NCBI GenBank assembly: GCA_041674105.1
Contig: JBAYWK010000004.1
Coordinates: forward strand, 1 to 58,287
From: Minisyncoccota bacterium
Lineage (GTDB): Bacteria > Patescibacteriota > Minisyncoccia > Phycocordibacterales > DATDWN01
Direction of reading: 5' to 3'
Length of the DNA stretch: 58,287 bases
Part shown: positions 1 through 58,287 of the stretch, piece after piece
Layout: every line of letters begins with the position of its first letter
Numbering within the stretch: position 1 is the stretch's first letter
Made by a program: the position numbers and the translations under genes
The notes under the pieces: generated by a model
Told to the model about the DNA's origin: nothing
Database searches by the model: none
The model's input: the letters and a program-made list of their open reading frames with translations, nothing else

Positions 1-56
1 AAGTAGTTTCTGCTGATATGGATAGAAGAGTTTTAGATTATGCTTTAGTTGATTAA
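1..56 (+). CDS. 3' end of a gene entering from the left, possibly the C-terminal S1 domain of RNase R (partial)
   Basis: Frame from base 3 reads VVSADMDRRVLDYALVD* (TAA 54-56), resembling the last strand of RNase R S1 domains; its stop overlaps the stop of the convergent oxidoreductase. Only 17 codons are visible. Confidence 0.4.
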   Translation, partial: VVSADMDRRVLDYALVD

Positions 57-1813
57 GAGGTGTGCTTAGTATGAGGGTGATCTGGTGGGGCTAAATATTT
101 TACTATATCGTCTTTTGTAGTCCCAACTTTTTTACCAGGATTGAATATGTTTTTTGGATCAAAAATATTTTTTACATCTTCAAATATAGATAACATCTTC
201 TGACTATACATTTTATTTAGATAAGGAGTCCTAATTATTCCATCATTGTGCTCCGCTGTTATAGAACCCTTATATTCAGCAACTAAATCGTAAACTTTAT
301 CTGATAATTCCAATATAGTTGGAATTATTCTCTCATCATTCATATCAACCAAAGGAATTATATGAAAGTTTCCATTACCAGCGTGACCAGCGATTGTATA
401 GACCAAATATGGATAATCATCCAACAGATTATTTAATTTAGGTAAAAATTCTGGGAGACATTCTGGATTCACAACAATATCATCTATAAAAGGAGCTGTT
501 CTCATACCTTTCACATGTTTTCTAAGTAGAGCAAAACTGTCTCGACGCATTGCCCAATACTTGTCAGCTTCTGCGATAGATCTTGTTATTCTAGTCTTTA
601 GTTTAAAATGACTTACTTTGTTTTGAGCATCCAAACATTTTTGTTGAATATCTTTCTCATCATTTCCGGAGAATTCAATAAGTAAAATCAATTTCGGTAC
701 CCCACCCGAAATAACCATAAAAAATTCTGGTAAGAAAGACAGTCCAAATTTTATAGAACCCCAAAAACCTTTTTGTTTTACAAAATCACCAAAAAACTTC
801 ATAGCTAAGCCAAAAGTTTTATCATCATAAGATTCAATACTCTGAGGATTTAAAGCTTTTAATTCATAGACCAAGTTTCCTAAAATAGATAAATCATTTA
901 AAAAAACAACTAGAAGTTTTGAGGCTTTAGGAATTTCCACCAAATTAAAAGTGATCTTTGTCACTATACCAAGTGTACCCTGAGACCCAGCTATAAGCTT
1001 TGGTAAATCAAAAACTTCCTCTCCAAAAGAATCGTTCCAAACATTCCAAATAGTATAACCAGCAGAATTTTTAGAGACTTGTGGTTTACTAGAATTTATT
1101 TCATCTTTATTTTGGTCTATTAGGTCAAATATTTTTTTATAAAGAGATCCTTCAAAATTACTTTGAGACATTTTTGACTCCAGTTCTGACTTAGATATAG
1201 GTTTTAATGTGTATTCATTACCATCTTCAAAAATAAAAGAAAGCTCTGCTATATAGTCTTCTGTTTTTCCATATCTCAAAGTCAATTCTCCAGCTGAATT
1301 ATTCCCAACCATACCACCAACAGCGTTTATAGATTTTGAAGCCGTAAAAGAAGGTAAAAGTAATCCTTTTTCTCCAACTGCTTTTTCAAAATCCCTATAA
1401 AAACAACCCGGCTCTACAACAACTCGTCCAGAAACATTTACAGAAGCACTTCCCGGAAACATAGGTTTCATTTGTTTTATATCTGTATTCTCAACAGATA
1501 TAATTTTGTTCATATATTTTGTGGTATCTAAAATAATAGAAGTGTTTAGTGGTCCTCCTGCCATGCAAGTTCCAGCTGCTCTAACCGTCAAAGAAAGGTC
1601 TGGGTACTTAGATTTATTTAAAGATACCCATTTTACCAATTCCGAAATATCTTTTGAATGCTTAGGAAAAACAACTACCTCTGGTTTTATTTTAAACAAG
1701 CTTGCGTCTGTACTATATTTTTCTAAAATCTCTGGAGAGGATTCTACTTCCCCTTCACATATTTTTGATATTTCCTCAGTAATAAATTTAATTTGGTTTA
1801 ATTTTTCTTCCAT
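53..1813 (-). CDS. FAD-binding oxidoreductase (D-lactate dehydrogenase/glycolate oxidase-like, FAD-linked oxidase family)
   Basis: 586 aa; N-terminal FAD_binding_4-like region (RAAGTCMAGG, VVEPG, GGMVGNNSAG), GSQGTLGIVT, and C-terminal GHAGNGNFH / AEHNDG / DPKNIFNPGK motifs. Confidence 0.85.
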   Translation of the reverse strand: MEEKLNQIKFITEEISKICEGEVESSPEILEKYSTDASLFKIKPEVVVFPKHSKDISELVKWVSLNKSKYPDLSLTVRAAGTCMAGGPLNTSIILDTTKYMNKIISVENTDIKQMKPMFPGSASVNVSGRVVVEPGCFYRDFEKAVGEKGLLLPSFTASKSINAVGGMVGNNSAGELTLRYGKTEDYIAELSFIFEDGNEYTLKPISKSELESKMSQSNFEGSLYKKIFDLIDQNKDEINSSKPQVSKNSAGYTIWNVWNDSFGEEVFDLPKLIAGSQGTLGIVTKITFNLVEIPKASKLLVVFLNDLSILGNLVYELKALNPQSIESYDDKTFGLAMKFFGDFVKQKGFWGSIKFGLSFLPEFFMVISGGVPKLILLIEFSGNDEKDIQQKCLDAQNKVSHFKLKTRITRSIAEADKYWAMRRDSFALLRKHVKGMRTAPFIDDIVVNPECLPEFLPKLNNLLDDYPYLVYTIAGHAGNGNFHIIPLVDMNDERIIPTILELSDKVYDLVAEYKGSITAEHNDGIIRTPYLNKMYSQKMLSIFEDVKNIFDPKNIFNPGKKVGTTKDDIVKYLAPPDHPHTKHTS

Positions 1814-1892
1814 ATATAAATTATAGCAATTAAATAAAGCAATTAAAAAGAAAATTGATGTTTAATCAATTTTCTTAAATTTCTAATAAAAA

Positions 1893-2432
1893 TTATTTTG
1901 AAACCTTGCCTCGCCACGGAGTACCCAACATAGGAAGAAGAAATCTGTCCAAACCAAGAAATCCAGATATTTTCCAAGCTAGGATAACTCCTATACTCAA
2001 TACAAAAAGAATAGGATTTGAACTGACAGTTCCTGCTAAAAGATAATTTAGGTTCATAAGTAACCCAAAAAAGGCTGCGATACCAGTAAAAGCGCCCACA
2101 ATAAGCCCTACACCGACCAATATCTCACCATAAGTAATCATATGCGACCATAAGCTAGCGTTCGGTAAGACGACGTTCTGAAGAAATGCTCCGTACCAAC
2201 CAGAGACATCAGGATGGAGTCCTTCAGTCTTTGTCAAAGCCCCTTTTATAAAACCTGTTATAGCTCCACCTGCCTCTGGACCAATCCAAGCCGGATTTGT
2301 AGCTTTATCTATCCCAGCTTGCAACCATTGCCACCCAATATACAGACGCACAACGAGCCAAAACCACGCCATTTTTGTATTTGAAAACAAAAATTTAGAC
2401 AAGGGCGACTCTTCTACAATAATAGTTGCCAT
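1893..2432 (-). CDS. DoxX/DoxD-family membrane protein (thiosulfate:quinone oxidoreductase small-subunit-like)
   Basis: 179 aa; RLYIGWQWLQAGIDK, GEILVGVGLIVG, MNLNYLLAG and GLDRFL motifs with about 4 TM helices. Confidence 0.8.
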   Translation of the reverse strand: MATIIVEESPLSKFLFSNTKMAWFWLVVRLYIGWQWLQAGIDKATNPAWIGPEAGGAITGFIKGALTKTEGLHPDVSGWYGAFLQNVVLPNASLWSHMITYGEILVGVGLIVGAFTGIAAFFGLLMNLNYLLAGTVSSNPILFVLSIGVILAWKISGFLGLDRFLLPMLGTPWRGKVSK

Positions 2433-2548
2433 AATAAAAAATATTTAAATATTAATACTTACAATTATAACCCTTTGTGTCCACTATAGTAAATCTACTT
2501 AACCCCAATAAAAAGCAGAGTCTATTTCGCTACAGCGACGGCCTCGTC

Positions 2549-2584
2549 CCTGCTTCGCACAAAACTACGGAGGGCAAACAAAAT
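2549..2584. repeat. Short palindromic element (GCCCTCCGTAG...GCGAAGCAGGG on minus) between two diverged copies of the smc 3' end
   Basis: Flanked by 2522-2548 (encodes DEAVAVAK*) and 2585-2611 (encodes DEAIAVAK*, the true smc end). Confidence 0.55.
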
Positions 2585-4840
2585 CTACTTAGCTACAGCA
2601 ATGGCTTCGTCGAAAGCAACGGAAAGTAACTTCGATCCTCCACCACTCGCCATAGTTACGCCGTAAAGTATTCCTGCTCGAGACATTGTCTCTCTATTAT
2701 GAGTTATGACAATAAGCTGAGAAAATTTTGAAAGATTCTCTACCATATCTCCATATTTTCTAGAATTTGCTTCATCCAGTGCAGCGTCTGTTTCATCCAA
2801 AATTATAAACGGCGGAGGATTTACCTGAGAAATAGCAAAAAGTAGTGCAATAGAAGTCAAAGCTCTTTCCCCACCAGAGAGCATCATAAGACCCCTTATC
2901 TTCTTTTTTGGTAAAGACACATCTATGTCTATACCCTCTTCTCCTTCCTCCTCTTCTATATTCTCAAGTTCTTCTTCAAACTCTCCATCCAATATGGATC
3001 CGCCTCGAGCAGACTTCCGTTTTGGTGAAGAAATGACAAAAAGTTTTGCCTCTCCTCCACCAAACATAAGTGAGAAATATTCTTTAAATTGATTATTTAT
3101 TTTCTGAAGACCTTCCTCAAACTCTACGGCTAGGCGCTTGTCCAAATCTACAATCAACTCAGATATAGAATTTGCAGAGAGTTCTAAATCTTCAAGTTCT
3201 TTAGCTAAAAAGGCATCTCTTTGCGTAACTTCTTCATATTCTTTTAGAACTTCACCACCTCCTAAACCACCAGCGTCTTCTAATCTTATTTTTATTTTTT
3301 CTATAACTTTCCTCCTTTCCTCTTGAACAAATCTTTCCTCGTTGTAGTCAAATGATAAATTTTCATATTCAAGGACGCCTCTCCCGAGCATCATAGCCAA
3401 CTCAGTCAATTCTCTTTTAAAATCTTCTTTTATAACTCTTAAAGTTTCTTCTTCACTTCTTATTTTATTTAAATTAGATATTATCTCCTGTTCTTCGGCC
3501 ATTATTCTGAAAACAGCTTTCTCTGCATCACGATTTGAATCCTTTTCAGCGTTTATCTTTTCTTGAAGCTTAGTGTATTCCTTTGCCACATCCTCTTCTC
3601 TTTTTTCCATTTCTTCTGTTTTTTGAAAAGTTTCTTCTTTTAGTTTTTTTAAAGTATTTAAATCTTTCTCGGCTTCAGATAAAAGAGATGTATCCACCTT
3701 ATCTTTGTTGCTGTCTATAAAATTTGAAATGTGTTTTGAAATATCATCTAGAGCAGAAATAATATCTGACACAGTTTGCATCTGTTTAGCTGTATTTATT
3801 TTCTGCTCTATTTCTCTATTTAAAGACTCCAAAGAAACCAAGGCAACAGTCTTATGAATATAAGAATTGACTATCTCCTCTTGTTTTTTAATCATCCTTA
3901 CCAAAGAAGTTATCTCTCCATCCAATCTACCGGATTCTCTAAGTAAATCTTCTTTTTCTTTTCTGACATTATGAAGGTTATTTTCTAAAGATATAAGCTC
4001 GTCAGACATACTGTCTCTATGAGAAGCTTTCTCAAGGACGGATTTCGCTGACGAAAGTTCTGTTTCTAGTCTAGTCTTTTCTTTTTGAAGCGGAGATATT
4101 TTTAAGAACAAATCGTCTGTAACTTTTTTTATATAATAATCTTCTCTATTGCAATATTCCAAAGCTCTACCTTTAAGTTCCTCTTTCATTTGCAAGGTTT
4201 TCTCCACTTTTTCAACTTGTTTTTTCAAAAAACGAATATGAGGATTTATTTCTCTTCTTAGAGATTCTACTTGAGCAATATTTTCTTTTGTTTTCAAAAG
4301 TTTTTTCTCACTCTCTTGCTTTTTATACTGATACATCTTGAGGCCTAAAGCATCTTCAACCATTGATTTTCTTTCTTTAGCTGTGGCATTCAATATTCTG
4401 TCAGCTTCGCCTTGAGAAATAATATGATGTCTAGAAACCCCTATATGAGCAGAGATTAAAAGTTCTATAATATCTTTAAGTCTTACTTGAGAACCATTTA
4501 TAAGATACTCATTTATACCATCTCTATAAACAATTCTCTCTATAGTTACTGTTTCAAAATCCACCGGCAAAAATTTTGTACTATTATCAAAAACAACTTT
4601 TACACTGGCTCTATTTGCTCTAGGTAAATCTCCCGCTCCATTGAAAATAAGATCTTCACCTTTCTTACCTCTCATTGATTTTATAGACTGCTCTCCCAAA
4701 ACAAAACGAAAAGCTTCAGCTATATTAGACTTTCCGGAACCATTTGGACCAACAATGGCTGAAACATTTGATGAAAAAGTTAGCTCGCTTTTTTTTGCGA
4801 AACTTTTAAATCCAAAAAGTTCAATAGATTTTAGATACAT
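2585..4840 (-). CDS. smc: Short SMC-family chromosome segregation ATPase
   Basis: 751 aa; MYLKSIELFGFKSF start, Walker A GPNGSGKS, Q-loop ISQG, signature LSGGE, Walker B/D-loop LDETDAALD, long coiled coils. Confidence 0.9.
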   Translation of the reverse strand: MYLKSIELFGFKSFAKKSELTFSSNVSAIVGPNGSGKSNIAEAFRFVLGEQSIKSMRGKKGEDLIFNGAGDLPRANRASVKVVFDNSTKFLPVDFETVTIERIVYRDGINEYLINGSQVRLKDIIELLISAHIGVSRHHIISQGEADRILNATAKERKSMVEDALGLKMYQYKKQESEKKLLKTKENIAQVESLRREINPHIRFLKKQVEKVEKTLQMKEELKGRALEYCNREDYYIKKVTDDLFLKISPLQKEKTRLETELSSAKSVLEKASHRDSMSDELISLENNLHNVRKEKEDLLRESGRLDGEITSLVRMIKKQEEIVNSYIHKTVALVSLESLNREIEQKINTAKQMQTVSDIISALDDISKHISNFIDSNKDKVDTSLLSEAEKDLNTLKKLKEETFQKTEEMEKREEDVAKEYTKLQEKINAEKDSNRDAEKAVFRIMAEEQEIISNLNKIRSEEETLRVIKEDFKRELTELAMMLGRGVLEYENLSFDYNEERFVQEERRKVIEKIKIRLEDAGGLGGGEVLKEYEEVTQRDAFLAKELEDLELSANSISELIVDLDKRLAVEFEEGLQKINNQFKEYFSLMFGGGEAKLFVISSPKRKSARGGSILDGEFEEELENIEEEEGEEGIDIDVSLPKKKIRGLMMLSGGERALTSIALLFAISQVNPPPFIILDETDAALDEANSRKYGDMVENLSKFSQLIVITHNRETMSRAGILYGVTMASGGGSKLLSVAFDEAIAVAK

Positions 4841-4914
4841 AGTTACCTATAGAGTATATAAAAATATTTTACTTTTGTCTTGGAAAACCAATACCAAACC
4901 AAAAACCCGTTGAC

Positions 4915-5005
4915 CTATGTTTCGAGAAGAGCCTTGCACAGCGCGACGGTGCTAGCAGTTCGCTAGCCCAGTAGGGCCAAATAGATTGCTTTTTGAGAAA
5001 TATAG
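4915..5005 (+). repeat. Structured intergenic element, copy A (GCGCGACGG core, AGTA-capped hairpin)
   Basis: Outer arms 4915-4932 and 4988-5005 pair with several G-U pairs on +; core at 4941-4949; gccc-AGTA-gggc at 4966-4977. Confidence 0.65.
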
Positions 5006-5023
5006 AGAGAGTTTTAATTAAAT

Positions 5024-5719
5024 CTACTCCCAACCTTTATCTCTAAGTGCCTTCCGAGCTGCCTCTTGTTCTGCGTCTTGTTTGGAGTTTCCTTCGCCTG
5101 TAGCGACTAAGTCTTTGCCTATATAAACACCAATGGTAAATTTCTTCTCATGATCTGGTCCAGATTCTTTTATTGTCTTGTATGAAGGAGTAGTACTTTC
5201 AAACTCCTGAGCTTTTTCCTGAAATAGACTTTTTGAATCTATAAAACTTTTTGCAGAAATAATATCATGTATAAGAGGAGTAAATTCTTTTTCTACAAAT
5301 TCTTTTGTTCTTTCATATCCTTGATCTATATACAAAGCTCCAATAAAAGCTTCCAAAGTATTAGCTAAAATATATTGTCTTGCTCTACCATTATCCTTAC
5401 TTTCACCTTTTGAAAGTAGGAGGAAATCGTTCATACCGAGCCTTGTGGCAATATCAGCACAAGTAGTGGCGTTGACCAAAGATGATCTATAAGCAGTCAA
5501 TTCTCCTTCTTGTTTTTCAGGATATTCTCCATATAAAAAGTCTGTAATAACAAGCTCTAAAACAGCATCCCCCAAAAATTCCAATCTTTCATTATGGGCA
5601 GTACGAAGACCTCTGTTTTCATTTATATATGAACGATGAACAAAAGCCTGCATAAGTAGGTTTTTATCCTTGAAATTTATACCTATTTTATTTTGAAATT
5701 CTGAGACTTCTATACTCAT
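5024..5719 (-). CDS. rnc: Ribonuclease III
   Basis: HNERLEFLGDAVLEL signature plus C-terminal dsRBD (GEGNSKQDAEQEAA). Confidence 0.97.
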   Translation of the reverse strand: MSIEVSEFQNKIGINFKDKNLLMQAFVHRSYINENRGLRTAHNERLEFLGDAVLELVITDFLYGEYPEKQEGELTAYRSSLVNATTCADIATRLGMNDFLLLSKGESKDNGRARQYILANTLEAFIGALYIDQGYERTKEFVEKEFTPLIHDIISAKSFIDSKSLFQEKAQEFESTTPSYKTIKESGPDHEKKFTIGVYIGKDLVATGEGNSKQDAEQEAARKALRDKGWE

Positions 5720-5771
5720 AAGCGGTACTGTAACATAAAAAAAAATAACTGGAAACCTAGAGCTTTAAATA

Positions 5772-6665
5772 CTACTTTTTTAATAAAATATTTATAGCCT
5801 TAGTAACAATAGGTAAAATATCATTATAAAAATTCAAATCCAAAATATCGCCCATCTTAAACCATTTAGCATCATCAAGTCCTCCAGAGTTTTCAAGCTT
5901 TATATCTACAAAAGGAGCTTCAGCCAAATAATAAGATACATTTTTTTTGATTTTACCTTTTTCAGGATGATGAGTTAGATATTGGTTTGAGCCAAGTTTT
6001 TCTTTTACTTTTATAGGAAGTGAGATTTCATCCTGAATGACCTTAACAACTTCTGCATCAGGATCTGTACCTTCTATATGACCTTTGGATAAAGTCCAAT
6101 GACCAAAAACATCATGTACCAAAGCCAAATACATATCTTCACCTTCTTTAGCATAAACAACCGCTCCAACCAGATATTCTATCGGAATATTCGCAGAAAT
6201 ACCGTCCTTACTTTTTTTATCCTTAGATGTCTCGTCTTTACCTGGCTCTCCAAGCTCTTTGTATACCGCACCCAGAACACCATTTACAAATTTGCTAGAA
6301 GTTTCTCCTCCAAAAGTCTTTGAAAGTTCTATAGCCTCATTTATGGCCACTTTAGGTGGCACCTGTGACCTATCCGCAAACAAAAGCTCAAAAAGTCCAA
6401 TACGTAAAATGTTCCTATCAATAACACTTATTTTATCAATAGGCCAATCTGGTGCCGCTTTCTCTATAATAAGGTCTAAATCCCTTTGTCTTTCAATAAC
6501 ACCTTTTATTAAATTCTCCATAAAAGTAGTCTCTCCTATTCCTGGAGCAAACTCTTCTGCATTGCGGATAAATATCTCCATAATCTCTGTGGAGTTTTTT
6601 TTACTAAAATCCCATTCAAATAAGGACTGTAGAACTATTGATCTGGAAAGGTGCCTTTGTGCCAT
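5772..6665 (-). CDS. nusB: Transcription antitermination factor NusB fused to a C-terminal NUDIX-like domain
   Basis: N-terminal NusB motifs (IDRNILRIGLFEL, AINEAIELSKTFGG, FVNGVLG); C-terminal GAVVY...WTLSKGHIE NUDIX-type fold. Confidence 0.9.
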   Translation of the reverse strand: MAQRHLSRSIVLQSLFEWDFSKKNSTEIMEIFIRNAEEFAPGIGETTFMENLIKGVIERQRDLDLIIEKAAPDWPIDKISVIDRNILRIGLFELLFADRSQVPPKVAINEAIELSKTFGGETSSKFVNGVLGAVYKELGEPGKDETSKDKKSKDGISANIPIEYLVGAVVYAKEGEDMYLALVHDVFGHWTLSKGHIEGTDPDAEVVKVIQDEISLPIKVKEKLGSNQYLTHHPEKGKIKKNVSYYLAEAPFVDIKLENSGGLDDAKWFKMGDILDLNFYNDILPIVTKAINILLKK

Positions 6666-6733
6666 CTCGTTTGTATACTAAACATTATACAAATAATTTT
6701 CAAAAAAAACAAAAATAATTAAAACAAAAGGGT

Positions 6734-6961
6734 CTATCGACCCTCTTTATTTTTAGATGAAGCTTTTTTAGCTTTCTTTGCTATCTTCGCAGAGAAATCT
6801 ATAACAGTCCTTCCTCTATATTGACCAGTAACAGTAGAAGCTCTATGACGCAAATGAGGAACCTTAGTGTTTGCATCTACAGTTATAGCAGGAGACTCCA
6901 ATCTGTGGTGAGATCGGGTATTTCCCCTCTGTGATCTTGTATGTCTCATTCTTACAACCAT
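6734..6961 (-). CDS. rpmF: 50S ribosomal protein L32 (cysteine-free form)
   Basis: MVVRMRHTRSQRGNTRSHH...HLRHRA...GQYRGR; located next to nusB and rnc. Confidence 0.9.
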   Translation of the reverse strand: MVVRMRHTRSQRGNTRSHHRLESPAITVDANTKVPHLRHRASTVTGQYRGRTVIDFSAKIAKKAKKASSKNKEGR

Positions 6962-7078
6962 AATGAAAGAAAGTGTACCTTATATCATAAAAAAAATCAA
7001 CTCGTAATAATTTTTTACAGAACGATACATTTCTGTTGCACCCTAGCAAACTAGACCATCTATATAAATTTTTAAAAT

Positions 7079-7196
7079 AAATCCCCATCGAGTGTATGTG
7101 TTTTCTGAAACATTGCGAGCGCGACGGCGTGAACACGAGGAATTTTTCAGTAGAAAAATATCCGTTTTCAGAAAACATATACCGAGATGGGGATTT
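7079..7196 (+). repeat. Structured intergenic element, copy B
   Basis: Arms aaatccccatc...gatggggattt and ttttctgaaa/tttcagaaaa; core GAGCGCGACGGCGTGA at 7117-7132; atttttc-AGTA-gaaaaat at 7142-7159. Confidence 0.7.
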
Positions 7197-7248
7197 AAAA
7201 AATCAAGGACAATCTAAAATTATGTTGCTGAGAAAGAGATTTTAAATA

Positions 7249-7839
7249 CTATCTTCTACAAAAACTTTTTCTATGTATAGGAGATAAACCATACTTTAAA
7301 ATAACTCCTTTGTGTATTTTTGTCCCATACCCTTTATGTCTATCAAACATATACTCGGGATACTTCTTATGCATCTTTACCATAAAATTATCTCTAGAAA
7401 CTTTGGCTATTATACTAGCCCAAGAAATAATTTTTTCTTTTTCATCTCCTTTTATTATTGTCTTCTGAAACAAAAATTCTGAAGGAGCATAAAGTCCTCC
7501 ATCTAATAAAATTTTACACTTCTTTGGATTAAGTTTCTGTTTTTTGAGACCCTCATTTATGGCTTTTTTTATAGAAAAAGAAATACCCTTTTTATCTATG
7601 ATTTTATTAGAGACACTAACTACTGAAAAATCTATACTCAACTTTTTCAAATATTTAAAGTATTTTTGACGAAGTATTGGAGTTAGTTTTTTACTATCTT
7701 TACCAAAAGCTGGTAAATTTTTGTCTTTTTTAAATCTTAAATAATCCTTAAAATCACAGGAAGCGACACAAACAGTCACAGGTCCAGCCAAAGGACCTCT
7801 ACCGACTTCGTCTATACCAACTATCTTTGAAAGAGTCAT
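7249..7839 (-). CDS. rnhB: Ribonuclease HII
   Basis: GIDEVGRGPLAGPV, DSKKL, DG, KGD...ASIIAKVSRD, HKGYGT and HRKSF motifs. Confidence 0.95.
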   Translation of the reverse strand: MTLSKIVGIDEVGRGPLAGPVTVCVASCDFKDYLRFKKDKNLPAFGKDSKKLTPILRQKYFKYLKKLSIDFSVVSVSNKIIDKKGISFSIKKAINEGLKKQKLNPKKCKILLDGGLYAPSEFLFQKTIIKGDEKEKIISWASIIAKVSRDNFMVKMHKKYPEYMFDRHKGYGTKIHKGVILKYGLSPIHRKSFCRR

Positions 7840-7847
7840 AAAAAAAA

Positions 7848-8381
7848 CTAATGATCAGTATAGAGATAAGGACTGTAGTTTTGAGGATTAGGCTTACCAT
7901 GACTACCTCGACACCACGGCCTATCATTACCAACCGTATTCTCAATCCAACCTTTAAGCTCACATCTATTTGGATTTGAATGATCCTCAAACTGTGCTAC
8001 AAGATCATATTCATTTGGATACGAAGCCGTGTTATTACCATAAGCATATGTATAACCACTGTCTTCATTCCATGGTCCAAGGCCTGTATTTTTTGGGTCT
8101 ACCGGCATCTTTTTCATATAAGGAGTGAGAGCAGTCTGCAGAGCTCCCCAATTTGTACTATAAACCCAGCCAGAAATGACAGGATATTTACCATTATCAT
8201 CATAATAAAGTTCAAGGGCAGTTCTTATTTGTCTCAAATCCTGCATCCTTTTAGCGTCACGAGCTTTTATTCTAGCAGTGTTTAGTGAAGCCAAAACGAT
8301 AGACGACAAAAGACTAATTATAGAAATAACCACGAGTAACTCTATCAAAGTAAAACCTTTTTTATCTCTAGATAAAAACAT
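7848..8381 (-). CDS. Type IV pilin / GspG-like prepilin
   Basis: Class III signal KKG/FTLIELLVVISII followed by ARDAKRMQDLRQIRTALELYY...DP. Confidence 0.92.
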   Translation of the reverse strand: MFLSRDKKGFTLIELLVVISIISLLSSIVLASLNTARIKARDAKRMQDLRQIRTALELYYDDNGKYPVISGWVYSTNWGALQTALTPYMKKMPVDPKNTGLGPWNEDSGYTYAYGNNTASYPNEYDLVAQFEDHSNPNRCELKGWIENTVGNDRPWCRGSHGKPNPQNYSPYLYTDH

Positions 8382-8523
8382 TTTTTCTAAGTATTAATTT
8401 AGACTTGTCTATATATAATAACGACTACTTAGAAATATAACAATTTTTTTATCCCCAAAATCATATTTCTCGGTAAAAAAATATGACATTTAGACCACTA
8501 AATTTTGTGTTATAATCTACAGA

Positions 8524-11500
8524 ATGGAATACAAATTCACACATCTCCACACCCATTCTCACTATTCGTTGCTAAATGCACTACCTAAAATAGAAGACTT
8601 GGTAAAGGAAGCCAAGAAAAACAAAATGACCTCCTTGGCCCTGACCGACAACGGAAACTTGTATGGCGCTATAGAATTTTACAAAGAGTGTAAAAAAGAA
8701 GATATAAAACCTATCATAGGTGTAGACGCTTATGTAGCTTATAGAAGTAGATCTGATAAACAAACCGGAGTGGACAAAGAAAGGTACAGACTAGTATTGC
8801 TAGCAAAAAATGAAATTGGGTATAAGAATCTAATAAAACTTGTAACTTACAGCCATCTAGAAGGTTTCTACTATAAGCCAAGACTAGATAAAGAACTTTT
8901 GGAAAAATATAAGGAAGGACTTATAGCGATATCACCCTCATTTTCTGGCGACATTGTAAAAGCTCTAAGTATGTCAGATGAAGAAAAAGCAAGCGGGATG
9001 ACTGACTGGTACAGACAAATATTTGGAGAAGATTTCTATATAGAAATAACTCACCATCCAGAAATAAAAGGACACCAAGAAAAAATGAAAAAACTTGTTG
9101 AATTTAGTCGCAACGAAAAAATACCAATAGTTGCAAGTCAAGATGTTTATTATATTACTCCCGAAGATAGACCGGCCAGAGAAACCCTTTTGTCCATTCA
9201 ATCAAAAGGCGACATCTCAGACAGGATAGATAGCCAAGAAGAAGACTTTTCTTTCATAAGCACAAAGCTAGCAGAAAAATATTTTAAAGATATACCAGAA
9301 GCTTTAGAAAATAACGCTAAAATAGCAGAGATGTGCAATTTAGAAATTTCTCTAGGTGTATGGATGTTTCCAGAATATATAGTAGAAAGTGGCCTGTCAT
9401 ACGACGATGAACTTCGCCGTATAACATACGAAGGAGTAGAAAAAAGAGAAGTAAAAGACACAAAAGAACTGAGAGAAAGAGTTGACTACGAACTAAAGGT
9501 TATAAAAGATAAAGGTTATTCGCCTTACTTTTTAGTGGTATCTGATCTTCTTAGATTCGCCAAAGAGAATGAAATTCTTTCAAACATCAGAGGATCTGTC
9601 TCTGGTTCAATGGTCACATATCTTTCTGGGATTACAAACATAGACCCTCTTGAATACGAAATACCTTTTGAAAGATTTCTAAATCCCGATAGGCCAAGTG
9701 CACCAGATATAGATATGGACTTTGCCGACAACAGAAGGGACGAGGTTATAGAATATACGACCAAAAAATATGGTGCTGACAAAGTTGCTCAAATAGGAAC
9801 TTTTGGAACAATGGCCGCTCGTGGATCTGTAAGAGATGTCACCAGAGCTCTAGGTTTTCCTTATAGTTTAGGAGACAGTATAGCCAAATTAATTCCTATG
9901 GGAGCCCAAGGCTTTCCTATGACCATAGACAGAGCACTAAAAGAAGTTCCTGAACTGAAAGAAAGATACAAAGCCGAGTCAGATTTAAAAAAAATAATTG
10001 ATATGGCAAAAAAAATAGAAGGTTGTGCTCGCCACATGGGAGTTCATGCTGCTGGCGTGGTCATCTCTCCTGTTCCACTTACAGATGTTGTGCCCCTCCA
10101 GTACGACCCGAAAGGTGAAAATAAAATTATAACTCAATATGATATGTACTCTGTGGATGAAAATAATGCTGGCCTTTTAAAATTTGATTTCCTTGGTCTA
10201 AAAAACCTCTCAATTATTGCTGATGCCCTAAAACTTATAAAACACACAGAAAAAGTCTTTATAGATTTAGACAAAATGCCAGTGGATGACAAGAAAACTT
10301 TTGAAATGCTAGCAAAAGGAGGAACGAGTGATTTGTTTCAATTAAACGGTGAAGGTATGACAAAACACTTGATAGAACTAAAACCATCATCTATTCACGA
10401 CATAAATGCTATGGTTGCCCTTTATCGTCCCGGACCTATGCAATTTATACCAGATTACATAGAGAGAAAACACAATCCAAAACTTATAAAATATTTAGAC
10501 CCTGCACTTGAGCCAATTCTAAAAAAAACATACGGAGTTTTGGTTTACCAAGATGATCTCCTTATGATGGCCAATAAACTGGCTGGTTATACTTGGGGAG
10601 AAGTGGATAAATTTAGAAAAGCTGTCGGTAAAAAAATTCCAGAAGAAATGGCCAAACAAAAAGAAAAATTTATCCAAGGTTGTGTTGAATATTCAAAGTG
10701 GAGTCAGAAAAAAGCTGAGGAGATTTGGGGATGGATAGAACCTTTTGCTTCCTATGGTTTCAACAAAGCTCACTCAGTTTCCTATGGCCGAGTCGCCTAC
10801 CAAACAGCCTATTTAAAAGCAAACTTCCCTGCCGAATATATGGCTTCAGTTCTAACTCACGAATCTGGAGATACAGAAAAAGTAGCGAACTCAATCTATG
10901 AATGTAAGAGAATTGGCATATCTATACTTCCTCCAGATATAAATGAATCTTTTGCAGACTTTACTGTTATAAAAAAGAAAAATGAATCTGAAAGTGACTC
11001 TATAAGATTTGGGCTAAAAACCATAAAAAATTTCGGCGAAGGTATCGCTCTTTCAATAATAAACGAGAGAAAAGAAAAAGGGCCTTTTACATCTCTTTCA
11101 GATTTTCTTAAAAGAATCAAAGATAAAAATTTAAACAAGAAATCTTTAGAATCTTTAATAAAAGCTGGAGCGATGGACTCTTTTGGTTCTAGAGCTGATT
11201 TACTCTACAATCTAGACAGACTCCTAACCTTTAACAAAGAAGAAGTAAATGCAGTGAAAGCCCAAGATTCCCTCTTTGGTATTTTGCCAGAAACTTCTGT
11301 AGATGAAATAGAATTGGAATCAGCTGGAGTAGAAGATGTGTCAAACAATCTTCTGTGGGAAAAAGAACTTCTTGGTTTGTATATTTCTGGTCACCCTTTG
11401 GATGGTTTCAAAGACAAATTGGAGAAACGAAATTTAAACATCAAAAAATTGAAGGAAACTGGTAAAGAAAAACAACCCATTGTAATAGCAGGTATAATTG

Positions 11501-11718
11501 AAGATATCAAAAAAGTAATGACCAAAAAAGGCGATCAAATGGTTTTTGTTCGTATAGCTGATATGTCAGACTCCATAGAAGCAGTGATGTTTCCGAAAAT
11601 ATTTGAAGAATTTCAAGATATAGTCGCCCTAGAAAGTTGCATCGTGGTCAAAGGAAGTTTTTCTACTAGAAACGGTGGACAAAGCATAGTGGTAGATAAA
11701 GTGAAGGAGTTGGAGTAA
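8524..11718 (+). CDS. dnaE: DNA polymerase III alpha subunit
   Basis: 1064 aa; PHP domain (HLHTHSHYSLL), RGS, PDIDMDF catalytic motif, KFDFLGL, GFNKAHS and C-terminal OB fold. Confidence 0.97.
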   Translation: MEYKFTHLHTHSHYSLLNALPKIEDLVKEAKKNKMTSLALTDNGNLYGAIEFYKECKKEDIKPIIGVDAYVAYRSRSDKQTGVDKERYRLVLLAKNEIGYKNLIKLVTYSHLEGFYYKPRLDKELLEKYKEGLIAISPSFSGDIVKALSMSDEEKASGMTDWYRQIFGEDFYIEITHHPEIKGHQEKMKKLVEFSRNEKIPIVASQDVYYITPEDRPARETLLSIQSKGDISDRIDSQEEDFSFISTKLAEKYFKDIPEALENNAKIAEMCNLEISLGVWMFPEYIVESGLSYDDELRRITYEGVEKREVKDTKELRERVDYELKVIKDKGYSPYFLVVSDLLRFAKENEILSNIRGSVSGSMVTYLSGITNIDPLEYEIPFERFLNPDRPSAPDIDMDFADNRRDEVIEYTTKKYGADKVAQIGTFGTMAARGSVRDVTRALGFPYSLGDSIAKLIPMGAQGFPMTIDRALKEVPELKERYKAESDLKKIIDMAKKIEGCARHMGVHAAGVVISPVPLTDVVPLQYDPKGENKIITQYDMYSVDENNAGLLKFDFLGLKNLSIIADALKLIKHTEKVFIDLDKMPVDDKKTFEMLAKGGTSDLFQLNGEGMTKHLIELKPSSIHDINAMVALYRPGPMQFIPDYIERKHNPKLIKYLDPALEPILKKTYGVLVYQDDLLMMANKLAGYTWGEVDKFRKAVGKKIPEEMAKQKEKFIQGCVEYSKWSQKKAEEIWGWIEPFASYGFNKAHSVSYGRVAYQTAYLKANFPAEYMASVLTHESGDTEKVANSIYECKRIGISILPPDINESFADFTVIKKKNESESDSIRFGLKTIKNFGEGIALSIINERKEKGPFTSLSDFLKRIKDKNLNKKSLESLIKAGAMDSFGSRADLLYNLDRLLTFNKEEVNAVKAQDSLFGILPETSVDEIELESAGVEDVSNNLLWEKELLGLYISGHPLDGFKDKLEKRNLNIKKLKETGKEKQPIVIAGIIEDIKKVMTKKGDQMVFVRIADMSDSIEAVMFPKIFEEFQDIVALESCIVVKGSFSTRNGGQSIVVDKVKELE

Positions 11719-11843
11719 GTTTGTTTTAAAACAATTATCAATAAAAATTAGACTTAATCTAAATTAACAAAACCCTCATCTATAATTTCACTCGATTTGA
11801 TATTTATTCCATTTCACCAAAAAACCTGATATCCTATTGTTAT

Positions 11844-13067
11844 ATGGAAAAAAACGAAATGGATAAAAATGATCATAGGATCATAGGTAAAGAACAGGAT
11901 TTGTTTATATTTTCTGATTTAGTTGGACCAGGACTTCCTTTATGGACGCCAAAAGGAAATGTACTGAGAGAAGAACTAGATAAATTTGTTTGGCAACTTA
12001 GATCAAAATATGAATATAGCAGAGTAACAATTCCTCATATAACCAAACGAGATCTCTATCAAAAGTCAGGACATTGGGACAAATTTTCTGATGAATTATT
12101 TCGCATAACTTCAAGAGAGGGAAAAGAATATGCCTTGAAACCTATGAACTGTCCTCATCATACTCAGATATTTGCAAGAAAAATCCATTCTTATAGAGAA
12201 ATGCCACAAAGATATGCAGAGACAACTATGGTTTATAGAGACGAGCAGTCTGGAGAACTCGGTGGATTGACTAGAGTATTGTCAATTACACAAGATGATT
12301 CTCATGTATTCTGTAGGACATCACAAATAAAAAGTGAGTTTCTAAATATCTGGGATATCGTTGATTCGTTCTATAAAACTTTTGGATTTACATTGACCGT
12401 AAGACTTTCTTTTAGAGACCCAAAAGAGCCAGAAAAATATCTAGGAACAAAAGAAATATGGGATACTGCAGAAAATGAATTGAGAGAAATCGCACAAGAG
12501 CGTGGAGCAAGTTTTTTTGAAGGACCAGGAGAAGCAGCTCTTTATGGACCAAAACTTGATTTTATGGCAAAAAACTCTGCGGGCAGAGAGTGGCAAGTAG
12601 CAACTATCCAACTAGATATGAACTTACCTGAAAGGTTTGATTTATCGTGTATAAATGAAAAAGGAGAAAAAGAAAGAATTGTCATGATTCATTCTGCTAT
12701 TACAGGATCCATTGAAAGAAGCGCGGCTATTTTGATAGAACATTACGAAGGTAGTTTCCCTCTATGGATTTCTCCCGTCCAAGTCAAAGTTTTACCTGTC
12801 AGAGAAAATCACAATGAATATGCCAAAAAAGTATTCCAAACTCTAAGAGATAAAGACATTAGAGTAGAAATAGACAATGAGGATGAAAATCTTGGATCAA
12901 AAGTTAGGAAAGCTAAAACAGAAAAAGTTCCTTATTGGATTGTTATTGGAGATAAGGAGATGGAAAGTGGTAAACTGGCACTAGAAGGGAGATCCGGGGA
13001 AAAATCCGAAGTGACAATAGATGAAACAATCTCAAAATTCCTAGAAGAAATAAAACTAAAGAAATAA
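11844..13067 (+). CDS. thrS: Threonyl-tRNA synthetase, short form lacking the N-terminal TGS/editing domains
   Basis: KPMNCPHH, YRDEQSGELGGLTRV, QDDSHVFC, AALYGPKLDF, TIQLD, HSAITGSIER; C-terminal anticodon-binding domain. Confidence 0.95.
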   Translation: MEKNEMDKNDHRIIGKEQDLFIFSDLVGPGLPLWTPKGNVLREELDKFVWQLRSKYEYSRVTIPHITKRDLYQKSGHWDKFSDELFRITSREGKEYALKPMNCPHHTQIFARKIHSYREMPQRYAETTMVYRDEQSGELGGLTRVLSITQDDSHVFCRTSQIKSEFLNIWDIVDSFYKTFGFTLTVRLSFRDPKEPEKYLGTKEIWDTAENELREIAQERGASFFEGPGEAALYGPKLDFMAKNSAGREWQVATIQLDMNLPERFDLSCINEKGEKERIVMIHSAITGSIERSAAILIEHYEGSFPLWISPVQVKVLPVRENHNEYAKKVFQTLRDKDIRVEIDNEDENLGSKVRKAKTEKVPYWIVIGDKEMESGKLALEGRSGEKSEVTIDETISKFLEEIKLKK

Positions 13068-13068
13068 T

Positions 13069-13302
13069 ATGTCTACAAAAAAACTTTACAAAAGCAAAAC
13101 AAACAAAGTCATATCTGGAGTAGTAGGTGGACTCGGTGAATATTTTGATACTGACCCTGTAATACTTAGACTTGGTTACTTGATTATAGTAATAGCCACA
13201 GGCGTAATTCCTGGGATATTTGCGTATATAATAGCTTCAATGATTGTCCCAGAAAAACCTCATCACAAAGAAGCTGGATTTACAGAAACTCCAAAAAACT
13301 AA
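13069..13302 (+). CDS. PspC domain membrane protein
   Basis: KKLYKSKTNKVISGVVGGLGEYFDTDPVILRL...YIIASMIVP. Confidence 0.88.
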   Translation: MSTKKLYKSKTNKVISGVVGGLGEYFDTDPVILRLGYLIIVIATGVIPGIFAYIIASMIVPEKPHHKEAGFTETPKN

Positions 13303-13335
13303 AAAAGACCGCTTGCTTTCGCAGGCGGTTTTTTT
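13303..13335. terminator. Bidirectional intrinsic terminator between convergent pspC and HIT genes
   Basis: aaaaag-accgcttgc-tttc-gcaggcggt-ttttttt. Confidence 0.75.
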
Positions 13336-13765
13336 ACAAATTATCTTTAATCAATTGTGATATGGCTTTTAGTTCTTCCCCTGGACTTTCTTCTCTACTT
13401 CCAGGACGATACAAAAACTTTCTTGGTTCATATTCCGTAATACCCTCGTCACCCTCTTTTCTCGGTAAAAGATGAAGGTGAAAATGCGGTACTGATTGTC
13501 CTGCACTTTTTCCTTCATTCCATGCGATATTAAAATCTTCAGCTCCGAAAGTTTTAGTCAAAGCAAGCTTTAAACTATTTGCGAGATCAAATATTGCATC
13601 CACTTCTTCCTTATCTAAATCTTCAAATTTAGCTACACACCTTTTGGGCACAATGAGAACATGCCCAGGCACAATAGGAATATTTGTTGGAAAAGCCCAA
13701 GCAAAATCATTGCTTACAATCTCTCTTTGTCGTATTTCAGGTATTTCACAAAAAGCACATTTCAT
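13334..13765 (-). CDS. HIT family hydrolase
   Basis: MKCAFC start, PGHVLIVPK, AGQSVPHFHLHLLPR histidine triad. Confidence 0.92.
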   Translation of the reverse strand: MKCAFCEIPEIRQREIVSNDFAWAFPTNIPIVPGHVLIVPKRCVAKFEDLDKEEVDAIFDLANSLKLALTKTFGAEDFNIAWNEGKSAGQSVPHFHLHLLPRKEGDEGITEYEPRKFLYRPGSREESPGEELKAISQLIKDNL

Positions 13766-13803
13766 AATAATTTCCTCTTAATAGATGATACTAAAAAAAA
13801 TAA

Positions 13804-15900
13804 CTAGATATCAAGACTGGCTTTAGTAGCGTTCGACTGTATAAAAGATTTCCTACTTGGAACATCTGTTCCCATCAAGACATCAAACACCTTATCAGCA
13901 GCAACACTATCCTCCACAGTCACTTGTTTCAACACTCTTCTCTCTGGATCCATAGTAGTTTCCCAAAGTTCTTCTGCGTTCATTTCTCCGAGACCTTTGT
14001 ACCTTTGTATTGAAAACTTAGCTGGAGTTTTTTTGTCGTCCTTTTTTCCTTTTTTCTTGTCTGTATCTTCTTCTTCGCTCTCCTCAGCTTCTTCATTTTC
14101 TGAAACCTCTTCAACTATTTCATCTTCTTTTACTTCTTTGCCCACTATTTTATCTCTCTCTTCATCAGAATAAGCATAAAAAACCTCCTTACCCCTTTTT
14201 ACTTTAAATAGTGGTGGTAGAGCAATATAAATAAAACCACCATCTATAAGAGGCCTAAAAAATCTATATAGCAAAGTCAAAATAAGAGTACGAATATGAG
14301 AACCATCGACATCGGCATCTGTCGCAATGATTATCTTGTGATATCTCAGTTTTGAAATATCAAAGGTATCTCCTATGGCTGTTCCTAGAGCCACAACCAA
14401 GTTTCTTATTTGCTCAGATTCAAGCATCCTATCAAGTCTGGCTCTTTCAATATTTAAAATCTTTCCCCTGAGTGGCAAAATAGCCTGAGTCCTTCTGTCG
14501 CGTCCTGTCTTGGCTGTACCTCCAGCAGAGTCTCCCTCCACAATAAAGAGTTCTGAATCCTCGGCACTTTTACTCTGACAGTCTGAAAGTTTCCCAGGTA
14601 AAGTGATTCCTTCTAAAGCACCCTTTCTCAAAACAGAATCTTTGGCTGCCTTGGCCGCTTTACGAGCCTTTAGAGCAAGTAATACTTTATTTATTATAGC
14701 TTTTGCATCATCTGGGTTTTCTTCAAGAAAATATGTAAAGGCTTCAGAAAAGACTGTGTTCACAGAACTTTGAGCTTCTACAGTACCGAGTTTGGCTTTT
14801 GTTTGACCTTCAAATTGAACCTCTTGAAGTTTTACCGAAATAACAGCAGTCAAACCCTCCAAGACATCATCTCCTGTAAAGTTATCCTCACTTTCTTTTA
14901 TTAAATTATTTTTTCTAGCATAAGTGTTTAAAGTTCTAGTCAAAGCTGTTTTGAAACCAGTAACATGAGTTCCACCTTCTGAGTTATAGATATTGTTTGC
15001 AAAAGGTAATATACGAGAAGATATATCATCTACATATTGGAGTGATACCTCCACAGACTCATACTCATTTGTTTTCTTTTCTACATAAAAAACATTTTTG
15101 TGTATTGGTTTTAAAGAGTGTGTATAAAATTTAACCAGAGATAGAAGACCTCCTTCAAAATAAAAAGACATCCTGGGCAAATCCAAACCAAGATCAGAAA
15201 TAAAGAAAGATTCATCTTCTTTTATTTTTCCTGTGTATAATCTAGCATCTATAATAGTGATCCTTAATCCTTTTACCAAATAAGCTTGCTGACGAAGATG
15301 GGAAACAACCCTTTCAAAATCAAACTCTACTGATTGGAAAATAGACTTGTCTGGTTCAAAAACCACCACAGTACCAGTATTTTTTGTAGAACCAACTTTT
15401 TTGACAGATGCCTTTTTCTTTCCAATAGAATATTCTTGCATATAAACACCTCCTTCTTTATGAACACTGACTCTACAATAGGTAGACAAAGCATTTACTA
15501 CAGATGCTCCCACTCCGTGAAGACCGCCAGAAACTTTATAACCACCTTCTTCTCCACCAAATTTTCCTCCGGCATGAAGAGTTGTCATAATAGTTTCCAG
15601 AGCTGAAACTTTTGTCTGCTTGTGAACATCTACAGGAATACCACGGCCATTGTCTGTAACTCTTATACGATTTTCAGGTAGCAAAACAACCTCTATCTGA
15701 TTGGCAAAACCACCCATAGCCTCGTCTCTTGAGTTATCAAAAATTTCCCAAATAAGATGGTGGAGACCATCTGGACCAGTTGTACCAATATACATTCCAG
15801 GACGCTTTCTAACAGGCTCTAATCCCTCTAGAATCTGTATTGCATCCGCTCCGTAGGAGTCTTTCTTTGCTGTCTTTTTTACCTTTTCTTCTTTGGCCAT
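13804..15900 (-). CDS. gyrB: DNA gyrase subunit B
   Basis: EPVRKRPGMYIG, DNGRGIP, GGLHGVG, EGDSAGG, PLRGKILN, TDADVDGSHI, QRYKGLGEMN. Confidence 0.95.
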   Translation of the reverse strand: MAKEEKVKKTAKKDSYGADAIQILEGLEPVRKRPGMYIGTTGPDGLHHLIWEIFDNSRDEAMGGFANQIEVVLLPENRIRVTDNGRGIPVDVHKQTKVSALETIMTTLHAGGKFGGEEGGYKVSGGLHGVGASVVNALSTYCRVSVHKEGGVYMQEYSIGKKKASVKKVGSTKNTGTVVVFEPDKSIFQSVEFDFERVVSHLRQQAYLVKGLRITIIDARLYTGKIKEDESFFISDLGLDLPRMSFYFEGGLLSLVKFYTHSLKPIHKNVFYVEKKTNEYESVEVSLQYVDDISSRILPFANNIYNSEGGTHVTGFKTALTRTLNTYARKNNLIKESEDNFTGDDVLEGLTAVISVKLQEVQFEGQTKAKLGTVEAQSSVNTVFSEAFTYFLEENPDDAKAIINKVLLALKARKAAKAAKDSVLRKGALEGITLPGKLSDCQSKSAEDSELFIVEGDSAGGTAKTGRDRRTQAILPLRGKILNIERARLDRMLESEQIRNLVVALGTAIGDTFDISKLRYHKIIIATDADVDGSHIRTLILTLLYRFFRPLIDGGFIYIALPPLFKVKRGKEVFYAYSDEERDKIVGKEVKEDEIVEEVSENEEAEESEEEDTDKKKGKKDDKKTPAKFSIQRYKGLGEMNAEELWETTMDPERRVLKQVTVEDSVAADKVFDVLMGTDVPSRKSFIQSNATKASLDI

Positions 15901-15961
15901 ATAGACCTAATTATAACAAATCCAAAGCAAAAAAACAAAGCTTTTTTAACTAATTTTGTAT

Positions 15962-16061
15962 AAAAAAAGCGGCTAATAACTTAAGGTCTACTAGCCGCTC
16001 AAAGCGTAATTCCTCACAAGGAGGAGGTAACAAGCACCATGAGCATTGGTGTTCTTGTCTA
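15962..16061 (-). ncRNA. Candidate ~100-nt small RNA with its own -10 box, a 5' hairpin, an anti-SD tract and an intrinsic terminator
   Basis: Minus strand: TATAAT (16068-16073), hairpin ACAAG..CACCA/TGGTG-CTTGT, ACCTCCTCCTT (16018-16028), then AGCGGCTA..TAGCCGCT-T7 (15962-15999). Confidence 0.4.
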
Positions 16062-16171
16062 CCATTTATTATATCACAAAAAAGTATATCTTGTAAATAT
16101 AGGTTTTAGACAGTCAAAAATAGAGCCTTAAACATTGATTTTTTAATATTTATAGGTAAACTTTAAAATAT

Positions 16172-17374
16172 ATGAAAATAGAAGAACTTTACAGCTCCAA
16201 AGACCTGAAAAATAAAAACTACAAAATAGACAACTCGGAGGAAAAAGGACTTATAGAAATTTTAGAGAAAAGAGAAGACATAGAGGCAGAAAGAATAAAA
16301 AGATATCTGGGAATGAAGGATTTGTCTAGAAAAGAAGATAGCCCCCTATTTGAAATAATACAAAGAGTAAAAAACCTACCAACTTTCAAAAATTTTGATT
16401 CAGTAGAAATTCCAGAAATAGTTCCTGCTTCTGAAAGTTTTGACTTATTCAACTTCCCACCAGAGCATCCAGCCAGAAGTAAATCTGACACCTACTATGT
16501 AGACCAAAAAAATATACTTAGACCCCACACCACAGTAATGTGGTACTACTACCTAAATCTTCCGGAAATTAAAGAAAGAATAAATAAAGAAGAATCTATC
16601 GGTGTTATAAGTTATGGAAAAGTTTACAGAAAAGACGAAATAGATAGAAGACATATGAACATATTTCATCAGATAGATGGCCTGTTTTTGTGTTCAAAAG
16701 AAAACCACAAAATAGAACAGGAAGACTTGAAAAATGTTTTGGTCTCTGTAGCTCAGGGTGTTTTTGGTAAAGATATTAAATACAGGTTTAATCCAGACAC
16801 CTTTCCTTATACTCATTCCAGTTTAGAGATGGAGGTTGATAAAAACAGTCTAAATGACGCAAAAGAAGAGGAAGAGTGGGTAGAAGTCTTGGGAGCCGGA
16901 ATAGTTGAACCTAAAGTTTTGGAAAAACTGGGTATAGATGGAGAAAAATATAATGGATGGGCTTTTGGCTTTGGTCTAGAAAGACTGGCTATTATAAGTA
17001 TGGAGCTCCCTGATATAAGACTTTTATGGTCAGAAGACCTTAGAGTCATAAAACAACTCAAGCTTGGTAATAAATTTAATGAAGTTTCAAAATATCCTCC
17101 AATAGTTAGAGACATCTCTTTCATCGTTTCCAAAGACTTTATACCGAATAACTACTTTGACTTAGTCAGAGATGTTATTGGAGACTTATCCGAAGAAGTA
17201 TCTCTCTTGGATAAATATGAAAATGAAGAAAAATTTGGAAAAGGCAATGTAAGCTATGCCTATAGGATCACCTACAGATCACTTGATAGAACTCTAAAAG
17301 ATGAAGAAATAAATGACCTCCATAAAAAATTAGAAGAAATCACAGCCAAAACTTTTAACGCAAAGATTAGATAG
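16172..17374 (+). CDS. pheS: Phenylalanyl-tRNA synthetase, single-chain organelle type (PheS catalytic domain plus FDX-ACB anticodon-binding domain)
   Basis: HPARSKSDTYY, LRPHTT, VYRKDEIDRRHMNIFHQ, FPYTHSSLEME, GWAFGFGLERLA, then SKYPPIVRDISF...YRITYRSLDRTL (FDX-ACB). Confidence 0.92.
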   Translation: MKIEELYSSKDLKNKNYKIDNSEEKGLIEILEKREDIEAERIKRYLGMKDLSRKEDSPLFEIIQRVKNLPTFKNFDSVEIPEIVPASESFDLFNFPPEHPARSKSDTYYVDQKNILRPHTTVMWYYYLNLPEIKERINKEESIGVISYGKVYRKDEIDRRHMNIFHQIDGLFLCSKENHKIEQEDLKNVLVSVAQGVFGKDIKYRFNPDTFPYTHSSLEMEVDKNSLNDAKEEEEWVEVLGAGIVEPKVLEKLGIDGEKYNGWAFGFGLERLAIISMELPDIRLLWSEDLRVIKQLKLGNKFNEVSKYPPIVRDISFIVSKDFIPNNYFDLVRDVIGDLSEEVSLLDKYENEEKFGKGNVSYAYRITYRSLDRTLKDEEINDLHKKLEEITAKTFNAKIR

Positions 17375-17591
17375 ATTCTCCTACATAAACAAACCTTGGC
17401 ACTTTTTGACCCTCTATTTCAACAATATCTTCAAACATAGAAACCGGTCTAGCCCAAAATTTTGACATTTTATTGTCATAAAGAGCTTCATACACCACCA
17501 TATCCTCTAAAATTTCTGTGTGTTTAGCAATAAAATGAACTCTATATAAGTTACCCTTTTTTGAATGCTTATAAATACCTGTTTTTATCAT
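17367..17591 (-). CDS. DUF1653-like small protein
   Basis: GIYKHSKKGNLY...HTE...MVVYEALY...WARPVSMF...VPRF pattern. Confidence 0.85.
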   Translation of the reverse strand: MIKTGIYKHSKKGNLYRVHFIAKHTEILEDMVVYEALYDNKMSKFWARPVSMFEDIVEIEGQKVPRFVYVGESI

Positions 17592-17668
17592 AATAATCTA
17601 ATTATATTATAGATTTGTAAAAAACCGAATTTTGTAATATTATAGGGTTGACAAAACCTTAGTTAATT

Positions 17669-18916
17669 ATGCTAGAAATATCAAACGCCGTAACCTATGT
17701 CTTTTTGTTCATCTCACTATATTTTGAGGTTTTTTTGCTAATCACCTATTTTGAAAACAGGACAGATATGAAAAAAGAGACTCAAAACTTATTTGAAAAA
17801 AAACTTAAAAAATTCCCTACAGTTACAATAATAGTTCCTTGCTGGAATGAAGAAAAAACTATAACAAAAACACTAAACTCTCTCCTAAATCTAGACTACC
17901 CAAAAAATAAATTATCCATAATGATTATAGACGATGGTTCTACTGACAATACCTGGAACGTTATACAGAAGTTTAAAAACAAAAAACAGATTCAAATGTT
18001 TAGAAAAGAAAACGGAGGTAAATACACCGCCTTAAACTTTGGTCTATCTCGTGTTCAAAGTGAATTAATCGGATGTCTAGACGCAGATTCATACGTACAC
18101 AAAGACGCTCTAAAAAATATAATTTATTATTTTGAAGATAAAGAAACAATGTCTGTCACTCCTTCTGTTAAGGTCTGGAAACCAAAGAAAATAATCCAAA
18201 TGATCCAAAAAGTAGAGTATGATTGGGGTGTATTTATAAGAAAAATGTTTTCATATCTAGGGGCTATTTATGTAACACCAGGACCATTCTCCATATTTAG
18301 AAAAGAAGTTTTTGAAAACTTAGGTGGTTATAGACACGCCTACCAGACCGAAGATATGGAACTAGCTGTTAGAATGCAGTCAAACCACTACAAGATAGTC
18401 AATGCACACGAAGCGGTAGTCTACACAGTAGCTCCGGACACAGTCAAAAAACTATACAAGCAAAGATTGCGTTGGACTTATGGTTTTATTAAAAATGTCA
18501 TAGACTATAAACACCTCTTCAAAAGAGAATATGGAAACTTAGGTATCTTCGTACTTCCTCTAGCTAGTATATCTATAGTATCTGCTCTATATATCATCTC
18601 TATAGCTATCATAAATCTAGCATTTCAAATATTTGATTTCTATTCAAAATGGAGTGCTATTGGTTTTGAGCTAACTAAACCTCACTTAAACTTTGACTGG
18701 TTCTTTATAAATACTAGTTTTATGACCATTATAAGTATTGTTAGTTTTATGGGCATATTAGCGTTACTTTTCATCGCAAGAAAGATGGCAGAAAAGAAAT
18801 TTGCTTTTAGTATGGATTTGGTGTACTTTTTAACCCTATATGCGTTTATATCACCCCTATGGATGTTTAAGGCCGTATATAACGCTATATTCTCTGTAAA
18901 AACCTACTGGAGATAA
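17669..18916 (+). CDS. Processive GT2 glycosyltransferase (PgaC/IcaA/cellulose synthase-like)
   Basis: DDGSTD, GGKYTALN, DADS, TEDME and QRLRW motifs; one N-terminal and several C-terminal TM helices. Confidence 0.88.
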   Translation: MLEISNAVTYVFLFISLYFEVFLLITYFENRTDMKKETQNLFEKKLKKFPTVTIIVPCWNEEKTITKTLNSLLNLDYPKNKLSIMIIDDGSTDNTWNVIQKFKNKKQIQMFRKENGGKYTALNFGLSRVQSELIGCLDADSYVHKDALKNIIYYFEDKETMSVTPSVKVWKPKKIIQMIQKVEYDWGVFIRKMFSYLGAIYVTPGPFSIFRKEVFENLGGYRHAYQTEDMELAVRMQSNHYKIVNAHEAVVYTVAPDTVKKLYKQRLRWTYGFIKNVIDYKHLFKREYGNLGIFVLPLASISIVSALYIISIAIINLAFQIFDFYSKWSAIGFELTKPHLNFDWFFINTSFMTIISIVSFMGILALLFIARKMAEKKFAFSMDLVYFLTLYAFISPLWMFKAVYNAIFSVKTYWR

Positions 18917-18920
18917 AGAT

Positions 18921-19625
18921 ATGCAAAATAGAAAAATAGATTGGAAAAAATATATATATACCTTTTTTATAACTGCCATCATATTTGGTACGGCTATTTT
19001 TATAAGCAATTATTTTAGCCAAAAAAAATTAGCCGAGATAAGATCAATTCAGGATACCATATCAATAGATATCTTATCCTCAGAGACTCAATTTTCTCTC
19101 CTAGAAGAACTTTCCTGCAAAGACGTAACAACAGAAGTACTCTCAAAAGAATTAGGTAATTTGGAGGAAAAACTAGCCTACACAGAAAAAGACAGAGGAA
19201 GTACTGATTCAGAAGTTCAAACTTTAAAAAGATACTATTCCCTACTTCAAATAAAAGACTACTTACTTATGACAAAAATAAGCCAAAAATGTGATAAAAC
19301 CCCTATTTCAATAGTTTATTTTTATTCAAACAAAGGAGACTGTGAAGACTGCGAGAAAGCAGGCTATGTCCTAACAAAAATGAGACAAGATTATCCAGAG
19401 CTAAGAGTTTATGCTTTTGACTACAACTTAGATATATCTGCCGTTCAAACTCTTATATCTATAAACAAAGTAGAAAACAAACTGCCAGCCCTTATTATAG
19501 GAGAAAAAGTCTACTATGGTTTTCAAACAATAGAAGATTTGAATAAATATCTCCCTGAGCTAGAAGAACTACGCAAACTAAAAAACGCAACTAGCACACA
19601 AGCGACAACAACAAAAATAAAATAA
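18921..19625 (+). CDS. Membrane-anchored hypothetical protein with a C-terminal thioredoxin-like CxxC domain
   Basis: N-terminal TM helix, coiled-coil region, then YFYS..GDCEDC...LRVYAFD...LPALII. Confidence 0.6.
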   Translation: MQNRKIDWKKYIYTFFITAIIFGTAIFISNYFSQKKLAEIRSIQDTISIDILSSETQFSLLEELSCKDVTTEVLSKELGNLEEKLAYTEKDRGSTDSEVQTLKRYYSLLQIKDYLLMTKISQKCDKTPISIVYFYSNKGDCEDCEKAGYVLTKMRQDYPELRVYAFDYNLDISAVQTLISINKVENKLPALIIGEKVYYGFQTIEDLNKYLPELEELRKLKNATSTQATTTKIK

Positions 19626-19659
19626 AAATCTCAAGTTTTTGACTTGAGATTTTTATTTT
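19624..19659. terminator. Bidirectional terminator hairpin
   Basis: aaaaatctcaag...cttgagattttt between the convergent CDS and tRNA. Confidence 0.75.
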
Positions 19660-19735
19660 TGGAGCCACTTGTCAGGTTCGAACTGACGACCTGCCGTTTA
19701 CAAAACGGCTGCTCTACCAACTGAGCTAAAGTGGC
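19660..19735 (-). tRNA. tRNA-Thr(UGU)
   Basis: Reverse complement GCCACTTTAGCTCAGTTGGTAGAGCAGCCGTTTTGTAAACGGCAGGTCGTCAGTTCGAACCTGACAAGTGGCTCCA folds as a cloverleaf with anticodon TGT and encoded CCA. Confidence 0.97.
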
Positions 19736-19788
19736 ATACGTAATATAAATTACCTGTATAATTTATCATTATACAGGTAATTTTTCAA

Positions 19789-20169
19789 CTACACTATATC
19801 CTTCTTATTTTTTGATTTATCTTCTGTTATATTCTTCAAAAAATTGGAAACAGAACCTTTATTTCTTAGCATCCTTTTGCCTCTAAACTGATCCCCGGCG
19901 ATATAATATCTTTTTGCTACATAGTCTTTCAGTTTTATTAATACTTCATACATATAAGAAGGGAGAAACTCAAATATAAATATTTTTGTTATCTTCTTGT
20001 AGCGATTATATTTATATACGCAAAAGCCTATAAACTCATATATTTTACTATCTGTTTTTTCAAAAACTGAAGAAGTAAAATAAACCTTACCTGTATAAGA
20101 TTGCAGTATCTTTGTACTTATCATTGCAAATATAGCAATAAGAGAACCTATAAAAAATATAGTTGTCAT
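19789..20169 (-). CDS. Hypothetical protein with an N-terminal TM helix
   Basis: 126 aa ORF co-oriented with tsf; hydrophobic N-terminus. Confidence 0.65.
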   Translation of the reverse strand: MTTIFFIGSLIAIFAMISTKILQSYTGKVYFTSSVFEKTDSKIYEFIGFCVYKYNRYKKITKIFIFEFLPSYMYEVLIKLKDYVAKRYYIAGDQFRGKRMLRNKGSVSNFLKNITEDKSKNKKDIV

Positions 20170-20179
20170 AATTTTGAAC

Positions 20180-20767
20180 TTATTGAGATATAGAATATCT
20201 AGTGAAATTAGATAATTCTATTTTTTCACCAAACTTCTGAATAGCACTTTCTATTAAGTTTTTTATAGAAACTTCAGGATTCTTGATAAAAGACTGGTCT
20301 AATAAAACCCTTTCCTTCCAATAAGAAGCTAGCTTTCCTTCTAATATTTTTTCTTGCATATCTTTAGGCTTGTCTAAAACTTCTTTCATAAACATCTCCT
20401 TTGCTAGCTCTTTAGAATGATCATCAACATCTTCCACTTTTAAAAACTGAGGGTTACTAGCTGATATATGCATAGCTATATCGCGAGCAAGTTTCTTAAA
20501 CTCATCGTTATTAGACACAAAGTCTGTTTCGCAAAGTAGTTCTACCATAGCCCCCACTCTATGAGTATTATGAATATAACATTCTACTACTCCAGAACTA
20601 AGTTCTCTATCACCTTTTTTTAAAGCTATTTCAGCACTCTTTTTCTGCAAAACCATTATAGCTTTTTCTATATCACCTTTTGTTTCTTCCAAAGCTTTTT
20701 TACATTGCATAATAGAAACACCTGTTTTATCACGCAACTGTTTTATAATATCAGTTGTAATTTCCAT
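20180..20767 (-). CDS. tsf: Elongation factor Ts (short form)
   Basis: IKQLRDKTGVSIMQCKKAL, ELLCETDFV; adjacent to rpsB. Confidence 0.95.
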   Translation of the reverse strand: MEITTDIIKQLRDKTGVSIMQCKKALEETKGDIEKAIMVLQKKSAEIALKKGDRELSSGVVECYIHNTHRVGAMVELLCETDFVSNNDEFKKLARDIAMHISASNPQFLKVEDVDDHSKELAKEMFMKEVLDKPKDMQEKILEGKLASYWKERVLLDQSFIKNPEVSIKNLIESAIQKFGEKIELSNFTRYSISQ

Positions 20768-20784
20768 ATAATTAGTTTAAAAGA

Positions 20785-21510
20785 TTAATTTTTCTTAAGA
20801 AGACCTTCTTTGTAAGCATTTGCTACTTGTCTTAGGAAAAACTCAATACTTGCTTTTGAGGCATCGTTGCCCGGAATAGGATAATCGATATTAGATATGT
20901 TGTTATCTGTACCACATAGAGCTATAACAGGAATATTCATATAAAAAGCCTCAGCCAAAACTATAGACTCCTTTTTGCTATCAACAATAAAGACAGCGTC
21001 TGGGAGCTTTTTCATAACACTTAGTCCAAAGAAGAACCTCTTTAGTGTATCAATTTCTCTGTCAATTAACAATCTTTCTTTCTTAGTATATTTTGCAAGT
21101 TCACCTTTCTCTTTTTGGGAAACTAAGTCTTCTAGTCTTACTACTCTCTTTCTTATCTCTGGGAAATTAGTCAAAGTTCCTCCAATAAATCTTCCTGAAA
21201 CGTAAGGCATATTTATACTATCTGCAACTGTTTCTATAGCCTCGTGAGCCTCATTTTTACCCCCTATAAACAATATACTACCGTTTTTAGCAGCTATAGT
21301 CTTAACAAACCCTAAAGCCTTATCAAGGTTTTCTTTTGTTTTTTCTAGATCAAAAATCTCAATTTTATTTTTTACCCCAAAAATAAAAGGTTTTAAAGAA
21401 GGGTGTCTTCTAGACTTAACGAAGCCAAAATGGGCTCCAACGGAAAACATCCTATTCAGGACTTCATCTTCTACAATAGTAGAATTATTTACATTTTGTA
21501 CTTTATCCAT
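20785..21510 (-). CDS. rpsB: 30S ribosomal protein S2 (start moved to ATG 21510)
   Basis: GAHFG, IFDLEKT, RFIGGTLTN, IPGND motifs; the longer ORF call overlaps prfA. Confidence 0.95.
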   Translation of the reverse strand: MDKVQNVNNSTIVEDEVLNRMFSVGAHFGFVKSRRHPSLKPFIFGVKNKIEIFDLEKTKENLDKALGFVKTIAAKNGSILFIGGKNEAHEAIETVADSINMPYVSGRFIGGTLTNFPEIRKRVVRLEDLVSQKEKGELAKYTKKERLLIDREIDTLKRFFFGLSVMKKLPDAVFIVDSKKESIVLAEAFYMNIPVIALCGTDNNISNIDYPIPGNDASKASIEFFLRQVANAYKEGLLKKN

Positions 21511-21553
21511 ATAGGAGGTCATTTTAGCAGAAAGTTTATACTTATGCAATACC

Positions 21554-22519
21554 TTATTCAGAAACTTCACTTTCGCCAGAGAAACTAGCCATAGAGTCAA
21601 GTATTGGTTCTATTTCGCCCATCATTATCTTTTCTATATTATGCCAAGATTGTTTTATACGGTGGTCTGTAATCCTATCTTGAAGTATATTATATGTTCT
21701 TATCTTTTCGGACCTATCTGCAGTACCTATCTGATCTTTCCTATCTTTTGAGTATTTCTTAGCCTCTTCTTCTTCTTTTAAGACTTCTAATTTTGAAACC
21801 AAAATACTCATAGCTTTTTCTCTATTTTTAAGCTGACTCCTTTCAGAAGTACACCTAACATCTATTCCCGTTGGTTTATGTATCAGTCTAACGGCCGTTT
21901 CAACCTTATTAACATTTTGTCCACCAGCGCCCCCTGAACGAGAAAATTCTATTTCCAACTCTGTAGGATTTATTACGATAGATGTCTTTTTTCTAACAGG
22001 TAAAATAGCTACAGATGCTGTAGATGTATGGACTCTACCCATTTTTTCTGTAGTAGGTATCCTCTGTATTCTATGAACACCAGTCTCATATCTCAATCTC
22101 TCATAAACCCCCTCACCTCTTATTTGAAACGAAGCTTCTTTATAACCACCTACAGCACTTCTAGATTCATTGACCACTGAAACATTCCACCCTTTATTTT
22201 GGGCGTATTTTGTATACATCAGAGAAAGCTCCTCTGCAAAAAGAGAAGCTTCTTCTCCCCCAGCACCAGCTCTGACTTCTAATATAATCTCATTTGGAAA
22301 TTCCTCTTCTTTTTCCTCTACAGAAACAATATCTTCCATTTGGTTCCAAAGCGCCTCCTTTTGAACACGAATAGATTCCAAATCAGATACAACCAAATCC
22401 GCCAAAGAAGCGTCTTCTTCTATCATTGCTTTTGTAGAAACTTCTTCTGCTTCAAGTCTTTTGTAAGTTTCTGCTAAATAAGATGTTTTTGAATTTTGTA
22501 AAAATTTTTCTAAGTCCAT
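21554..22519 (-). CDS. prfA: Peptide chain release factor 1
   Basis: [12 protein letters not shown] (PxT), GAGGQNVNK (GGQ), RSEKIRTYN. Confidence 0.95.
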
Positions 22520-22585
22520 TTGATTGGTTTAAGTATAACAAAAAACAACCCCTTGTAATAAAATACAAGGCGTTGCTTAGATTAG

Positions 22586-22852
22586 TTACTTTGATGTACT
22601 CTTTTTTGCTTTAGCAACTTTAGCTTTAAATTTCTCTACTCTACCGGCTGTGTCTAGACTCTTTTCGTTACCAGTGTAGAAAGGATGAGAAGCTGAAGAA
22701 ACATCAAGTCTATAGACTGGATATTCTTTACCGTCTTTAGCTTTAGCTGTATCAACTGTACTTACAGCAGAAGATATGACGAATTCTGCGCCATTTGAGT
22801 TGTCCACAAATAAGACTTTTCTATAATTTTCTGGGTGTATGTCTTTTTTCAT
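22586..22852 (-). CDS. rpmE2: 50S ribosomal protein L31 type B
   Basis: MKKDIHPENYRKVLFVD...DVSSASHPFYTG...GRVEKF; no cysteines. Confidence 0.93.
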   Translation of the reverse strand: MKKDIHPENYRKVLFVDNSNGAEFVISSAVSTVDTAKAKDGKEYPVYRLDVSSASHPFYTGNEKSLDTAGRVEKFKAKVAKAKKSTSK

Positions 22853-22895
22853 TGCCGGTATACTTTATCAAAAGTAGGATCTTTTTGCAAGATCA

Positions 22896-24251
22896 CTAAA
22901 GGTTTCTCAGAGGATCGATCATTGTTTCTTGTATATTTGTAGCCCTACTCATAACTTGGTTACCATAGAAAGTATTGGATGGAGTTTTATTATCACAAGC
23001 TCTTCCAGAGTAATATCTACAAGCAGCATTTCTCTCGGCTGTATATCCCCCAGAATCTGCACCAAGCTCACCCATATAAATGGCTGTAGCCATAACAGCA
23101 TGCTTAGGATTCCATGGATCTGGAGCGGAAACACCCAAGGCAGTAGCAATCTTTGATTTAAACAATAACCATGTACTAGGAATAAACTGAGACGGCCCCA
23201 TAGCTCCTCCCCAACCTCCTCCCCAAGGACAAGATAAAGGAGTTCCATCCTGAGGAATACCAAGCTCTGTTGTTATTTGAACAAAAATACTCTGGTCATC
23301 TCTCCTGGATTTTCCTGAAGCCTTGTCTTCTGGACCTGGCATTATGACTTTCCAGCTCTTGGAAGCTGGGTCCCCAGCCCTGTTACAAGTTCCGACATTT
23401 TGTCCAAGGTTTGACTCTTGTTGTAATATAGCCAATATCAAAGCAGGTCTGACCCCTGTCTTTTCCGAAGCAAATTCTGCATAAGTCAAAGCATCTCCAA
23501 AAGGAATAGCGCTACTATCTCTCAAAGAGAAGAGTGCCGCCCTAATCTCAGCTGCTTTTTTCTGTCTTTCAGCTAAAACTTGGGCATAAGTTTTTTCTTG
23601 AGTTTTATTAACTTTAATCAAATACTGTTTTTCTTTCTCATTTTTCTCCACTTCTCTCTTTTGAGCTTCTATGGTTGCTTTAGTATCTGCCTCCTTATTT
23701 TTTTTAATAGCTAACGCCTCTTTTTCAGCTTGCGTTAGATCTTTATTTTGTCTTATCTCTACAAACAAATCTCTCATTGATCTTTTTATAGAATTAAAAG
23801 AATCTATGTCTGAAAAAAATTCTGATATATTTCTATTTGCCAAAATTATTTCAGGGAGAGAATAAGAATCAATTTCATTTGTTTTTCTAATAAGTTGAGC
23901 AAGAGAATCATGTCCTTGTTCTATTTTTTGTTCCAAATCATTTATAGTATTTGTTTTTTGGTCTATATCACGGCCGAGCTGTTCTATAGCAATATTTCTC
24001 TGTCTTATAAAAGCTTGAGCTTCTTTAATTTTTGCATTCAAAACAGCCGCATCTTTTTCCAAAGACGCCGTACCTTTTTTGGTTTGACTCAGGACAGCTT
24101 GCCACTCAGCTATTTCTTTTTCTGTCGCTGCTAACTCCTCACGCCAAATAGCCTCTTGCTCTTCTTTTGTCACAGCGTAACTAAAAGAAAACAGAGCTCC
24201 AAACAATGCTAAAGAAAATATGGCTAAAAATAAGAACTTTTTGGTAAACAT
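22896..24251 (-). CDS. Secreted coiled-coil protein with a C-terminal lytic murein transglycosylase (SLT_2-like) domain
   Basis: Signal peptide, long coiled coil, then AILQQESNLG and GGAMGPSQFIPSTW. Confidence 0.8.
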   Translation of the reverse strand: MFTKKFLFLAIFSLALFGALFSFSYAVTKEEQEAIWREELAATEKEIAEWQAVLSQTKKGTASLEKDAAVLNAKIKEAQAFIRQRNIAIEQLGRDIDQKTNTINDLEQKIEQGHDSLAQLIRKTNEIDSYSLPEIILANRNISEFFSDIDSFNSIKRSMRDLFVEIRQNKDLTQAEKEALAIKKNKEADTKATIEAQKREVEKNEKEKQYLIKVNKTQEKTYAQVLAERQKKAAEIRAALFSLRDSSAIPFGDALTYAEFASEKTGVRPALILAILQQESNLGQNVGTCNRAGDPASKSWKVIMPGPEDKASGKSRRDDQSIFVQITTELGIPQDGTPLSCPWGGGWGGAMGPSQFIPSTWLLFKSKIATALGVSAPDPWNPKHAVMATAIYMGELGADSGGYTAERNAACRYYSGRACDNKTPSNTFYGNQVMSRATNIQETMIDPLRNL

Positions 24252-24282
24252 AAAAAGAGAAACTTAAAACTAGTAAAGGTTT

Positions 24283-24915
24283 TTACCCCTCTAACTCTTC
24301 TTCTTTCTTTCCTTTCTTCTCAACTTCTATTGCAGATAGATCAACTTGCTCAGTAGGTTCTTCCACTTCTTCCTCAGGTAATTCGGCAACAACTACGACA
24401 GCATCATCTTCTTCCAAGAGTTCAACCCCGGCTGGTAATTTTAGATCTTTAGCAAGTATCTGGCTACCAATTTCTGCCAAAGAAGAAACATCAACTATTA
24501 TTGAGTGAGGAATATTTTGTGGATCAGAAAATATATTTATTTCGTGTAGAACTTTTATCAAGTTACATCCAGCATCTTTTATAGCTGGTGATATTCCGAT
24601 AAATTCTACAGGCACAGAAACTTCAATCTTTTTACCTTTCTCAAAGGCATAAAAGTCTGCATGAACTGGGACATCATTTATAGGATGCATATCAATATTT
24701 TTTATCAAAACATCTACCTTATCCTTTGGTGAGACCAAAGTAATGACCCCAGATTCCCCTACTTTCTTCCATACTTTAACAAATTCTTTTTGAAGAATTT
24801 TTATAGGTGTAGATTCAGTCTTTTTACCATAAAAAACAGCTGGTATATAGCCATCTTTTCTCAAATTTGCTAGATTTTCTTTCATATCCCTTGTTTGTAT
24901 TTCTAAAGTAGTCAT
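24283..24915 (-). CDS. rplY: 50S ribosomal protein L25/Ctc
   Basis: LRKDGYIPAVFYG, HPIND..VHADFY; C-terminal TL5-type domain and acidic tail. Confidence 0.93.
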   Translation of the reverse strand: MTTLEIQTRDMKENLANLRKDGYIPAVFYGKKTESTPIKILQKEFVKVWKKVGESGVITLVSPKDKVDVLIKNIDMHPINDVPVHADFYAFEKGKKIEVSVPVEFIGISPAIKDAGCNLIKVLHEINIFSDPQNIPHSIIVDVSSLAEIGSQILAKDLKLPAGVELLEEDDAVVVVAELPEEEVEEPTEQVDLSAIEVEKKGKKEEELEG

Positions 24916-24952
24916 TAAGACAGTATATACATACTAAAGGAAAAAATCAAAT

Positions 24953-25924
24953 CTATACTATGACCTTGTTTTTAAGCTCTTTTCCTTCAAAAAAGTCTAT
25001 AATGTTGCTAGCAGCCAAAATAGACATATCATTTCTAGTTTTTATGGTAGAAGAAGCTATATGAGGAGTGAGAACGACATTTTGAAGTTTATTTAGACCT
25101 TTAGCTAGTTTTGGTTCTTTCTCAAAAACATCTATACCCGCTCCGCAGATTACCTTGTTTTTCAAAGCCCAAACTAAAGCATCCTCATCTATTACTGGAC
25201 CTCTAGAAGTATTTACCAGATAAGCTGTCTTTTTCATCAAACTTAATCTTTCTTTATTTATTAAATGTCTTGTTGAATCAAGAAGTGGAACATGAATACT
25301 AACCACATCAGAAGAAGAAAGAAGCTCCTCTGGTGTAGGATGAAAAACCGCCTCGTAATCTCTTTCAAAATCTTCATTTCTTTTTATATCATAATATCCA
25401 ACCTTCATATTAAAACCTCTAGCTAAAATATGAGCAACTTGAAAACCAATTTTGCCAGCTCCTAGAATCCCAATCTTTTTTCCAGACAAATCTTGACCCA
25501 AAAAAAGCATTGGATCCCAACCCTGATATTTGCCTTTTCTAGTAAACCTATCCGCTTCCACTATCCGACAAGATACAGCCATAAGCAAAGCTACAGTATG
25601 CTCAGCAACAGCGTCCGATGAAGCTCCTGGAGTGTTTGTCACGACTATTTCCCTTTTGTCTGCCTCTTTCACATCTATGTTGTTGAAACCAACAGCATAG
25701 TTGGAAAACAATTTAACAGAAGGTACAGCATCAAAAATATCTTTGTCTATAGTATCTGTCAAAAGAGACAAAACCGCATCATAAGGTTTCTTTTTTAGTT
25801 GTTTTACCAATTCTCTTTTACTTAAAATCCTGTCTTTAGGATTAATGTCCACCTCATATCCTTTTGAAAGTAATAAATTTATTCCCGATTCAGGAATAAC
25901 TCTAGTAACATAAATCTTTTTCAT
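24953..25924 (-). CDS. D-2-hydroxyacid dehydrogenase (D-glycerate dehydrogenase/glyoxylate reductase family)
   Basis: AVGFNNIDV, GILGAGKIG Rossmann motif, NTSRG, DVFEKEP, TPHIAS. Confidence 0.9.
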   Translation of the reverse strand: MKKIYVTRVIPESGINLLLSKGYEVDINPKDRILSKRELVKQLKKKPYDAVLSLLTDTIDKDIFDAVPSVKLFSNYAVGFNNIDVKEADKREIVVTNTPGASSDAVAEHTVALLMAVSCRIVEADRFTRKGKYQGWDPMLFLGQDLSGKKIGILGAGKIGFQVAHILARGFNMKVGYYDIKRNEDFERDYEAVFHPTPEELLSSSDVVSIHVPLLDSTRHLINKERLSLMKKTAYLVNTSRGPVIDEDALVWALKNKVICGAGIDVFEKEPKLAKGLNKLQNVVLTPHIASSTIKTRNDMSILAASNIIDFFEGKELKNKVIV

Positions 25925-25941
25925 ACTATAAATATATCTGA

Positions 25942-26814
25942 TTAAGAAAGACCATTAAATAATTTTAATTTTTTCAAAACAACATCTTCTACATCTTTTA
26001 CTCCTTGTTTCAAAAACTTATAAGGCGCAACCTCATCTGGATTTTCTTGTAAAAACTTCGTAATTCCTTTTTTATAAGCAATCCTTATTTCTGTGTTTAT
26101 ATGAATGATAGAGATTCCAGCTTCTATAGCCTGTTTAAAATCATCAATCGAACTTCCAGAACCTCCGTGCAAAACCAAAGGAACTTTTGCTTCATCCTTT
26201 ATTCTTTTTATCAAATCAATATGCAATCTTGGATTTATCCCTGTCCTAAACATCCCGTGGACATTTCCAACAGAAGGAGCAAGCAGATCTATACCTGTCT
26301 TTTCTACAAACTCTTTTGCTTTATCAGGATGAGTCATAGATTCTTCATCAGAAGAAACTCCTTCTGGTATTTCATCTAATATTTTTGAAGAAGTCCCAAT
26401 ATAACCTATCTCAGCTTCCACTAAAACCTCTGGTCTAGTAGACCTAACATAATCAACGCACTTTTTTGTTTCCACAACATTATCCTCAAAAGAAAGTTTA
26501 GCCCCATCAAAAATAACAGAATCAAAACCAGCATCTACCACCTCTTTTACTCTCTCAAAAGAATAAGTATGGTCGGCGTTTAAAAATATGGGATAATTGT
26601 ATTCCTCTCTAATACTTTTCACCATAGAAGCAACCTGCTTCACTCCAATAAAATCTCTTTCACCTTCTGAAACCCCTATTATAATAGGAACTCCAAGTGT
26701 TTGAGCTGGACGAAAAACTCCCCAAATACCATCGCTATTTGAAATATTAAAATGTCCGATAGCTACTTTTTTATCTTGTGCCTCATAAATATATTCTTTC
26801 AGTGTTTTTATCAT
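25942..26814 (-). CDS. fba: Class II fructose-bisphosphate aldolase
   Basis: NADHT, FDSVIFDG, EAEIG, GNVHG, VLHGGSG, NTEIR. Confidence 0.9.
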   Translation of the reverse strand: MIKTLKEYIYEAQDKKVAIGHFNISNSDGIWGVFRPAQTLGVPIIIGVSEGERDFIGVKQVASMVKSIREEYNYPIFLNADHTYSFERVKEVVDAGFDSVIFDGAKLSFEDNVVETKKCVDYVRSTRPEVLVEAEIGYIGTSSKILDEIPEGVSSDEESMTHPDKAKEFVEKTGIDLLAPSVGNVHGMFRTGINPRLHIDLIKRIKDEAKVPLVLHGGSGSSIDDFKQAIEAGISIIHINTEIRIAYKKGITKFLQENPDEVAPYKFLKQGVKDVEDVVLKKLKLFNGLS

Positions 26815-26850
26815 AAATACATTATATAACAGTAAAAATCTTTTACAAAA

Positions 26851-26881
26851 GATAAGCCGTTGTCTTCACAACGGCTTATTC
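26851..26881 (-). terminator. Intrinsic terminator of the orphan gene
   Basis: Perfect 11-bp inverted repeat ataagccgttg/caacggcttat overlapping the stop; followed by cttttgt on minus. Confidence 0.75.
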
Positions 26882-27336
26882 GCACTAAGGACTCTTCTAT
26901 TTGGAAACCATTCTCTATTTTCCCTAACGCTCTTATCGTAACCACGAACAGTCCACAGTCCACCTTTTTCCACCAAAACTAGCAAATGATTCTCTCCTGT
27001 CAGAGGACTTGTAGATATAAAAAGATTTGATACTCCAATGAGCGATGATCTTGTAGCCAAAAGATAAAAAATATTTGCCAGCGATATAGGACCAAGATCC
27101 CCTGTTTCGCTAATAAGATCTTCTTCGTGAAATGCTTTCGTGCATTCACAAGAAAATATTAAATGTGATGGCTCTGGGAAAATAACGGCTCCCTCAAACC
27201 ATTTACAAAAATTTTGACCATGTTTGCCAAACCTTATTGGAGAAGTACTTTCAGAAAAAATGTACTTATCCACATGAAAGGGTTCAAACCTTTCTGGAGT
27301 ACTCGTTCTATAAATAGAACTTACCAAATGTGACAT
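26866..27336 (-). CDS. Orphan hypothetical protein inserted in the sugar-metabolism cluster
   Basis: 156 aa ORF with strong SD (GGAGGTG, 27341-27347), TTGACA-18-TAGTAT promoter-like site and its own terminator. Confidence 0.7.
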   Translation of the reverse strand: MSHLVSSIYRTSTPERFEPFHVDKYIFSESTSPIRFGKHGQNFCKWFEGAVIFPEPSHLIFSCECTKAFHEEDLISETGDLGPISLANIFYLLATRSSLIGVSNLFISTSPLTGENHLLVLVEKGGLWTVRGYDKSVRENREWFPNRRVLSANKPL

Positions 27337-27418
27337 ATCTCACCTCCAACTCAATACTAGACCTCCAGTACAAGAGTTGTCAACGCCTTAATTTTGAAAA
27401 TGATGTTATAATTTCTTT

Positions 27419-28402
27419 ATGACAAAAATAGATATTTTAGCCATTGGCGACATTACAACAGATGCATTTATTAGAATAAAAGACGCAACTGTAGACTGTG
27501 ATGTGGATTCAGAAAATTGTAAGCTTTGCGTAAAATTTGGAGATAAGATTCCTTATGAATCTGTAGATATAGTCAGAGCTGTTGGAAATAGTGCCAACGC
27601 ATCTGTGTCTTCTGCTAGGCTAGGACTCCACTCTGCTCTACTTGCATACATAGGAAACGATCAGAATGGAAAAGAATGTAAAGAAGAACTAGAAAGAAAC
27701 AATGTAGATACAACATATGTCCGAGTTGAGGATGGTAAAAATACAAATTACCATTATGTTCTTTGGTACGATGTAGAGAGAACAATACTGGTAAAACATG
27801 AGACTTTTTCATACAAACTTGGTGACATAGACCATCCAAAATGGATCTACCTAAGCTCTCTTGGAGAAAACTCACTACCTTACCATTTAGAAATCGCTGA
27901 CTTTATAGAAAAAAATCCTGAAACAAAACTAGCTTTTCAACCTGGGACTTTCCAAATTCGCCTTGGAGCGAAAACTTTAGAAAAAATATATAAAAATACA
28001 GAAGTTTTTTTCTGTAACGTAGAAGAAGCTCAAAAAATACTAGATGAAAAGACAAGAGACCTTCCTACCCTTCTTTCAAAAATGAAAGAGTTGGGGCCAA
28101 AAATTATTTGTATTACAGATGGTATAAATGGTGCCTACACTTTTGATGGAAATAAGAGACTTTTTGTTCCTATATACCCTCAAGAAGCCTTTGAAAGGAC
28201 AGGTGCTGGAGATGCTTTCGCCTCCACATTTATTTCAGCTCTAGCAAAAGGTAAAACATTGGAGGAAGCTATGCTTTGGGGACCAATAAACTCTATGTCT
28301 GTAGTCAAAGACGTTGGCGCCCAAAGAGGCCTTTTGTCCGAAGAAAAACTACTGGACTACTTATCCAAAGCTCCAGAAGATTACAAAGTAAAAGAGATAT
28401 AA
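27419..28402 (+). CDS. PfkB-family carbohydrate kinase
   Basis: GNSANASV..ARLG N-terminal signature; ERTGAGDAFAS C-terminal signature. Confidence 0.92.
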   Translation: MTKIDILAIGDITTDAFIRIKDATVDCDVDSENCKLCVKFGDKIPYESVDIVRAVGNSANASVSSARLGLHSALLAYIGNDQNGKECKEELERNNVDTTYVRVEDGKNTNYHYVLWYDVERTILVKHETFSYKLGDIDHPKWIYLSSLGENSLPYHLEIADFIEKNPETKLAFQPGTFQIRLGAKTLEKIYKNTEVFFCNVEEAQKILDEKTRDLPTLLSKMKELGPKIICITDGINGAYTFDGNKRLFVPIYPQEAFERTGAGDAFASTFISALAKGKTLEEAMLWGPINSMSVVKDVGAQRGLLSEEKLLDYLSKAPEDYKVKEI

Positions 28403-28483
28403 AAAAAGAGACCACTTTTGGTAGTCTCTCATGTTCACCTCCTTTCTTGGTGGACCTTTTTACAGCTGATCAGGCTGACTGGG

Positions 28484-29170
28484 CTATTCGCCGAGCAATT
28501 GTTCGCGGAGATGGCGTACGAGATCAGTGCCTACTTGATTGTTAACCGCAAACGGCAACATGAGGTTCAACAGACAGAGCGAGACTTCACGAGCATCTTC
28601 CTCCGGCAACTTTTTGATGCCGGCGACAACTGTCTCGAGATCGCCCTGTTGTGTGCCGTTGAGTAAAGCAGACTCGGCAGAACCCTTCAGTTGGACGCCG
28701 ACTTGAGCCAGAACTTCTTTCAGCTCATTAACAGACTTCCGACCAAAGTTCTTGGTCCGAAGCAGGTCCATTTCGCTGACTCCGGACAACTGACTCACGT
28801 GAGTGAGGCCGGCATTCCGCAAACAGATGAGTGTTCTGACGGAAAGACCTAGATCTTCGAGAGTGAGGCCGCTAACCCCATTCTTTCTCTTTTCTGTAAT
28901 CTTTTGTTGACCTTCCCACTGCTCGAGCCGCGAGATAGCGACCTTGAGTTCCTGATGCCTGCGAGATTGGATGTGGTCATCCACCTCCGGAACAGGATCT
29001 CCGCCGACTGCCGTCAGATCGATACCGAACATCTGTTGGACGGCATGAGTCTGTCTTGTGGGCGACGGCGCGTCCTTCCTGCCGGTAAACCAGAGTTGCT
29101 GCGGCACGGTTTGGAAATACTTCTCAAACCGCACTTTCAAGTCTGCGAACTGTGCTTCGTTGATTCTCAT
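28484..29170 (-). CDS. High-GC orphan protein containing an RNA polymerase alpha C-terminal domain (start moved to ATG 29170)
   Basis: LEDLGLSVRTLICLRNAGL...EMDLLRTKNFGRKSVNELKEVL matches the alpha-CTD fold; no alpha-NTD; GGGAG SD precedes ATG 29170. Confidence 0.8.
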   Translation of the reverse strand: MRINEAQFADLKVRFEKYFQTVPQQLWFTGRKDAPSPTRQTHAVQQMFGIDLTAVGGDPVPEVDDHIQSRRHQELKVAISRLEQWEGQQKITEKRKNGVSGLTLEDLGLSVRTLICLRNAGLTHVSQLSGVSEMDLLRTKNFGRKSVNELKEVLAQVGVQLKGSAESALLNGTQQGDLETVVAGIKKLPEEDAREVSLCLLNLMLPFAVNNQVGTDLVRHLREQLLGE

Positions 29171-29292
29171 ATTAATCTCCCAATGAACTGAAATTTTGGA
29201 ATTACTCCCACCAAGATATTCAAACCTTGAAAACCTCAGTGGGAGCCCAAAAATAGCCATATTTATGGCCAAATTCTTAGTTTTCTATATAT

Positions 29293-29321
29293 ATTATACA
29301 CCTAAATGTATAAAAAGTCAA
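29293..29321 (-). promoter_or_regulatory. Sigma70-type promoter for the alpha-CTD orphan
   Basis: TTGACT-N17-TATAAT on minus. Confidence 0.75.
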
Positions 29322-29327
29322 TAGATT

Positions 29328-30320
29328 TTATTTCCTCTCGACTACCCTCTTTACTGCCTCCAATATATGAGACTCGCCCATTTCGTAGTGTTCCAGAAGT
29401 TCTTCGGGTTTTCCACTTTGTCCAAACTGGTTTTTAACTCCAATAAATTCAATAGGCGTTGGTTGTGTTTTTGCCAAAAATTCTGAAACTGCTCCGCCTA
29501 ATCCCCCAGTTATTTGATGTTCTTCTACTGTAACCAAGGCTCCTGCTTCTTTTGCAAGTTCCAAAACTGCTTTTTCATCAAGAGGTTTTATTGTTGAAAT
29601 ATTTAAAACTTTTACATTTATTTTTTCTTTGGAAAGTTTTTCGGCAACTTTCAAAGCTTTATAAACCAAAGCACCTGTGGCTATTATTCCCACTTCAGCT
29701 TTTAGATCTTTTCCAAAAAGAATTTGCCCCTTTCCAACCTCAAATGGCGTTTCCTTTGTGGTTATGACCGGAGTTTTTTCTCTTGCCAAACGAAGATAAA
29801 CAGGTTTACCTAAATCTGCACAAGCTATTGTAGCTTTTCTAGCTTCTATGTGGTCACAAGGAGAAATGACAATCATATTTGGTATAACACGAGTAATAGC
29901 AATATCTTCTATAGCCTGATGCGTTCCTCCGTCTGGTCCGACAGAAACTCCGGCATGAGACCCAACAATAATAACAGCGCGGTCGTTGTAGCAAATAGTT
30001 GTTCGTATTTGTTCCCAATTTCTTCCAGGAGAAAACATTGCATAGCTAGAGATGAAAGGTATTTTGCCCATAGCAGACATTCCAGAAGCCACAGAAGCCA
30101 AGTTTTGTTCGGCTACACCCATTTCTACAAATCTTTCTGGAAATTTATTTTTGAAAAGATGCATCTGAGTTGACTCTGTAAGGTCTGCGCAAAGTCCGAC
30201 GACTTGTGAATTTTTCTCCCCCAACTCCAAAAGTCCCTGCCCAAAACCCTTTCGGATAGGAACTTGTTCTACATCTTTTTCAAATATCTTTGGATTTAAT
30301 TTTTGATTTGGATTTAGCAT
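29328..30320 (-). CDS. Transketolase, C-terminal subunit
   Basis: ADLTEST, EMGVAEQN, GPDGGTHQA, PVYLRLAR, TVEEH. Confidence 0.93.
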   Translation of the reverse strand: MLNPNQKLNPKIFEKDVEQVPIRKGFGQGLLELGEKNSQVVGLCADLTESTQMHLFKNKFPERFVEMGVAEQNLASVASGMSAMGKIPFISSYAMFSPGRNWEQIRTTICYNDRAVIIVGSHAGVSVGPDGGTHQAIEDIAITRVIPNMIVISPCDHIEARKATIACADLGKPVYLRLAREKTPVITTKETPFEVGKGQILFGKDLKAEVGIIATGALVYKALKVAEKLSKEKINVKVLNISTIKPLDEKAVLELAKEAGALVTVEEHQITGGLGGAVSEFLAKTQPTPIEFIGVKNQFGQSGKPEELLEHYEMGESHILEAVKRVVERK

Positions 30321-30324
30321 AGTT

Positions 30325-31224
30325 TTATTCGCTTTCTGAAGTTATTTGTCCACCAAGCGTGCGCAATTCACGCAAAGCTATCTCTGCCTGCTCATCTTTT
30401 GGTGGCTCGCCTGCAATCTCTGTTCCCGGAGGATTCCCGTGCCATTTGTAATCTCTCTCCATATAAGAAACTCCTTTACCAGGAATAGTTCTAGCAATAA
30501 TTACACTCGGACCATCAAAAACAGCTTGAGCTCTACCAATAGCAGCAACTATTTCAGCAAAATTATGACCATCTATTTCTTCGGTATGCCAACCAAAACT
30601 TTCAAACTTATGAGAAACGGATTCAAGTGGCATTATGTCTTCTGTATATCCGTCTATTTGAATATTATTTCTATCCACTATAACAATGAGATTCCCTAGT
30701 TTCTCTTTATTAGCAAGCATCATAGCTTCCCAATTCTGCCCTTCATTTAATTCACCGTCACCCATAAGACAATAAAAAAATCTATCAGAAGAAGGACCTC
30801 TATCCATTCTGTCTGCTATAGTCATTCCTACGGCTTGAGAAAGTCCAGAGCCAAGTGGCCCAGATGAATTTTCTAAAGCAGGTAAAAACTCTCTATGTGG
30901 ATGTCCTTGTAGGCGAGAGCCGAATTTTCTCAGAGTTAAAAGTTCTTCCACTGGAAAATAACCAGAGTGTGCCATTGTAGCGTAGAGTACAGGAGCTATA
31001 TGACCATTTGAAAGTATTAGTCTATCTCTCTCCTCCCAATTAGGGTCCTGTGGTTTATGACGAAGTATATAAAAATAGAGAGTAGCAAAAATATCTGCCA
31101 TGCCCAAAGGACCAGCAGAATGACCAGATCCGGCAGAGACAAGCATTTCTATAATAGAAACTCTAATATCATTTGCCTTCTTTTCTAAAAATTTTATTTT
31201 TTCGTCTGTGAGATTAGTAACCAT
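30325..31224 (-). CDS. Transketolase, N-terminal (TPP-binding) subunit
   Basis: GSGHSAG, RDRLILSNGH, LQGHP, GDGELNEG..N TPP motif, GKGVSYME..WHG. Confidence 0.93.
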   Translation of the reverse strand: MVTNLTDEKIKFLEKKANDIRVSIIEMLVSAGSGHSAGPLGMADIFATLYFYILRHKPQDPNWEERDRLILSNGHIAPVLYATMAHSGYFPVEELLTLRKFGSRLQGHPHREFLPALENSSGPLGSGLSQAVGMTIADRMDRGPSSDRFFYCLMGDGELNEGQNWEAMMLANKEKLGNLIVIVDRNNIQIDGYTEDIMPLESVSHKFESFGWHTEEIDGHNFAEIVAAIGRAQAVFDGPSVIIARTIPGKGVSYMERDYKWHGNPPGTEIAGEPPKDEQAEIALRELRTLGGQITSESE

Positions 31225-31894
31225 TGATAGATTTTAAATGATTAAACACATCACCCGGACTTTCTGAATGTAAAATAGCGGAACCTGAAATAAGTTTTGT
31301 CGCTCCAGCTAAAACAAGTTCTTCTGCAGTATCTTCGTTTACACCAATATCAATTCCAATTATACGCTCTGGATAAAGATTGTGCAATTCTTTTATCATC
31401 TCTATCGCTCTTTCCTCTAGCTCTACTCCGTGTTTTCCTAAACTATCTGAACCCATACACTGGATGAAATCTATTTCTCCAATATAAAGTTCCAAAAGTT
31501 TTATGTCTGTCTTTGGTTTTATAGCCAAACCCAAAGCTACTTCATATGTTCTGCATTGTTCAATTATTTTTTCCATATCTGTAACAGCTTCTATATGAAC
31601 AATGACCGCAGAAATACCTGTATGAATCCAATTTTCTAAAACCTCTTCTGGATTTTCTACCATCAAATGAAGTTCTATAGAAATTTTTTCCCATCTAGGC
31701 CAACCTGTATTTTCCGATTTTAATTCTTCAAAGAAGTCAGAATCTTTTCCATTGTATGGCCAAGTAGAAACTCCTGTAAATTTTCCGTCCGAAATATCTA
31801 CCTGCACAACCTTTGCAAAACTAGAAACTAGGTCAATTTCTTCTTCCAGTTGTTTTTTTGAATATGGGATTATAGCTGGTATTACTTCTGTCAT
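31214..31894 (-). CDS. rpe: Ribulose-phosphate 3-epimerase
   Basis: VQVDISDGKF, ELHLMV, VHIE, IDIGVN, LISGSAI; operonic with tkt and rpiB. Confidence 0.85.
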   Translation of the reverse strand: MTEVIPAIIPYSKKQLEEEIDLVSSFAKVVQVDISDGKFTGVSTWPYNGKDSDFFEELKSENTGWPRWEKISIELHLMVENPEEVLENWIHTGISAVIVHIEAVTDMEKIIEQCRTYEVALGLAIKPKTDIKLLELYIGEIDFIQCMGSDSLGKHGVELEERAIEMIKELHNLYPERIIGIDIGVNEDTAEELVLAGATKLISGSAILHSESPGDVFNHLKSINGY

Positions 31895-31902
31895 ATTTTA
31901 TT

Positions 31903-32346
31903 TTAAAGATTATCTATTTTTTCAATTCTCCTTTTATGTCTTTCTTCTTCAGAAAAAGGAGTTTCAAGCCAAAGCAAGACGGCGTCTTTAGCTTCTGTGT
32001 TTGTGATAAAATGAGCACCTAAAGATAAAACATTTGAGTCGTTGTGCTCTCTAGATAAAGTCACAATATGCTTTGTTCCTCCATAAAAAACTGCACAACG
32101 GACACCAAGAAATCTATTTGAAACCATTGCTTCACCTTGCCCCGACCAACCCAAAACAATACCTTTTGCATCACTTTCCTCTGAAACAGCCGAGGCTACT
32201 TTTGAAACATGGTCTGGATAATCATCATCTTGATCATATTCTTTCGGACCACAATCAAAAACATTGTATCCTTTTTCAGTAAGGAACTTCACGAGCTCTC
32301 TTTTCATTTCAAAACCAGCGTGATCAGAGGCGATATAGATTCTCAT
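31903..32346 (-). CDS. rpiB: Ribose-5-phosphate isomerase B (start moved to ATG 32346)
   Basis: MRIYIASDHAG, DYPD, SGQGEAMVSNR, REHNDSNVL, RHKRRI. Confidence 0.92.
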   Translation of the reverse strand: MRIYIASDHAGFEMKRELVKFLTEKGYNVFDCGPKEYDQDDDYPDHVSKVASAVSEESDAKGIVLGWSGQGEAMVSNRFLGVRCAVFYGGTKHIVTLSREHNDSNVLSLGAHFITNTEAKDAVLLWLETPFSEEERHKRRIEKIDNL

Positions 32347-32450
32347 ATAAATATTATAACATTTAGATACAAAAATAGTATAAAAAGTGTCAAGGGGCAC
32401 CCTTGACACTTTAGAGGCAGCCCTCCTCAGAGATTTGAAAATAGCTTGAT

Positions 32451-32559
32451 GGATTTTTGATTGAGTTCAAGGCGAGATGAGAAAATATGAGAAGCCTTAC
32501 ACCTAGTAAGGTGACGAGGATTTTTGATATTCCAACACAGAAATCAGTCAAAAAGACCC
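32451..32559 (+). repeat. Structured intergenic element, copy D (divergent)
   Basis: Arms tttttgattgagttc (32454-32468) and gaaatcagtcaaaaa (32540-32554); cacct-AGTA-aggtg at 32500-32513; ACGAGGATTTTT resembles ACGAGGAATTTTT of copy B. Confidence 0.55.
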
Positions 32560-32564
32560 GAGCG

Positions 32565-33593
32565 TTATAAAAAGGATGCTGTTTTGACTACATGCTCCAT
32601 TAGAGAGTGTGTATACCCCATTTCGTTATCGTACCAAGCACAGACTTTTACCAAATTTCCATCTACAACCCTTGTTAACCCTAAGTCGGCAATAGATGCA
32701 TACTTACTACCCAGAATATCAGAAGAAACAATAGGATCCTCTGTAACAGAGAAGATTTTTGACCAATTTTCTGTACCAGCAGCATCTTTTAGTATTTTAT
32801 TGACTTCCTCAACCGTTGTATTTCTCTTGGCAATAAAAGTTACATCCACAATAGAACCAGCAATAACAGGCACTCTTATAGCAATACCATCAAACTTCCC
32901 TTCTAGGTCTGTGATAACCTTTGTAGTGGCTATGGCTGCTCCTGTAGTAGTAGGAACAATATTTTGTGCAGCAGCTCTACCTTCTTTAAAATCTTTCTTA
33001 TTTGGACCATCTACAATACTTTGACTTGCTGTATACCCGTGAACAGTGTTTAGAATAGCCTTTTCTATACCTATAGACATATTTAATATCTGGATTAGAG
33101 GACTTCCAGCGTTTGTTGTACAAGAAGCATTAGAAGTAACTGTTTTTTCTTTCAAAGAATCACAGTTTATACCCATAAGAATTGTGCCCTCACCTGTAGA
33201 AGTTGGATCATCTTTTGCTGGTGCAGTTATAACCACTTTCTTAGCACCAGCCTGTAAATGAACTTTAGCTTTTTCAAAAGTAGTGAAAACTCCAGTAGAC
33301 TCTACGACAACATCTATGTCCAAATCTTTCCAAGGGAGACTTGTTGGATCTTTTTCAGAAAGAAATTTAAAACTCTCTCCATCTGCTGTAATAGTTTTTC
33401 CATCCTCAGAAACTTCTACTTTAGAAAAAGCTTGTCCATAAACAGTGTCATATTTTAAAAGATAAGCAATGTTTTTTACATCACCCAAGTCATTTATGGC
33501 TACAATATCAACATCATCTCTTTTGTGTGCCAATCTGAAAAAAGCCCTGCCGATTCTACCTCCTCCATTTATAGCTACTTTTATTTTTTTCAT
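32565..33593 (-). CDS. gap: Glyceraldehyde-3-phosphate dehydrogenase (type I)
   Basis: VAINGGGRIGR, SNASCTTN active site, VHGYTASQ, WYDNEMGY. Confidence 0.97.
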   Translation of the reverse strand: MKKIKVAINGGGRIGRAFFRLAHKRDDVDIVAINDLGDVKNIAYLLKYDTVYGQAFSKVEVSEDGKTITADGESFKFLSEKDPTSLPWKDLDIDVVVESTGVFTTFEKAKVHLQAGAKKVVITAPAKDDPTSTGEGTILMGINCDSLKEKTVTSNASCTTNAGSPLIQILNMSIGIEKAILNTVHGYTASQSIVDGPNKKDFKEGRAAAQNIVPTTTGAAIATTKVITDLEGKFDGIAIRVPVIAGSIVDVTFIAKRNTTVEEVNKILKDAAGTENWSKIFSVTEDPIVSSDILGSKYASIADLGLTRVVDGNLVKVCAWYDNEMGYTHSLMEHVVKTASFL

Positions 33594-33687
33594 ATTTCCT
33601 GTATTTTAGAATTAATATATGAATTATAACTATTTTCTACCAATAAAACAAAAAAATAACCCAACCATACCCCGTTGAAGTTGCCTA

Positions 33688-33805
33688 GGATCTCTTTCTC
33701 AGCAGTACAATTTTAGGGCACACCATAAGTCTTGCTAGACTTTGGCTCAATCTCACGCCGTCGCGCTCTCCAAAGTCCCCAAAATCATATTGCTGAGGCG
33801 AGACC
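33688..33805 (-). repeat. Structured intergenic element, copy C
   Basis: Minus strand carries the same 16-mer GAGCGCGACGGCGTGA (33753-33768) as copy B; long G-U-rich outer stem; aagtct-AGCA-agactt inner hairpin. Confidence 0.7.
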
Positions 33806-33934
33806 CCTTTTGTCTTTAAACTTCCTTACATATTAACTTCATTAAGTTAAAATAAAACACTGTCTGAGCATAACAAAAACCATCCGATTATAGATGGTTT
33901 TATGCGTGTTTTTAAAAGAGTGTTATATGTGGTT

Positions 33935-36253
33935 CTACTTCTTAGACTCTGTTACTATATCATCCACACTACAAACTCCACCGACACAAGCAAGTTCTGC
34001 TTTTTGTTCTAGCTCGTCTGTCGCTTCATAAGTCATAATCTTTGAGAAATCAATATGTTCAAACCTTTTCAACATCTCTTCGTAAGTTTTCTTGTCTATT
34101 GTCTCATAAGGAGCAAGTTTATATATATGATTTGTCCTAGGTAGAAATGAAAGACCTCCTACAATATTCCAATTTTTATAAACCCAATTAGCTACATCTA
34201 TCCACTCATCTTCACCTATAGAAATAGTTGTAGAAGGGTTATGTTCTGTATAATTTTCCTTCAAAACCTTCCAATATTCTAGTTGTTGTATTGCTGTTTG
34301 ATCATCTTTAAAAATAGATCCGTTTGGTGCTTTTACCGGAAAATCCAAAACAAAAGTTGTAGCTGTCTCTAGAGACTGTCCTACCTCTGGATGAAAAGGA
34401 ACGCCTTGGTCACGAAGCATTTTAAACAATGAATCAGTCACCGCAATTCTAACTCTTCTTATATAATATTCAGAATGTCTTGGGTGCATTCCAGAAGAAG
34501 AATCCACTGTTTGGGATAGGTTTCCTGATGGTTTTACACAAGTCACACAAGATGATTCACTTACACCAAATCTTTTTGCATAAATTTTATTTATCCTTAA
34601 AGACTCATTTTTCAACCTCCTTAAAACTTCCGGCTTTCGTGATACAGGAGAATCCCATTGTCCTGTAATAGATACTCCCAAAAGTCTCTCTTGTTCACAG
34701 TTTTGTTTCCACTCTTTTGAAAGGTAAGGGAAATATGTGAGTGTAGCCTGATATGTACCTAAAATAGTAGCTACTTTCATTTTTCTAATAAGACTAGCTT
34801 CAGTATCATCAGCTCTAGCTACTATTTCAGATAAGTTACAAAACTGTTTTGATTGTAGTATTATCTCTCCACAAGGATTTGTTCCCCATTGAGGTTTTTT
34901 ACCTTCAGCAAATAGATTCAGTCTCCTTTTAGGCAAAGTATAATCTAAAGATTCTCTATTAAATATTCCTCTTTCTCCAGAGCCACTTTTCATCAAAGCT
35001 AGCCATTCATCTAGAAATTCTGTATTTGTTGGCTTTGATGTATAAACAGCAGAATTATTTGCCAAAGATCTTTGTGGATCTGTCATCCAAAACTGACCTT
35101 TCTTTGCATCTCTTATTTTCTCATCCTCTAAATCTGATAAAGATATCATTGCACTTCTTCTGACTCCTCCAGAGACGACAATCTCTCCTATTTTACATAT
35201 AATATCGTGAGCATCTATATTTTCTAGTCTTTTACCTTGTCTTGCCAACATTTTTTGTCTTGTAAAAACCAAAAGCTCTTGTAGAGGAGCGGGGCCTGAA
35301 GATTTTCCTCCCATAGTTTTAAGTCTTGCTCCAGCCGGACGAAGTAAAGAGAAATCAAATTCCACATCCATCCCACTCGCCCAAGTCTCCATTCCCAAAG
35401 TGAGAGCGTCACACCAGCCTTCTTTACTATCTGGAACAACATAAGTGTCTATTTTTTTACCAGTTTGTTTTTGTATTTGCGGTAGTTTCTGAATATTCTC
35501 ACTTTCAACAGACCAACCTGCCCCCGTACCACACATAGAGATATACATTATTTCAGCAAAATCACGAAGTTTTGAAGGGGCAATAAAAGAACAGTTGTAG
35601 GCTGCCACATTTGTAGCTCTAGCTGCTGGACCTGCAAACTGCAAAAGTCGCATAGAAGGCATAGCCTCTTGTTTCAAAATAGCTTCTTTTACTTCTTTAT
35701 ACTCAGAATCTTTTAGTTTATTACCAAGATTCTCTTTCATAAAAGAAATATATCTTTCTACTGTTTCAACCCAAGTTTCTCTTCTGTTCTCCTCAGATAC
35801 CCATTTTGAGTAAGTCCTATAGTAAATAAACTCTCCTAAAGGATTTCTGAAATAATCCTTACTCTCTTTGGCGAGTTTTTTAACTTTCTCAGGGACTTCT
35901 ATACCTTTATACCTTAGTCTATTTCTTTCTTCTCTATACAAGATATATGACTTAGCAGTAGTCACATACTCAGAGAGCATAAGCTCTTTTTCAACAGAGT
36001 TTTGTATACCTTCAACTGTTGGAATAAAATTAGGATGTTTTTTAGAAATCCTTACCAAATCGGCAAAAACTTTGTTTGCCACCATCTCAGCCTCAGCCAA
36101 AGAACCTTCATTTGCGGATATCATAGCTTTGTTAATCGCGTTTGTTATCCTATCTACATCAAAATTAACAACCTCCCCATTCCTCTTTTCGACTTTTTTT
36201 ATCAAATCTGTTTTTTTAATCATTTTTGACTGGTTTTTTGATTCTTTTGGCAT
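33935..36253 (-). CDS. nrdJ: Class II (adenosylcobalamin-dependent) ribonucleotide reductase with an N-terminal ATP cone
   Basis: ATP cone (VEKRNGEVVNFD..I), PSMRLLQFAG..YNCSF, GTNPCGEI, TCVKPSGN, C-terminal ACVGGVC; no beta-subunit gene nearby. Confidence 0.85.
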   Translation of the reverse strand: MPKESKNQSKMIKKTDLIKKVEKRNGEVVNFDVDRITNAINKAMISANEGSLAEAEMVANKVFADLVRISKKHPNFIPTVEGIQNSVEKELMLSEYVTTAKSYILYREERNRLRYKGIEVPEKVKKLAKESKDYFRNPLGEFIYYRTYSKWVSEENRRETWVETVERYISFMKENLGNKLKDSEYKEVKEAILKQEAMPSMRLLQFAGPAARATNVAAYNCSFIAPSKLRDFAEIMYISMCGTGAGWSVESENIQKLPQIQKQTGKKIDTYVVPDSKEGWCDALTLGMETWASGMDVEFDFSLLRPAGARLKTMGGKSSGPAPLQELLVFTRQKMLARQGKRLENIDAHDIICKIGEIVVSGGVRRSAMISLSDLEDEKIRDAKKGQFWMTDPQRSLANNSAVYTSKPTNTEFLDEWLALMKSGSGERGIFNRESLDYTLPKRRLNLFAEGKKPQWGTNPCGEIILQSKQFCNLSEIVARADDTEASLIRKMKVATILGTYQATLTYFPYLSKEWKQNCEQERLLGVSITGQWDSPVSRKPEVLRRLKNESLRINKIYAKRFGVSESSCVTCVKPSGNLSQTVDSSSGMHPRHSEYYIRRVRIAVTDSLFKMLRDQGVPFHPEVGQSLETATTFVLDFPVKAPNGSIFKDDQTAIQQLEYWKVLKENYTEHNPSTTISIGEDEWIDVANWVYKNWNIVGGLSFLPRTNHIYKLAPYETIDKKTYEEMLKRFEHIDFSKIMTYEATDELEQKAELACVGGVCSVDDIVTESKK

Positions 36254-36344
36254 ATTTTTCTAAAAAATTAAATGTTTTTGATAAAAAATTTATAAAAAAT
36301 AAATTATAGTTCTATTATTGTACTCCAAAAAGAGACAAAAAAAC

Positions 36345-36353
36345 TGTGGATAA
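36345..36353 (-). promoter_or_regulatory. Consensus DnaA box upstream of the RNR gene
   Basis: TGTGGATAA on + = TTATCCACA on minus, about 90 bp upstream of nrdJ. Confidence 0.5.
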
Positions 36354-36437
36354 CGTCCATTTCAGAACCCATAGAATAAATCTGTAGAGGTGTAAAGATT
36401 GAACCCAAAAAAGCTCAACTATAGTACCATTTTTAAA

Positions 36438-36929
36438 CTACTCTTTTCTAAAAATAATTTTATCACCTATTTTTATACCAAGTCTGTCCGCATTTCCCGA
36501 AGAAATCTCCAAAACATACAAAGAATCACTTTCTGGATAAAAATTTTTCGGAAAAGTATCTGGAGAAACTTCTTTTTCTATATGATTGACCACAAGATCA
36601 CTGTCCATCCATATTATATCTAGCGGAAAAAGCATATCTTTCATCCAAAAACCATATCTATATGGTTTTTGAAAGACAAAAAATGTACCCTCGTCTAAAC
36701 CAAGACTTTCTCTACCAGATAAACCTCTTTCTCTAGACAAAAAAGTATCGGCCACAGCCACATTGAGAACATTCTCTCCTACAAATATCTGACCTTGGCT
36801 AAATTCAACATCTTTGACCGGTTTTGGCTTTGAAAGTAAGGCTCGTGAGTAACTATAGCCAAATATCAATACACAAACTGCAAAGAAAGTATAAATCCAT
36901 TTAGCTTTATTGGTCAGAAATGTTTTCAT
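36438..36929 (-). CDS. DUF192 family protein
   Basis: N-terminal TM; VAVADT..SRERGLSGR...FWMKDMLFPLDIIW...YVLEI..G. Confidence 0.88.
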   Translation of the reverse strand: MKTFLTNKAKWIYTFFAVCVLIFGYSYSRALLSKPKPVKDVEFSQGQIFVGENVLNVAVADTFLSRERGLSGRESLGLDEGTFFVFQKPYRYGFWMKDMLFPLDIIWMDSDLVVNHIEKEVSPDTFPKNFYPESDSLYVLEISSGNADRLGIKIGDKIIFRKE

Positions 36930-36945
36930 ATAATTTAATTATAAC

Positions 36946-36976
36946 AAAAAAACGACACAAAATGTGTCGTTTTTTA
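36946..36976 (-). terminator. Intrinsic terminator after the RRM gene
   Basis: aaaaaaacgacac-aaaat-gtgtcgtttttt. Confidence 0.75.
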
Positions 36977-36994
36977 TTGTAAGAAGAGTGTGGA

Positions 36995-37327
36995 TTACCA
37001 GTTTCTTCCGCCTCTATTATCAGTTCTACCTCCGCCGTTTCCTCCTCTGAAACCACCTTCTGCTCTAGGAGCTCTAGGTTCCATTGGACGAGCTTCGTTA
37101 ACAGTTAGTTTTCTTCCGTCTAGCTCCTTGTCATTCCACATATCGATAGCAGCTTGTGCTTCTTCGTCTGTAGACATTTCAACGAAACCAAAACCTTTTG
37201 ATCTACCTGTCATTCTGTCCATGATAATACTTGCTGAAACAACTGTTCCCGCTTGTGCAAAGGCATCATTCAACCCACTATCGTTTGTTGAATATGAAAT
37301 ACCTCCTATATATAACTTTTTTGCCAT
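36995..37327 (-). CDS. RRM RNA-binding protein with a Gly/Arg-rich tail
   Basis: KLYIGGIS (RNP2), KGFGFVEM (RNP1), GGFRGG tail. Confidence 0.93.
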   Translation of the reverse strand: MAKKLYIGGISYSTNDSGLNDAFAQAGTVVSASIIMDRMTGRSKGFGFVEMSTDEEAQAAIDMWNDKELDGRKLTVNEARPMEPRAPRAEGGFRGGNGGGRTDNRGGRNW

Positions 37328-37463
37328 TTAATTTCTTCTAGTCTTTATGTATTAAAGTGTAAGGCGACTAGCTTCTCTTCTTTTTCAAACTTTCGCAAGA
37401 AAACCTACGAGATTACTTACATTAATACAATTATACTCCCTTAAAGTAGAAAAGTCAAATAGT

Positions 37464-38132
37464 TTATTCCACAGTCACTTTTTTCATAACTACCGGAGAA
37501 ATAGGCTTATCGTTAGCCCCAGTTTGGACATTAGCAATAGTATCCACAACATCTTGTCCTTCTACGACTTTACCGAAAATAGTGTAGGAATTTGGTAGTG
37601 GGTAGTCTTCAGTCATAATGAAAAACTGACTTCCATTTGTATCTGGACCAGAATTTGCCATAGCTACCACACCTTTTTTATAACCATTTTTATAACTTTG
37701 TGTATTTGGGTTTAACTCATCCTCAAATTTATATCCTGGGCCACCAGTACCATTACCGTTTGGGTCTCCGCCTTGAATCATAAAACCTTTTATAACTCTA
37801 TGAAAAGTTAAGTTATCGTAAAATCCTTTTTCTGTTAAAGTAATAAAATTATTGACTGTTTTTGGAGCATCATTATTGTATGTTTCAAAAACAATCTTTC
37901 CATAGTTGGTTTCTAATGTAATCATATTTTTTTCTTTTTTAGTTTGAGTTTTTAAATCTGTATCAGGGTTACTTTGACCATTGGTATCTGTAGATAGAGG
38001 CGAACCTGTCAAAGAATTGTCTCCATCATTTGTTGTGCCGAGGACAGCACTCTCTTTTTTTTCTCCAAAGAGATACACCCCGCCGACTATAAGCAAAGCA
38101 ACTACAATAAGACTTATGATTGTATATTTCAT
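37464..38132 (-). CDS. Membrane-anchored cyclophilin-type peptidyl-prolyl isomerase
   Basis: FHRVIKGFMIQGGDP, AMANSGPDTNGSQFFI; N-terminal TM. Confidence 0.93.
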   Translation of the reverse strand: MKYTIISLIVVALLIVGGVYLFGEKKESAVLGTTNDGDNSLTGSPLSTDTNGQSNPDTDLKTQTKKEKNMITLETNYGKIVFETYNNDAPKTVNNFITLTEKGFYDNLTFHRVIKGFMIQGGDPNGNGTGGPGYKFEDELNPNTQSYKNGYKKGVVAMANSGPDTNGSQFFIMTEDYPLPNSYTIFGKVVEGQDVVDTIANVQTGANDKPISPVVMKKVTVE

Positions 38133-38167
38133 ACTGTTAAAAATGCTAAATTATTAATTTAAACTAA

Positions 38168-38842
38168 CTATTCCGAAACTTCTTCTGTTACGGGTCTGGT
38201 AACTATAAACAGGCTAAGTTTTACACTATTGCTTCCAGCTTTATCTCCTAAACTACCAAATAAAGAGTTTCCACCGTATTTAATACCCCAAAGAGATGTG
38301 TCCATATCTACATCACCAGAGGCTATAAAAGTAGAATCTTTTTGTTTAGAAATTATTGCTGGAAAAGTTACTTCTTTTGTTATTCCCTTTAGAGTTAGAT
38401 TGCCTGTCACAGTATAGTCTGCTGGGGTTATAGGAGTTTTTGATATCTTTGTTATCTCAAATTTTGCAGTTGGATATATCTCTGTATTAAAAAACTCTAC
38501 TGATTTAAAATATACCTCCAGTTTATCTGCATTATTATTCTCTTTTATACTATTAAGATCAACCTCAAAAGAACCTCCTGTGACAATACCGTCTTTTATA
38601 GTACCCTTTCCAGAAGCAAATTTGGCTGTTCCTTTGTAACTTTTAGTATCAGAGGTTTCTAAAGACCAATTTATATTACTTTTGTTTGTATCTACTTCAA
38701 ATGTTCCCACTGGAGTAGGTTTCGGTAAATCACTTCCCTGTTGTATCATAGGAATATCTTTACCTGCTTTGCTTTTATAGAAGTAAAAACCTCCTAGCAC
38801 CAAAATTCCAATAATAAGTATGCTTATAATCGTATACTTCAT
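38168..38842 (-). CDS. YceI-like domain protein, membrane-anchored
   Basis: VDTNKSNINW, FFNTEIYPTAKF, GNLTLKGITKEV. Confidence 0.88.
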   Translation of the reverse strand: MKYTIISILIIGILVLGGFYFYKSKAGKDIPMIQQGSDLPKPTPVGTFEVDTNKSNINWSLETSDTKSYKGTAKFASGKGTIKDGIVTGGSFEVDLNSIKENNNADKLEVYFKSVEFFNTEIYPTAKFEITKISKTPITPADYTVTGNLTLKGITKEVTFPAIISKQKDSTFIASGDVDMDTSLWGIKYGGNSLFGSLGDKAGSNSVKLSLFIVTRPVTEEVSE

Positions 38843-38909
38843 TTTTTTAAAAGTAGGAAATCTTGATTTTTAAATCCCTTATCCCCTACCAAATTAAGCT
38901 TATAATAAT

Positions 38910-40127
38910 CTAATCTTTTTTCTCTTCTTCGTCTTTTCTTCTTCTCCAAAAAATAATAATCAAAAAGAGTAATATTATAATACCAAATAACCACAAAGCT
39001 GTCTTCCAAGAAAATGTGTCCAACCCAAGTATGGCACTAGCTGTTTGATCTTTATCGTCACTCGAATCTAAATCTTCTGTATCAGTAGTATTTTGAACAC
39101 CTACATCAATACTTTCTGTACCAGCCGTATTTATTTGACCAAAACTATTTGAATTTGAAGAAGTATTTCCACCATTTGAACCAGTAGAAGGTGCTCCTCC
39201 GCTAGGATAATTTTGAGAGATGAGAGTACCGTTTATATTGCCTACAGCTAAAACTTTTCCAGCCTTATCTACAGAAAACAAATACTCGTATCCAATAGTA
39301 GGAGGAGATGCTTTTGAAACAACTCTCATACTGTAAACCTGAAGAGGAATAAGTCCTGATATCAGAACTGAATGGCTTGTAATTTTATTTGTATCTTCCA
39401 AAGAAGCCAAAGGGTAACCATAGTTTGAAGCTGAGAGGTTTAGATTGTAAGGACCAGAAGACTCCAATCCATAAATGACCTGACTTGTAGCAGGAATATT
39501 TGTATCCCAAGTGACCACAACAGAGTTTAACTCTGGAGGATTTATACTGTTTATAATTTCATTACTTATTATTAGTTTTTTTGCTCCTATAATAAGTCCA
39601 TTGCCACCACTTCCACCACCATTAGAAGATCCCCCACCGCCAAAACTTGTTGTTATATCATTTATAACCTCACCTCCTTCAAAGAGGAGCTGAAGATTAA
39701 AAGAGAAAGTTTTGTTTTGATATTCATTTTGGTCTGTAGGTAAAAATGTAGCAATAAACAAAACCTCTTCATTTTGACCAGCTGGTATCTGGGATAAAGC
39801 TACGCTAGATTTATCAAAAAATTCTGTAAATGTCCCATCAAAAAGAGTTGTGTTTCCTTGTTTTATTTTCAAATTTACCAAATCTCCAAAACCCTCGTTT
39901 TCCACATTTGTGGCCCGCACAGAAACACCCAAAGGACTTTCTGTATTGTTTGTCATTTTTACAAACCTAGTCACAGAGTCTTGTGGCAAGAAGCTAATCT
40001 CGCTAAATAAAGGAGTCTTTTCAAATTGAACGGAAACGGAAGATTGGGCATACACAAAACCACCACTGCTTACAATAATAGATGTGATTCCCAAAATATA
40101 TGCAAATGTGTGTAATAATTTTTTCAT
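38910..40127 (-). CDS. Secreted protein with a TasA-like N-terminal domain, Gly-rich linker, FN3-like domain and C-terminal TM anchor
   Basis: Signal peptide; FLPQDSVTRFVKMTN...QNEYQNKTFSFNL; VVTWDTNIPATSQVIYG (FN3-like); LWLFGIIILLFLIIIFWRRRK anchor. Confidence 0.65.
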   Translation of the reverse strand: MKKLLHTFAYILGITSIIVSSGGFVYAQSSVSVQFEKTPLFSEISFLPQDSVTRFVKMTNNTESPLGVSVRATNVENEGFGDLVNLKIKQGNTTLFDGTFTEFFDKSSVALSQIPAGQNEEVLFIATFLPTDQNEYQNKTFSFNLQLLFEGGEVINDITTSFGGGGSSNGGGSGGNGLIIGAKKLIISNEIINSINPPELNSVVVTWDTNIPATSQVIYGLESSGPYNLNLSASNYGYPLASLEDTNKITSHSVLISGLIPLQVYSMRVVSKASPPTIGYEYLFSVDKAGKVLAVGNINGTLISQNYPSGGAPSTGSNGGNTSSNSNSFGQINTAGTESIDVGVQNTTDTEDLDSSDDKDQTASAILGLDTFSWKTALWLFGIIILLFLIIIFWRRRKDEEEKKD

Positions 40128-40131
40128 ATTT

Positions 40132-42024
40132 TTATTCTATTGTTTCTGGGTTATCTACCACAGGTTCTGGCTCTGCTTCTGGTAAAATTACTGGTTGTGA
40201 TTCTTCTTCAATAACTACCTTATCATCATTTGATTCTTCCTGTGTTTTCTCTACTGGTTCAGAAATAACTTCTTCCAAAACAACTTCTTCTTCTATGACT
40301 TCAGGCTCTTCTTCTGCTGTAACAACCTCCTTGGGTTCTTCGACTGTTTCTTCTGAGATTTCTTCTGTTCCCGCCACTTTTTCTTCCTCAACATTGTTTT
40401 CCACACCTTCAGGTTTTAGCCCTTCTTCCACAGGAGTAAGAGCTCCCGATATTTCTACAATAGGACTCTCTTCTTCTGGTTGTGTCAGAAGTATTTGGAA
40501 AGGAGCAGGATCATATATTTTACCACTATTCATTTTTGTATTGAGCATTGGATTTTCTGGGCCAAAAGCAACAATCTTTAACCAGATGTATCCCAAAAAT
40601 CCTGAAGGAACTTGCCAACTATAACTTCCAGTATTTGAAAGCTTCTGCCCTATGGAAACTTCCTCGTCTGAAGGAGTCAGAGAAGCTGAACCGTCAGTAT
40701 CTTTTATAAATGCCAAATCTATCAAAAGGTCATTGTCGGCTCCATTTGGATTTGTAGCTGTCCAAGTAATGTTGTAGTTGTATGTCCAATACCAAGTTAG
40801 AGTTCCACTCTGGTCTGGGTAGATTAGATCTAAGACAGGAGGAGTAAGTTTTACAAAATCTGACGCCTGATTTGTATCATAACCATTTGGTTTTCTACCC
40901 AAAGTAGAACCCCCTGGCACATCCAAGGCCCCTGGATTCCACACATTTTCATTATAATTTACCCAAGTTGTAGTGGCAGTTCCCCAGTTCATCTGATCTA
41001 TTATTATTCCATCTGGTCTTTTCAAAACCAACATATCAGCAGTATTAGCTAAACCGTTTCCAATTGAACCTCCTAAAACAATAGAAACCACACCATCTGC
41101 TCTCTGCCAATAATCCCAAGTGGACTCATCTGGAGCTATAACAGCAAAACCTTTGGCTGGTATCGGGTCACTTGTTGGTATCGTATCACAAGCTGTATTA
41201 TCACAAATTTTCCAACCTGTAATATCTATATCAGTATCTGTTTGGTTGTATATTTCTACCCATTCGTTTGTCGTATCAACTCCTCTTTTCGGAGAATCAA
41301 CATCATAATAGACTTTATTTATCCTCAGTCCCCAAGAATAAATAGTTGTAGAGGCAATCTCGTTATCAACAAAACCTCCACCCAAAATAGGATCGGAATT
41401 TTGAACAGCATTGTATGTAAAATTAAAAGTACAAACAGAGTTTGGCGTAGAAGAAGCAGAAAGTGTATTAAAAGTTATATCCCACAAGTCTGGTGTAGAT
41501 GTAGATATTAAAGTTGTTGTAGCTGAAACAAAAGTTGTAGTACTTCCCACCTGCCAAGGATTTCCATTTAGAGAAATGCCCAGACTCAAATCATTACAAA
41601 AACTCAAATCCCCAGAGGCATTGGTAGTGCTAGCGTTGTATATAAAAGGACTACTTTGCGGGCCACCTTGTATTTTTATTTGTTTTTTTGTTGTTGTGCC
41701 AGAACCAAAACTTAAAGATGACTCCAAGGTGTCTAGGTCTCCATTTAAGACTTCTATATCCACTACTCCAGCCTGCAAATTATTGTATGAAGTTTCTACA
41801 TCATTGTAATAAGAAGTGGTGATCCCTATAAAACTTGGACCACTAAACCAAATAATAGCCACCAGAGATGCAAAAGCGACTCTAGCCAAAACATAATTGT
41901 GGTCAACTTTTTTGAATTTTCTTTTGGTTCTTTTATAAAACCTTAGATATGTTTTAGAAATACTCTTATAAAGTGTCTTTATTTTTTTTACAAATCTATT
42001 CTTTTTTACATATCTTCTCTTCAT
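40132..42024 (-). CDS. SipW-substrate-like protein with a lamin-tail domain and acidic C-terminal tail
   Basis: TM followed by TTSYYNDVETSYNNLQAGVVDI; LRINKVYYD..NEWVEIYNQT..IDITGWKICD (LTD); Glu-rich tail. Confidence 0.75.
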   Translation of the reverse strand: MKRRYVKKNRFVKKIKTLYKSISKTYLRFYKRTKRKFKKVDHNYVLARVAFASLVAIIWFSGPSFIGITTSYYNDVETSYNNLQAGVVDIEVLNGDLDTLESSLSFGSGTTTKKQIKIQGGPQSSPFIYNASTTNASGDLSFCNDLSLGISLNGNPWQVGSTTTFVSATTTLISTSTPDLWDITFNTLSASSTPNSVCTFNFTYNAVQNSDPILGGGFVDNEIASTTIYSWGLRINKVYYDVDSPKRGVDTTNEWVEIYNQTDTDIDITGWKICDNTACDTIPTSDPIPAKGFAVIAPDESTWDYWQRADGVVSIVLGGSIGNGLANTADMLVLKRPDGIIIDQMNWGTATTTWVNYNENVWNPGALDVPGGSTLGRKPNGYDTNQASDFVKLTPPVLDLIYPDQSGTLTWYWTYNYNITWTATNPNGADNDLLIDLAFIKDTDGSASLTPSDEEVSIGQKLSNTGSYSWQVPSGFLGYIWLKIVAFGPENPMLNTKMNSGKIYDPAPFQILLTQPEEESPIVEISGALTPVEEGLKPEGVENNVEEEKVAGTEEISEETVEEPKEVVTAEEEPEVIEEEVVLEEVISEPVEKTQEESNDDKVVIEEESQPVILPEAEPEPVVDNPETIE

Positions 42025-42031
42025 TTTGGTT

Positions 42032-42583
42032 TTATTCCTGCTCTATTTCCTCCTTTTCCTTTTGTTCTTTTATTTTCTTCTTTTTCATCTTCTTTACTTC
42101 TTTCATTATTTTCACAACCTCGTCATAGACTATAAAAAGAGCTGGGATAACAATAATCAGAATAATTCCTGTTGGTTTCCTAGCAAAGTCTATAATGTAA
42201 CCAATAAAAGGAACTGAAAGCAAAACCTTTCCAACTATATCTTCTTCTGTAATCTCACCTGGATCTACAGCATTATTCGCATCACCTTTTGTGGCAAACA
42301 AGAGTGTCCCGCTAGAAACTCTGCTAGAAACTATTCTGTGTGTAGTCGGAATCTCATTTTTCTTTTTACCACCAAAAGTGACCACATCTCCCACTCCGTA
42401 CTGACTTTCTGGTTTTACTATGACAATACTTCCTACTTTTATTGTTGGCTCCATAGAACCAGAAGAAACTATTTTAACTTGGAAGTTTCCTTTTATAGGA
42501 AAAAGAGTAATGAGAAGTAAAATCCCTATTAAAATAACAAATGTATAAAGAACTGAATATAAAATTTTAAAGACTTTGTTCAT
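42032..42583 (-). CDS. sipW: SipW-type (S26B) signal peptidase I
   Basis: VSSGSMEPTI, GDVVTF, TTHRIV (Ser-His), TKGDANN..D; flanking TM helices. Confidence 0.92.
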   Translation of the reverse strand: MNKVFKILYSVLYTFVILIGILLLITLFPIKGNFQVKIVSSGSMEPTIKVGSIVIVKPESQYGVGDVVTFGGKKKNEIPTTHRIVSSRVSSGTLLFATKGDANNAVDPGEITEEDIVGKVLLSVPFIGYIIDFARKPTGIILIIVIPALFIVYDEVVKIMKEVKKMKKKKIKEQKEKEEIEQE

Positions 42584-42647
42584 TTTTTATGTAAAGTCTT
42601 AATCCCCACCACAAGAGATTGTGGTGAGTCAAAGACTTCAAACTATC

Positions 42648-44003
42648 TTATAGGTTAGGCTGAGGTGGTGATACCGGCTTATCTAGTTCCGGTACTGGAG
42701 TATAAGGAGGTTGACTTGCGATATTATCACAAGAGAACTCTGGATTATTTCTTGTCTGCACAGCATATGCTGTAAGTGAGGCTGCAAATGAATCTGACTG
42801 TGCGTTATTTAACATTCCCGATCCATCACAAACTAAAGCATCTCCATCTAGAGATAATGTTCCTGCACACCAAGCTAAACCAATATTTTTTGTAGTTGTA
42901 GCTGTAAGGAACTGTTGATTTCCAGAATCCAAACTCATCAAACTACCAAAGCTACTTAGAGGAGCAGGTCCTGTAATAATACCTTCTCCACTATCATGAA
43001 CACCGTTTGCATTTGTGTCCATCCAAGTAACAACATCTAAGTAATTTGAAAGTTCACCATTTCCTGAAGGATTTCCAACATTAGGAAGATCCCCTGTTTC
43101 AGATTCCTGAATTCCATTTTCTTGATCATCTTTGTTGTGAACGATTAGACAAGCATAAGCGTCGTTGTCATAGACGTGTAGAGAGATAACATTTGAACCT
43201 TCATCCCCTGGTTTTATATCACCAAAGTTGAAGAATGAGTCACCTTCTCCCAAATCTTTCTCTGTCCAAAGACGACAAGCGTTTTGGAAACCTGGAACAC
43301 TATTCTCAAATTCTTGTCCACATTGACCATCAATATGAAGTGCATATTTAAGACCTGCTGGATTATTTAGCACAGTACCATTTGGTTGTGCCCAGTTTTT
43401 AACCACAAATTGAAGAGTGTTAGTCCCTTGAACAATGTAAGGTGTCAAATCAACTGCTATAACATCAGCGGTGCTGTGATTGTTTTCTGATGCGTCATAG
43501 GCGATTTTTGTTCCATTAAGCCATACTTCATAACTATTGTCCGTAGCAACTGCAAAGTTTACAATTGCTTGGTCAAACGGTCCGTTCCAAGTAAACTTCT
43601 TTTCAAATGTGTAAGTTACATCAGTTGTAACATCAGCTAGAAGCACTGGATCGGTCGCCCAAATCCACTCTGCACCTGGAATATTTGCATCCCAGTTAGA
43701 ACCAGATGTTGTAACAGATGTAGGTGACACTAACACCGCTGTGTGAGGGAAAGACACAGGGTCACTACCCCCAACTGTTGCTACTACCATATTGCTTGTG
43801 TCGGAAACCAAATCAACATCACAAGTCCTACAATCTACACCATTGTAAGTTTGTTTTGTGTGATCTACTTTTAGGTCAATTGATCCTGCAGTAAAGATGT
43901 TACCTGATGAAGTTTCTTGGTCGTTATAGAACGCGCCAGTCACTCCCCAGACAATTCCTCCAACAAGAGCAATTACACCCAAACTTAATAATATTTTTTT
44001 CAT
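42648..44003 (-). CDS. TasA/CalY-family protein with a SipW-cognate signal peptide and an inserted beta-sandwich domain
   Basis: MKKILLSLGVI...TGAFYNDQETSSGNIFTAGSIDLKVD; FNFGDIKPGDEG; NNAQSDSFAASL. Confidence 0.85.
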   Translation of the reverse strand: MKKILLSLGVIALVGGIVWGVTGAFYNDQETSSGNIFTAGSIDLKVDHTKQTYNGVDCRTCDVDLVSDTSNMVVATVGGSDPVSFPHTAVLVSPTSVTTSGSNWDANIPGAEWIWATDPVLLADVTTDVTYTFEKKFTWNGPFDQAIVNFAVATDNSYEVWLNGTKIAYDASENNHSTADVIAVDLTPYIVQGTNTLQFVVKNWAQPNGTVLNNPAGLKYALHIDGQCGQEFENSVPGFQNACRLWTEKDLGEGDSFFNFGDIKPGDEGSNVISLHVYDNDAYACLIVHNKDDQENGIQESETGDLPNVGNPSGNGELSNYLDVVTWMDTNANGVHDSGEGIITGPAPLSSFGSLMSLDSGNQQFLTATTTKNIGLAWCAGTLSLDGDALVCDGSGMLNNAQSDSFAASLTAYAVQTRNNPEFSCDNIASQPPYTPVPELDKPVSPPQPNL

Positions 44004-44022
44004 AATTGCTTTTTGTTAATAA

Positions 44023-45390
44023 TTAATTTTCAAAATCGTGAACTATTCCGTTAAAGATAAGATTATCTACAAGAACAACCTGGTCTTTATTGTAAGTACC
44101 CATTCCAATACTGATACCAACAACCTTTGCGTTTGGATATTCAGCTAATAGTTGATTAAGTGTGAAATTAACTGGAGGATAACCACCTCCGCCACTTGAA
44201 TTATTTCCGTTAATAAGAACGCCATTTACCCAGAAAGTACCATCAGCTAGTGTAGCAGCCCAATTCTGCCAAGTACCATTTGTAATTGATGCGTCATTAA
44301 GACTGTCATATGCCGCGATGTTATAATACGGTTCAAATGTAACATCTTTAACAAGTGTGCCGTCATCAAGAAAATCAATAACTAGTCGGAAACTTGCATT
44401 TCCATTTATAGGATCAAATGCTGAGATTTGTTTTGAATCGTATGAGAATCCACTGATAGTTGAGAGTTTAACATCCTCGGCATGATTATATCGTACTCGA
44501 GAATTAACATCATCAGCTGTTGTTAACTGAAGAACCTTTGAACCTAGTGGTGCGTTAGCATCTTCTACAAATGCAACATCTCCACCGTCTTGAGTACCAT
44601 TTTCTGTCCAAACGATTTCTGGTTCTTGTGATTGTCCCCAATCTGAACACTTAAATTGTCCATTGTTTCTAGACTGAACAGTGTAGAAAGAAATATCTCC
44701 AGTTAGACTATCTGTTTGTGTTATGTTTCCTGATGTAGAAGGAAGTCCCCACTTTACACCTAAGTAAGTAGTAGTAGCTCCTGTCAAAGGTGCTCCTGTA
44801 GTTGAGTCATAGAGAGCCAAAACTCCATTTACAGGTTGTCCTGAAAGTAATGGAACTTCATCGTTATTCATAATATTATCCCCATCATCCTTCCAAATTG
44901 TCCAAACCATTTCTTCATCTAACTCGCCTTTTGCATTTGTATCATTTATTTTTACTTCTGGGCCTGTTAGACTATTTTCATCACTTGATAAGTTTGATAC
45001 AGCAGCACAAAGCCACGCATCGTTGTTTATAACATGAAGACTTATAGTGTTTTCACCAGAATCTCCTGGTTTTATATCATTAAAACTGAAGAATTTTTCA
45101 CCGACAATGTCTAACCCATTGCCATCTTGTCCCCAAGTACCTCCACAAGCGCTTCCTATAACAGGATATTGTGGAATTGTTTCTGAAGCATCTTGTTCAA
45201 GTGCCCACACTCCATTAACACAAATAGCATTGTTGTAGTGTTGCTGACTGTCTATTTTCAAATCAATTGCTCCAGCTGTAAAAACATTTGCAGTTGAAGT
45301 TTCTGTATCAGAGAAAAAAGCTCCTGTGGCACTTATTGAAATAGCAGCCACTATAGCGATTACTCCTAAACTTAGTAATATTTTTTTCAT
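44023..45390 (-). CDS. TasA/CalY-family protein with a SipW-cognate signal peptide and an appended C-terminal domain
   Basis: MKKILLSLGVI...TGAFFSDTETSTANVFTAGAIDLKID; FSFNDIKPGDSGENTISLHV; QTDSLTGDISF. Confidence 0.87.
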   Translation of the reverse strand: MKKILLSLGVIAIVAAISISATGAFFSDTETSTANVFTAGAIDLKIDSQQHYNNAICVNGVWALEQDASETIPQYPVIGSACGGTWGQDGNGLDIVGEKFFSFNDIKPGDSGENTISLHVINNDAWLCAAVSNLSSDENSLTGPEVKINDTNAKGELDEEMVWTIWKDDGDNIMNNDEVPLLSGQPVNGVLALYDSTTGAPLTGATTTYLGVKWGLPSTSGNITQTDSLTGDISFYTVQSRNNGQFKCSDWGQSQEPEIVWTENGTQDGGDVAFVEDANAPLGSKVLQLTTADDVNSRVRYNHAEDVKLSTISGFSYDSKQISAFDPINGNASFRLVIDFLDDGTLVKDVTFEPYYNIAAYDSLNDASITNGTWQNWAATLADGTFWVNGVLINGNNSSGGGGYPPVNFTLNQLLAEYPNAKVVGISIGMGTYNKDQVVLVDNLIFNGIVHDFEN

Positions 45391-45828
45391 AGTTATTTTA
45401 TTAGGCGAACATTTTTTTAAAATGTTTTAGCCCTTGATTAAATTAAACAAACGAAATTAAATAATAATTAACTTCACATGTTTACCTTTTTGTATTTCTA
45501 CAGAAAAGCAATCGACCTATGTAAAAAAACAAATATAACATCTAAACAGTGTATATATTTTGTGTACTATTGATTTGGAATAAACCCAAGACTTCCAAGC
45601 AAACCAATAATGTAAAATTGTTACAATATTATATGGATTAGTAAAGGTAGACAAATAAATATTCTATTGTGTATTGAGGTGTCTTTTTAATATATAGCCA
45701 ATCATAGCAGTCTAAGCTAAAAAATGTAAAAAAGTAAAATTAACTTTACTCCACACTTTATCCCCAATCTATCCACATTTTTACAAAAAAGTCGTTTTTT
45801 TGCTTATAATGTAAAAAGAGGTGTCTCC

Positions 45829-45936
45829 ATGAAAGAACCAATCATAGTGGTCATAGTATGGTTAGGCGGACTGACCATCTCTGTCTACTTTTGGAGTATA
45901 CTTGCAAACCTAGCTAGCATACATCTATCAAGGTAA
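45829..45936 (+). CDS. Small single-TM peptide 1 (35 aa: MKEPIIVVIVWLGGLTISVYFWSILANLASIHLSR)
   Basis: Absent from the ORF track; TATAAT at 45805-45810, GAGGTG SD, downstream hairpin 45955-45984. Confidence 0.65.
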   Translation: MKEPIIVVIVWLGGLTISVYFWSILANLASIHLSR

Positions 45937-46029
45937 CCCCAAAAGCATTTTACGATCCCCTTGCGCTGACAAAGCTAAGGGGATTTTCATATATAACTTT
46001 TTATGTATAATAAAAAAAGGAGGAGAATA

Positions 46030-46146
46030 ATGAAATACATTTTGGGTATGCTGGTGCTGTATGGCGCCAGCACTGCGTGTGTGATCTTTCTTCTAATTCT
46101 TTTTTTTAGAGAGGTAGCGAGATTTGCCACCCTCTATCCAAAATAA
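46030..46146 (+). CDS. Small single-TM peptide 2 (38 aa: MKYILGMLVLYGASTACVIFLLILFFREVARFATLYPK)
   Basis: Absent from the ORF track; TATAAT upstream, AAGGAGGAG SD, downstream hairpin 46161-46192. Confidence 0.7.
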   Translation: MKYILGMLVLYGASTACVIFLLILFFREVARFATLYPK

Positions 46147-46192
46147 AAACTCTCACAAACTCCCGTGACCGCACTAGTGTGTAGTCACGGGA

Positions 46193-46221
46193 TTGACTTT
46201 TAAACTGTTTTGGTGTATAAT
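46193..46221 (+). promoter_or_regulatory. Sigma70-type promoter for peptide 3
   Basis: TTGACT-N17-TATAAT. Confidence 0.75.
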
Positions 46222-46239
46222 AGAAGGTAGGAGGGTAGA

Positions 46240-46353
46240 ATGGGAACACTAGTTTTTCTTGGCGCTATATGTGCCTTCAGTGTTAGTGTGACCCTATTCG
46301 TGAGGCAACTCACGAGGAAGATGAATCGGGTTCTTGAAAAAACCCACCGATAA
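46240..46353 (+). CDS. Small single-TM peptide 3 (37 aa: MGTLVFLGAICAFSVSVTLFVRQLTRKMNRVLEKTHR)
   Basis: Absent from the ORF track; consensus promoter, AGGAGG SD, downstream hairpin aacccctccc/gggaggggtt at 46362-46389. Confidence 0.7.
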   Translation: MGTLVFLGAICAFSVSVTLFVRQLTRKMNRVLEKTHR

Positions 46354-46411
46354 CACCATCGAACCCCTCCCGGCTAGCAGGGAGGGGTTAAAATTTTCAT
46401 AAAAACAAACA

Positions 46412-46440
46412 AAAAAACCAGCCAAGGCTGGTCTTTTTTT
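46412..46440. terminator. Bidirectional terminator
   Basis: aaaaaaaccagcc-aa-ggctggtcttttttt. Confidence 0.7.
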
Positions 46441-46837
46441 ATTCTGAGTATTTGCCATCAAAATGGTCGTCTTTATCTGCTAGGGCATCATCTTTCGTCA
46501 CATGTACAGTTTTATCCTTATGTTCTGCTGGAGAATATATAGTATAAAGTTTCAAAGATTCTGAATCTGACTTGTTTATCACATTATGCATTGCTCCAGC
46601 GGGAACCACAATAGCTGTACCGTCCTCTACAGCGAGCTCTACGCCATTTAATACAGCCACCCCATTACCTTGTTCTACTCTAATAAATTGGTCAACCTCG
46701 TGGACCTCCTCGCCGATATCTTCCCCAGGTAAAAGCGACATCAAGACTAGCTGGCTATGTTTTGATGTATAAAGAACCTTCCTAAAATATTCATTTTCTA
46801 AAGATTCTTTTTCTATATTTGAAATATATCCTTTCAT
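46439..46837 (-). CDS. Cupin domain protein
   Basis: QLVLMSLLPGEDIGEEVHEVDQFIRVEQG...VPAGAMHNVIN...KLYTIYSP. Confidence 0.9.
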   Translation of the reverse strand: MKGYISNIEKESLENEYFRKVLYTSKHSQLVLMSLLPGEDIGEEVHEVDQFIRVEQGNGVAVLNGVELAVEDGTAIVVPAGAMHNVINKSDSESLKLYTIYSPAEHKDKTVHVTKDDALADKDDHFDGKYSE

Positions 46838-46963
46838 ATTTTTATGGTTAGTTTATAATTGAAAGCAACTGTATTGTAACATAACAAAGATAGTTGTAAT
46901 ATATTAGTCGGTTTGGTAACATAAACAATACATTATAAAATTCAAAATTTAAAAACTTAAAAT

Positions 46964-47635
46964 ATGAATCAAAAAACAATAATAGCAATAGTGATAGGAA
47001 TCCTAGTTATCGGCGGATCTTGGTATTACTACTCAAAAAATATAGCAGGAAGTATGGGAGAAAATGGAGAAGCTGTCGCTACTGTAAATGGTGAAAAAAT
47101 TACCCGTGCTGAACTAGATAAGACAGAAAACCAGATTGCTGTAGCACAAAACTTGAACATAGCTACTTTGGACGAAGCTACTCGTAAGCAACTAGAGACA
47201 CAAGCACTAGACAACCTTATTTCAAGTGAGCTTGTAAAGCAGGCTGCTAAAAAATCTGGCGAAAAAGCTACAGAAGCTGAAATAGATACGCAACTTTCTG
47301 CCACAAAAGCTCAATTTCAAGATGATGCAGCATATAAAGCAGAACTAACCGCACAAGGTATATCTGAGTCAGAATTGCGTTCAAACATTGCTTCAGATAT
47401 AGAAATCCAAGCTTACCTAAAAAAGACTCTTCCATTGGATTCAGTTACAGTTACAGACGAAGAAGTAAAGACTCTCTATGACCAAGAAGTAGCCAAAGGC
47501 GGAGAAGGTCTACCTACCTTATCTGACATTAGTGGTCAAATAAAAGCTTTCGTAACACAACAAAAACAACAACAATTAGTCCAAGCCCACCTACAAGAAT
47601 TGAAAGCTGCTGCGAAGATAGAAATACTGATCTAA
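46964..47635 (+). CDS. SurA N-terminal-domain (PrsA-like) membrane-anchored chaperone lacking a parvulin domain
   Basis: TM, VATVNGEKIT, ALDNLISSELVKQAA, ATEAEID, VTVTDEEVKTLYD. Confidence 0.8.
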   Translation: MNQKTIIAIVIGILVIGGSWYYYSKNIAGSMGENGEAVATVNGEKITRAELDKTENQIAVAQNLNIATLDEATRKQLETQALDNLISSELVKQAAKKSGEKATEAEIDTQLSATKAQFQDDAAYKAELTAQGISESELRSNIASDIEIQAYLKKTLPLDSVTVTDEEVKTLYDQEVAKGGEGLPTLSDISGQIKAFVTQQKQQQLVQAHLQELKAAAKIEILI

Positions 47636-47672
47636 TAAAGTCCGGAAATATAGCTTAGAAAATCGTTAAAAC

Positions 47673-47699
47673 AAAAAACTGCCAAATCGGCAGTTTTTT
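47673..47699 (+). terminator. Intrinsic terminator
   Basis: aaaaaactgcc-aaatc-ggcagtttttt. Confidence 0.7.
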
Positions 47700-47739
47700 A
47701 TATTAAAAATATCAACATTATAGTATACTCATTTTGTCT

Positions 47740-47824
47740 GGAGGAGTGGCAGAGCGGTCGAATGCGCTCGCTTGGAAAGCGGGTATACCGCAAGGTATCG
47801 CAGGTTCGAATCCTGTCTCCTCCG
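47740..47824 (+). tRNA. tRNA-Ser(GGA)
   Basis: GGAGGAG acceptor stem, anticodon arm CTCGC-TT-GGA-AA-GCGGG, long variable arm (atacc-gcaa-ggtat), GGTTCGAATCC; CCA not encoded. Confidence 0.96.
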
Positions 47825-47870
47825 CAGAATTTTAGAATTGAATCTCTCAAAAGTTTAACTACTAGATAGA

Positions 47871-48278
47871 CTAGTTTGCTACACAATTACGATATTCAAG
47901 ATCCATAGCATTATTACGCATTATAATAACTTGATTACCTTTGCTCCAAAAAACAAACGACTCGTCCTCATTTGCATAGCGAGTGCCGTCTGCGGAAATA
48001 GTTTGGTGGAGTGTGGAAGTTGCTTGACCGTTTAGAGAGACTTCAGCGCTACCTGTAGGAACAGGAGGTTCACCTGGTGCAGGCTTTGCCGGCTCGGGGC
48101 CTTCTATGTATGTAACAGTGACAGTCTTTTTTTGATCGCAACTATAAGTAATCGTTTGTAGTGAATGAGATGATGTGTCTGTCACAGGCAATACTGGTTT
48201 TTTAAAATAGCCTCCAAACACCCACACACCAAGTGCTACAATGATAATGACTATAAAAACAATTATGGTGTTTTTCAT
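47871..48278 (-). CDS. Membrane-anchored MliC/PliC-like lysozyme-inhibitor domain protein (start moved to ATG 48278)
   Basis: TM then YSCD...LHQTISADGTRY...FWSKG...C. Confidence 0.8.
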   Translation of the reverse strand: MKNTIIVFIVIIIVALGVWVFGGYFKKPVLPVTDTSSHSLQTITYSCDQKKTVTVTYIEGPEPAKPAPGEPPVPTGSAEVSLNGQATSTLHQTISADGTRYANEDESFVFWSKGNQVIIMRNNAMDLEYRNCVAN

Positions 48279-48393
48279 ACTGTTAGTATAACAAATTTTT
48301 TGACAACACTCTATAATTAAATGGTAGTATTGTATTATGAAAAAACCTACCATTTATACCGTTGACCACTCCATTTATTCAATAAGCCCAACC

Positions 48394-49056
48394 CTACTTC
48401 TCTTCCTCAATTAAACCATCTTTGAGCCAGATGACTCTGTCTACATATTTTCTATCCTCTGGTTCGTGTGTCACAACTAAAATTGTTTGCTTCAATTCTT
48501 TATTAAGTTTTTGAAAAAGTTTAAAAACAATTTCTGATGAAACTGTATCAAGGTTAGCCGTTGGCTCATCAGCAAAAAGTACTTTTGGGTTATTTATAAG
48601 TGACCGTGCAATAGCAACTCGTTGTTGTTCACCCCCAGACATTTCACTTGGATAATGGCTTATCCTCTCTCCCAAACCAACTAAATCTAAAAGATGCTCT
48701 GCTCGTTTTTTAGCCACTTCATCTCCAGAAGCCATTGCTGGAAAATAAACATTTTCAAGGGCTGTAAACTCTGCGATTAAGGCATATTCTTGGAAAACAT
48801 ATCCTAAATGCTCAAGCCTAAATTTGGTTCTCTCTTCATCGGACAAAGACAAGACATCTGATTTATTGATAACAACACTACCAGAGGTTGGTTTATCAAG
48901 AAGACCCAGTTGATGTAAAAGAGTTGATTTACCTGACCCACTTCTTCCCATAAGTGCCACGAGCTCCCCTTCAGCGATTTCAAGTGTAACACCTTTGAGC
49001 GCTTGTGTTGGAATTTTCCCTGGATATGTTTTTATAAGATTTTCTACTTTTATCAT
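48394..49056 (-). CDS. ABC transporter ATP-binding protein (MacB/LolD-like)
   Basis: GRSGSGKST, MSGGEQQRVAIARSL, FADEPTANLD, VVTHE. Confidence 0.92.
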   Translation of the reverse strand: MIKVENLIKTYPGKIPTQALKGVTLEIAEGELVALMGRSGSGKSTLLHQLGLLDKPTSGSVVINKSDVLSLSDEERTKFRLEHLGYVFQEYALIAEFTALENVYFPAMASGDEVAKKRAEHLLDLVGLGERISHYPSEMSGGEQQRVAIARSLINNPKVLFADEPTANLDTVSSEIVFKLFQKLNKELKQTILVVTHEPEDRKYVDRVIWLKDGLIEEEK

Positions 49057-49064
49057 ATATTTTA

Positions 49065-50294
49065 TTAACCCCAAATTGATTTAAGAATGTTTTCTCTTGC
49101 TACAATCTTGGCAGGAATAAATCCCGCTAAAACCCCTGCAATGATTAAACTTGCGATATTTATAAAAATTCCAAGGGAAGTATAAGCCAAACTGGCATTA
49201 CCAAATGGCATTGGAATAGGTCGTGCAGTAAGAAAAGGAATAACTATTAAAAATATCACTATAGTTCCGCCTATAACACCTAAAATCGCATAGAAAAGGG
49301 ACTGAATGACATACGACAGTTCTATAATACTTTCCTTTATCCCAATAGCTTTCAAAATACCTATCTGTCTACGCTTGCTGACGGCATTTACATAAATCAT
49401 AACGAATATAGTTATAGCGGCTACAATAATACTGATGATGCTTACAATAATTGCAATAACATTGAAAGCCGAGACCAGTACGCCCACGGTTGATAGGCGG
49501 TCAATATATGTCTCGGTTGTAAGCTCCGGTAAAATAGATTGAATCCGGTCAATATAATATGCTAAAGAGTTTTTAGTTAGATCCACCTTGACCATAATCT
49601 CAGAAGCATTGTTATATGTTGAAAGTACTGCTTCCGCTTCCTTTGTTGATATAAATGCGGTACTACCAATTCCTCCTATGGTTATTTTAAATATCCCCTT
49701 GATCGTATATGTTCGCATTATTCCATTTACATAAGTCACTTGCACTTTATTGCCCACAGTAGCACCACCCAGATCGTTTGTTTGTTTTGTACCAAAACCA
49801 CCAGAAAGGTTTGCTCCTAGTATTATTTCATCTTTTTTTAGATCATCGGGAAATTCCCCAGAGATCATATTTTTATTTACCTCTAAGACATTTTTTTCTT
49901 CTGACTGTGTTATACCGATTATTGGGGCAGAGACATATTTGAATCTACCATTATTTTCTTTATCATAAGCAAAAGAACCCCCCAATTGATAATGACTGGC
50001 GGTAGAAATAATACCTGGAATAGTTTGGATTTGTGCGCGCACACTGTCTGCGTCAAGAATAAAATCCTTACGAGTTGGCTCTTGTTGTGGCATAACAATA
50101 ATATGAGCCGTCGAAGTGTCTACCATAGATCTCATAATCCCATCAGAAAAACCTGAGAGAAAACCCGAAACAAACATTAGATTAAAGAAGGAAAGTGATA
50201 AAATAAAAATAATAAGAGCCACTGTAGATTTATGACCTTTGGTGATAGTTTTATAAGCTATAAATAAAGCCGTTTTTATATCGGTCTTACTCAT
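49065..50294 (-). CDS. ABC transporter permease (FtsX/MacB-like)
   Basis: TM1, large extracytoplasmic domain, three C-terminal TMs; RRQIGILKAIG motif. Confidence 0.88.
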   Translation of the reverse strand: MSKTDIKTALFIAYKTITKGHKSTVALIIFILSLSFFNLMFVSGFLSGFSDGIMRSMVDTSTAHIIVMPQQEPTRKDFILDADSVRAQIQTIPGIISTASHYQLGGSFAYDKENNGRFKYVSAPIIGITQSEEKNVLEVNKNMISGEFPDDLKKDEIILGANLSGGFGTKQTNDLGGATVGNKVQVTYVNGIMRTYTIKGIFKITIGGIGSTAFISTKEAEAVLSTYNNASEIMVKVDLTKNSLAYYIDRIQSILPELTTETYIDRLSTVGVLVSAFNVIAIIVSIISIIVAAITIFVMIYVNAVSKRRQIGILKAIGIKESIIELSYVIQSLFYAILGVIGGTIVIFLIVIPFLTARPIPMPFGNASLAYTSLGIFINIASLIIAGVLAGFIPAKIVARENILKSIWG

Positions 50295-50295
50295 A

Positions 50296-51834
50296 TTATT
50301 TTTTATTACCGAGAACAACTTGCTCACCCAAAGAAAGACCTGATGTGATTTCAATCATACCTAAATCATTTTTGATCCCAGTAGTTACTTCTTTATCAAT
50401 AACTTGTTTTTCTTCAAAAACTTGAACAATTTTTTTACCATCTTTATCCTGCACAGCACTTACTGGAACGAAAAGAGTATTCTCGGAAATAGCCGTTTCA
50501 ATCCAGACATTGGCTGTCATACCAGACTTGATCCTTTCATCCATTTTCTCAAAAAGAACTGTGGTTTTATAATATACAGCACCACCAATAATAGTTTCTG
50601 CTGGATCTATGGCCACCACTTTACCAAAAAACTCTTCTTTATCAATTGAATCAAATGTAATCCTGGCTTCTTGTCCAACTCGGACATTTACAATATTGTC
50701 TTCCACAACATTCAATTTAATCTGAAGTGCTCCACCGGTAGCAAGTGAGATAATGGTCTTGTCCGGACCAACAACCTCACCAACCTCACCATTTACCTCG
50801 GTCACTACACCAGATAAAGGGGCAGAAATTATTAAATCTTCTCTTAGGGATTGGGTTCTTTGTAGAGAAGCTTTGGCTTGGCTAATTTGTGATTGATACA
50901 CTGCAATATCGGAAGGTCGTGCAGGAGCCTTCTTTAATGCTAGATGACTTTCGGCCGTTTTCAACCCTGCTTCTTTCGCTTTGAGATTTTCTCCCGCAAT
51001 TAGAAGATTAGAAATTGCAATATCTATATTTGTTCTGGCTGTAGAAATATCAGTTTTCCATTTATCAATTGTTGTCTGAGAAGTATTGGAGCTCGGGGTG
51101 AGGGCATTTACCAACAGTGCTATTTTTTCAATAAATGATTTAACCTGATTAGTGTTTTGCTCTGCAATAAGATAGCTAGAGGAAAGGTCATCTTGTGCAG
51201 AAATTGTACCAAGTGAGTTGACCCATTTATTTAAAGCTTCTTCAATTAAAACCCTACCACCTTCAACATCATTTTCAAGCTGTCCATTTGAAGAGATAAA
51301 AACCAATTGCGGACTGGAAGTCTTTGGATTACTAAACAACTGATCAGTTTTCCCGCGTACCGCATCATCAGATTTAGTATAAGAATTATTTACTTTATCA
51401 ATAAGACTATATTTGGCGTCCTGCAGTGCTTGCTTAGCATTTGTTACCGCCGTCTCGGACAAATTAATATCTTCTACAGACACCCCACTAAGTAGCTGAT
51501 CCAATTTCGCCTTCTGTAAATCTATACTGGCTTGCATTTCAAAAACCTGAGCGTCAAGCTGGGTACTATCTTGTTTAGCAAGGACATCACCGGCAGAGAC
51601 CTTGTCTGAGACTTTTGCATTCATTGAAACTAACTTTCCACTACTTCTAAAATGTAAATCAATTTTGGTTGGTGACTCAACTTTTCCACTAGCTGAAACC
51701 TCTTGAATCATATTGCCTCTTTGAACTACAGCCAATTCATACGGTATATTATTGGCTCGTCTGATTAAAAAAATTGTCGCACCGGCTAAAACAATGATAA
51801 TAATTCCTGCGATTAAAAGAGACTTTTTGTTCAT
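50296..51834 (-). CDS. Efflux periplasmic adaptor subunit (HlyD/MacA-like)
   Basis: VSASGKV, lipoyl-like halves, long hairpin coil, ISAPLSGVV, IKSGMTANV. Confidence 0.88.
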   Translation of the reverse strand: MNKKSLLIAGIIIIVLAGATIFLIRRANNIPYELAVVQRGNMIQEVSASGKVESPTKIDLHFRSSGKLVSMNAKVSDKVSAGDVLAKQDSTQLDAQVFEMQASIDLQKAKLDQLLSGVSVEDINLSETAVTNAKQALQDAKYSLIDKVNNSYTKSDDAVRGKTDQLFSNPKTSSPQLVFISSNGQLENDVEGGRVLIEEALNKWVNSLGTISAQDDLSSSYLIAEQNTNQVKSFIEKIALLVNALTPSSNTSQTTIDKWKTDISTARTNIDIAISNLLIAGENLKAKEAGLKTAESHLALKKAPARPSDIAVYQSQISQAKASLQRTQSLREDLIISAPLSGVVTEVNGEVGEVVGPDKTIISLATGGALQIKLNVVEDNIVNVRVGQEARITFDSIDKEEFFGKVVAIDPAETIIGGAVYYKTTVLFEKMDERIKSGMTANVWIETAISENTLFVPVSAVQDKDGKKIVQVFEEKQVIDKEVTTGIKNDLGMIEITSGLSLGEQVVLGNKK

Positions 51835-51951
51835 AGAATATGATTATTTAATAAATTAGTTAGTTGGACATTTTTTAATGGTCTTGATAATATCAAATCG
51901 ATAAGTTTATATGATTTCTTTGTGACTTATTATCTTAATCATAAAGCAATC

Positions 51952-51964
51952 GCATAAACTATGC
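51952..51964. promoter_or_regulatory. Possible MarR operator in the divergent intergenic region
   Basis: GCATA-N3-TATGC palindrome between the efflux operon and marR; short, so it could be chance. Confidence 0.3.
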
Positions 51965-51988
51965 AAGAGCATTATCCTATAAAGATTT

Positions 51989-52510
51989 ATGTCCCAAAAA
52001 AAACCAGCTACACGCAAAAAAATAATAGATAGCCTAATATCCTCCCTCCACAAAGAAACTCGTGCAGCGACGCTTTTTGTGCATACAATATCTGAAATAA
52101 CAGGAATACATCCTACAGATATAAAATGTTTGGATTTTTTAAGTGAAGTTCACTCTGCAACTGCTGGTGAACTGGCTAAAATCACCGGCCTTACAACCGG
52201 TGCAATCACAGCAGTTATTGATAGGTTAGAAAGTGCTGGCTTTGTAAAACGCGAAGCAGATGTAAAAGATAGAAGAAAAATAATTATTAGATTTATAGCA
52301 GGAAGACCAAATCATTTAGGGTTGGTACAAGATTTATTTGCAAATAAAATACCGAACCTTCTTTCTACATATAAGACTGATGAAATCAAACTAATTGAAG
52401 AGTGGAATATAAAAATGGCCGAAGTATTACATAATGAAATTGAAAAATTGAAAATTTCTAAAAAAGCCAAAACTTTATCTGCCAAAGAAAAGCGTGCTGT
52501 GTTAAAATAA
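51989..52510 (+). CDS. MarR-family transcriptional regulator
   Basis: TAGELAKITGLTTGAITAVIDRLESAGFVKR..DRRKIII. Confidence 0.92.
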   Translation: MSQKKPATRKKIIDSLISSLHKETRAATLFVHTISEITGIHPTDIKCLDFLSEVHSATAGELAKITGLTTGAITAVIDRLESAGFVKREADVKDRRKIIIRFIAGRPNHLGLVQDLFANKIPNLLSTYKTDEIKLIEEWNIKMAEVLHNEIEKLKISKKAKTLSAKEKRAVLK

Positions 52511-52515
52511 AATCT

Positions 52516-52761
52516 ATGTCCAAAAAAACGACAAAAATGCCTCACGAGATACCGAAAGATTTCCAAAAAGCTATAAATTCCTCCCCTTCTTCCAAAGCGG
52601 TGTGGGAAGATATTACACCACTAGCAAAAAATGAATGGATTTGCTGGATTATTTCTCCCAAAAAATTAGAAACACGAGAGAGAAGGATAAAAATAGGCCT
52701 AAGCAAGCTTTCATCTGGAATGAGAAGACCTTGTTGCTGGGCTGGCTGTCCACATCGTTAA
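52516..52761 (+). CDS. YdeI/OmpD-associated family protein
   Basis: IPKDFQKA..WEDITPLAKNEWICWI..PKKLETRERRI..RPCCWAGC. Confidence 0.85.
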   Translation: MSKKTTKMPHEIPKDFQKAINSSPSSKAVWEDITPLAKNEWICWIISPKKLETRERRIKIGLSKLSSGMRRPCCWAGCPHR

Positions 52762-52770
52762 AGTATCAAA

Positions 52771-53379
52771 ATGATAGATATTTTTTTAACACAAGCAAAT
52801 TACACGCTTTTTATAAATATTGGAATTTTGTTTTTTATACTACTTGTAATCATATCTCAAAATTCAACCCCTTTTGATTATGAATGGAGAAAAAGAACAA
52901 TTAGTGATCTGGCTATACAGGGTTATAAAAATGCATGGATAATGAGGCTGGCATTTATTACCTTTGGTACATTACTTAACATTGGAGTCTTTATCAAGAT
53001 GCACCAAACGAAAAATACAGATTTTGGAGAAGTCTTAATCTTGATACACGGATTTAGTATGTTATTTTCAGGAATATTTTCTACTGCACCAGTTGGAAAT
53101 ATGACACCCTATAAAAACTTTACCGATAAATTCCACTCGGTATTAGCATATGTAGCTGGAATAGCTCTTACAGGATCATCTCTTTTTTATTTCTTTACAA
53201 CAAGTAACCCTGCCAAAATAATACACATATCTTTCTTTATATTAACATTGATGATCACCACTCTCTTTAGTTTGTCCAAAAGAGATGTCCTAAAGATGGA
53301 TCATGGAATCATCCAAAGATTACTTTACTTAAATGGTTTACTTTGGATATTTATAAATTACAATATATTGACACCGTAA
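52771..53379 (+). CDS. DUF998-like multi-pass membrane protein
   Basis: TISDLAIQG..AWIM, FHSVLA, QRLLY; about 5 TMs. Confidence 0.7.
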   Translation: MIDIFLTQANYTLFINIGILFFILLVIISQNSTPFDYEWRKRTISDLAIQGYKNAWIMRLAFITFGTLLNIGVFIKMHQTKNTDFGEVLILIHGFSMLFSGIFSTAPVGNMTPYKNFTDKFHSVLAYVAGIALTGSSLFYFFTTSNPAKIIHISFFILTLMITTLFSLSKRDVLKMDHGIIQRLLYLNGLLWIFINYNILTP

Positions 53380-53396
53380 ATCTATATTTAAATAAA

Positions 53397-53753
53397 ATGA
53401 ATAAATTAACAGCTGAAGAAAAAAGAATAATTATAAACAAAGGTACTGAAGCTCCTTTTTCTGGTGAATATGTTAATAATAAAGAAACAGGTGTTTATGT
53501 TTGTAGACAATGTGAATCTCCACTTTACAACTCTAAAGATAAATTTGAATCTACTTGTGGCTGGCCTAGCTTTGATGATGAAATAGAAGGAGCAATTAAA
53601 AAAACATTAGATTCTGACGGACAAAGGATAGAAATAATCTGTGCAAAATGTGGAGGACACTTGGGGCATGTATTCGAGGGAGAGGGTTTTACAGAAAAAA
53701 ATATTAGACACTGTGTAAACTCTATATCAATGAAATTTATATCTGGGAAATAA
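53397..53753 (+). CDS. msrB: Peptide-methionine (R)-S-oxide reductase (start moved to ATG 53397)
   Basis: KGTEAPFSG, CRQC, CGWPSF, CAKCGGHLGHVF, RHCVNS. Confidence 0.95.
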   Translation: MNKLTAEEKRIIINKGTEAPFSGEYVNNKETGVYVCRQCESPLYNSKDKFESTCGWPSFDDEIEGAIKKTLDSDGQRIEIICAKCGGHLGHVFEGEGFTEKNIRHCVNSISMKFISGK

Positions 53754-53757
53754 AAAT

Positions 53758-54243
53758 ATGATTAAAAAATTAGTACTAGGAGGCGGTTGTTTTTGGGGAT
53801 TGCAAGATCTCATTCGAAAACAAAAAGGAATAATAAATACAACTGCTGGATATTCTGGTGGAATTGTTTCAAACCCAACTTATGAAAATCACGAGGGACA
53901 TGCCGAGGTGGTAGAAATAGAATACGATACAGAAAAAACTTCTTTGAGAAATATTTTAGATTTCTTTTTTCAGATACACAATCCTACAACATTAAACAAA
54001 CAAGGTAATGATATTGGAACATCTTATAGATCGGTTATATTCTATACAAATGAAGAAGAGAAAAAAGAAGCTTTAGATTTTATTGATTTAGTAAATAAAT
54101 CTGGACGATGGGAAAATCCAGTAGTAACAACACTTGAGCCTTTTAAATCTTTTACAAAAGCAGAAGAATACCATCAAGATTATTTATTGAAAAATCCAGG
54201 AGGCTACACTTGTCATGCTATATATTTTGATAGTTATTTGTAA
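53758..54243 (+). CDS. msrA: Peptide-methionine (S)-S-oxide reductase
   Basis: GGGCFWG, GHAEVV, QGNDIGTSYRS, AEEYHQDY. Confidence 0.95.
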   Translation: MIKKLVLGGGCFWGLQDLIRKQKGIINTTAGYSGGIVSNPTYENHEGHAEVVEIEYDTEKTSLRNILDFFFQIHNPTTLNKQGNDIGTSYRSVIFYTNEEEKKEALDFIDLVNKSGRWENPVVTTLEPFKSFTKAEEYHQDYLLKNPGGYTCHAIYFDSYL

Positions 54244-54250
54244 GAAAAAC

Positions 54251-54736
54251 TTACTTTCTTTTATTCAAAATCTCATCTACATCTCTTATTTCTCCCCAAA
54301 TACCATCTATAAGGTCGTATTCTTTGGCTTCCTCCACTGTAACCCACTTAAAATCTACAGTGTCTTCATCCATTTTAACTTCACCAGAAAGATATTTTGC
54401 AAAATAACTAAATACAATAACAGGTATTCCGTCTGGGCGAATAAAAGTAAGATCTACAAGAAACTCTGGTTTATCTATCTCTAGTCCAACCTCTTCTTTT
54501 ATTTCTCTCCTTAGAGATTTTTCTAATGCTCCATACCACTGAGGAGCACCTTTTGTACTAGGTGGAGTATTTATATAATCATTAACTTCAAGTCCCCCGC
54601 CTGGAACAGTCCACTTTCCTGGATGAACTTTTTTATGAGGAGCCCTTTTCGTAATTAAATATCTACCTTCGTTATAAATAATCGTTGTTGTAACAATCCT
54701 ATGAAGCTCTTCATGTATAGGTTTTGCTATGTCCAT
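54251..54736 (-). CDS. NUDIX hydrolase
   Basis: WTVPGGGLE...LRREIKEEVGL. Confidence 0.88.
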   Translation of the reverse strand: MDIAKPIHEELHRIVTTTIIYNEGRYLITKRAPHKKVHPGKWTVPGGGLEVNDYINTPPSTKGAPQWYGALEKSLRREIKEEVGLEIDKPEFLVDLTFIRPDGIPVIVFSYFAKYLSGEVKMDEDTVDFKWVTVEEAKEYDLIDGIWGEIRDVDEILNKRK

Positions 54737-54745
54737 AAGATTATT

Positions 54746-55549
54746 TTAGTTTTGATCGTCAGAATAAGCAACAACTTTGTTTCTTCCACCTCTTTTAGCT
54801 TCATACAGAGCACTATCTGCTTTTTTGTACAATTCTTTAAAATCTAAATCGTCTAGAGAGGAGGCAATTCCAGCACTCATAGTAACCTTAAGTCCTGGAA
54901 TTGAAAAATCTAAACTCTGAACCAACTCTCTTAATTTTTCTGTTTTATCCACTGCACCTTTCTTATCTGCACCAAGTAAAGCTATGGCGATTTCTTCTCC
55001 TCCCCATCTACAAACAATATCCCCTCCTCTGACAGAAGTCTTAAGAGTTTCTGAAACTTTTCTCAAAACTTCATCCCCTATTTCATGACCAAATGTATCA
55101 TTTATATCTTTAAAATGATCAAGATCACATAATACAAAACTTAAATCCTCAAACCCCTTATCCTCTTTTCTTCTTTCAGGCATTTCTTCACCTCTAGTTT
55201 TTTCAATCATACCTAATCTATCACTTACCAACTCTTCAAAAAAATTCCTCTTTTTAAGGCCGGTCAAATCATCTGTAACTTTTTCAATCTCAAGAATTTT
55301 TTTCTCAAACCTCAAATCACCAATTTCTTTTAATAAGTTTGTTATGACTTCTTTATCAAAATCTTTATCCTGACTTTCTAACTTTGCTGATAATTCTATA
55401 GCTATCTCTTCTAGTTTGCTTTTTTGTCCCTCAATCTCTTCCAGTTTTGACTTTAAAAAAGAATTTTCTTCTTCCAAATTCAAAACTCTGTCCTCTAAAG
55501 ACTCTGGACTAGGTATGTCATTATCTAATATCTCAAACGATTCTTTCAT
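54746..55549 (-). CDS. Diguanylate cyclase (coiled coil plus GGDEF domain)
   Basis: DDLTGL, CDLDHFKDINDTFGHEIGD, RGGD I-site, RWGGEEI, ADSALYEAK..GRN. Confidence 0.92.
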   Translation of the reverse strand: MKESFEILDNDIPSPESLEDRVLNLEEENSFLKSKLEEIEGQKSKLEEIAIELSAKLESQDKDFDKEVITNLLKEIGDLRFEKKILEIEKVTDDLTGLKKRNFFEELVSDRLGMIEKTRGEEMPERRKEDKGFEDLSFVLCDLDHFKDINDTFGHEIGDEVLRKVSETLKTSVRGGDIVCRWGGEEIAIALLGADKKGAVDKTEKLRELVQSLDFSIPGLKVTMSAGIASSLDDLDFKELYKKADSALYEAKRGGRNKVVAYSDDQN

Positions 55550-55553
55550 ATTT

Positions 55554-56453
55554 TTATTCTACCTTTAATCCTCTCAGGGCTGCCACTCTTTCTTCCACAG
55601 GTGGATGAGTCATAAATAATTTATGAAGTCCTTTGCTGGCTTTTGCTCCAAATGGATTTGAGATATACATATGAGCAGTTGCATTATTTGCTTTTTTAAG
55701 ACCTTGCCCATAACCAGAAATCTTCTCTAAAGCACTGGCTAAACCCTCTGGGTATCTGGTCAAAAGCGCTCCTGAAGCATCGGCCAGAAACTCTCTTTTT
55801 CTAGAAATGGCAAGCTGGATAAGAGTAGCTACTACAGGGGTGAGGATAGATAAAACTATTCCTGCAATAAGCATTATTAAACCAGCATTTCCATTTCTAT
55901 CATTTGATCTACCCCCAAACATATTTGACCTCAAAAACATATCAGCTAAAAGAGCAACAAAACCTACCAAAACAACAACCACAGTCTGAAGCAAAATATC
56001 TTTGTTTCCTATGTGGGAAAGTTCGTGAGCAATAACCCCTTCTATTTCTGTTTTATCGAGTATTTGTAAAAGTCCAGATGTTACAGCTACAGCACTATGC
56101 TCCTTGTTTCTACCGGTAGCGAAAGCATTTGGAGATGGATCATTTATTACATAGAGCTTTGGCATTGGAAGTCCAGCGGTAATGCAAAGGTTTTCTGTAA
56201 TATTCCAAAGCTCTCTGTTTTCTTCTCTAGACACCTCTTTAGCTCCAGACATAGACAAAACTATCTTGTCGGAAAACCAGTAACTGAAAAAGTTCATTAA
56301 AATACTAAAAATAACAGCAAAATATAAAATCTCTGGAGAAGAATAAAAATAACTGAATCCCCATCCTATAAAAATAACAAAAACAAAAAACAAAGACATT
56401 AAAAGCCAAGTCTTCCTTATGTTTGAATCATAATTTTTATAAAGTGAAGCCAT
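55554..56453 (-). CDS. htpX: HtpX-like M48 zinc metalloprotease
   Basis: PNAFATG, AHELSH (HEXXH), SRKREFLAD, THPPVEER. Confidence 0.9.
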   Translation of the reverse strand: MASLYKNYDSNIRKTWLLMSLFFVFVIFIGWGFSYFYSSPEILYFAVIFSILMNFFSYWFSDKIVLSMSGAKEVSREENRELWNITENLCITAGLPMPKLYVINDPSPNAFATGRNKEHSAVAVTSGLLQILDKTEIEGVIAHELSHIGNKDILLQTVVVVLVGFVALLADMFLRSNMFGGRSNDRNGNAGLIMLIAGIVLSILTPVVATLIQLAISRKREFLADASGALLTRYPEGLASALEKISGYGQGLKKANNATAHMYISNPFGAKASKGLHKLFMTHPPVEERVAALRGLKVE

Positions 56454-56469
56454 ATTTTTTAGATTTTAC

Positions 56470-57030
56470 CTAAAATTTTACTTCTACCGGTTGTCTGGCT
56501 GCTTGTTCATCTTCGCCTAGCTCAAAGAATTCCATTTTTGAGAAATTGAAAACATTAGCAACAATATTTTTTGGAAAGGAATCAACAGCGATGTTTAAAT
56601 CTCTCACATTTGTGTTGTAAAACCTCCTAGATGCTTGGATTTTATTTTCTGTATCAGAAAGTTCCCTTTGAAGTTCTAAAAAGTTTGTATTTGCTTTAAG
56701 TTCTGGATAATTTTCCGCAACAGCAAAAAGACTTTTCAAAGTTCCAGAAAGCATATTTTCTGCTTTACCTTTTTCTTCTACAGTACCTGCATTCATAGCA
56801 GAAGTACGAGCCTCTGTAATCTTTTCAAAAGTAGAGCTCTCGTGTGTAGCATAACCTTTAACAGTATTTACCAAGTTTGGAATAAGGTCGTAACGACGCT
56901 TTAGTTGAACATCAATATCTGCCCAAGCTTCTTTGGCACGGTTTATGAGTTTTACAAAACCATTGTAAGCAGCAATAAACCAAATAAATAAAATAGCTAT
57001 AATACCGATCAATATGTATATTGGATTCAT
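56470..57030 (-). CDS. lemA: LemA family protein
   Basis: WADIDVQLKRRYDLIPNLV, ENYPELKAN, ENKIQASRRFYN. Confidence 0.95.
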   Translation of the reverse strand: MNPIYILIGIIAILFIWFIAAYNGFVKLINRAKEAWADIDVQLKRRYDLIPNLVNTVKGYATHESSTFEKITEARTSAMNAGTVEEKGKAENMLSGTLKSLFAVAENYPELKANTNFLELQRELSDTENKIQASRRFYNTNVRDLNIAVDSFPKNIVANVFNFSKMEFFELGEDEQAARQPVEVKF

Positions 57031-57102
57031 AATTTTATATAAAAGTTTACCTTATTAAATAACAAGCGTATTATAACATAAATTTCCAGATTTTTTGTAT
57101 AG

Positions 57103-57199
57103 AAAAAGCGCAGGCGACACACAAAATGTGTATTACCTGCGCTGTGGACCAAAAGGTCCTAGTTTTTGGCGTTTTTTGTCGAACGCCTGCGGTGGAAAA
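57103..57199. repeat. 97-bp direct repeat, copy 1 (PEP-CTERM basic tail, stop and terminator)
   Basis: Matches 57914-58010 except for one T/C mismatch; contains the agcgcagg...cctgcgct hairpin with a T-tract on minus. Confidence 0.9.
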
Positions 57200-57815
57200 T
57201 CCCTGCCACAAGAAGGCCAAGACCGGTCAAAAGCATCGTTGCCGGTTCGGGAACAGCCTCGATACGAATGTTGTCGAGTACTGCACCAGCATATCCGGAA
57301 TCCGAATACACGTTGGCAAATCGGAGGTGTTCCGATGTCGGTGCACCAAAATTAAAGGCGACATTCTCTGTTGGGTAAGGGTTATTTGCTCCCACCCTAT
57401 CAAAACTGCCGATAAATAATGCTCCCAACCATACCTCAACAGTGGCCGCCCTACTAAGGTCGCTGTTTGGGAAGTACCACCCAATGAGATCGAAACTAAG
57501 CATATAATTGCCCGCCTCGAAATCAATGGGGTTAACCGTCTCAATAACACCCCCGCCGTTGTTGTTCCCACCGTAAGTGTCAATACAGACACCGCTGGTA
57601 GGAGCAACGCAAAGCGTAGTGTAGGTGTCACTCGGTGTGACGACATCCACACTACCACTCAAGACTTGAAATTGTGTGCCCACAAGGACACCTGAGGTTT
57701 GAGATTGTATGTTAACTCCATTCTCGAAGTCCTCGAAGAAGATTGTTGCTGCAAATGCCGACCATGATGTCAGCACAAAAATCACAATAACCAGTAGACA
57801 CTTTGTCATTGTCAC
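57159..57815 (-). CDS. PEP-CTERM sorting-domain surface protein
   Basis: Signal peptide (..SAFA), beta-rich domain, VPEPATMLLTGLGLLVAGIFHRRR; AAGGAG SD and TTGCTT-N17-TATAAA promoter (57854-57882). Confidence 0.9.
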   Translation of the reverse strand: MTMTKCLLVIVIFVLTSWSAFAATIFFEDFENGVNIQSQTSGVLVGTQFQVLSGSVDVVTPSDTYTTLCVAPTSGVCIDTYGGNNNGGGVIETVNPIDFEAGNYMLSFDLIGWYFPNSDLSRAATVEVWLGALFIGSFDRVGANNPYPTENVAFNFGAPTSEHLRFANVYSDSGYAGAVLDNIRIEAVPEPATMLLTGLGLLVAGIFHRRRSTKNAKN

Positions 57816-57913
57816 TATTACTCCTTAATTTTTGAAAAGAACCGAACTTGGTTTTTATATCACACTTTGATACAAAAAGCAAGTTCATCATTGCGACTTA
57901 ATTTTTAAAATGA

Positions 57914-58010
57914 AAAAAGCGCAGGCGACACACAAAATGTGTACTACCTGCGCTGTGGACCAAAAGGTCCTAGTTTTTGGCGTTTTTTGTCGAACGCCTG
58001 CGGTGGAAAA
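57914..58010. repeat. 97-bp direct repeat, copy 2
   Basis: Offset of 811 bp from copy 1, one mismatch. Confidence 0.9.
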
Positions 58011-58287
58011 ATCCCGCCATAAGGAGTCCGACACCCATTAACCCAAAGGTCGCCGGTTCGGGAACGGATTCAACAGAACCCTCCCAAACGGCTCCAAATG
58101 AGTAGCCTGACCGTTGGTACGTCCAGAGAGCAAGTTTGTTATTCCCTTGAGCCAAGTGGCCTGTAAGGGAAATGGTTTGAAACTCCGCCTGTTCGCAGGC
58201 GATTGGCCCTGCGGCACAGGTTGCATCCTGTGTCCAGTTGGCCGCCTTTAGTAAGTATCCGCCCGGGTGGAGCGAGTTTATGATGTA
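57970..58287 (-). CDS. Second PEP-CTERM protein (5'-truncated by the window edge)
   Basis: Frame is open from the window end: YIINSLHPGGYLLKAANW...SVPEPATFGLMGVGLLMAGFFHRRRSTKNAKN*. Confidence 0.88.
   Translation of the reverse strand, partial: YIINSLHPGGYLLKAANWTQDATCAAGPIACEQAEFQTISLTGHLAQGNNKLALWTYQRSGYSFGAVWEGSVESVPEPATFGLMGVGLLMAGFFHRRRSTKNAKN

Follow-up and report, generated by a model that had tools for sequence, protein, structure and literature searches.

A probable selfish palindromic repeat in Paceibacteria with a conserved three-way-junction cap

The 58,287-nt contig stretch analysed here (the window) carries three related hairpin elements, all of them intergenic and, as a sequence-only reading of this DNA had observed, each between co-oriented housekeeping genes. 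E1 (element A of that reading; 4915-5005, + strand) lies between rnc and smc, 22 nt past the rnc stop codon and antisense to the genes; E2 (formerly B; 7078-7197, +) is flanked by rpmF (6734-6949) and rnhB (stop codon at 7249) and is antisense to both genes; and E3 (33687-33807, -), the third core-bearing copy, is in sense orientation and separates RNR (stop codon at 33935) from gap (start at 33593). The orientations +, +, - occur within one replichore, as judged by monotonic GC skew. Each element folds into an outer stem (P1) that encloses two hairpins, P2 and P3. In E1, the outer stem (CUAUGUUUC-GA-GAAGAGC paired with GCUUUUU-GA-GAAAUAUAG) contains a tandem G.A loop and encloses P2 (4940-4953, AGCGC-GACG-GUGCU), an extra small hairpin (4954-4964) and P3 (4966-4977, GCCC-AGUA-GGGC); E1 probably stretches to about 4904-5016 via a basal loop, CGUUGAC/AGAGAG. 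The outer stem of E2 is about 40 bp long with a CGAG/CGAG tandem G.A loop, and it encloses P2 at 7119-7130 (GCGC-GACG-GCGU) and P3 at 7139-7163 (GGA-AUUUUUC-AGUA-GAAAAAU-A-UCC). In E3, the outer stem has many G-U pairs, P2 spans 33755-33766 (GCGC-GACG-GCGU) and P3 spans 33722-33746 (GCC-AAAGUCU-AGCA-AGACUU-AU-GGU). The inner hairpin stems differ completely among the three copies, as first reported. Fold z-scores are -3.3 for E1 and -8.9 for E2, and the strands chosen for E1 (4905-5015) and E3 (33680-33815) fold at -34.3 and -53.8 kcal/mol compared with -24.5 and -39.8 kcal/mol for their complements.

The sequences first reported are present at the positions given for them. Shared sequence, a structural scan and a covariance model all group these three elements. 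The motif GCGCGACGG has exact copies at 4941-4949 (+), 7119-7127 (+) and 33758-33766 (-), and with at most one mismatch it has four matches in comparison with 0.46 expected, a count reached in 0 of 100 shuffles. The exact 16-mer GAGCGCGACGGCGTGA, correctly noticed earlier in opposite orientations, is present at 7117-7132 (+) and 33753-33768 (-) and thereby links the elements originally delimited at 7079-7196 and 33688-33805. A structural scan that required a GACG-looped stem of 4 bp or more, followed within 60 nt by an AGYA-capped hairpin, returned exactly the E1, E2 and E3 sites in the window, compared with 0.04 in shuffled windows, and 11 convincing sites (12 raw matches) in 83 loci from relatives. 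With filters off, the covariance model scored E2 at 69.8 bits (7100-7180), E3 at 64.1 bits (33704-33786) and E1 at 58.2-58.3 bits (4921-5002), while the next best match in the window reached 10.9 bits. The earlier proposal of one family with four members thus holds for these three, but not for the element at 32451-32559 (+), which was rejected as a member because it has no GACG hairpin and no model match at E<=10. The motif ACGAGGAWTTTT that had tied it to the 7079 element is not significant (four matches versus 1.16 expected; four reached in 2 of 100 shuffles), and its match in this element falls on the opposite side of the AGUA hairpin. Instead, 32451-32559 is part of another small repeat family, marked by a recurrent AGCC-hairpin-GGUGAS motif; its hairpin core, AAGCC-UUACACCUAGUAA-GGUGAC at 32492-32515 (+), recurs with A/U-rich flanking arms at 14709 (-) in locus L124 and three times in locus L122.

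Beyond the window, model R1 added 23 confident matches (E<1e-5) from 1.35 Mb of relatives' sequence and another 45 from metagenome loci that had been chosen by junction sequence only, bringing the further copies to about 70. Hairpins typically measure about 90-135 nt. P1 is long, sequence-variable and often broken by CGAG/CGAG tandem G.A loops, and it is capped by a conserved three-way junction. The first junction arm, yUUGC-(GC)A-[4 bp]-GACG-[4 bp]-GA-GCAG, comprises P2a, a G.A internal loop and the GACG-capped P2b; the second, GCA-[7 bp]-AGCA-[7 bp]-A-UGC, comprises P3a, P3b and a bulged A, with AGYA as the family-wide cap, and is followed by GUG and the P1 return strand. The core, with its near-invariant loop letters, tandem G.A loops and bulged A, is conserved across copies; the outer arms vary from copy to copy, and no terminal inverted repeats, and no promoter or terminator flanking the hairpin, are conserved between them. 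Rfam holds no family that matches these repeats, and a literature search returned no paper tying palindromic elements to CPR bacteria; the family is large and apparently without an earlier description.

In the independent set of copies from these metagenome loci, P2 and P3 are 98.6% and 99.2% paired, double changes occur in 21 of 24 pairs, and the covariation score is 0.66 compared with 0.21 when shuffled and at most 0.17 when slid; covariation in P1 is also strong. One specific strand carries this structure, in agreement with the sequence-only reading: in 62 of 68 copies, it is the sense strand that folds better (p=2e-11), and G-U pairs number 226 on this strand versus 115 on the antisense strand. 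The long P1 stem is able to form on either strand. Strong covariation in all three stems, G-U pairs that favour one strand, and conserved tandem G.A loops, bulged A and loop letters are what a functional RNA would show likewise, and they lend support to a family of structured ncRNAs, either small RNA genes or cis-regulatory leaders and riboswitches, in which the junction would bind a ligand or protein and the RNA would be the product. The core was also found in one aquifer metatranscriptome at a depth of 42-69 compared with about 2 in the flanks, a ratio that copy number alone would give and that speaks neither for nor against an RNA role. What speaks against a dedicated ncRNA or riboswitch role, besides the missing promoter, terminator and Rfam match, is how the copies are distributed.

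In the source metagenome, core k-mers occur at 22-43 times single-copy depth, with contig breaks and many different flanks. The E2 core reaches a depth of up to 367 versus 8.5 in run X1, contigs break within E2, and 73-nt matches to it have unrelated flanks in many long contigs of runs X3-X5; the E3 core has a depth of 208 versus 9 in run X1 and several different flanks, and E1 is essentially single-copy. In L127, two copies 7.6 kb apart share about 95% identity along the entire hairpin and have unrelated flanks. Orthologous sites in close relatives are empty, otherwise occupied or marked by remnants, and occupancy is not conserved even at 95-96% protein identity. The E1 site is occupied in L123 by an orthologue with compensatory changes and empty in L204 and L205. 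At the rnhB-rpmF site, where the window has E2, L123 and L204 have an E3-like copy and L122 has a copy in sense orientation; a different repeat family occupies the site in L121, and L205 retains a half-remnant. The window itself retains such remnants. Adjoining E2, 7214-7240 (+) is what is left of the 3' arm of an older E3-like copy: 15 nt, covered by three overlapping 13-mer matches, are identical to the 3' arm of E3 (the wider likeness was judged by eye), and the E3-like copy at this site in L123 and L204 has a 5' arm complementary to it. At 8452-8466 (-), between divergent genes, an isolated fragment identical to part of the E3 5' arm (ATATGATTTTGGGGA) probably represents a decayed copy. 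Altogether, the family is multi-copy and dispersed, copies are gained and lost between close relatives, and whole hairpins have been duplicated to new sites.

Neither a target-site duplication nor a clean empty/occupied junction was resolved, and no transposase, HUH, RT or other mobilising gene was found in the window and the few loci scanned, with no match to a transposase, Y1 or RT family among about 50 window ORFs. The suggestion that a Y1 HUH enzyme acts on the elements, which would make them either a REP/RAYT-type system or an IS200/IS605-derived palindrome-associated element and P2 and P3 the ssDNA hairpins that the enzyme binds, would fit strand-specific folding that tolerates G-T and sheared G.A pairs, short conserved hairpins adjoining conserved single-stranded letters, and the lack of conserved terminal inverted repeats and of an obvious target-site duplication. 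We nevertheless regard it as quite improbable, as neither a Y1_Tnp nor a RAYT gene was present among the window ORFs or the relatives' ORFs checked, REPs are simple 20-40 nt hairpins with a 5' GTAG rather than three-way junctions of about 90-135 nt, no long closing stem joins IS200/IS605 ends, and the window orientations are mixed within one replichore.

Most copies begin 3-40 nt past a stop codon, in either orientation, with enrichment between convergent genes; orientation relative to neighbouring genes is random and there is no consistent gene association. This placement fits a reading in which the elements mainly serve the host as transcript 3'-end modules (bidirectional intrinsic terminators, mRNA stabilisers or RNase III processing sites, as for SPRITE/REP), and would be kept since compact operons need punctuation, with their spread being secondary. 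P1 forming on both strands, U-runs that follow some copies on the strand of the upstream gene (such as E2 read on the minus strand) and the refilling of the rnhB-rpmF gap by different hairpin elements in different lineages are consistent with it. However, U-runs 3' of the hairpin are inconsistent (on average 3.1 U within the 12 nt that follow it versus 3.6 A upstream), purifying selection on any selfish insert would also leave post-stop positions, relatives thrive with empty sites, as L204 and L205 do at the E1 site, and neither the conserved asymmetric junction cap nor copies within ORFs would be explained, so that we consider this reading unlikely.

Copies also lie within ORFs: relatives contain at least 11 distinct in-frame insertions (13 copies) in housekeeping genes, in both orientations, where detection requires an open frame and gene-disrupting copies are therefore tallied as intergenic. 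The host genes encode Dus, CysRS, TruB, IscS-like, PGM and HrcA proteins and one glycosyltransferase. The frame is open through the element with Pfam domains split or on both sides in Dus, PGM/PMM, TruB and CysRS, and likewise in two Aminotran_5 proteins and one GT1 glycosyltransferase; in HrcA, the Pfam match lies downstream of the element only. These copies sit in inter-domain linkers, where read-through adds 28-31 residues to the protein (58 in L295), and one antisense frame of the core is stop-free in 90% of copies compared with 36% for shuffled sequence. The Dus linker has 15 residues in homologues without an insert and 43-46 in those with one. In an AlphaFold model, the insert is a loop of low confidence (pLDDT<50), and the domains on either side of it are confident. 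Dus inserts in L328 (75.5 bits) and L329 (63 bits) are of different subfamilies, the latter that of E1, and about 85 of the 120 closest homologues have an insert at this hot spot, with several element families and either orientation represented; the filling of this one site in many lineages could also reflect one ancient insertion kept or converted in place, not repeated insertion. Coding-sequence copies in both orientations, together with random orientation to flanking genes (E1 and E2 being antisense to all neighbours), the lack of a consistent gene association, unconserved orthologous positions and high core depth, make a dedicated ncRNA or riboswitch role unlikely, and the structured ncRNA class proposed earlier is in our estimate very improbable.

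Multi-copy occurrence, turnover between close relatives and in-frame insertion into genes instead lead us to the view that E1, E2 and E3 are probably copies of a non-autonomous selfish palindromic repeat, similar to the Rickettsia palindromic element (RPE), that is spread across Paceibacteria (Patescibacteria/CPR). The initial idea of a REP/MITE-like non-autonomous element accordingly survives in its non-autonomous, mobile part, although the repeat does not look like a REP. In our model, a trans-acting mobilising activity would recognise the conserved junction cap as its module and act on the folded single strand. In our view, this strand is more likely to be ssDNA than RNA, because copies are found antisense to every neighbouring gene and within ORFs in both orientations. 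The structure would be retained because only foldable copies propagate. Copies build up where they are tolerated, just past stop codons in either orientation or, in relatives, in-frame in inter-domain linkers of housekeeping proteins. Once inserted, a copy would be a passenger, with possible side effects on transcripts, where a long 3' hairpin might terminate or stabilise the transcript or serve as an RNase III site, and on proteins, where it may form a disordered surface loop.

Among known systems, REP/BIME elements with RAYT and the classical MITEs (Correia/CREE, ERIC, RUP) are also small non-autonomous palindromic repeats (PMC3184786, PMC10969869), are concentrated in intergenic 3' regions, form RNA hairpins upon transcription, and can refill or target the same sites repeatedly. 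REPs, however, are short simple hairpins tied to a RAYT gene, neither of which features was found in the Paceibacteria family, and MITEs derive from an IS and keep conserved terminal inverted repeats and target-site duplications, none of which was found here; variable arms around a conserved core are the opposite of the pattern in classical TIR-type MITEs. SPRITE, likewise a dispersed repeat (about 105 nt), is suggested by its structure and its place downstream of genes to act as a transcript 3'-end hairpin, but it resembles an intrinsic terminator, has a U-tract and keeps to a defined orientation, whereas the Paceibacteria family has both orientations, a conserved junction cap and no consistent U-run. 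The repeat bcr1 of the Bacillus cereus group (about 155 bp; Okstad 2004 and Klevan 2007, reviewed in PMC3184786) has a closing stem with two independent stem-loops kept by compensatory base changes and a genomic distribution that is not conserved between close strains. It differs in its 5-bp direct repeats, where the Paceibacteria family gave no resolved target duplication, in copies that are alike along their full length rather than in the core only, and in having been shown to be transcribed, while the metatranscriptome depth of the Paceibacteria core is at the level that copy number alone would give.

By analogy, the closest known counterpart is RPE, compared here by description. RPE-1 to RPE-10 (Ogata et al. 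2000, summarised in PMC1779305 and PMC10969869) are likewise interspersed palindromic repeats, of 100-150 bp. Their Rickettsiales hosts are unrelated to Patescibacteria, and the Paceibacteria family differs in conserving a three-way-junction cap while its arms vary, in having one hot-spot linker, in Dus, and, in the window, in copies that are all intergenic. The two have in common the reduced, AT-rich genome of a host-dependent bacterium, the absence of a known transposase, several families side by side with lineage-specific proliferation, and abundance in intergenic as well as protein-coding regions, including in-frame copies in unrelated housekeeping genes where the added peptide is compatible with the fold.

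The window (~35% GC, with the majority of its genes on the minus strand) comes from a 208-kb landfill-metagenome contig, its 58 kb being the portion of the genome analysed, and homologues of its NusB protein place it in the Paceibacteria/Minisyncoccia part of the Patescibacteria. It carries three members of a family of palindromic repeats, the GACG family: E1 (4915-5005, plus strand) lies between rnc and smc, E2 (7078-7197, plus strand) between rnhB and rpmF (6734-6949, a gene below the size of our ORF list) and E3 (33687-33807, minus strand) between the class II RNR gene and gap. The core GCGCGACGG singled out by the sequence-only reading is common to all three, with three exact occurrences against 0.46 expected when one mismatch is allowed, and E2 and E3 have a 16-mer in common, as that reading had noted. 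The shared structure holds as well: a structural scan of the window, requiring a GACG loop closed by a stem of 4 bp or more and followed by an AGYA-capped hairpin, returned exactly E1-E3, whereas shuffled windows gave 0.04. Each of the three folds far better than its shuffles, and for E1 and E3 the strand originally chosen is the one with much the better fold. The proposed family of four thus stands for E1, E2 and E3, on core, scan, model and folds, but not for its remaining member X (32451-32559, plus strand, between gap and rpiB), which contains no GACG-type hairpin, has a 12-mer match to E2 that is not significant and gives no covariance-model match even at E<=10 with filters off. X has the core AGCC-hairpin-GGUGAS in A/U-rich arms in common with loci in L124 and L122, two of the contigs used for comparison, and so belongs to a second repeat family, distinct from the GACG one. 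Copies of that family, in which A/U-rich arms surround (G/A)AGCC, a short hairpin and GGUGA(C/G), lie at window 32451-32559 (core 32492-32515), L124 14709 (minus) and L122 10999 (minus), 11987 (minus) and 18999 (plus).

Syntenic regions of relatives were retrieved via the NusB-NUDIX protein encoded at window 5772-6665 (minus strand), a NusB with a fused C-terminal NUDIX domain, a fusion kept in thousands of Paceibacteria homologues; metagenome contigs were scanned with the junction letters only (TTGCGCA N11-13 GAGCAGAGCA). A covariance model built on 14 copies, the check proposed for finding further ones, found 32 matches across 1.35 Mb of sequence from the window and its relatives and 45 in the metagenome loci; in the window it recognised E1-E3 only, at 58-70 bits, the next match being at 10.9 bits. 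No Rfam 15 family matches the elements: at gathering score the window yields two tRNAs only, and at E<=10 over the four sites there was nothing credible, only noise. The 16-mer alone was discarded as a collection probe after more than 120 chance matches in viral contigs, and the two matches of the junction pattern in viral sequences were not model matches.

Copies measure ~90-135 nt by full folds and pairwise alignments of copies, and a median of 86 nt (58-135) by greedy stem tracing, which halts at internal loops. The outer stem P1 varies in sequence among copies, frequently contains 5'-CGAG/CGAG-3' tandem G.A loops and in a subset, including E1, has the basal internal loop CGUUGA / GAGAAA. 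P2, the GACG-capped arm, has the consensus yUUGC (P2a), (G)(C)A, a 4-bp P2b, the GACG loop, the P2b return, GA and GCAG (P2a return), while P3, the AGYA-capped arm, consists of GCA (P3a), a 7-bp P3b, the AGCA loop, the P3b return, a bulged A and UGC; GUG and then the P1 return strand form the 3' end. The P2 loop is mostly GACG but also GGCG, GACUG or GGGUA, and that of P3 mostly AGCA but also AGUA, AACA or ACCA. Every helix covaries, with P2a occurring as UUGC/GCAG, UUC/GAA, UCGC/GCGG, UCC/GGA or AGC/GCU and P3a as GCA/UGC, GGA/UCC, GCG/CGC or GCC/GGU. In the metagenome set, where stems played no role in selection except through detection by the model, pairing reaches 98.6% in P2 and 99.2% in P3, double changes occur in 21 of the 24 pairs and covariation scores 0.66, whereas shuffles score 0.21 and slid partners no more than 0.17. 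The first alignment was seeded by a scan requiring the inner 4 bp of P2 and P3, and alignments made by the model lean towards the model. Kissing between the P2 and P3 loops, hinted at by GGGUA with ACCA in two loci (L122 and L187), was rejected because the combinations GGGUA with AGCA and GGGCA with AGUA also occur. An alternative to P3a, pairing of 5' GCGCA with 3' UGCGU, holds in a single subfamily and breaks down in that with GCGA/GGA, whereas P3a covaries in every one.

The structure belongs to one strand: G-U pairs number 226 on the sense strand against 115 on its complement, and of 68 copies 62 have the better fold on the sense strand. A search for a promoter or terminator belonging to the element itself gave nothing consistent. 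Among RNA runs, none containing the window was found; in one aquifer metatranscriptome, whose contigs are without strand information, the core reaches a depth of 42-69 against ~2 in the flanks, a ratio that corresponds to copy number, so that copy number alone could explain it.

The family is repetitive, dispersed and subject to turnover. In contigs of the source metagenome, core k-mers reach 22-43 times single-copy depth (367 against 8.5 in the flanks for E2, 208 against 9 for E3), values that may pool related organisms of the sample; E1 is essentially single-copy there. Contigs of that metagenome end inside elements, to which many different flanks are attached, and in wastewater metagenomes 73-nt matches to the E2 core lie within many long contigs with unrelated flanks. 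Five comparison loci (L127, L134, L155, L198 and L239) hold 2-4 copies per 5.5-20 kb, among them four copies in 12 kb (L134), three in 300 nt (L198) and three in 5.5 kb (L239). Two copies in L127, 7.6 kb apart with unrelated flanks, are ~95% identical over the whole hairpin, and compensatory pairs are among their few differences. No target-site duplications are evident at the boundaries of near-identical pairs or, in Dus genes, between empty and occupied sites, the flanks being AT-rich or too diverged for a decision. Similarity between copies is generally confined to a core of 55-60 nt, the arms being mostly unrelated, and we considered whether a mobile core had inserted into pre-existing terminator hairpins. 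That cores are far more repeated than arms fits such insertion; however, the pairs in L127 and L235/L285 are whole hairpins that were copied, and core insertion is therefore not needed. Nor do the P1 arms appear to act as guides or target matchers, since elsewhere they match only other copies or remnants.

Comparison of occupied and empty sites in relatives, also proposed at the outset, revealed that orthologous sites are not conserved. At the E1 site, a relative with 96% NusB identity (L123) has a copy with compensatory changes, and two others (L204 and L205) have a different 1-kb segment instead. In these two, the rnc-smc gap (L204 2162-3256; L205 6561-7986) has a 191-residue ORF in place of E1, without an informative domain, along with a GC-rich stretch; in L204 this stretch (2930-3210, ~280 nt) is apparently structured and may be an unannotated RNA gene. 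Directly upstream of smc, two relatives carry an element of ~125 nt resembling a classical MITE, with perfect 23-bp terminal inverted repeats (TCCTGTAGTAGAAAATACCATTG; L123 ~2340-2470, L121 11618-12059), which is absent from the window (empty site ~4841-4850). The rnhB-rpmF gap is occupied by E2 in the window, by an E3-like copy in L123 and L204, by a sense-oriented copy in L122 and by a different hairpin family in L121, only one arm of which is found in L205. This third family has GCGAAG-type loops, e.g., GAGCGAAGCGAG with a GCGAAGC mini-hairpin motif (L121 9478-9710; L205 4515-4670; L122 10894-11129 and 11824-12185), and L205, with a single arm at the site of the complete L121 element, points to partial deletion or replacement. 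Beside E2, the window retains a remnant arm of an E3-like copy (7214-7240), and a further fragment lies at 8452-8466. The Logan contigs L123 and L204 both stop at the same point in the E3-like copy (1-62 in each); the repeat therefore breaks short-read assemblies of these genomes.

Tolerated landing sites are of two kinds. Intergenic copies start nearly always 3-40 nt after a stop codon, in either orientation, and are enriched between convergent gene pairs. Ten of 69 strong copies from the first scans lie in long open frames, stop-free and in both orientations; detection in genes requires an open frame, and disrupting insertions would therefore be missed. These genic copies come from relatives and metagenome contigs, the model scan having found none within the window itself. 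Pfam domains of housekeeping genes are split by the element or lie on both sides of it, as in PGM/PMM (between domains I and II), CysRS (between the catalytic and DALR domains), TruB, a GT1 glycosyltransferase, Dus and two cysteine desulfurase-like (IscS-like) proteins; in HrcA the Pfam match is on the downstream side only. Stop codons are absent from one antisense frame of the core in 90% of copies and from one sense frame in 73%, compared with 36% when cores are shuffled. The in-frame genic copies are the decisive finding for interpretation.

A hot spot for insertion in Paceibacteria Dus is the linker that follows GNPWLF. It measures 15 residues without an insert against 43-46 when occupied, and among the 120 closest homologues (P0121-P0240) ~85 have an insert at this one site and ~29 the bare 15-residue linker. 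The inserts, of 15-35 residues, form several peptide families, meaning that several palindromic element families have landed there in both orientations. Antisense translation of the J1/2-P2-J2/3 core yields the peptide ...SARPSRPAQG... seen in Dus. At the DNA level, the covariance model scores two inserts at 75.5 bits (L328) and 63 bits (L329), which belong to different subfamilies, the L329 copy to that of E1, and in L295 the element has the opposite orientation; the L330 insert is a different palindrome that the model does not recognise. The genes concerned lie at L239 1772-2827, L295 3020-4183 and 10001-11047 in each of L328, L329 and L330, while Dus of L331 has no insert. In an AlphaFold model of an occupied Dus, the barrel and helical domains are confident and the insert is a loop with pLDDT below 50.

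We suggest a model in which the junction cap serves as the handle for a mobilising activity supplied in trans, which would act on the folded single strand. Single-stranded DNA is the favoured substrate, given that every gene next to E1 or E2 runs antisense to the element and that copies inside genes are found in either orientation. The structure would persist as only lineages able to fold go on spreading, and effects on the host, such as hairpins at transcript 3' ends and protein loops, would be by-products. In a bolder reading, the junction cap would be the working part of a mobile element that depends on no protein of its own, through copying driven by RNA or ssDNA structure (examples being template switching primed by a hairpin, a SINE-like RNA that is reverse-transcribed or a small ribozyme), or the peptides added to dozens of essential enzymes would be functional modules under selection in CPR; we think this very improbable, although either would, if true, define a new class of element that shapes the genomes of the most strongly reduced bacteria.

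Several other features of the window deserve mention. At 45800-46350, within a 1-kb stretch lacking ORFs of at least 80 residues, three tandem small genes (~30-40 codons) encode hydrophobic peptides, each with its own TATAAT-like box, GGAGG ribosome-binding site and terminator hairpin. The coding sequence of the RNR gene contains an 18-bp strand-asymmetric hairpin (34757-34833, minus strand; z-score -3.8 on the gene strand and -0.3 on the other), which may be an mRNA structure or chance; an insertion was rejected, as the residues align with L. leichmannii RTPR. A gene at 36995-37327 (minus strand) encodes a 110-residue RRM_1-domain RNA-binding protein, for which no link to the repeats was found.

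The genomes of Patescibacteria, about 1 Mb in size, are regarded as streamlined and poor in repetitive DNA. Yet a selfish repeat with active turnover is present in at least the Paceibacteria: it fills intergenic gaps, fragments assemblies because contigs break inside it and, in the manner of Rickettsia RPEs, adds peptide loops to essential enzymes such as Dus, CysRS, TruB and cysteine desulfurases. A covariance model of the GACG family would improve CPR annotation, flag protein insertions and give strain-typing markers, and the highly conserved junction offers a concrete handle for finding the mobilising activity.

A dedicated ncRNA or leader could hardly account for the properties of the GACG family. 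A riboswitch is expected in fixed orientation upstream of recurrent genes and conserved at orthologous sites; we rejected a cis-regulatory RNA of this kind on the grounds that copies occur in both orientations next to varied neighbours, mostly downstream of stop codons, and are lost or replaced in close relatives. Integron attC sites have R''/R' core sites (RYYYAAC ... GTTRRRY) at their ends and lie at cassette 3' ends with an integrase adjacent, whereas by inspection the elements have no such terminal boxes, their flanks are syntenic housekeeping genes and no integrase is present in the window. The sequence-only reading had also raised REP- or MITE-like elements, possibly substrates of a HUH transposase. 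REPs are simple imperfect palindromes 20-40 nt long that carry a conserved GTAG-type tetranucleotide at the 5' end, are often clustered as BIMEs and typically flank a RAYT (Y1 HUH) gene; by contrast, the GACG family forms a three-way junction of ~90-135 nt without a conserved GTAG foot, no RAYT gene is among the ~50 ORFs of the window, and no transposase or HUH enzyme was found in it. TIR-type MITEs are DDE-mobilised, generate target-site duplications and have TIRs that are conserved between copies and shared with a parent IS, while GACG copies lack TIRs conserved between them and have mostly unrelated arms.

Closer parallels are found among structured repeats. The structural conservation of bcr1 offers one (PMC3184786): as in bcr1, a closing stem and two stem-loops are kept by compensatory changes and the distribution varies between close strains. 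The bcr1 repeats are transcribed. The properties of the family match those of the RPEs, a type of selfish palindromic DNA (PMC1779305, PMC10969869). Like them, it is a palindromic interspersed repeat in the ~100-150 bp range with many copies per genome, and in relatives and metagenome contigs it has in-frame genic as well as intergenic copies, although its hosts are Patescibacteria and those of RPEs Rickettsiales. We know of no mobilising activity identified for RPEs. In the literature searched, no paper connects Patescibacteria with palindromic elements, REPs or MITEs, and we therefore file the family as RPE-like selfish palindromic repeats in a new phylum. It would be the second instance, independent of the first, in which selfish DNA resides within protein-coding genes of host-dependent, genome-reduced bacteria, which suggests that such DNA goes with this lifestyle. 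The conserved-core/variable-arm architecture is unusual and the Dus hot spot striking; compared by behaviour rather than classed as an RPE member, the GACG family appears to work like an RPE.

Follow-up and report, generated by a model that had tools for sequence, protein, structure and literature searches.

A free-standing alpha-CTD protein encoded by an inserted GC-rich unit in an AT-rich Patescibacteria chromosome

Recognisable transcription factors are, to our knowledge, very scarce in Patescibacteria (candidate phyla radiation). The locus described here raises the question of what the C-terminal domain of an RNA polymerase alpha subunit (alpha-CTD) may be doing in a free-standing, GC-rich gene of such a genome. 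The window, that is the whole stretch of DNA that was analysed, comprises 58,287 nucleotides of contig JBAYWK010000004.1 from a Minisyncoccota bacterium (assembly GCA_041674105.1). It is a segment of an ordinary AT-rich Patescibacteria chromosome (GC 35.5%), and it encodes FBA, a 2-hydroxyacid dehydrogenase, pfkB, tkt, rpe, rpiB, gap, RNR, ribosomal proteins and two tRNAs. The transketolase, which is split in the window, is 65-80% identical to proteins from MAGs labelled Paceibacteria, Minisyncoccia, Parcubacteria and similar. The alpha-CTD gene lies on the minus strand in the spacer between the convergent genes pfkB and tktC.

The features of the locus are listed in Table 1. Together they make up an expression unit that is complete in itself and about 0.9 kb long (28406-29321, minus strand), with a promoter, a structured leader, an ORF, a 3' motif and a terminator. 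The consensus promoter described in the initial annotation was present. The ORF ends at a stop codon at 28484-28486 (minus strand), and its start was placed at the ATG at 29170, giving 228 amino acids, rather than at the mechanically called TTG at 29272. This choice was made because the N-terminus reads MRI(N/S)E or MK(I/M)N in all 14 of 14 full-length homologues, because a Shine-Dalgarno sequence, GGGAG, lies 8 nt 5' of this ATG, and because an extension to the TTG would cross a conserved RNA hairpin. The span 28484-29321, first described as a single feature, thus consists of the coding sequence plus the leader and the promoter. Nucleotide homology to four other loci (L004, L176, L177 and L178) extends about 50 nt beyond the stop codon, to 28430-28435. 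Inspection by eye showed the 3' motif downstream of the terminal genes in L189 and L183 as well.

Table 1. Features of the alpha-CTD unit and its neighbours, in window coordinates.
Feature	Position	Strand	Evidence or remark
pfkB	27419-28402	+	neighbour
Intrinsic terminator, 10-bp stem and T-run	28406..28430	-	back to back with the end of pfkB
3' UTR motif ..CCTGATCAGCTGTAAAAAGGTCCACC..GGAGGTGA.., conserved	28431..28483	-	nucleotide homology past the stop codon
CDS, 228 aa and stop: N-module, alpha-CTD, C-module	28484..29170	-	homology, dN/dS, GC3
C-module, aa 165-228, acidic three-helix bundle	28487..28678	-	predicted structure; family signature
alpha-CTD, aa 102-161, helix-hairpin-helix fold	28688..28867	-	Pfam, PDB, Foldseek, residue alignment
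N-module, aa 1-98	28877..29170	-	predicted two helices and a long basic helix; matches no known family
5' leader with two-hairpin element	29171..29285	-	nhmmer E 2e-21
Sigma-70-type promoter TTGACT-17-TATAAT	29293..29321	-	11/12 consensus matches; begins 7 nt past the tktC stop codon
tktC (C-terminal half of split transketolase)	29328-30320	-	neighbour

The contrast in composition that drew attention to this gene was confirmed. The GC content of the coding sequence was 52.7% (50-nt windows, 0.42-0.62), compared with 35.5% for the whole window, and the 500-nt bin 28501-29000 was the highest in the window (0.522). GC at third codon positions (GC3) was 0.59 in the gene, 0.21-0.27 in its neighbours and 0.248 +/- 0.047 in the 49 other long ORFs of the window. 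Such an anomaly could mark an assembly chimera, a contaminant or a decaying pseudogene remnant, and the contigs of one sequencing run do break at 29013-29183. However, exact Logan contigs from three unrelated runs, one landfill and two groundwater metagenomes from different studies, cross both junctions. In run X1, a 3.7-kb contig reaches the gene from host DNA by way of pfkB (26500-29012, depth 10.2), and a second contig passes from the leader into the transketolase (29184-31500, depth 9.56), so that depth is equal on the two sides; runs X2 and X3 gave short exact contigs at 28343-28493, 29123-29279 and 29149-29299. A syntenic copy is present in a close relative (L013) with flanks that are 82-85% identical, and the ORF is full-length, intact and under purifying selection, with dN/dS of 0.09-0.16 relative to the full-length homologues in L004, L001 and L007. 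The artefact explanation, including the contamination that the initial annotation had raised as a concern, is refuted by these data. No RNA sequencing runs containing the locus were found.

That the gene was acquired, as first proposed, is indicated by gene order. In 80 GTDB species representatives of related Paceibacteria-type genomes, no family member was found within 4 kb downstream of the orthologous transketolase, and in many of these genomes the gap from tktC to pfkB is no more than about 10-60 bp. The slot is occupied solely in the window and in L013, in which tktC is 95% identical to that of the window at the amino acid level and 85% at the nucleotide level. Because the slot is empty in the 80 relatives and filled only in these two, the unit must have been inserted. 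The slot gene of L013 encodes a different variant of the protein (P0021, of the sigma-4 type described below), with an alpha-CTD 89% identical to that of the window. The two loci are 81% identical from the alpha-CTD to past the stop codon and 91% identical over the promoter (1102-1130 in L013, three substitutions), and they do not align over the leader and the N-module (window 28871-29289). This pattern points to an ancestral insertion, after which the 5' part was replaced through recombination with another family copy. Transposon-like ends were rejected, as neither a target-site duplication nor terminal inverted repeats surround the insertion, and inspection revealed no integrase near the gene in the window.

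The alpha-CTD is a module that contacts the minor groove of double-stranded DNA and other proteins. In the product of this gene, the Pfam model PF03118 (RNA_pol_A_CTD) matched amino acids 102-155 with 59.5 bits (gathering threshold 23.8; E 2.6e-16). This was the sole Pfam match, the alpha N-terminal domain (PF01193/PF01000) was absent, and the rpoA equivalog models scored 45-64 bits, far below their cut-offs of 228-523. The sequence matches in the PDB were 51 alpha chains (best E 1e-11). An AF2 model of the 228-residue protein had a mean pLDDT of 72.7, with 77-85 in the alpha-CTD, and its top Foldseek matches were exclusively alpha-CTDs (TM(target) 0.73-0.93, rmsd 0.7-1.4 A). Two of the checks proposed initially, an HMM search and a structure prediction, therefore agreed with a free-standing alpha-CTD. 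Since it lacks an alpha-NTD, the protein cannot be built into core polymerase in the way that alpha is, and it is not an RNA polymerase subunit. There is no second alpha-CTD in the window, and the host rpoA also lies outside it.

Residues were mapped onto E. coli alpha 249-329, which is identical to PDB chains 1lb2_B and 10ma_G. Six of the seven residues of the '265 determinant' were kept, namely the equivalents of R265, N294, G296, K298, S299 and E302. The first five of these had been recognised by eye in the initial annotation together with the replacement of N268 by Ile, and the alignment bore this out. N268, a DNA-contact residue in E. coli alpha, is kept in most family members, and the Ile is specific to the lineage of the window and L013. 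Across the family, the DNA-contact residues are the best conserved positions of the alpha-CTD. The equivalent of E261, a residue that contacts sigma-4 in E. coli, is Gly in the window protein and Ser in P0021.

The regions on either side of the alpha-CTD had been called novel, and neither the N-module nor the C-module matched Pfam, NCBIfam, PHROGs or PDB sequences. The N-module (AF2 pLDDT 53-75) is near-neutral in charge and contains no DNA-binding signature, and a basic helix at amino acids 71-100 adjoins the alpha-CTD. It could be placed in register with sigma region 4 by MAFFT, yet identity as a degenerate sigma region 4 was rejected, with an hhalign probability of 0.09% and no Pfam match (E up to 10, amino acids 1-98). 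The N-module also occurs in stand-alone proteins of 98-113 residues, which are 50-59% identical. The C-module, when modelled alone, was predicted to be a three-helix bundle (AF2 pLDDT 86). It carries a conserved ..GIKKLPEEEAREVSLCLL..LRDRLLGE, with invariant K187, C199 and R222 as well as other positions, and its acidity (pI 4.8) makes binding to protein more likely than binding to nucleic acid. No fold in the PDB matched it (best Foldseek E 1.6), and a helix-turn-helix (HTH) or sigma-4-like identity was discarded, as there was no Pfam, PDB sequence or fold match. The C-module is very rare, with 15 matches in 1.84 billion representatives, including stand-alone proteins of 51-114 residues; one large match, P0122, was judged spurious because of its low-complexity repeat.

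The gene is not the orphan that it was first thought to be. A search of 5.8 billion proteins placed it in a family with about 28 protein clusters, every one of them from Patescibacteria-type contigs, in addition to the stand-alone versions of both flanking modules. There were 13 full-length clusters that were 63-78% identical to the window protein, and one N-terminally truncated cluster (P0015, 190 residues). A sister subfamily of 13 clusters (P0016-P0028) has the alpha-CTD and the last ~65 residues in common with the window protein, and its N-terminus is an HTH of the Sigma70_r4 type (Pfam 32.8-34.9 bits, cut-off 24.1). In other words, the N-terminus in this family is either the novel N-module or sigma-70 region 4. 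Sigma regions 2 or 3 were found in no family member, so none of these proteins is a sigma factor. The best match to the window protein changes along its length: P0003 for amino acids 1-36 (97% identity), P0002 and P0003 for 37-70 (91%), P0004 and P0011 for 71-100 (90%), P0021 for the alpha-CTD at 101-161 (89%), and P0017 for the C-module at 162-228 (79%). Judged by these sequence comparisons, the family members are mosaics of each other. The family, which is small and uncharacterised and belongs to Patescibacteria, sets a known domain in a new architecture.

This architecture bears on an explanation that was already among those first offered, that the protein is a decoy or anti-activator. A free alpha-CTD could mimic that of the polymerase itself and so titrate activators, sigma region 4 or other partners, and the N- and C-modules would give it stability or control. 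Its fold is nearly superimposable on the RNA polymerase alpha-CTDs that contact Spx, CAP and sigma-4, the alpha-NTD is missing, and the flanking modules look like protein-interaction modules, being acidic or neutral, helical and also found alone. However, a pure decoy would not need the DNA-contact residues that are so well conserved, the sigma-4-contacting E261 is not kept, and the fusion to sigma-4 in the sister subfamily argues for action on DNA, so titration seems an unlikely role. A sigma region 4 HTH on the same alpha-CTD and C-module chassis is the architecture expected of a DNA-bound factor.

The leader of the unit contains, in order, hairpin A (29254-29271), hairpin B (29205-29245, CTCCCAC...GTGGGAG), GGGAGTAATTCC...AGTTCATT, GGGAG and the ATG, and it folds with -41.8 kcal/mol (z -4.4). 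The window has a single copy, located between the promoter and the ATG. Before the island ORFs described below, the element is about 90 nt long, with a GC hairpin followed by CTYCYAYC, a long variable stem, GRTGGGAG and YAATCCCnnAGTTCTTT. In 21 distinct copies of hairpin B, 95.5% of the cells were paired, compared with 73.7% in shuffled copies and 44-59% when the partners were slid, and compensatory double changes were present in 13 of the 17 pairs. G-U pairs are frequent on the sense strand, and the apex is A/T-rich. The covariation and the sense-strand G-U pairs indicate that hairpin B is an RNA structure and not a protein operator. No Rfam family matched the element; a RAGATH-22 match on the L004 leader (24.7 bits, cut-off 120; E 1.2) was taken as chance. 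The element was found only in loci carrying these units and was absent from 1.9 Mb of other loci. Only three Patescibacteria MAGs in GTDB and ten stretches of metagenome sequence carried its signature, and no viral contig did.

Many of the related genes are not solitary. In L001, L004/L005, L007, L009/L010, L178 and L189, the alpha-CTD gene closes a co-directional island, which is 4-5 kb long where complete (L001, L004 and L010) and has a GC content of about 50% in hosts of 35-40%. A strong sigma-70-like promoter, located in an AT-rich dip that follows a trmB-like gene, marks the start of the island, and the terminator of the alpha-CTD gene marks its end; a gene for an Xer-like tyrosine recombinase is often near. 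The alpha-CTD gene is the constant member of the islands and the remaining ORFs vary; these have no Pfam match except for a weak receiver domain and, in L007, a Ro60/TROVE gene. The two-hairpin element precedes each island ORF. Neither rRNA nor rRNA introns account for the GC-rich islands, since no rRNA was present and the Rfam matches at the gathering threshold were tRNAs only.

The window contains no array, no further copy of the element and no other GC-rich island, and the copy in L013 is likewise solo. A third solo unit, in L183, consists of a stand-alone N-module gene with its own promoter (...TTTGGGTGTATAAT, with a -10 context similar to that of the window), a leader element, an ORF of 54% GC and the 3' motif, in a neighbourhood of 35% GC. 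Its layout matches that of the window, which suggests that the whole unit behaves as a movable cassette. The promoters of these units suggest a further role for the protein, that of an accessory tethered to RNA polymerase, in which the N- or C-module would dock on the polymerase and the extra alpha-CTD would read UP-like A/T tracts and so redirect the polymerase to the promoters of GC-rich units. Strong consensus promoters with similar -10 contexts in the window, L013 and L183, the promoters at the array starts, an A-rich tract seen by eye directly upstream of the -35 hexamer in the window, and the modular architecture are all in keeping with such a role. Nevertheless, the N- and C-modules resemble no known RNA polymerase-binding domain and nothing links them to the polymerase, which makes this accessory role quite improbable.

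An RNA-level role also has to be weighed. The arrays touch on a long-standing puzzle. In bacteria, hammerhead and twister ribozymes have gene associations in common that lack an explanation, and for which a function in the processing of polycistronic transcripts has been suggested (PMC6765202). Two of the arrays contained Hammerhead_3 candidates that covered the full model and had an intact catalytic core, at L010 7870-7923 (38.2 bits, E 2e-5) and at L174 2611-2665 (34.5 bits, E 4e-6), both below the Rfam gathering score of 48.5. The candidate in L010 directly precedes a AATGTTCTT motif that also follows two-hairpin elements, and L174, an array with a stand-alone C-module gene, starts right after a tmRNA gene. 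No ribozyme was found at the locus itself (28380-29340, Rfam, E up to 5) or by a core-motif regular expression in the whole window, and for the window unit the ribozyme link is a lead rather than a finding. If the protein bound or chaperoned leader RNAs or ribozyme-processed transcripts through the contacts that a helix-hairpin-helix makes with nucleic-acid backbone, this would suit its tight association with covarying sense-strand RNA hairpins and with the hammerhead type III candidates. No RNA-binding precedent was found for an alpha-CTD, however, and with ribozyme scores below the gathering threshold this role is highly doubtful.

The origin of the GC richness was also considered, since the initial annotation had proposed that the gene came from, or acted on, a host of higher GC content. 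No donor could be identified by protein search, among GTDB representatives or in viral databases. The scan of GTDB representatives, a pattern-biased sampling for a domain of 60 residues, returned only rpoA genes (Nitrospirota, Acidobacteriota and others) at 33-54% identity, and the closest rpoA matches were about 50% identical across ~60 residues. A phage origin was rejected, with no PHROGs match below E 0.09 and no IMG/VR relatives of the N-module, the C-module or the leader pattern. Moreover, the GC-rich codons are kept in every AT-rich host seen, including after the split between the window and L013. With the mosaicism taken into account, ongoing recombination among copies explains the composition at least as well as a recent donor of higher GC content; GC-biased gene conversion among copies is possibly the cause. 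Of the initial interpretation, the free-standing alpha-CTD, the mostly kept 265 determinant and the acquisition have therefore been retained, the orphan status has been abandoned, and the higher-GC host is not supported.

The best explanation at present, held with somewhat less than even confidence, is that the inserted unit encodes a trans-acting three-module factor that binds A/T-rich DNA and regulates transcription. The alpha-CTD would contact the minor groove through the equivalents of R265, N294, G296, K298 and S299, the basic helix at amino acids 71-100 would assist this contact, and the C-module, and possibly the N-module too, would mediate self-association or binding to a partner. The protein may regulate its own unit and also, wherever a genome has them, the GC-rich arrays that it terminates, with the A/T-rich cores of the repeated leader elements as candidate target sites. 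The retention of the DNA-contact residues, the position of the gene as the constant last member of the arrays, and the leader element with an A/T-rich apex that is shared by the array ORFs and the window gene all favour such a regulator. Against it, the equivalent of N268 is Ile, and the covariation of hairpin B indicates RNA rather than an operator. Since a DNA-binding signature is absent from the near-neutral N-module, the protein may have only one weak, non-specific DNA-binding domain. In the window, where there is no array and one leader copy, a role as array regulator cannot exceed autoregulation.

A wider picture can be sketched, which we regard as speculative and unlikely. The Patescibacteria would possess an undescribed type of GC-rich unit (promoter, leader, small ORF, 3' motif and terminator) that gathers in arrays, reshuffles its modules by recombination and sometimes lands alone, as in the window, L013 and L183. 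The alpha-CTD protein would be the dedicated regulator of the arrays, and the leader would act in RNA processing as an element of a new kind, possibly a self-cleaving one, interchangeable in function with the hammerhead that occupies the same position in L010. If the family does reuse promoter-reading parts of the polymerase, the alpha-CTD and, in the sister proteins, sigma region 4, as free regulators, it would show how reduced cells build regulation. GC-rich arrays of small genes behind covarying RNA elements also bear on the long-unexplained association between ribozymes and gene sets (PMC6765202), and the single, clean unit of about 0.9 kb in the window is a convenient construct for both the protein and the leader.

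Among known systems, RpoA itself is one of the closest. The window domain is the same as its alpha-CTD (PF03118) by sequence, by fold (rmsd ~1 A) and in keeping R265, N294, G296, K298, S299 and E302. Unlike RpoA, the window protein has no alpha-NTD, has Ile and Gly in place of N268 and E261, and is encoded by an inserted GC-rich unit with the domain set between two unrelated modules. An alpha-CTD outside RpoA is also found in the 95-residue hypothetical protein of NCBIfam PRK07758 and in the triple alpha-CTD protein P0029, but both lack the N- and C-modules. The match of the window protein to PRK07758 was weak (E 0.011, 16 bits, cut-off 115), and a literature search on free-standing alpha-CTD proteins found nothing specific.

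The units resemble integron cassette arrays in that short ORFs are each accompanied by a hairpin conserved in structure and variable in sequence, and in that single units occur at unrelated loci (the window and L183). Unlike integron cassettes, they have the element on the 5' side of each ORF, with G-U pairs on the sense strand that point to RNA, and they bring their own promoter. By inspection, no IntI-type integrase runs divergently from the array, and the nearby tyrosine recombinases have the same direction as the array and resemble Xer. The family arrays share with the neighbourhoods of hammerhead and twister ribozymes (PMC6765202) an arrangement in which structured RNAs separate small co-directional ORFs, most of them unannotated, but no ribozyme is detectable in the window and the candidates in the arrays are sub-threshold. 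Finally, alpha-CTD and sigma-70 region 4 are known as a pair bound to UP-element and -35 DNA (PDB 3N97). The window protein, in which sigma-4 is lacking (hhalign probability 0.09%), departs from this pair, but the sister subfamily fuses both of its members in one chain, and the syntenic orthologue in L013 is of this sigma-4 fusion type.

The GC-rich arrays (the table lists all positions) consisted of co-directional genes of about 50% GC, carried on Patescibacteria contigs that were otherwise AT-rich. An element of about 90 nt with multiple hairpins was found 5' of every array ORF, and also 5' of some spacers that held no ORF; this element showed strong covariation and was without a match in Rfam. 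The start of each array was marked by a consensus sigma-70-type promoter, located within an AT-rich dip downstream of a trmB-like gene. A conserved stretch with no called gene (75-79% nucleotide identity among L004, L010, and L007) lay upstream of the first array unit, on the far side of which was the trmB-like gene, and in these three loci the promoter fell inside this stretch. The L007 array also included a gene for a Ro60/TROVE and vWA protein, about 1.1 kb upstream of the alpha-CTD family gene of that locus.

Positions of features in the window and in related loci
Feature	Locus	Positions	Strand	Detail
GC-rich array	L001	6250-10750
GC-rich array	L004	5000-9500
GC-rich array	L007	4250-8772
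GC-rich array	L010	5250-10750
GC-rich array	L009, L185, L187, L190-L194
Conserved stretch, trmB-like gene to first array unit	L004	5040-5700
Conserved stretch, trmB-like gene to first array unit	L010	5273-5946
Conserved stretch, trmB-like gene to first array unit	L007	3609-4085
Ro60/TROVE and vWA gene	L007	5219-6889
Array of small unannotated ORFs	L174	1-8500
Type III hammerhead candidate	L010	7870-7923	+	38.2 bits; same as L009 ~2491-2544
Type III hammerhead candidate	L174	2611-2665	+	34.5 bits
Stand-alone N-module gene unit	L183	7850-8420		also in L184
Recombinase gene with intein	L177	2382-4565
Additional 143-aa ORF	L013	1911-2462
Tandem paralogous ORFs	window	57159-57815 and 57973-58287	- (both)	PEP-CTERM motif at end

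The L174 array began immediately 3' of a tmRNA gene; one of its ORFs was ThiF-like, and another encoded the C-module as a stand-alone protein of 72 aa. A different intergenic motif, ..AAGAGGTG-hairpin-CCTCTCGGCGA.., recurred in front of several of the L174 ORFs.

The N-module was also found on its own. The L183 gene encoded 102 aa (54% GC, GC3 0.57) and was solitary in a region of 35% GC, with a TTGACA-17-TATAAT promoter and with the same leader hairpin and 3' motif as the window unit. Its neighbors encoded a protein of 2003 aa that matched HATPase_c_3 faintly, a DUF3800 protein, and a serine recombinase. At L177, an Xer-like tyrosine recombinase gene was split by an intein carrying a LAGLIDADG endonuclease domain (precomputed Pfam matches); this gene lay about 1.5 kb downstream of an alpha-CTD family member, with two genes intervening.

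In the window, the only GC-enriched genes besides the studied gene were the tandem PEP-CTERM ORFs, each followed by the same terminator; the complete ORF scored 26.5 bits for the PEP-CTERM motif in Pfam and had a GC3 of 0.49. Two exact Logan contigs from metagenome run X1 ended on either side of window positions 29013-29183 (171 nt), which comprise the 5' end of the studied CDS and the start of its leader and belong to the segment exchanged relative to the syntenic locus L013. This break could stem from repeated sequence or from strain variation within the community. In L013, the additional ORF, of host-like GC and without a Pfam match, was encoded between the alpha-CTD family gene and pfkB, and had no counterpart in the window.

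Both hammerhead ribozyme candidates were full-length with an intact CUGAUGA...GAAAC core, and both scored below the Rfam gathering score for the hammerhead (48.5). The L010 candidate was directly followed by the AATGTTCTT motif, which is normally found 3' of the two-hairpin element, the structured leader of array ORFs. In this placement, the two-hairpin element and the hammerhead look as if they were interchangeable RNA modules.

Follow-up and report, generated by a model that had tools for sequence, protein, structure and literature searches.

Small membrane proteins of fewer than 50 amino acids are known from Escherichia coli (MgrB, AcrZ, MgtS, KdpF, CydX) and Bacillus subtilis (SpoVM). Proteins of the MgrB, AcrZ and MgtS type act by binding larger membrane proteins, and most known small membrane proteins have a gene that stands singly or shares an operon with that of their partner. 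Type I toxins are known from arrays such as ldrABC, ibs/sib, hok/sok, fst/RNAII and bsrG/SR4, in which one sequence is repeated and every copy comes with an antisense RNA gene and a toxin mRNA that is long and structured. The leaderless bacteriocins aureocin A70 and enterocin L50 are amphipathic, Lys/Trp-rich, soluble and co-transcribed, and are accompanied by dedicated ABC exporter and immunity genes. Regarding regulation, DnaA-box clusters outside the origin are found at B. subtilis sda, ywlC and yydA and at the nrdAB and dnaA promoters of E. coli; DnaA controls sda, whose product Sda is a very small, soluble kinase inhibitor. Patescibacteria have tiny genomes in which about half of the genes are without known function. 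A literature search found nothing in this group on arrays of small membrane protein genes of the kind described here, nor on links with SipW or with DnaA boxes.

The window considered here is a 58,287-nucleotide (58-kb) stretch of a contig from a Minisyncoccota bacterium. Its + strand carries three cassettes, each composed of a sigma-70-type promoter with a TATAAT −10 box, a strong, consensus-like Shine–Dalgarno sequence, an ORF with one hydrophobic helix and a stable hairpin, and they are read as three separate monocistronic genes for predicted single-pass membrane proteins of 35, 38 and 37 aa. In the first, promoter 1 (45780–45810) is read from the sequence as a −35 element TTTACA (45780–45785), a 19-nt spacer and the −10 box at 45805–45810; the Shine–Dalgarno sequence AAGAGGTG (45816–45823) and ORF 1 (45829–45936) follow, and then a terminator-like hairpin at 45954–45985 (−18.4 kcal/mol, z −4.76) with UUUU behind it. 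The second has the promoter TTTTCA-16-TATAAT (45984–46011, 10/12 matches, −10 at 46006–46011), GGAGGAG at 46019–46025, ORF 2 at 46030–46146 and a terminator-like hairpin at 46161–46192 (−22.7 kcal/mol, z −4.78). Promoter 3, TTGACT-17-TATAAT (46193–46221, 11/12 matches, −10 at 46216–46221), starts immediately after that hairpin and is followed by AGGAGGG at 46229–46235, ORF 3 at 46240–46353 and the last terminator-like hairpin at 46362–46389 (−21.5 kcal/mol, z −4.5). The array ends in a bidirectional intrinsic terminator (46411–46438, both strands) that is common to it and to a convergent cupin gene on the − strand (46439–46837). On the other side, the − strand gene at 44023–45390 encodes a protein whose signal peptide is SipW-cognate (TasA-type), and the genes for a second paralogue and for SipW come after it; the likely promoter of this divergent operon is TTAAAA-18-TAGAAT at 45661–45690 (− strand). 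The original prediction had described units of promoter, Shine–Dalgarno sequence, peptide and hairpin about 200 bp apart, the third promoter abutting the preceding hairpin, the architecture repeated and the sequences not, and the whole divergent from a tasA operon. All of these elements are found where it had placed them, the start-to-start spacing being 201 and 210 bp, and the units are no repeats of one another.

The gap between Shine–Dalgarno sequence and ATG is 4–6 nt throughout, and in each of the cassettes exactly 18 nt separate the −10 box from the ATG, so that 5′ UTRs of only ~12 nt, essentially just the Shine–Dalgarno sequence, would be expected. A mechanical ORF list starts ORF 2 at an upstream ATG (46003), which is out of frame in the sister species L202. 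The hairpins have z-scores from −4.5 to −4.8, and none of 200 shuffles gave an equally stable fold; owing to their short U-tracts, all three are absent from the output of a consensus terminator scan. Independent expression of each gene, as originally proposed, is consistent with its having a promoter, a Shine–Dalgarno sequence and a hairpin of its own, but the efficiency of termination is uncertain given the weak U-tracts, and read-through could render the array partly polycistronic.

Peptide 1 (MKEPIIVVIVWLGGLTISVYFWSILANLASIHLSR, 35 aa), peptide 2 (MKYILGMLVLYGASTACVIFLLILFFREVARFATLYPK, 38 aa) and peptide 3 (MGTLVFLGAICAFSVSVTLFVRQLTRKMNRVLEKTHR, 37 aa) each contain one uninterrupted hydrophobic stretch of 19–28 residues, which is long enough for a helix to span the bilayer, with 15-residue hydropathy maxima of 2.25–2.61. 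The basic C-termini that had been noted for peptides 2 and 3 are present, the net charge of both being about +3 to +4, and the tail of peptide 3 is amphipathic; peptide 1 is nearly neutral. The helix of peptide 2 holds a conserved small-residue motif, LYG[AG]S[TA]A. Among all intergenic ORFs of the window that are preceded by a Shine–Dalgarno sequence, only these three have a transmembrane-grade stretch. A cassette detector (Shine–Dalgarno sequence, ORF of 22–60 aa and hydropathy ≥ 2.0, and downstream a hairpin at least as stable as −12 kcal/mol) applied to both strands returned four hits, namely the three cassettes and one site inside a long ORF. In other Patescibacteria loci, 884 kb in total, the same detector picked out ~30 distinct sites. 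The co-occurrence of three cassettes is more than chance.

Comparison with a sister species (L202/L203) shows that the three ORFs are real, conserved protein-coding genes whose substitution pattern indicates purifying selection. All three are kept in that species. The prediction had staked itself on ORF conservation and on intact frames in close relatives, and the nearest relative is indeed free of frame-disrupting indels. Differences from L202 fall on the three codon positions as 24/13/52 (chi-square p = 1.2e-6); the pooled values, which like all selection statistics given here come from a single close species pair, are pN 0.157 and pS 0.645, that is, pN/pS 0.24 and a Jukes–Cantor dN/dS of 0.12. 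This pN/pS lies inside the range of the neighbouring genes (0.065–0.38). ORF 1 and its L202 orthologue are of equal length and identical at 24/35 residues (pN 0.159, pS 0.475), ORF 2 at 30/38, and ORF 3 at 27/37 with one additional C-terminal codon in L202 and differences of 9/6/25 by codon position. Each of the non-coding frames is interrupted by stop codons in at least one of the three ORFs. Taken with the helix in each product, this pattern bears out the claim of single-transmembrane microprotein genes as far as it can be read from DNA.

The expression signals have been kept along with the frames. Shine–Dalgarno sequences and start codons are conserved in L202, and the spacers are 71–82% identical, compared with 32–66% at third codon positions and 66% in an unconstrained stretch. 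Promoter 1 has a counterpart TTGCAA-17-TATAAT in the same place and promoter 2 has TTTTCA-16-TATACT, while the hexamers of promoter 3 are identical. Hairpins 1 and 3 are retained at −20.0 and −23.4 kcal/mol, and hairpin 2 is shorter and remodelled (−10.7 kcal/mol).

Homology searches returned no real homologue of the three peptides in Pfam, NCBIfam, PHROGs, PADLOC or the PDB. As single peptides fall under the 40-aa minimum of a search against 5.8 billion proteins, they were concatenated, and no match was obtained. Against 1.84 billion representatives, peptide 2 gave a single match (P0121), which was rejected as spurious: it is a 974-aa repetitive ORF that matches the hydrophobic core only, 16 times. 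Gene callers skipped the three ORFs in every assembly examined. Three conserved and strongly signalled genes have thus been missed by every gene caller and protein database consulted, which makes small membrane proteins an unsampled part of Patescibacteria proteomes. For an uncultivated phylum, the array also shows cleanly and compactly how promoters, Shine–Dalgarno sequences and terminators are used.

The adjacency of small ORFs to the TasA-like/SipW operon is conserved in five genomes (the window, L202, L001, L122 and L204), each of which has two to four such ORFs at the same locus. In L001, L122 and L204 every small ORF unit again has a hairpin behind it (−16 to −22 kcal/mol), a single one serving both ORFs of L122. 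The peptide-2 family extends to the two more distant relatives L204 (42% identity, gap-free) and L001 (30% identity to its unit u3), with shuffle p ≤ 0.002 for these alignments, and is thus conserved at the amino-acid level in genomes whose DNA is beyond alignment; the L001 copy has ATA where ATG is expected. Peptide 3 shows a weak likeness to units u4 and u2 of L001 at a C-terminal L.[KI]THR-like motif. Copy number and families nevertheless change fast among relatives (2–4 ORFs, most of them unalignable), a turnover that fits accessory or conflict genes better than core subunits. The peptide families appear, from these comparisons, to be lineage-restricted and to occupy a variable "small-protein islet" in a small clade of Patescibacteria. 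The cassettes are absent from five more distant TasA-like loci (L205, L207, L208, L209 and L212). A search of 185,579 species genomes with a 20-mer from the leader gave a match in L001 only. Peptide-2 profile scans of genome contigs and viral contigs found no relatives; a profile of four sequences was too divergent to serve as a query. The array was also considered as a general neighbour of the cupin gene; this was ruled out because, of the 160 loci in cupin-anchored scans of genome and metagenome contigs, only L001 and L122 have the islet.

With moderate confidence, we favour the view that the cassettes encode abundantly expressed small membrane proteins of N-out/C-in topology with an accessory or regulatory role, the first of them probably responsive to DnaA. 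Each peptide would be made constitutively at a high level from a transcript that the stem-loop ends and/or stabilises, with cassettes 2 and 3 running from near-consensus promoters. The C-terminal position of the basic residues points to insertion with the N-terminus out and the C-terminus in. Once inserted, each could associate with larger membrane proteins in an accessory or regulatory capacity, in the manner of MgrB, AcrZ, MgtS and KdpF, and the LYG[AG]S[TA]A motif in peptide 2 would fit helix–helix packing. In their size of 30–50 aa, one helix, own Shine–Dalgarno sequence, lack of annotation and lineage restriction, the peptides resemble the class formed by these proteins together with CydX and SpoVM; they differ from it in having no sequence relationship and in being three unrelated peptides in tandem monocistronic units with minimal UTRs. 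Should they turn out to have the TasA-like/SipW fibre system or the host membrane as an interaction partner, they would be relevant to cell-surface construction in these episymbionts.

The functional reading of the peptides is drawn solely from architecture, and sequence features cannot tell benign small membrane proteins from membrane toxins. An unlikely alternative is that the cassettes are type I toxin–antitoxin-like modules, in which an unrecognised RNA, antisense or trans-acting, restrains the synthesis of membrane-depolarising peptides. Their size, single hydrophobic helix and charged C-terminal tails recall Fst, TisB, Ldr and BsrG, and type I toxins also occur in tandem arrays with rapid turnover, as does the islet among its relatives. 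The window and L202 share one antisense promoter-like site, TTCCCA-18-TATTAT (46246 to 46217), from which a short RNA able to pair with the 3′ end of the peptide 2 mRNA could arise. However, this sole candidate matches the consensus at only 9/12 positions, is hardly a credible antitoxin promoter, and its conservation is uninformative because it overlaps the −10 box of promoter 3 and the start codon of ORF 3. Units of ~205 bp leave no space for a separate antitoxin gene, and UTRs of ~12 nt, exposed Shine–Dalgarno sequences and near-consensus promoters are the opposite of a repressed, structured toxin mRNA. The units are moreover dissimilar, unlike those of the ldr, ibs and hok arrays. At E ≤ 0.01 the peptides matched nothing in Pfam, NCBIfam or PADLOC, and so none of the described toxin families Hok, Ldr, TisB, Fst, Ibs, ShoB, TxpA and BsrG; at E ≤ 10 only noise-level matches appeared, to DUFs and to a single named family, Coa3_cc, all of them unrelated. 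In Rfam, only tRNAs pass the gathering thresholds in the window and the array region gives sub-threshold noise, with no antitoxin match above it, OrzO-P scoring 20 bits against a gathering score of 60.

It is quite unlikely that the products are leaderless peptides, whether bacteriocin-like, PSM-like or host-directed, which the cell secretes to target foreign membranes, for instance those of the host of this presumed episymbiont. The array does bring together several unrelated peptides that are small and hydrophobic or cationic, as aureocin A70 and enterocin L50 do with their leaderless peptides of 30–45 aa, and each has strong expression signals; peptides 2 and 3 have suitable charges, and conflict genes would fit the rapid turnover among relatives. 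A MacB-type ABC transporter with a membrane-fusion protein is encoded 2 kb from the array (48394–51834). This transporter, however, is outside the islet, beyond four unrelated genes (the cupin gene, a SurA-like gene, a tRNA and an MliC-like gene), and the linkage on that side is not conserved, since L204 has a Vut_1 gene instead of the cupin gene as the other neighbour of the islet. Continuous hydrophobic cores of 19–28 residues are those of membrane anchors and not of amphipathic soluble helices, peptide 1 is nearly uncharged, immunity or modification genes are absent, and viral contigs gave no matches. None of the amphipathic, co-transcribed, exporter-linked or immunity-linked features of the two bacteriocin systems is found in the array. 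The peptides resemble ordinary small membrane proteins more closely than they do toxins. Of the three roles put forward in the original prediction, toxins and host-directed effectors find no backing: toxin homology, room for a structured 5′ UTR and a co-conserved exporter or immunity gene are all lacking. Envelope regulators may be regarded as the most plausible of the three.

Between the divergent tasA-like promoter and promoter 1, and abutting the latter, lie three DnaA-box-like 9-mers on the + strand with 11 bp phasing (45747–45777): TACTCCACA at 45747, TTATCCCCA at 45758 and CTATCCACA at 45769. This trio had not been noted in the earlier description of the locus. TTATCCCCA and CTATCCACA have at most one mismatch to TTATCCACA, and TACTCCACA has two; the 20-mer formed by the double box (45758–45777) is unique in the window, with 0.06 matches expected by chance. 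The trio is 28/31 identical in L202, compared with 66% identity in the adjacent stretch 45668–45746. All five genomes retain DnaA boxes here, as a trio in L001 and L122 and as one perfect box in L204. The exact double box is also used at genuine DnaA targets of the phylum, 4–276 nt upstream of dnaA in six other Patescibacteria (L104, L105, L112, L115, L119 and L121; three of the six products are confirmed as DnaA by Pfam). Transcription of cassette 1 is probably modulated by DnaA, and hence by replication status, given the suboptimal 19-nt spacer and a −35 element that abuts three helically phased boxes. The arrangement is like that of the clusters at sda, ywlC, yydA, nrdAB and dnaA, with closely spaced boxes on the same strand just upstream of −35, intergenic and away from oriC. 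Unlike Sda, the putative product of cassette 1 is a membrane peptide, and the candidate boxes, which lie at about −93 to −123 from the tasA-like start and about −40 to −70 from promoter 1, might instead serve the tasA-like promoter or merely titrate DnaA. A bolder proposal is that the islet is a DnaA-gated module in which occupancy of the trio would set the level of a small membrane protein, and perhaps of the divergent TasA-like fibre operon; we hold it to be quite improbable. If true, it would couple replication status to envelope or surface-fibre assembly in an ultra-small symbiotic bacterium and would be a membrane-peptide counterpart of the DnaA–Sda checkpoint of B. subtilis.

The boxes and the neighbouring AT-rich DNA could also be taken for a replication origin or a datA-like sink, with the cassettes as incidental passengers. 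This is very improbable, even though the phased trio sits beside a very conserved AT-rich stretch of 260 bp and the double box occurs in dnaA-proximal regions of other Patescibacteria. GC skew is negative on both sides, the cumulative skew falls monotonically through 45.8 kb, and genes on either side are mostly on the − strand. A chromosomal origin (oriC) was therefore rejected, there being neither a change of skew sign nor a switch of gene orientation at the site. There are just three imperfect boxes, and dnaA and dnaN were not seen among the window ORFs scanned against Pfam. Taking the AT-rich block for the 5′ leader of the tasA-like operon explains it at least equally well, four genomes having retained the −10 box of that operon as TAGAAT or TAAAAT, and reading the block as an origin would leave the coding status of the ORFs undisputed. 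That the ORFs are chance frames in small non-coding RNA genes or an untranslated regulatory region is scarcely credible: neglect by gene callers and the lack of protein homologues in 5.8 or 1.84 billion sequences would agree with it, but three-base periodicity, pN well below pS, uninterrupted frames with their Shine–Dalgarno sequences and starts, conservation of peptide 2 beyond DNA alignability and the lack of an Rfam match speak against it.

Elsewhere in the window, a perfect DnaA box is located ~92 nt upstream of a ribonucleotide reductase gene. Since nrd genes are a classical DnaA target, this box suggests a role for DnaA as a transcription factor in the genome at hand, and the conserved trio beside promoter 1 may offer a concrete case for DnaA acting away from the origin in Patescibacteria.

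The 1,048 bp between the TasA-like gene (44023-45390, minus strand; SipW-cognate signal peptide) and the convergent cupin gene (46439-46837) contain no ORF of at least 100 aa, and three plus-strand units fill the right-hand 660 bp of this intergenic region, with start spacings of 201 and 210 bp. Each unit combines a TATAAT -10 box, a strong Shine-Dalgarno sequence, an ORF with one long hydrophobic stretch, and a hairpin, which confirms the three-unit array as originally predicted. In unit 1, the -10 box (45805-45810) and Shine-Dalgarno sequence AAGAGGTG precede an ORF of 35 aa (45829-45936) and a hairpin of -18.4 kcal/mol (45954-45985). Unit 2 has its -10 box at 46006-46011, GGAGGAG, a 38-aa ORF (46030-46146), and a hairpin of -22.7 kcal/mol (46161-46192); the corresponding elements of unit 3 are 46216-46221, AGGAGGG, a 37-aa ORF (46240-46353), and a hairpin of -21.5 kcal/mol (46362-46389). 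The hairpins have z-scores of -4.5 to -4.8, none of 200 shuffles folding equally well, and the end of each preceding hairpin is the start of the -35 box of the next promoter. Promoters 2 and 3 match at 10 and 11 of 12 positions, while promoter 1 has a suboptimal spacer of 19 nt in the window. The distance between -10 box and ATG is exactly 18 nt in every unit; the predicted 5′ UTRs are therefore about 12 nt, reaching scarcely beyond the Shine-Dalgarno sequence.

Comparison with a sister species shows that these ORFs are genes. Relatives were found via the flanking genes. L081 and L082, two assemblies of other samples, are 100% identical to the window and thus uninformative, and the key comparison is with two Logan assemblies (L202 and L203), whose proteins share 94% (cupin), 90% (SurA-like), 89% (SipW), and 68% (TasA-like) identity with those of the window. 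All three cassettes are present there in unchanged order. Every ORF is kept in L202 without a frame-disrupting indel or other such variant, ORF 3 gaining one additional C-terminal codon, and amino acid identity is 24/35, 30/38, and 27/37 for peptides 1 to 3. The 89 nucleotide differences fall 24/13/52 at codon positions 1/2/3 (chi-square p = 1.2e-6), with a pooled pN of 0.157, pS of 0.645, and pN/pS of 0.24 (Jukes–Cantor dN/dS 0.12). Since neighboring genes range from 0.065 (cupin) to 0.38 (TasA-like) by the same pN/pS measure, the ORFs behave like ordinary, fairly fast-evolving proteins. This codon pattern effectively excludes non-coding explanations, and two outcomes that the original prediction named as refuting it, loss of the ORFs or broken frames in close relatives, are decided in favor of coding. 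The start of ORF 2 is placed at 46030, because the ATG at 46003 given by a mechanical ORF list does not share the reading frame in L202. The same comparison shows promoter hexamers, Shine-Dalgarno sequences, and hairpins to be retained, hairpin 2 being remodeled yet still folding; spacer identity is 71-82%, compared with 32-66% for third codon positions and 66% for an apparently unconstrained stretch (45668-45746). Across the 1.1-kb locus, L203 differs from L202 solely at position 866 of the array region, where the -10 box of promoter 3 changes from TATAAT to TATAAC.

The small-ORF array is not a product of chance. A detector was set to require a Shine-Dalgarno core 3-12 nt upstream of a 22-60-codon ORF whose hydropathy over 15 residues reaches at least 2.0, with a hairpin at least as stable as -12 kcal/mol no more than 80 nt away. 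Applied to both strands of the window (58 kb), it returned four matches: the three units and one site within a long ORF. In 884 kb of other Patescibacteria loci it fired about once per 30 kb, with clusters solely in relatives of this locus. Furthermore, the three units hold the only hydrophobic, Shine-Dalgarno-preceded ORFs (at least 20 codons) in the intergenic DNA of the window.

Beyond the sister species DNA alignment is lost and the locus is still recognizable, as a variable islet of two to four small ORFs. A more distant relative, L204 (TasA-like 65%), encodes a 38-aa ORF that aligns without gaps to peptide 2 at 42% identity. Another, L001 (cupin 84%), has four cassettes: one resembling peptide 2 (FLKEVMRV versus FFREVARF), one resembling peptide 1, and two weakly resembling peptide 3 in the C-terminal tail. 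Its peptide-2-like ORF (~1291-1181, minus strand) carries ATA in the expected place of the ATG, 6 nt past GGAGG, and no alternative start codon precedes it in frame; a near-cognate start, a decaying copy, and an assembly error are all possible explanations. In L122/L210, two translationally coupled transmembrane ORFs share a single promoter and a single hairpin. Shuffle tests uphold the peptide-2 family (p <= 0.002), other cross-genus likenesses being marginal. An extra multi-transmembrane ORF of 81-86 aa, oriented like the cupin gene and lying between it and the array, is present in L001 (695-940, plus strand) and L122 (3884-4144, plus strand) and has no counterpart in the window. Upstream of the TasA-like gene of L204 (reverse strand, ~526-666 of the region), a second cassette, again with Shine-Dalgarno sequence and hairpin, carries an ORF for a basic, non-membrane peptide of 46 aa (MFQFWKRWQRKQKPKL...), so the islet does not consist of transmembrane peptides alone.

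The small peptides had no match among Pfam, NCBIfam, PHROGs, PADLOC, and PDB profiles, nor did their concatenation among 5.8 billion proteins; peptide 2, searched exhaustively with HMMER against 1.84 billion representatives, matched a single repetitive ORF, which was rejected as spurious. They are absent from databases because gene callers skip these ORFs, which are uncalled in all assemblies seen. Scanning 185,579 species genomes and viral contigs with a peptide-2 profile brought no additional copies to light, and the families are therefore restricted to a small clade. The source genome belongs to the Patescibacteria (CPR; GC ~35%), and the best matches of the window cupin and TasA-like proteins are all Patescibacteria MAGs.

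The array belongs to the known class of bacterial small membrane proteins. The best-supported reading of the sequences is that the three peptides are abundantly made, N-out/C-in single-pass membrane proteins, their basic residues being exclusively C-terminal and peptide 3 ending as a basic amphipathic segment. On this reading, they would serve larger membrane proteins as accessory or regulatory partners. The islet adjoins the TasA-like/SipW operon even where the other neighbor has changed (L204), and this conserved adjacency makes the TasA-like/SipW system the first candidate partner; the case for the partnership is thin, since the search for relatives itself ran through these genes. The original prediction thus stands as to real, independently signaled microprotein genes, while the toxin and effector roles it proposed are unsupported. 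Type I toxins are a poor fit: the UTRs are minimal and lack structure, promoters and Shine-Dalgarno sequences come close to consensus, an antitoxin gene would find no room in units of ~205 bp, the units do not repeat one another, and profile libraries including Pfam, NCBIfam, and PADLOC link the peptides to no known toxin. A single antisense promoter-like site is present; it is weak, and overlap with promoter 3 and the start codon forces its conservation. Secreted bacteriocin-like or host-directed peptides are disfavored by the continuous hydrophobic cores, the nearly neutral peptide 1, and the lack of any exporter or immunity gene co-conserved with the array.

What takes the locus beyond the routine is the tandem arrangement of unrelated monocistronic units together with a conserved DnaA-box-like trio at its head. 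The trio (45747-45777, plus strand) reads TACTCCACA-ct-TTATCCCCA-at-CTATCCACA directly upstream of promoter 1; its 9-mers deviate from the consensus TTATCCACA by 2, 1, and 1 mismatches and are co-directional, 11 bp (about one helical turn) apart. It is kept in L202, L001, and L122, while in L204 its position is taken by one perfect TTATCCACA. A double-box scan of the species-genome collection gave 40 loci, approximately the chance expectation; six are Patescibacteria with the motif 4-276 nt upstream of dnaA (Pfam confirms DnaA in three), and several others are obvious DnaA-box clusters. Reckoned from the conserved -10 boxes, the trio lies at about -40 to -70 from the predicted start of cassette 1 and about -93 to -123 relative to the predicted divergent tasA-like promoter (45690-45661, minus strand; TTAAAA-18-TAGAAT). 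We infer that cassette 1 may be DnaA-responsive and cassettes 2 and 3 constitutive. A replication origin at the trio is unlikely, given that GC skew keeps its sign, gene orientation does not switch, and dnaA was not seen among the scanned window ORFs.

One of only two perfect DnaA boxes in the window (TTATCCACA; 36345-36353, minus strand) lies ~92 nt upstream of a class II ribonucleotide reductase gene (33935-36253, minus strand), which would agree with a transcription-factor role for DnaA in this genome. In another Patescibacteria genome (L107, ~7047-7200, reverse strand), the same double box as in the trio precedes promoter hexamers of the TTGACT type, a short hairpin-terminated stretch that may be a small RNA, and a 223-aa ORF.

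The TasA-like gene is followed 3′ by its paralogue, SipW, and an LTD-domain protein. This operon (40132-45390, minus strand), probably a surface-fiber system, encodes two paralogous TasA-like proteins (455 and 451 aa) with SipW-type signal peptides, a SipW signal peptidase (183 aa), and a lamin-tail-domain protein (630 aa). The JGI name for TasA-like homologues, [quoted passage not shown], seems a misnomer for 450-aa proteins. The ~260 nt separating the likely tasA-like promoter from the start codon (45391-45654, minus strand) are unusually conserved, with 87% identity to L202 versus 66% for neutral DNA; L001 and L122 share long 100% blocks with them. In the RNAalifold prediction, a conserved stem (TTATTGRTT/AATCAATAG) encloses a variable apical loop, and Rfam gave no match; the operon may have a structured 5′ leader here. 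Upstream leaders of more distant TasA-like genes (L208, L209, and L212) have a common element, GCATCGAC...GGCTGGGGAGCCTGCGG, whose ATCGAC core also occurs in the window leader (~45511-45516) and may mark a wider leader motif of this operon type.

Follow-up and report, generated by a model that had tools for sequence, protein, structure and literature searches.

The window analysed here is a whole stretch of 58,287 nt rather than the PEP-CTERM region alone, and it ends in a short run of minus-strand genes upstream of lemA. The features of this region are as follows, L210 and L211 being assemblies of close relatives.

56470..57030, minus strand: lemA, the conserved downstream boundary of the island (Pfam, synteny; 96% amino acid identity to L210)
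57031..57102, minus strand: ancestral spacer upstream of lemA, orthologous to L210 and L211
57103..57199, minus strand: repeat copy A, comprising the final 12 codons of gene 1 with the stop, hairpins and U-run (repeat alignment, folding)
57108-57142, minus strand: main terminator hairpin of copy A
57146-57159, minus strand: small hairpin of copy A
57159..57809, minus strand: gene 1, complete, 216 aa from its ATG (open reading frame and translation)
57162..57254, minus strand: PEP-CTERM domain of gene 1, VPEPATMLLTGLGLLVAGIFHRRRSTKNAKN, its HRRR cluster being of the CPR type (TIGR02595 and PF07589)
57750..57809, minus strand: signal peptide of gene 1, MTKCLLVIVIFVLTSWSAFA followed by ATIFF (by inspection of the translation)
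57810..57913, minus strand: AT-rich spacer from terminator B to gene 1 (sequence, composition)
57914..58010, minus strand: repeat copy B, the same block ending gene 2, with the ancestral G at 57944 as in L210 (alignment)
57970..58287, minus strand, truncated at the contig end: gene 2, a PEP-CTERM protein of ~220 aa of which the C-terminal 105 aa are visible (open reading frame and relatives)

Gene 1 has an alternative start at an in-frame GTG (position 57815), and the public gene call specifies the same product as the ATG, whereas a look-up of the product from the GTG gave nothing. About 115 codons of gene 2 lie past the contig end, as would the rest of the island with its predicted groEL boundary. 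The C-termini of both products consist of VPEPAT, a hydrophobic helix, FHRRRSTKNAKN and the stop. Measured against the curated cut-offs of 16 bits for TIGR02595 and 20.7 bits for PF07589, gene 1 scored 25.6 and 26.5 bits and gene 2 24.7 and 29.2 bits, respectively, the domains terminating 5–7 residues ahead of the stop. By inspection only, the signal peptide of gene 1 possesses a basic N-terminus, a hydrophobic core and an A-x-A site; full-length orthologs of gene 2 start with MKFPKILLVFLVVFAFVLSVSAS followed by T, which on inspection alone is a putative signal peptide. BLASTP alignment of the two products is limited to their last 51 aa, the passengers being unrelated, and GC3 is 0.49 in gene 1 and 0.58 in gene 2 against a host mean of 0.25 (sd 0.055).

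The preliminary description of this DNA had reported two GC-richer genes with PEP-CTERM domains and unrelated passengers in a CPR genome, all of which these data bear out. It had also credited gene 1 with its own promoter and Shine-Dalgarno sequence. The latter (AAGGAG) is present in the spacer at 57810..57913, together with a possible extended -10 region and a decayed second copy of the ribosome binding site and start region. The promoter was not confirmed: no sigma-70-type site was detected upstream of gene 1 on the minus strand at the threshold of the promoter scan, and inspection by eye revealed nothing beyond an extended -10, TGaTATAAA, whose -35 is weak, and no sigma-54 -24/-12 motif. 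The window contains two PEP-CTERM genes; a third is predicted from synteny, so that the locus probably has three in all.

The groESL-lemA interval in related genomes

All best matches in the host taxonomy test were to Patescibacteria, and the class II ribonucleotide reductase of the window matched only Patescibacteria/Paceibacteria MAGs (67–88% identity). Beyond lemA the window continues with htpX and then one GGDEF and one NUDIX gene. In assemblies of related Paceibacteria from other samples, the interval from groESL to lemA-htpX holds one to three PEP-CTERM genes. L210 and L211 share the order SecG, GroES, GroEL, a 227-aa PEP-CTERM gene, a 220-aa ortholog of gene 2, LemA, HtpX, GGDEF, NUDIX, DUF998, OmdA and MarR, while a second clade (L194/L213, L206, L207 and L208) has GroES, GroEL, YdjM, one PEP-CTERM gene and LemA. 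GroEL is immediately upstream of LemA in 21 of 80 other Paceibacteria loci, which marks the PEP-CTERM genes as insertions at a single site, specific to certain lineages. Across at least four unrelated CPR passenger families the VPEP motif is invariant. The residues that follow vary: the 227-aa gene product of L210 and L211 ends in SRRKNRV and its gene has a different terminator, and in the L194-type family the Arg cluster has been lost from some of the tails (KAAAKS, IKKKA). The GC3 of the PEP-CTERM genes exceeds that of the host in the window and in L194, L206, L208, L210 and L211, though not in L047.

L210 and L211 are near-identical (GroEL dS 0.011; HtpX and the 227-aa gene almost identical, dS 0), yet they differ across ~950 bp covering gene 2 (63% amino acid identity) and the 5' end of lemA. 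This difference is shown to be an allelic replacement, and its occurrence between near-identical strains indicates that the locus is hypervariable.

Gene 2 is 85% identical to its L210 ortholog in DNA and 89% in amino acids, with a dN/dS of 0.11. Full-length relatives are P0093, P0095 and P0096, the window fragment (P0103) falling in the P0093 cluster. Sequence comparison thus identifies gene 2 as a resident, vertically inherited member of the island, orthologous to P0093/P0096 and under purifying selection. Recent horizontal transfer as the cause of its high GC was rejected, since the orthologs keep the excess at dS above 0.5. The fragment alone, used as a homolog query, gave no word-sharing candidate; a three-sequence profile recovered the full-length relatives. 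Its best full-family model is the FxDxF PEP-CTERM family (NF038126), but the scores (35 bits for the window fragment, 35.6 for P0093 and 33 for P0096) are under the 50-bit cut-off. No further CPR island turned up when JGI metagenomes were scanned with the gene-2 profile; the matches were all distant FxDxF relatives (26–35% identity) from high-GC contigs. AlphaFold2 run on four sequences of the gene-2 family gave no usable fold (pLDDT 40).

The 97-bp repeat and the two parts of gene 1

Positions 57103-57199 and 57914-58010 are identical at 96 of 97 positions, the single mismatch being at 57133/57944; blastn extends the match to 111 nt (96.4% identity, E 1e-48) and finds no third copy of the block in the 58-kb window. 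The block consists of 38 nt of coding tail, the stop, a 5-bp hairpin, a GC-rich hairpin of ~16 bp and a run of five to six U. By predicted folding both copies qualify as intrinsic terminators (-34.4 and -31.2 kcal/mol, z -6.5 and -4.9), and the terminator scan reported the small hairpin only, on the opposite strand. The repeated tail-plus-terminator unit of the preliminary description therefore stands.

Between the copies the basic tail is identical at 38 of 38 positions and the terminator at 56 of 58; the window terminators are 90–93% identical to that of L210. Upstream of the block, homology of ~67% runs through the PEP-TM segment, ~165 nt in total, and this segment of gene 1 is just 64–67% identical to that of any gene-2 allele. 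From these alignments the demonstrable copy is the last 97 bp only. Window positions 58287-57915 and 57260-56471 both align to one region of L210 (10355-11351), and the sequence after copy A matches the L210 lemA-upstream spacer at 82% identity, whereas for the sequence after copy B the identity to the spacers upstream of lemA in L210 (35%) and L211 is only 35–41%. In the alignment, both window tails with their terminators fall on one and the same tail and terminator, those of gene 2 in the relative, which suggests that the repeat is the footprint of a local duplication or of gene conversion. The copies are direct repeats 811 bp apart; if they recombined, gene 1 would be excised and the locus would again be arranged as in the relatives.

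The upstream part of gene 1 has other affinities. Its AlphaFold2 model (pLDDT 83.8) is a beta-sandwich, for which Foldseek matches were CBM35/6/4/22, MAM and gingipain adhesin (K3) domains at 10–18% sequence identity and TM-scores of 0.4–0.6; the passenger accordingly models as a CBM-like beta-sandwich. It scored 32.3 bits against TIGR04362 (choice-of-anchor C), far under the 120-bit cut-off, and DUF642 was found on some of its distant homologs. The nearest relatives are at most 54% identical and lie on higher-GC contigs with TonB-dependent receptors, i.e., of outer-membrane type. A single-protein genome scan gave only a 29% Pyrinomonadaceae match and tail-only matches, and neither of the close relatives L210 and L211 has the gene. 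A tail in which His precedes the basic cluster was found in none of 79 other tails of the gene-1 family, none of 76 control tails and five of 13 CPR tails. This comparison shows gene 1 to be chimeric as judged from its sequence, with a CPR-type tail (HRRR) on a passenger of a foreign family. No matches were found in plasmids at the DNA level or in phages at the protein level.

Origin of the array and the sorting question

We propose, with a probability of roughly 0.72, that the end of the window is a real strain-variable island in which gene 1 is an extra cassette grafted onto a copy of the resident tail and terminator. The island would fill the groESL to lemA-htpX interval in one Paceibacteria (CPR) subclade, the window ending in its lemA-proximal part, and would encode small Sec-exported proteins with C-terminal anchors of the PEP-CTERM type. 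Gene 1 would be an additional cassette, its lectin-like passenger belonging to a family otherwise found on higher-GC contigs with TonB-dependent receptors, and this passenger would have been fused to a copy of gene 2's tail and terminator. The 97-bp repeat would then have been left either by duplication or recombinational insertion where the resident tail and terminator lie, or by gene conversion at a later time. We infer that, once exported and freed of their signal peptides, the proteins stay at the cell surface through the C-terminal helix, with the HRRR cluster on the cytoplasmic side. The modelled fold suggests that they may serve as variable adhesins or glycan binders directed towards a host or the surrounding matrix.

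The simplest objection is that 1.2 kb of GC-rich DNA from an outer-membrane-bearing organism entered the assembly as a chimera or contaminant, or that the repeat is an artefact of the assembler. The elevated GC3 of both genes, their position at the contig end and the TonB-dependent receptors on contigs with the nearest gene 1 homologs would fit this, but the same synteny occurs in assemblies of other samples (L210, L211, L206, L207, L208 and L213), AT-rich, host-like spacers lie on either side of gene 1, and the spacer after copy A is orthologous to the relatives' lemA-upstream spacer. Composition is no sign of a chimera, since the GC3 excess recurs in the orthologs of relatives. Moreover, the k=31 and k=141 assemblies agree. 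Logan contig L003 (run SRR6484325) is identical to window positions 49019-57163 and ends exactly 30 nt past the one mismatched base, which is where a k=31 graph has to stop when it enters an exact repeat; an ENA contig is identical to positions 29184-58287. We regard a chimera as barely credible, and the segment of another organism or assembly artefact, which the preliminary description had named as fatal to its account, is excluded by conserved synteny in independent assemblies. That gene 1 arrived with a tail and terminator of its own, the last 97 bp being homogenised afterwards from gene 2 or in the reverse direction, is a more serious alternative which we nonetheless consider unlikely. The drop in identity from 96/97 to ~67% at 57199/58010, within the domain, resembles the edge of a conversion tract, and PEP-CTERM tails are more alike within than between species (Haft 2006, PMC1569441). 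Against conversion, the ancestral lemA-upstream flank follows copy A and new sequence follows copy B, as an insertion flanked by a duplicated block predicts. Conversion following an insertion downstream of the resident terminator would yield the same flank pattern. Duplication with insertion and gene conversion lead to the same end structure and are inseparable here.

The preliminary description had envisaged variable domains shuffled onto a constant tail. The variable part of this survives, since array content differs between strains and gene 1 joins a foreign-family passenger to a resident-type tail; the constant module does not, because the neighbouring 227-aa gene of L210 and L211 has another tail and terminator. 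The same cassette speaks against a dedicated shuffling system, integron-like or otherwise site-specific, in which the 97-bp block would be the recombination site and every cassette would end in it. Such a system could be read from the tandem arrangement of the genes, the variable content of the locus and the three hairpins in the block (folding and sequence reading). We think it very improbable, given that annotation of the window and the related loci shows neither integrase nor recombinase, that there is no third copy in 58 kb and no plasmid or phage match, and that the block extends into coding sequence, its ortholog in relatives being an ordinary terminator upstream of lemA.

Whether these tails are sorted, by an exosortase of the cell itself or of its host as the preliminary description had thought possible, is a separate matter from their origin. 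Archaeosortases belong to the same enzyme family and work in cells without an outer membrane, which may be counted in favour of canonical sorting, whereby an exosortase/archaeosortase homolog encoded elsewhere in the CPR genome would cleave the PEP motif and transfer the passenger to an envelope or polysaccharide acceptor. The domains pass the curated PEP-CTERM models, and the invariance of VPEP over unrelated passengers suggests a recognising enzyme rather than a plain anchor. Yet no exosortase of the PF09721 type was found among the Pfam-annotated genes of the 58-kb window, and none within ~10 kb of the PEP-CTERM genes in L206, L208, L210, L211, L213, L216 and L218. A motif screen and a phmmer search with one seed, an insensitive query, found nothing in the CPR loci (1.71 Mb for phmmer), and the loss of the Arg cluster from some L194-type tails also weighs against sorting. 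Canonical sorting is, in our opinion, possible but somewhat doubtful. In the Planctomycetales control locus L107 a putative exosortase-like ORF was picked out by its CSGLRSL motif alone. Multi-TM ORFs near the CPR PEP-CTERM genes were considered as exosortases and rejected, being PrsW, a Na/H exchanger, TMEM175, MFS, HtpX and DUF998.

A literature search found no paper linking PEP-CTERM or exosortase with CPR, and at least one such protein in a Moranbacteria MAG has already been named PEP-CTERM by the NCBI pipeline. More speculatively, a clade of CPR episymbionts lacking an outer membrane might have adopted PEP-CTERM, in its HRRR variant, for the display of rapidly exchanged lectin-like proteins at a groESL-lemA recombination hot spot. 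Passengers, some of them from outer-membrane-bearing neighbours or hosts, would be grafted onto the resident tail, and the tail would be either a plain anchor working without exosortase or the substrate of an unrecognised sorting enzyme. The array would then mediate attachment to host or matrix, its variation tracking host range. We hold this view only tentatively. The attachment of CPR bacteria to their hosts is poorly understood, and a variable island of predicted secreted, lectin-like, membrane-anchored proteins is a testable candidate for both attachment and host specificity. It would also be an example of how surface domains of foreign origin can be taken into a reduced genome, by being joined to an anchor already in place. 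PEP-CTERM is treated as a marker of outer-membrane-bearing, exopolysaccharide-producing, exosortase-bearing bacteria (PMC1569441). Its conservation under purifying selection in a single-membrane lineage would imply either that the sorting system is broader than thought or that the tail is a simple anchor.

Comparison with known systems

Patescibacteria/Paceibacteria (CPR) have one membrane and are not known to possess an outer membrane or LPS. All bacteria in which PEP-CTERM proteins were found had both an outer membrane and EPS genes, with a median of eight PEP-CTERM genes per genome (Haft 2006, PMC1569441). Genes 1 and 2 resemble this PEP-CTERM/exosortase (EpsH) system in the VPEP motif, the helix of ~20 residues and the Arg cluster at the extreme C-terminus, in the N-terminal signal peptide (by inspection) and in small, diverse, poorly annotated passengers. 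As in that system, there are probably several genes per genome, and the tails are more similar within a genome than between genomes. They differ in that the host, CPR by the taxonomy of its best matches, falls outside the outer-membrane rule of Haft 2006, that only two genes are seen in the window (probably three in all) and one or two per related locus against the median of eight, and that none of 155 non-CPR tails has the His that precedes the Arg cluster here (HRRR). Neither an exosortase nor PrsK/R/T nor an EPS locus was found in the sequence seen, the window included.

Among families with such tails, gene 2 recalls the FxDxF family (NF038126), distant soil-metagenome relatives (26–35% identity) having the FGVDF motif and PEP-CTERM tails; unlike that family, it scores 33–36 bits against the required 50, has GYSFGAVW in place of the motif and belongs to a CPR branch that forms a cluster of its own. 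Floc-associated PepA and its kin in activated-sludge bacteria are small secreted PEP-CTERM proteins with their own promoter and stem-loop terminator which tie exopolysaccharide to the cells (PMC9850573). The proteins described here are likewise small, predicted to be secreted and of PEP-CTERM type, with weak matches to NF033554 (26–32 bits), far under its 80-bit cut-off; the dependence on RpoN and PrsT described in Betaproteobacteria (PMC9850573) differs from the CPR locus, where neither was seen. The passenger of gene 1 has a predicted beta-sandwich fold in common with CBM35/6/4/22, MAM and gingipain K3 domains, but at 10–18% identity and TM-scores of 0.4–0.6 it differs from CBM/jelly-roll domains to an extent that allows no ligand to be inferred.

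The array has in common with integron arrays the tandem, promoter-proximal small genes, the strain-variable content and a structured repeat that closes a cassette on its 3' side. In the window and the related loci no integrase is annotated, nor is there an attC-type site, and the array is not classed with them; the repeat is a duplicated terminator that includes coding sequence, and other cassettes are without it. In the LPXTG/sortase and PGF-CTERM/archaeosortase systems, a signal peptide, passenger, short motif, TM helix and basic tail are found in a single-membrane cell. The motif of genes 1 and 2 is VPEP and not LPXTG or PGF, but the order of the parts is the same.

PEP-CTERM genes at the contig end

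Two minus-strand genes close the window, within its last 1.2 kb:

57159–57809, minus strand, gene 1, ORF of 216 aa from the ATG also used in the public gene call
stop at 57970, minus strand, gene 2, 105 aa visible, start past the contig end

Both products end in VPEPAT, a 14-residue hydrophobic stretch and FHRRRSTKNAKN before the stop. With TIGR02595 scores of 25.6 and 24.7 bits (cut-off 16) and PF07589 scores of 26.5 and 29.2 bits (cut-off 20.7) for gene 1 and gene 2, respectively, the domain is PEP-CTERM by sequence definition. Alignment of the two proteins is confined to the final 51 residues. The preliminary description of two GC-richer genes with unrelated passengers and a common VPEPAT-transmembrane-basic tail is upheld. 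A regular-expression scan found no further PEP-CTERM-like ORF in the window. Sec-type signal peptides were recognized on the PEP-CTERM proteins by inspection. An in-frame GTG at 57815, two codons 5' of the gene 1 ATG, is an alternative start, with AAGGAG 5 nt before it. Gene 1 had been credited with its own promoter and Shine-Dalgarno sequence; the latter is present (AAGGAG), while the former is only plausible: a promoter scan returned no sigma-70-type site 5' of the gene on the coding strand, and an extended -10 (TGaTATAAA) with a weak -35 was located by eye.

The site upstream of lemA in related genomes

For the window's class II ribonucleotide reductase, the only matches are Patescibacteria MAGs (67–88% identity; Paceibacteria, Taylor-, Zambryski- and Nomurabacteria among the labels), LemA gives the same picture, and the gene content is CPR-like (split transketolase, short pentose-phosphate cluster, ribosomal proteins, pilin; GC 0.30–0.40). 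A cluster at 40132–45390 (minus strand) encodes an LTD-domain protein, an S26 signal peptidase (42032–42583) and two paralogs of 451 and 455 aa with camelysin/M73-like N-termini, and resembles a SipW/TasA-type dedicated secretion set.

Tail-profile searches located PEP-CTERM ORFs above the TIGR02595 cut-off immediately 5' of lemA in another Paceibacterota MAG (L194) and adjoining the reductase gene in a third, a Paceibacteria MAG (L047). Profile searches added three full-length gene 2 relatives (P0093, P0095 and P0096) and an 11-member L194-type CPR family, present in six species-representative genomes that all carry a CPR label; NCBI names one member [quoted passage not shown]. Of the PEP-CTERM proteins scanned in these relatives, all but P0090 pass TIGR02595. 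The window's close relatives L210 and L211 (Logan assemblies), 82–88% identical to it in DNA from lemA to NUDIX, have the order SecG, GroES, GroEL, 227-aa PEP-CTERM gene, 220-aa gene 2 ortholog, LemA, HtpX, GGDEF, NUDIX, DUF998, OmdA, MarR. A 306-aa gene between lemA and htpX in L210 (11354–12274) is missing from L211 and the window. In a second clade the order is PEP-CTERM gene (tail YHRRRQ), GroES, GroEL, YdjM, L194-type PEP-CTERM gene, LemA.

PEP-CTERM genes and neighbours in related loci
L047 571–1239, minus strand, PEP-CTERM protein of 222 aa (PF07589 30.8 bits) beside a DUF6580 membrane protein and the ribonucleotide reductase gene
L208 6407–7069 (plus strand), L206 6316–6888, L207 4549–5265, L214 62–727, extra PEP-CTERM gene 5' of groES in the second CPR clade, tails YHRRRQ or FHRWRQ
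L206 14656–15360, L208 13612–14310, L213 6523–7218, L216 12557–13258, PrsW-family protease

The public call in L208 (6370–6912, opposite strand, no Pfam match) is probably on the wrong strand. The PrsW-family intramembrane metalloprotease is kept 3–4 kb 3' of the L194-type genes in these four loci of the CPR clade that carries them; none was seen in the window. Directly 5' of LemA in 80 other Paceibacteria loci we find GroEL (21/80) or SecF (13/80), and in one of the 80 (L148) YdjM and LemA are direct neighbours, a PEP-CTERM gene being absent there. The PEP-CTERM genes have therefore been inserted repeatedly at a single site.

GC3 is 0.49 in gene 1 and 0.58 in gene 2 against a mean of 0.25 (sd 0.055) for the other 49 long ORFs of the window, and the spacers on either side of gene 1 match the AT-richness of the remaining window. 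The excess recurs in L210/L211 (0.47–0.56 vs 0.17–0.29) and in L206/L208 (0.55–0.68 vs 0.40–0.52). Across the window, L194, L206, L208, L210 and L211 the PEP-CTERM genes have GC3 of 0.47–0.68, always above neighbouring host genes (0.17–0.56), and the excess is retained in orthologs diverged to dS >0.5; the L047 gene has none over its host. The excess belongs to the genes themselves in most of the lineages examined and is no peculiarity of a single contig; we speculate that a recombination hot spot with GC-biased gene conversion lies behind it, or that alleles have been imported repeatedly. A 262-aa ORF at 28484–29272 (minus strand, TTG start), whose sole domain is the RNA polymerase alpha C-terminal domain (PF03118, 59 bits), has GC3 of 0.56 vs the host mean of 0.25; the ENA MEGAHIT assembly is broken inside it, one contig ending at 29142 and the next beginning at 29184, and this ORF, too, may be variable or of unusual composition.

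A foreign segment or assembly artefact, the outcome that would have undone the earlier proposal, is excluded, decisively because the same genes in the same order occur in assemblies of other samples; the shared GC3 excess and the agreement between assemblies point the same way. Window 29184–58287 is matched without a difference by an ENA MEGAHIT contig, and 49019–57163 by a Logan (k=31) contig of run SRR6484325, in data sets which may overlap the window's own source data. The Logan contig ends exactly 30 nt past the single mismatch between the two repeat copies described below, where 31-mers first become common to both, so this run also holds the branching repeat. The NCBI and ENA contigs both end at base 58287, inside the most conserved segment of the gene 2 family, which suggests, as a guess, a second allele or paralog with that core in the sample.

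A resident gene 2, a repeated block and the origin of gene 1

Gene 2 is 89% identical to its L210 ortholog (dN/dS 0.11, dS 0.57). Its best family model is FxDxF PEP-CTERM at 33–36 bits, below the 50-bit cut-off, and its relatives in JGI metagenomes (contigs of GC 0.52–0.59, one of 2.3 Mb) show only 26–35% identity; they carry the FGVDF motif and end in LLRRMRS-type tails. L210 and L211 come close to being a single strain (GroEL dS 0.011; HtpX and the 227-aa gene almost identical, at dS 0; the two strains otherwise 99.5–100% identical), yet they diverge over about 950 bp (L210 9950–10900), from just 5' of gene 2 through the terminator into the 5' part of lemA; gene 2 there has 63% protein identity and saturated synonymous sites. 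Alleles at this locus are therefore replaced between strains, which would be expected of a surface protein that is exposed. Judged from these comparisons, gene 2 is resident, under selection and hypervariable.

As the preliminary description stated, two blocks that differ at one base (mismatch 57133/57944; blastn E 1e-48) span the basic tail, stop and terminator:

57103–57199, copy A, end of gene 1
57914–58010, copy B, end of gene 2

They lie 811 bp apart, start to start, and blastn found no third copy in the window. On the coding strand each comprises the last 12 codons and stop, a 5-bp hairpin, and a longer one of about 16 bp that runs into U5-6 (folding energies -34.4 and -31.2 kcal/mol; z -6.5 and -4.9 vs shuffles). 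The block is not, as had been thought, the constant tail module of every cassette: the 227-aa gene of L210/L211 has the tail SRRKNRV and an unrelated terminator.

Identities around the two copies (from a four-way alignment)
Basic tail and stop: copy A vs B 38/38; vs L210/L211 53–61%
Terminator: copy A vs B 56/58; vs L210 90–93%
Flank 3' of copy A: about 40% to the copy B flank; 82% to the lemA-upstream spacer of L210 (L211 81%)
Flank 3' of copy B: about 40% to the copy A flank; 35–41% to the lemA-upstream spacers of L210/L211

Window 58287–57915 (gene 2 and copy B) and 57260–56471 (gene 1 tail, copy A and lemA) both align to the same continuous L210 stretch, which holds the gene 2 ortholog, one terminator and lemA. 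From this and the flank identities, the ancestral order was therefore gene 2, terminator, lemA; copy B retains the ancestral G at the variable position. The present order is gene 2, terminator B, a 104-bp spacer, gene 1 body, tail and terminator A, old spacer, lemA. Insertion of gene 1 by recombination, flanked by the duplicated block, would produce this arrangement, and gene conversion after the insertion would leave the same, indistinguishable final picture. With direct repeats of such length, recombination could remove gene 1 and return the locus to the L210 arrangement. Just 3' of terminator B, the spacer 5' of gene 1 holds a decayed second copy (77%) of that gene's ribosome-binding site and start region (57812–57841 and 57885–57914), perhaps left behind by an earlier cassette or by the insertion.

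Gene 1 belongs to a family of PEP-CTERM proteins of 200–220 aa. Its closest members (47–54% identity) are on contigs that carry TonB-dependent receptors and ribosomal genes unlike those of CPR, named members come from Steroidobacteraceae, and the best full-length match in the genome collection is from Pyrinomonadaceae (29%). A conserved neighbourhood surrounds the homologs on the non-CPR contigs (L004 11802–13169; equivalent positions in L005–L009): GT2, PEP-CTERM protein, PIG-L deacetylase, a protein of 60 aa and one of 455 aa, the last having 10 TM helices and matching no Pfam family. The gene 1 tail has His before the Arg cluster, a feature of 5/13 CPR tails and of 0/79 other family tails and 0/76 control tails. 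Gene 1 is thus a foreign-family passenger joined to a CPR-type tail, and in this modified form the proposal of variable domains on a resident tail is supported.

AlphaFold2 (50-sequence alignment; pLDDT 83.8, pTM 0.78) predicts that the gene 1 product folds into a beta-sandwich, bounded by the signal peptide on one side and the C-terminal helix on the other. Foldseek matched this model to carbohydrate-binding modules (CBM 35, 6, 4 and 22), MAM domains and the gingipain K3 adhesin domain (E-values 2e-5 to 1e-3; target-normalised TM-scores 0.5–0.62), a lead, not proof, for a possible role in glycan binding or adhesion.

Anchoring, sorting and known systems

At the C-terminus these PEP-CTERM proteins carry a helix and then a basic cluster; in a one-membrane cell the passenger would lie at the outer face, held by this anchor. 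We put a probability of roughly 0.45 on a plain anchor. Some L194-type tails have lost the Arg cluster. VPEP is invariant over at least four unrelated CPR passenger families, which hints at a recognising enzyme. No exosortase-family protein was found in the 58-kb window, in flanks of about 10 kb around the PEP-CTERM genes of seven related loci, or, by a one-seed phmmer screen, in 1.71 Mb of CPR loci; an exosortase of its own elsewhere in the genome is less likely than a plain anchor but plausible, another enzyme accounts for the remaining probability, and processing by a host exosortase, also proposed earlier, seems unlikely on topological grounds.

Haft et al. [quoted passage not shown] EpsH accompanied it in every case, copies were usually numerous, and tails were more alike within than between species; this last point fits the locally homogenised tail of gene 1 and gene 2. 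The domain matches that system by sequence, whereas the locus, lying in a single-membrane lineage, departs from the system's definition on the outer membrane and may do so on the exosortase and the number of copies. The literature searched gave no link between PEP-CTERM or exosortase and CPR; a paper on Patescibacteria episymbionts of Zoogloea merely cites floc PEP-CTERM work. The locus shows a known kind of anchor, of PEP-CTERM type, in a lineage of single-membrane cells; the tail bears a signature of its own, and the genes form a hypervariable island.
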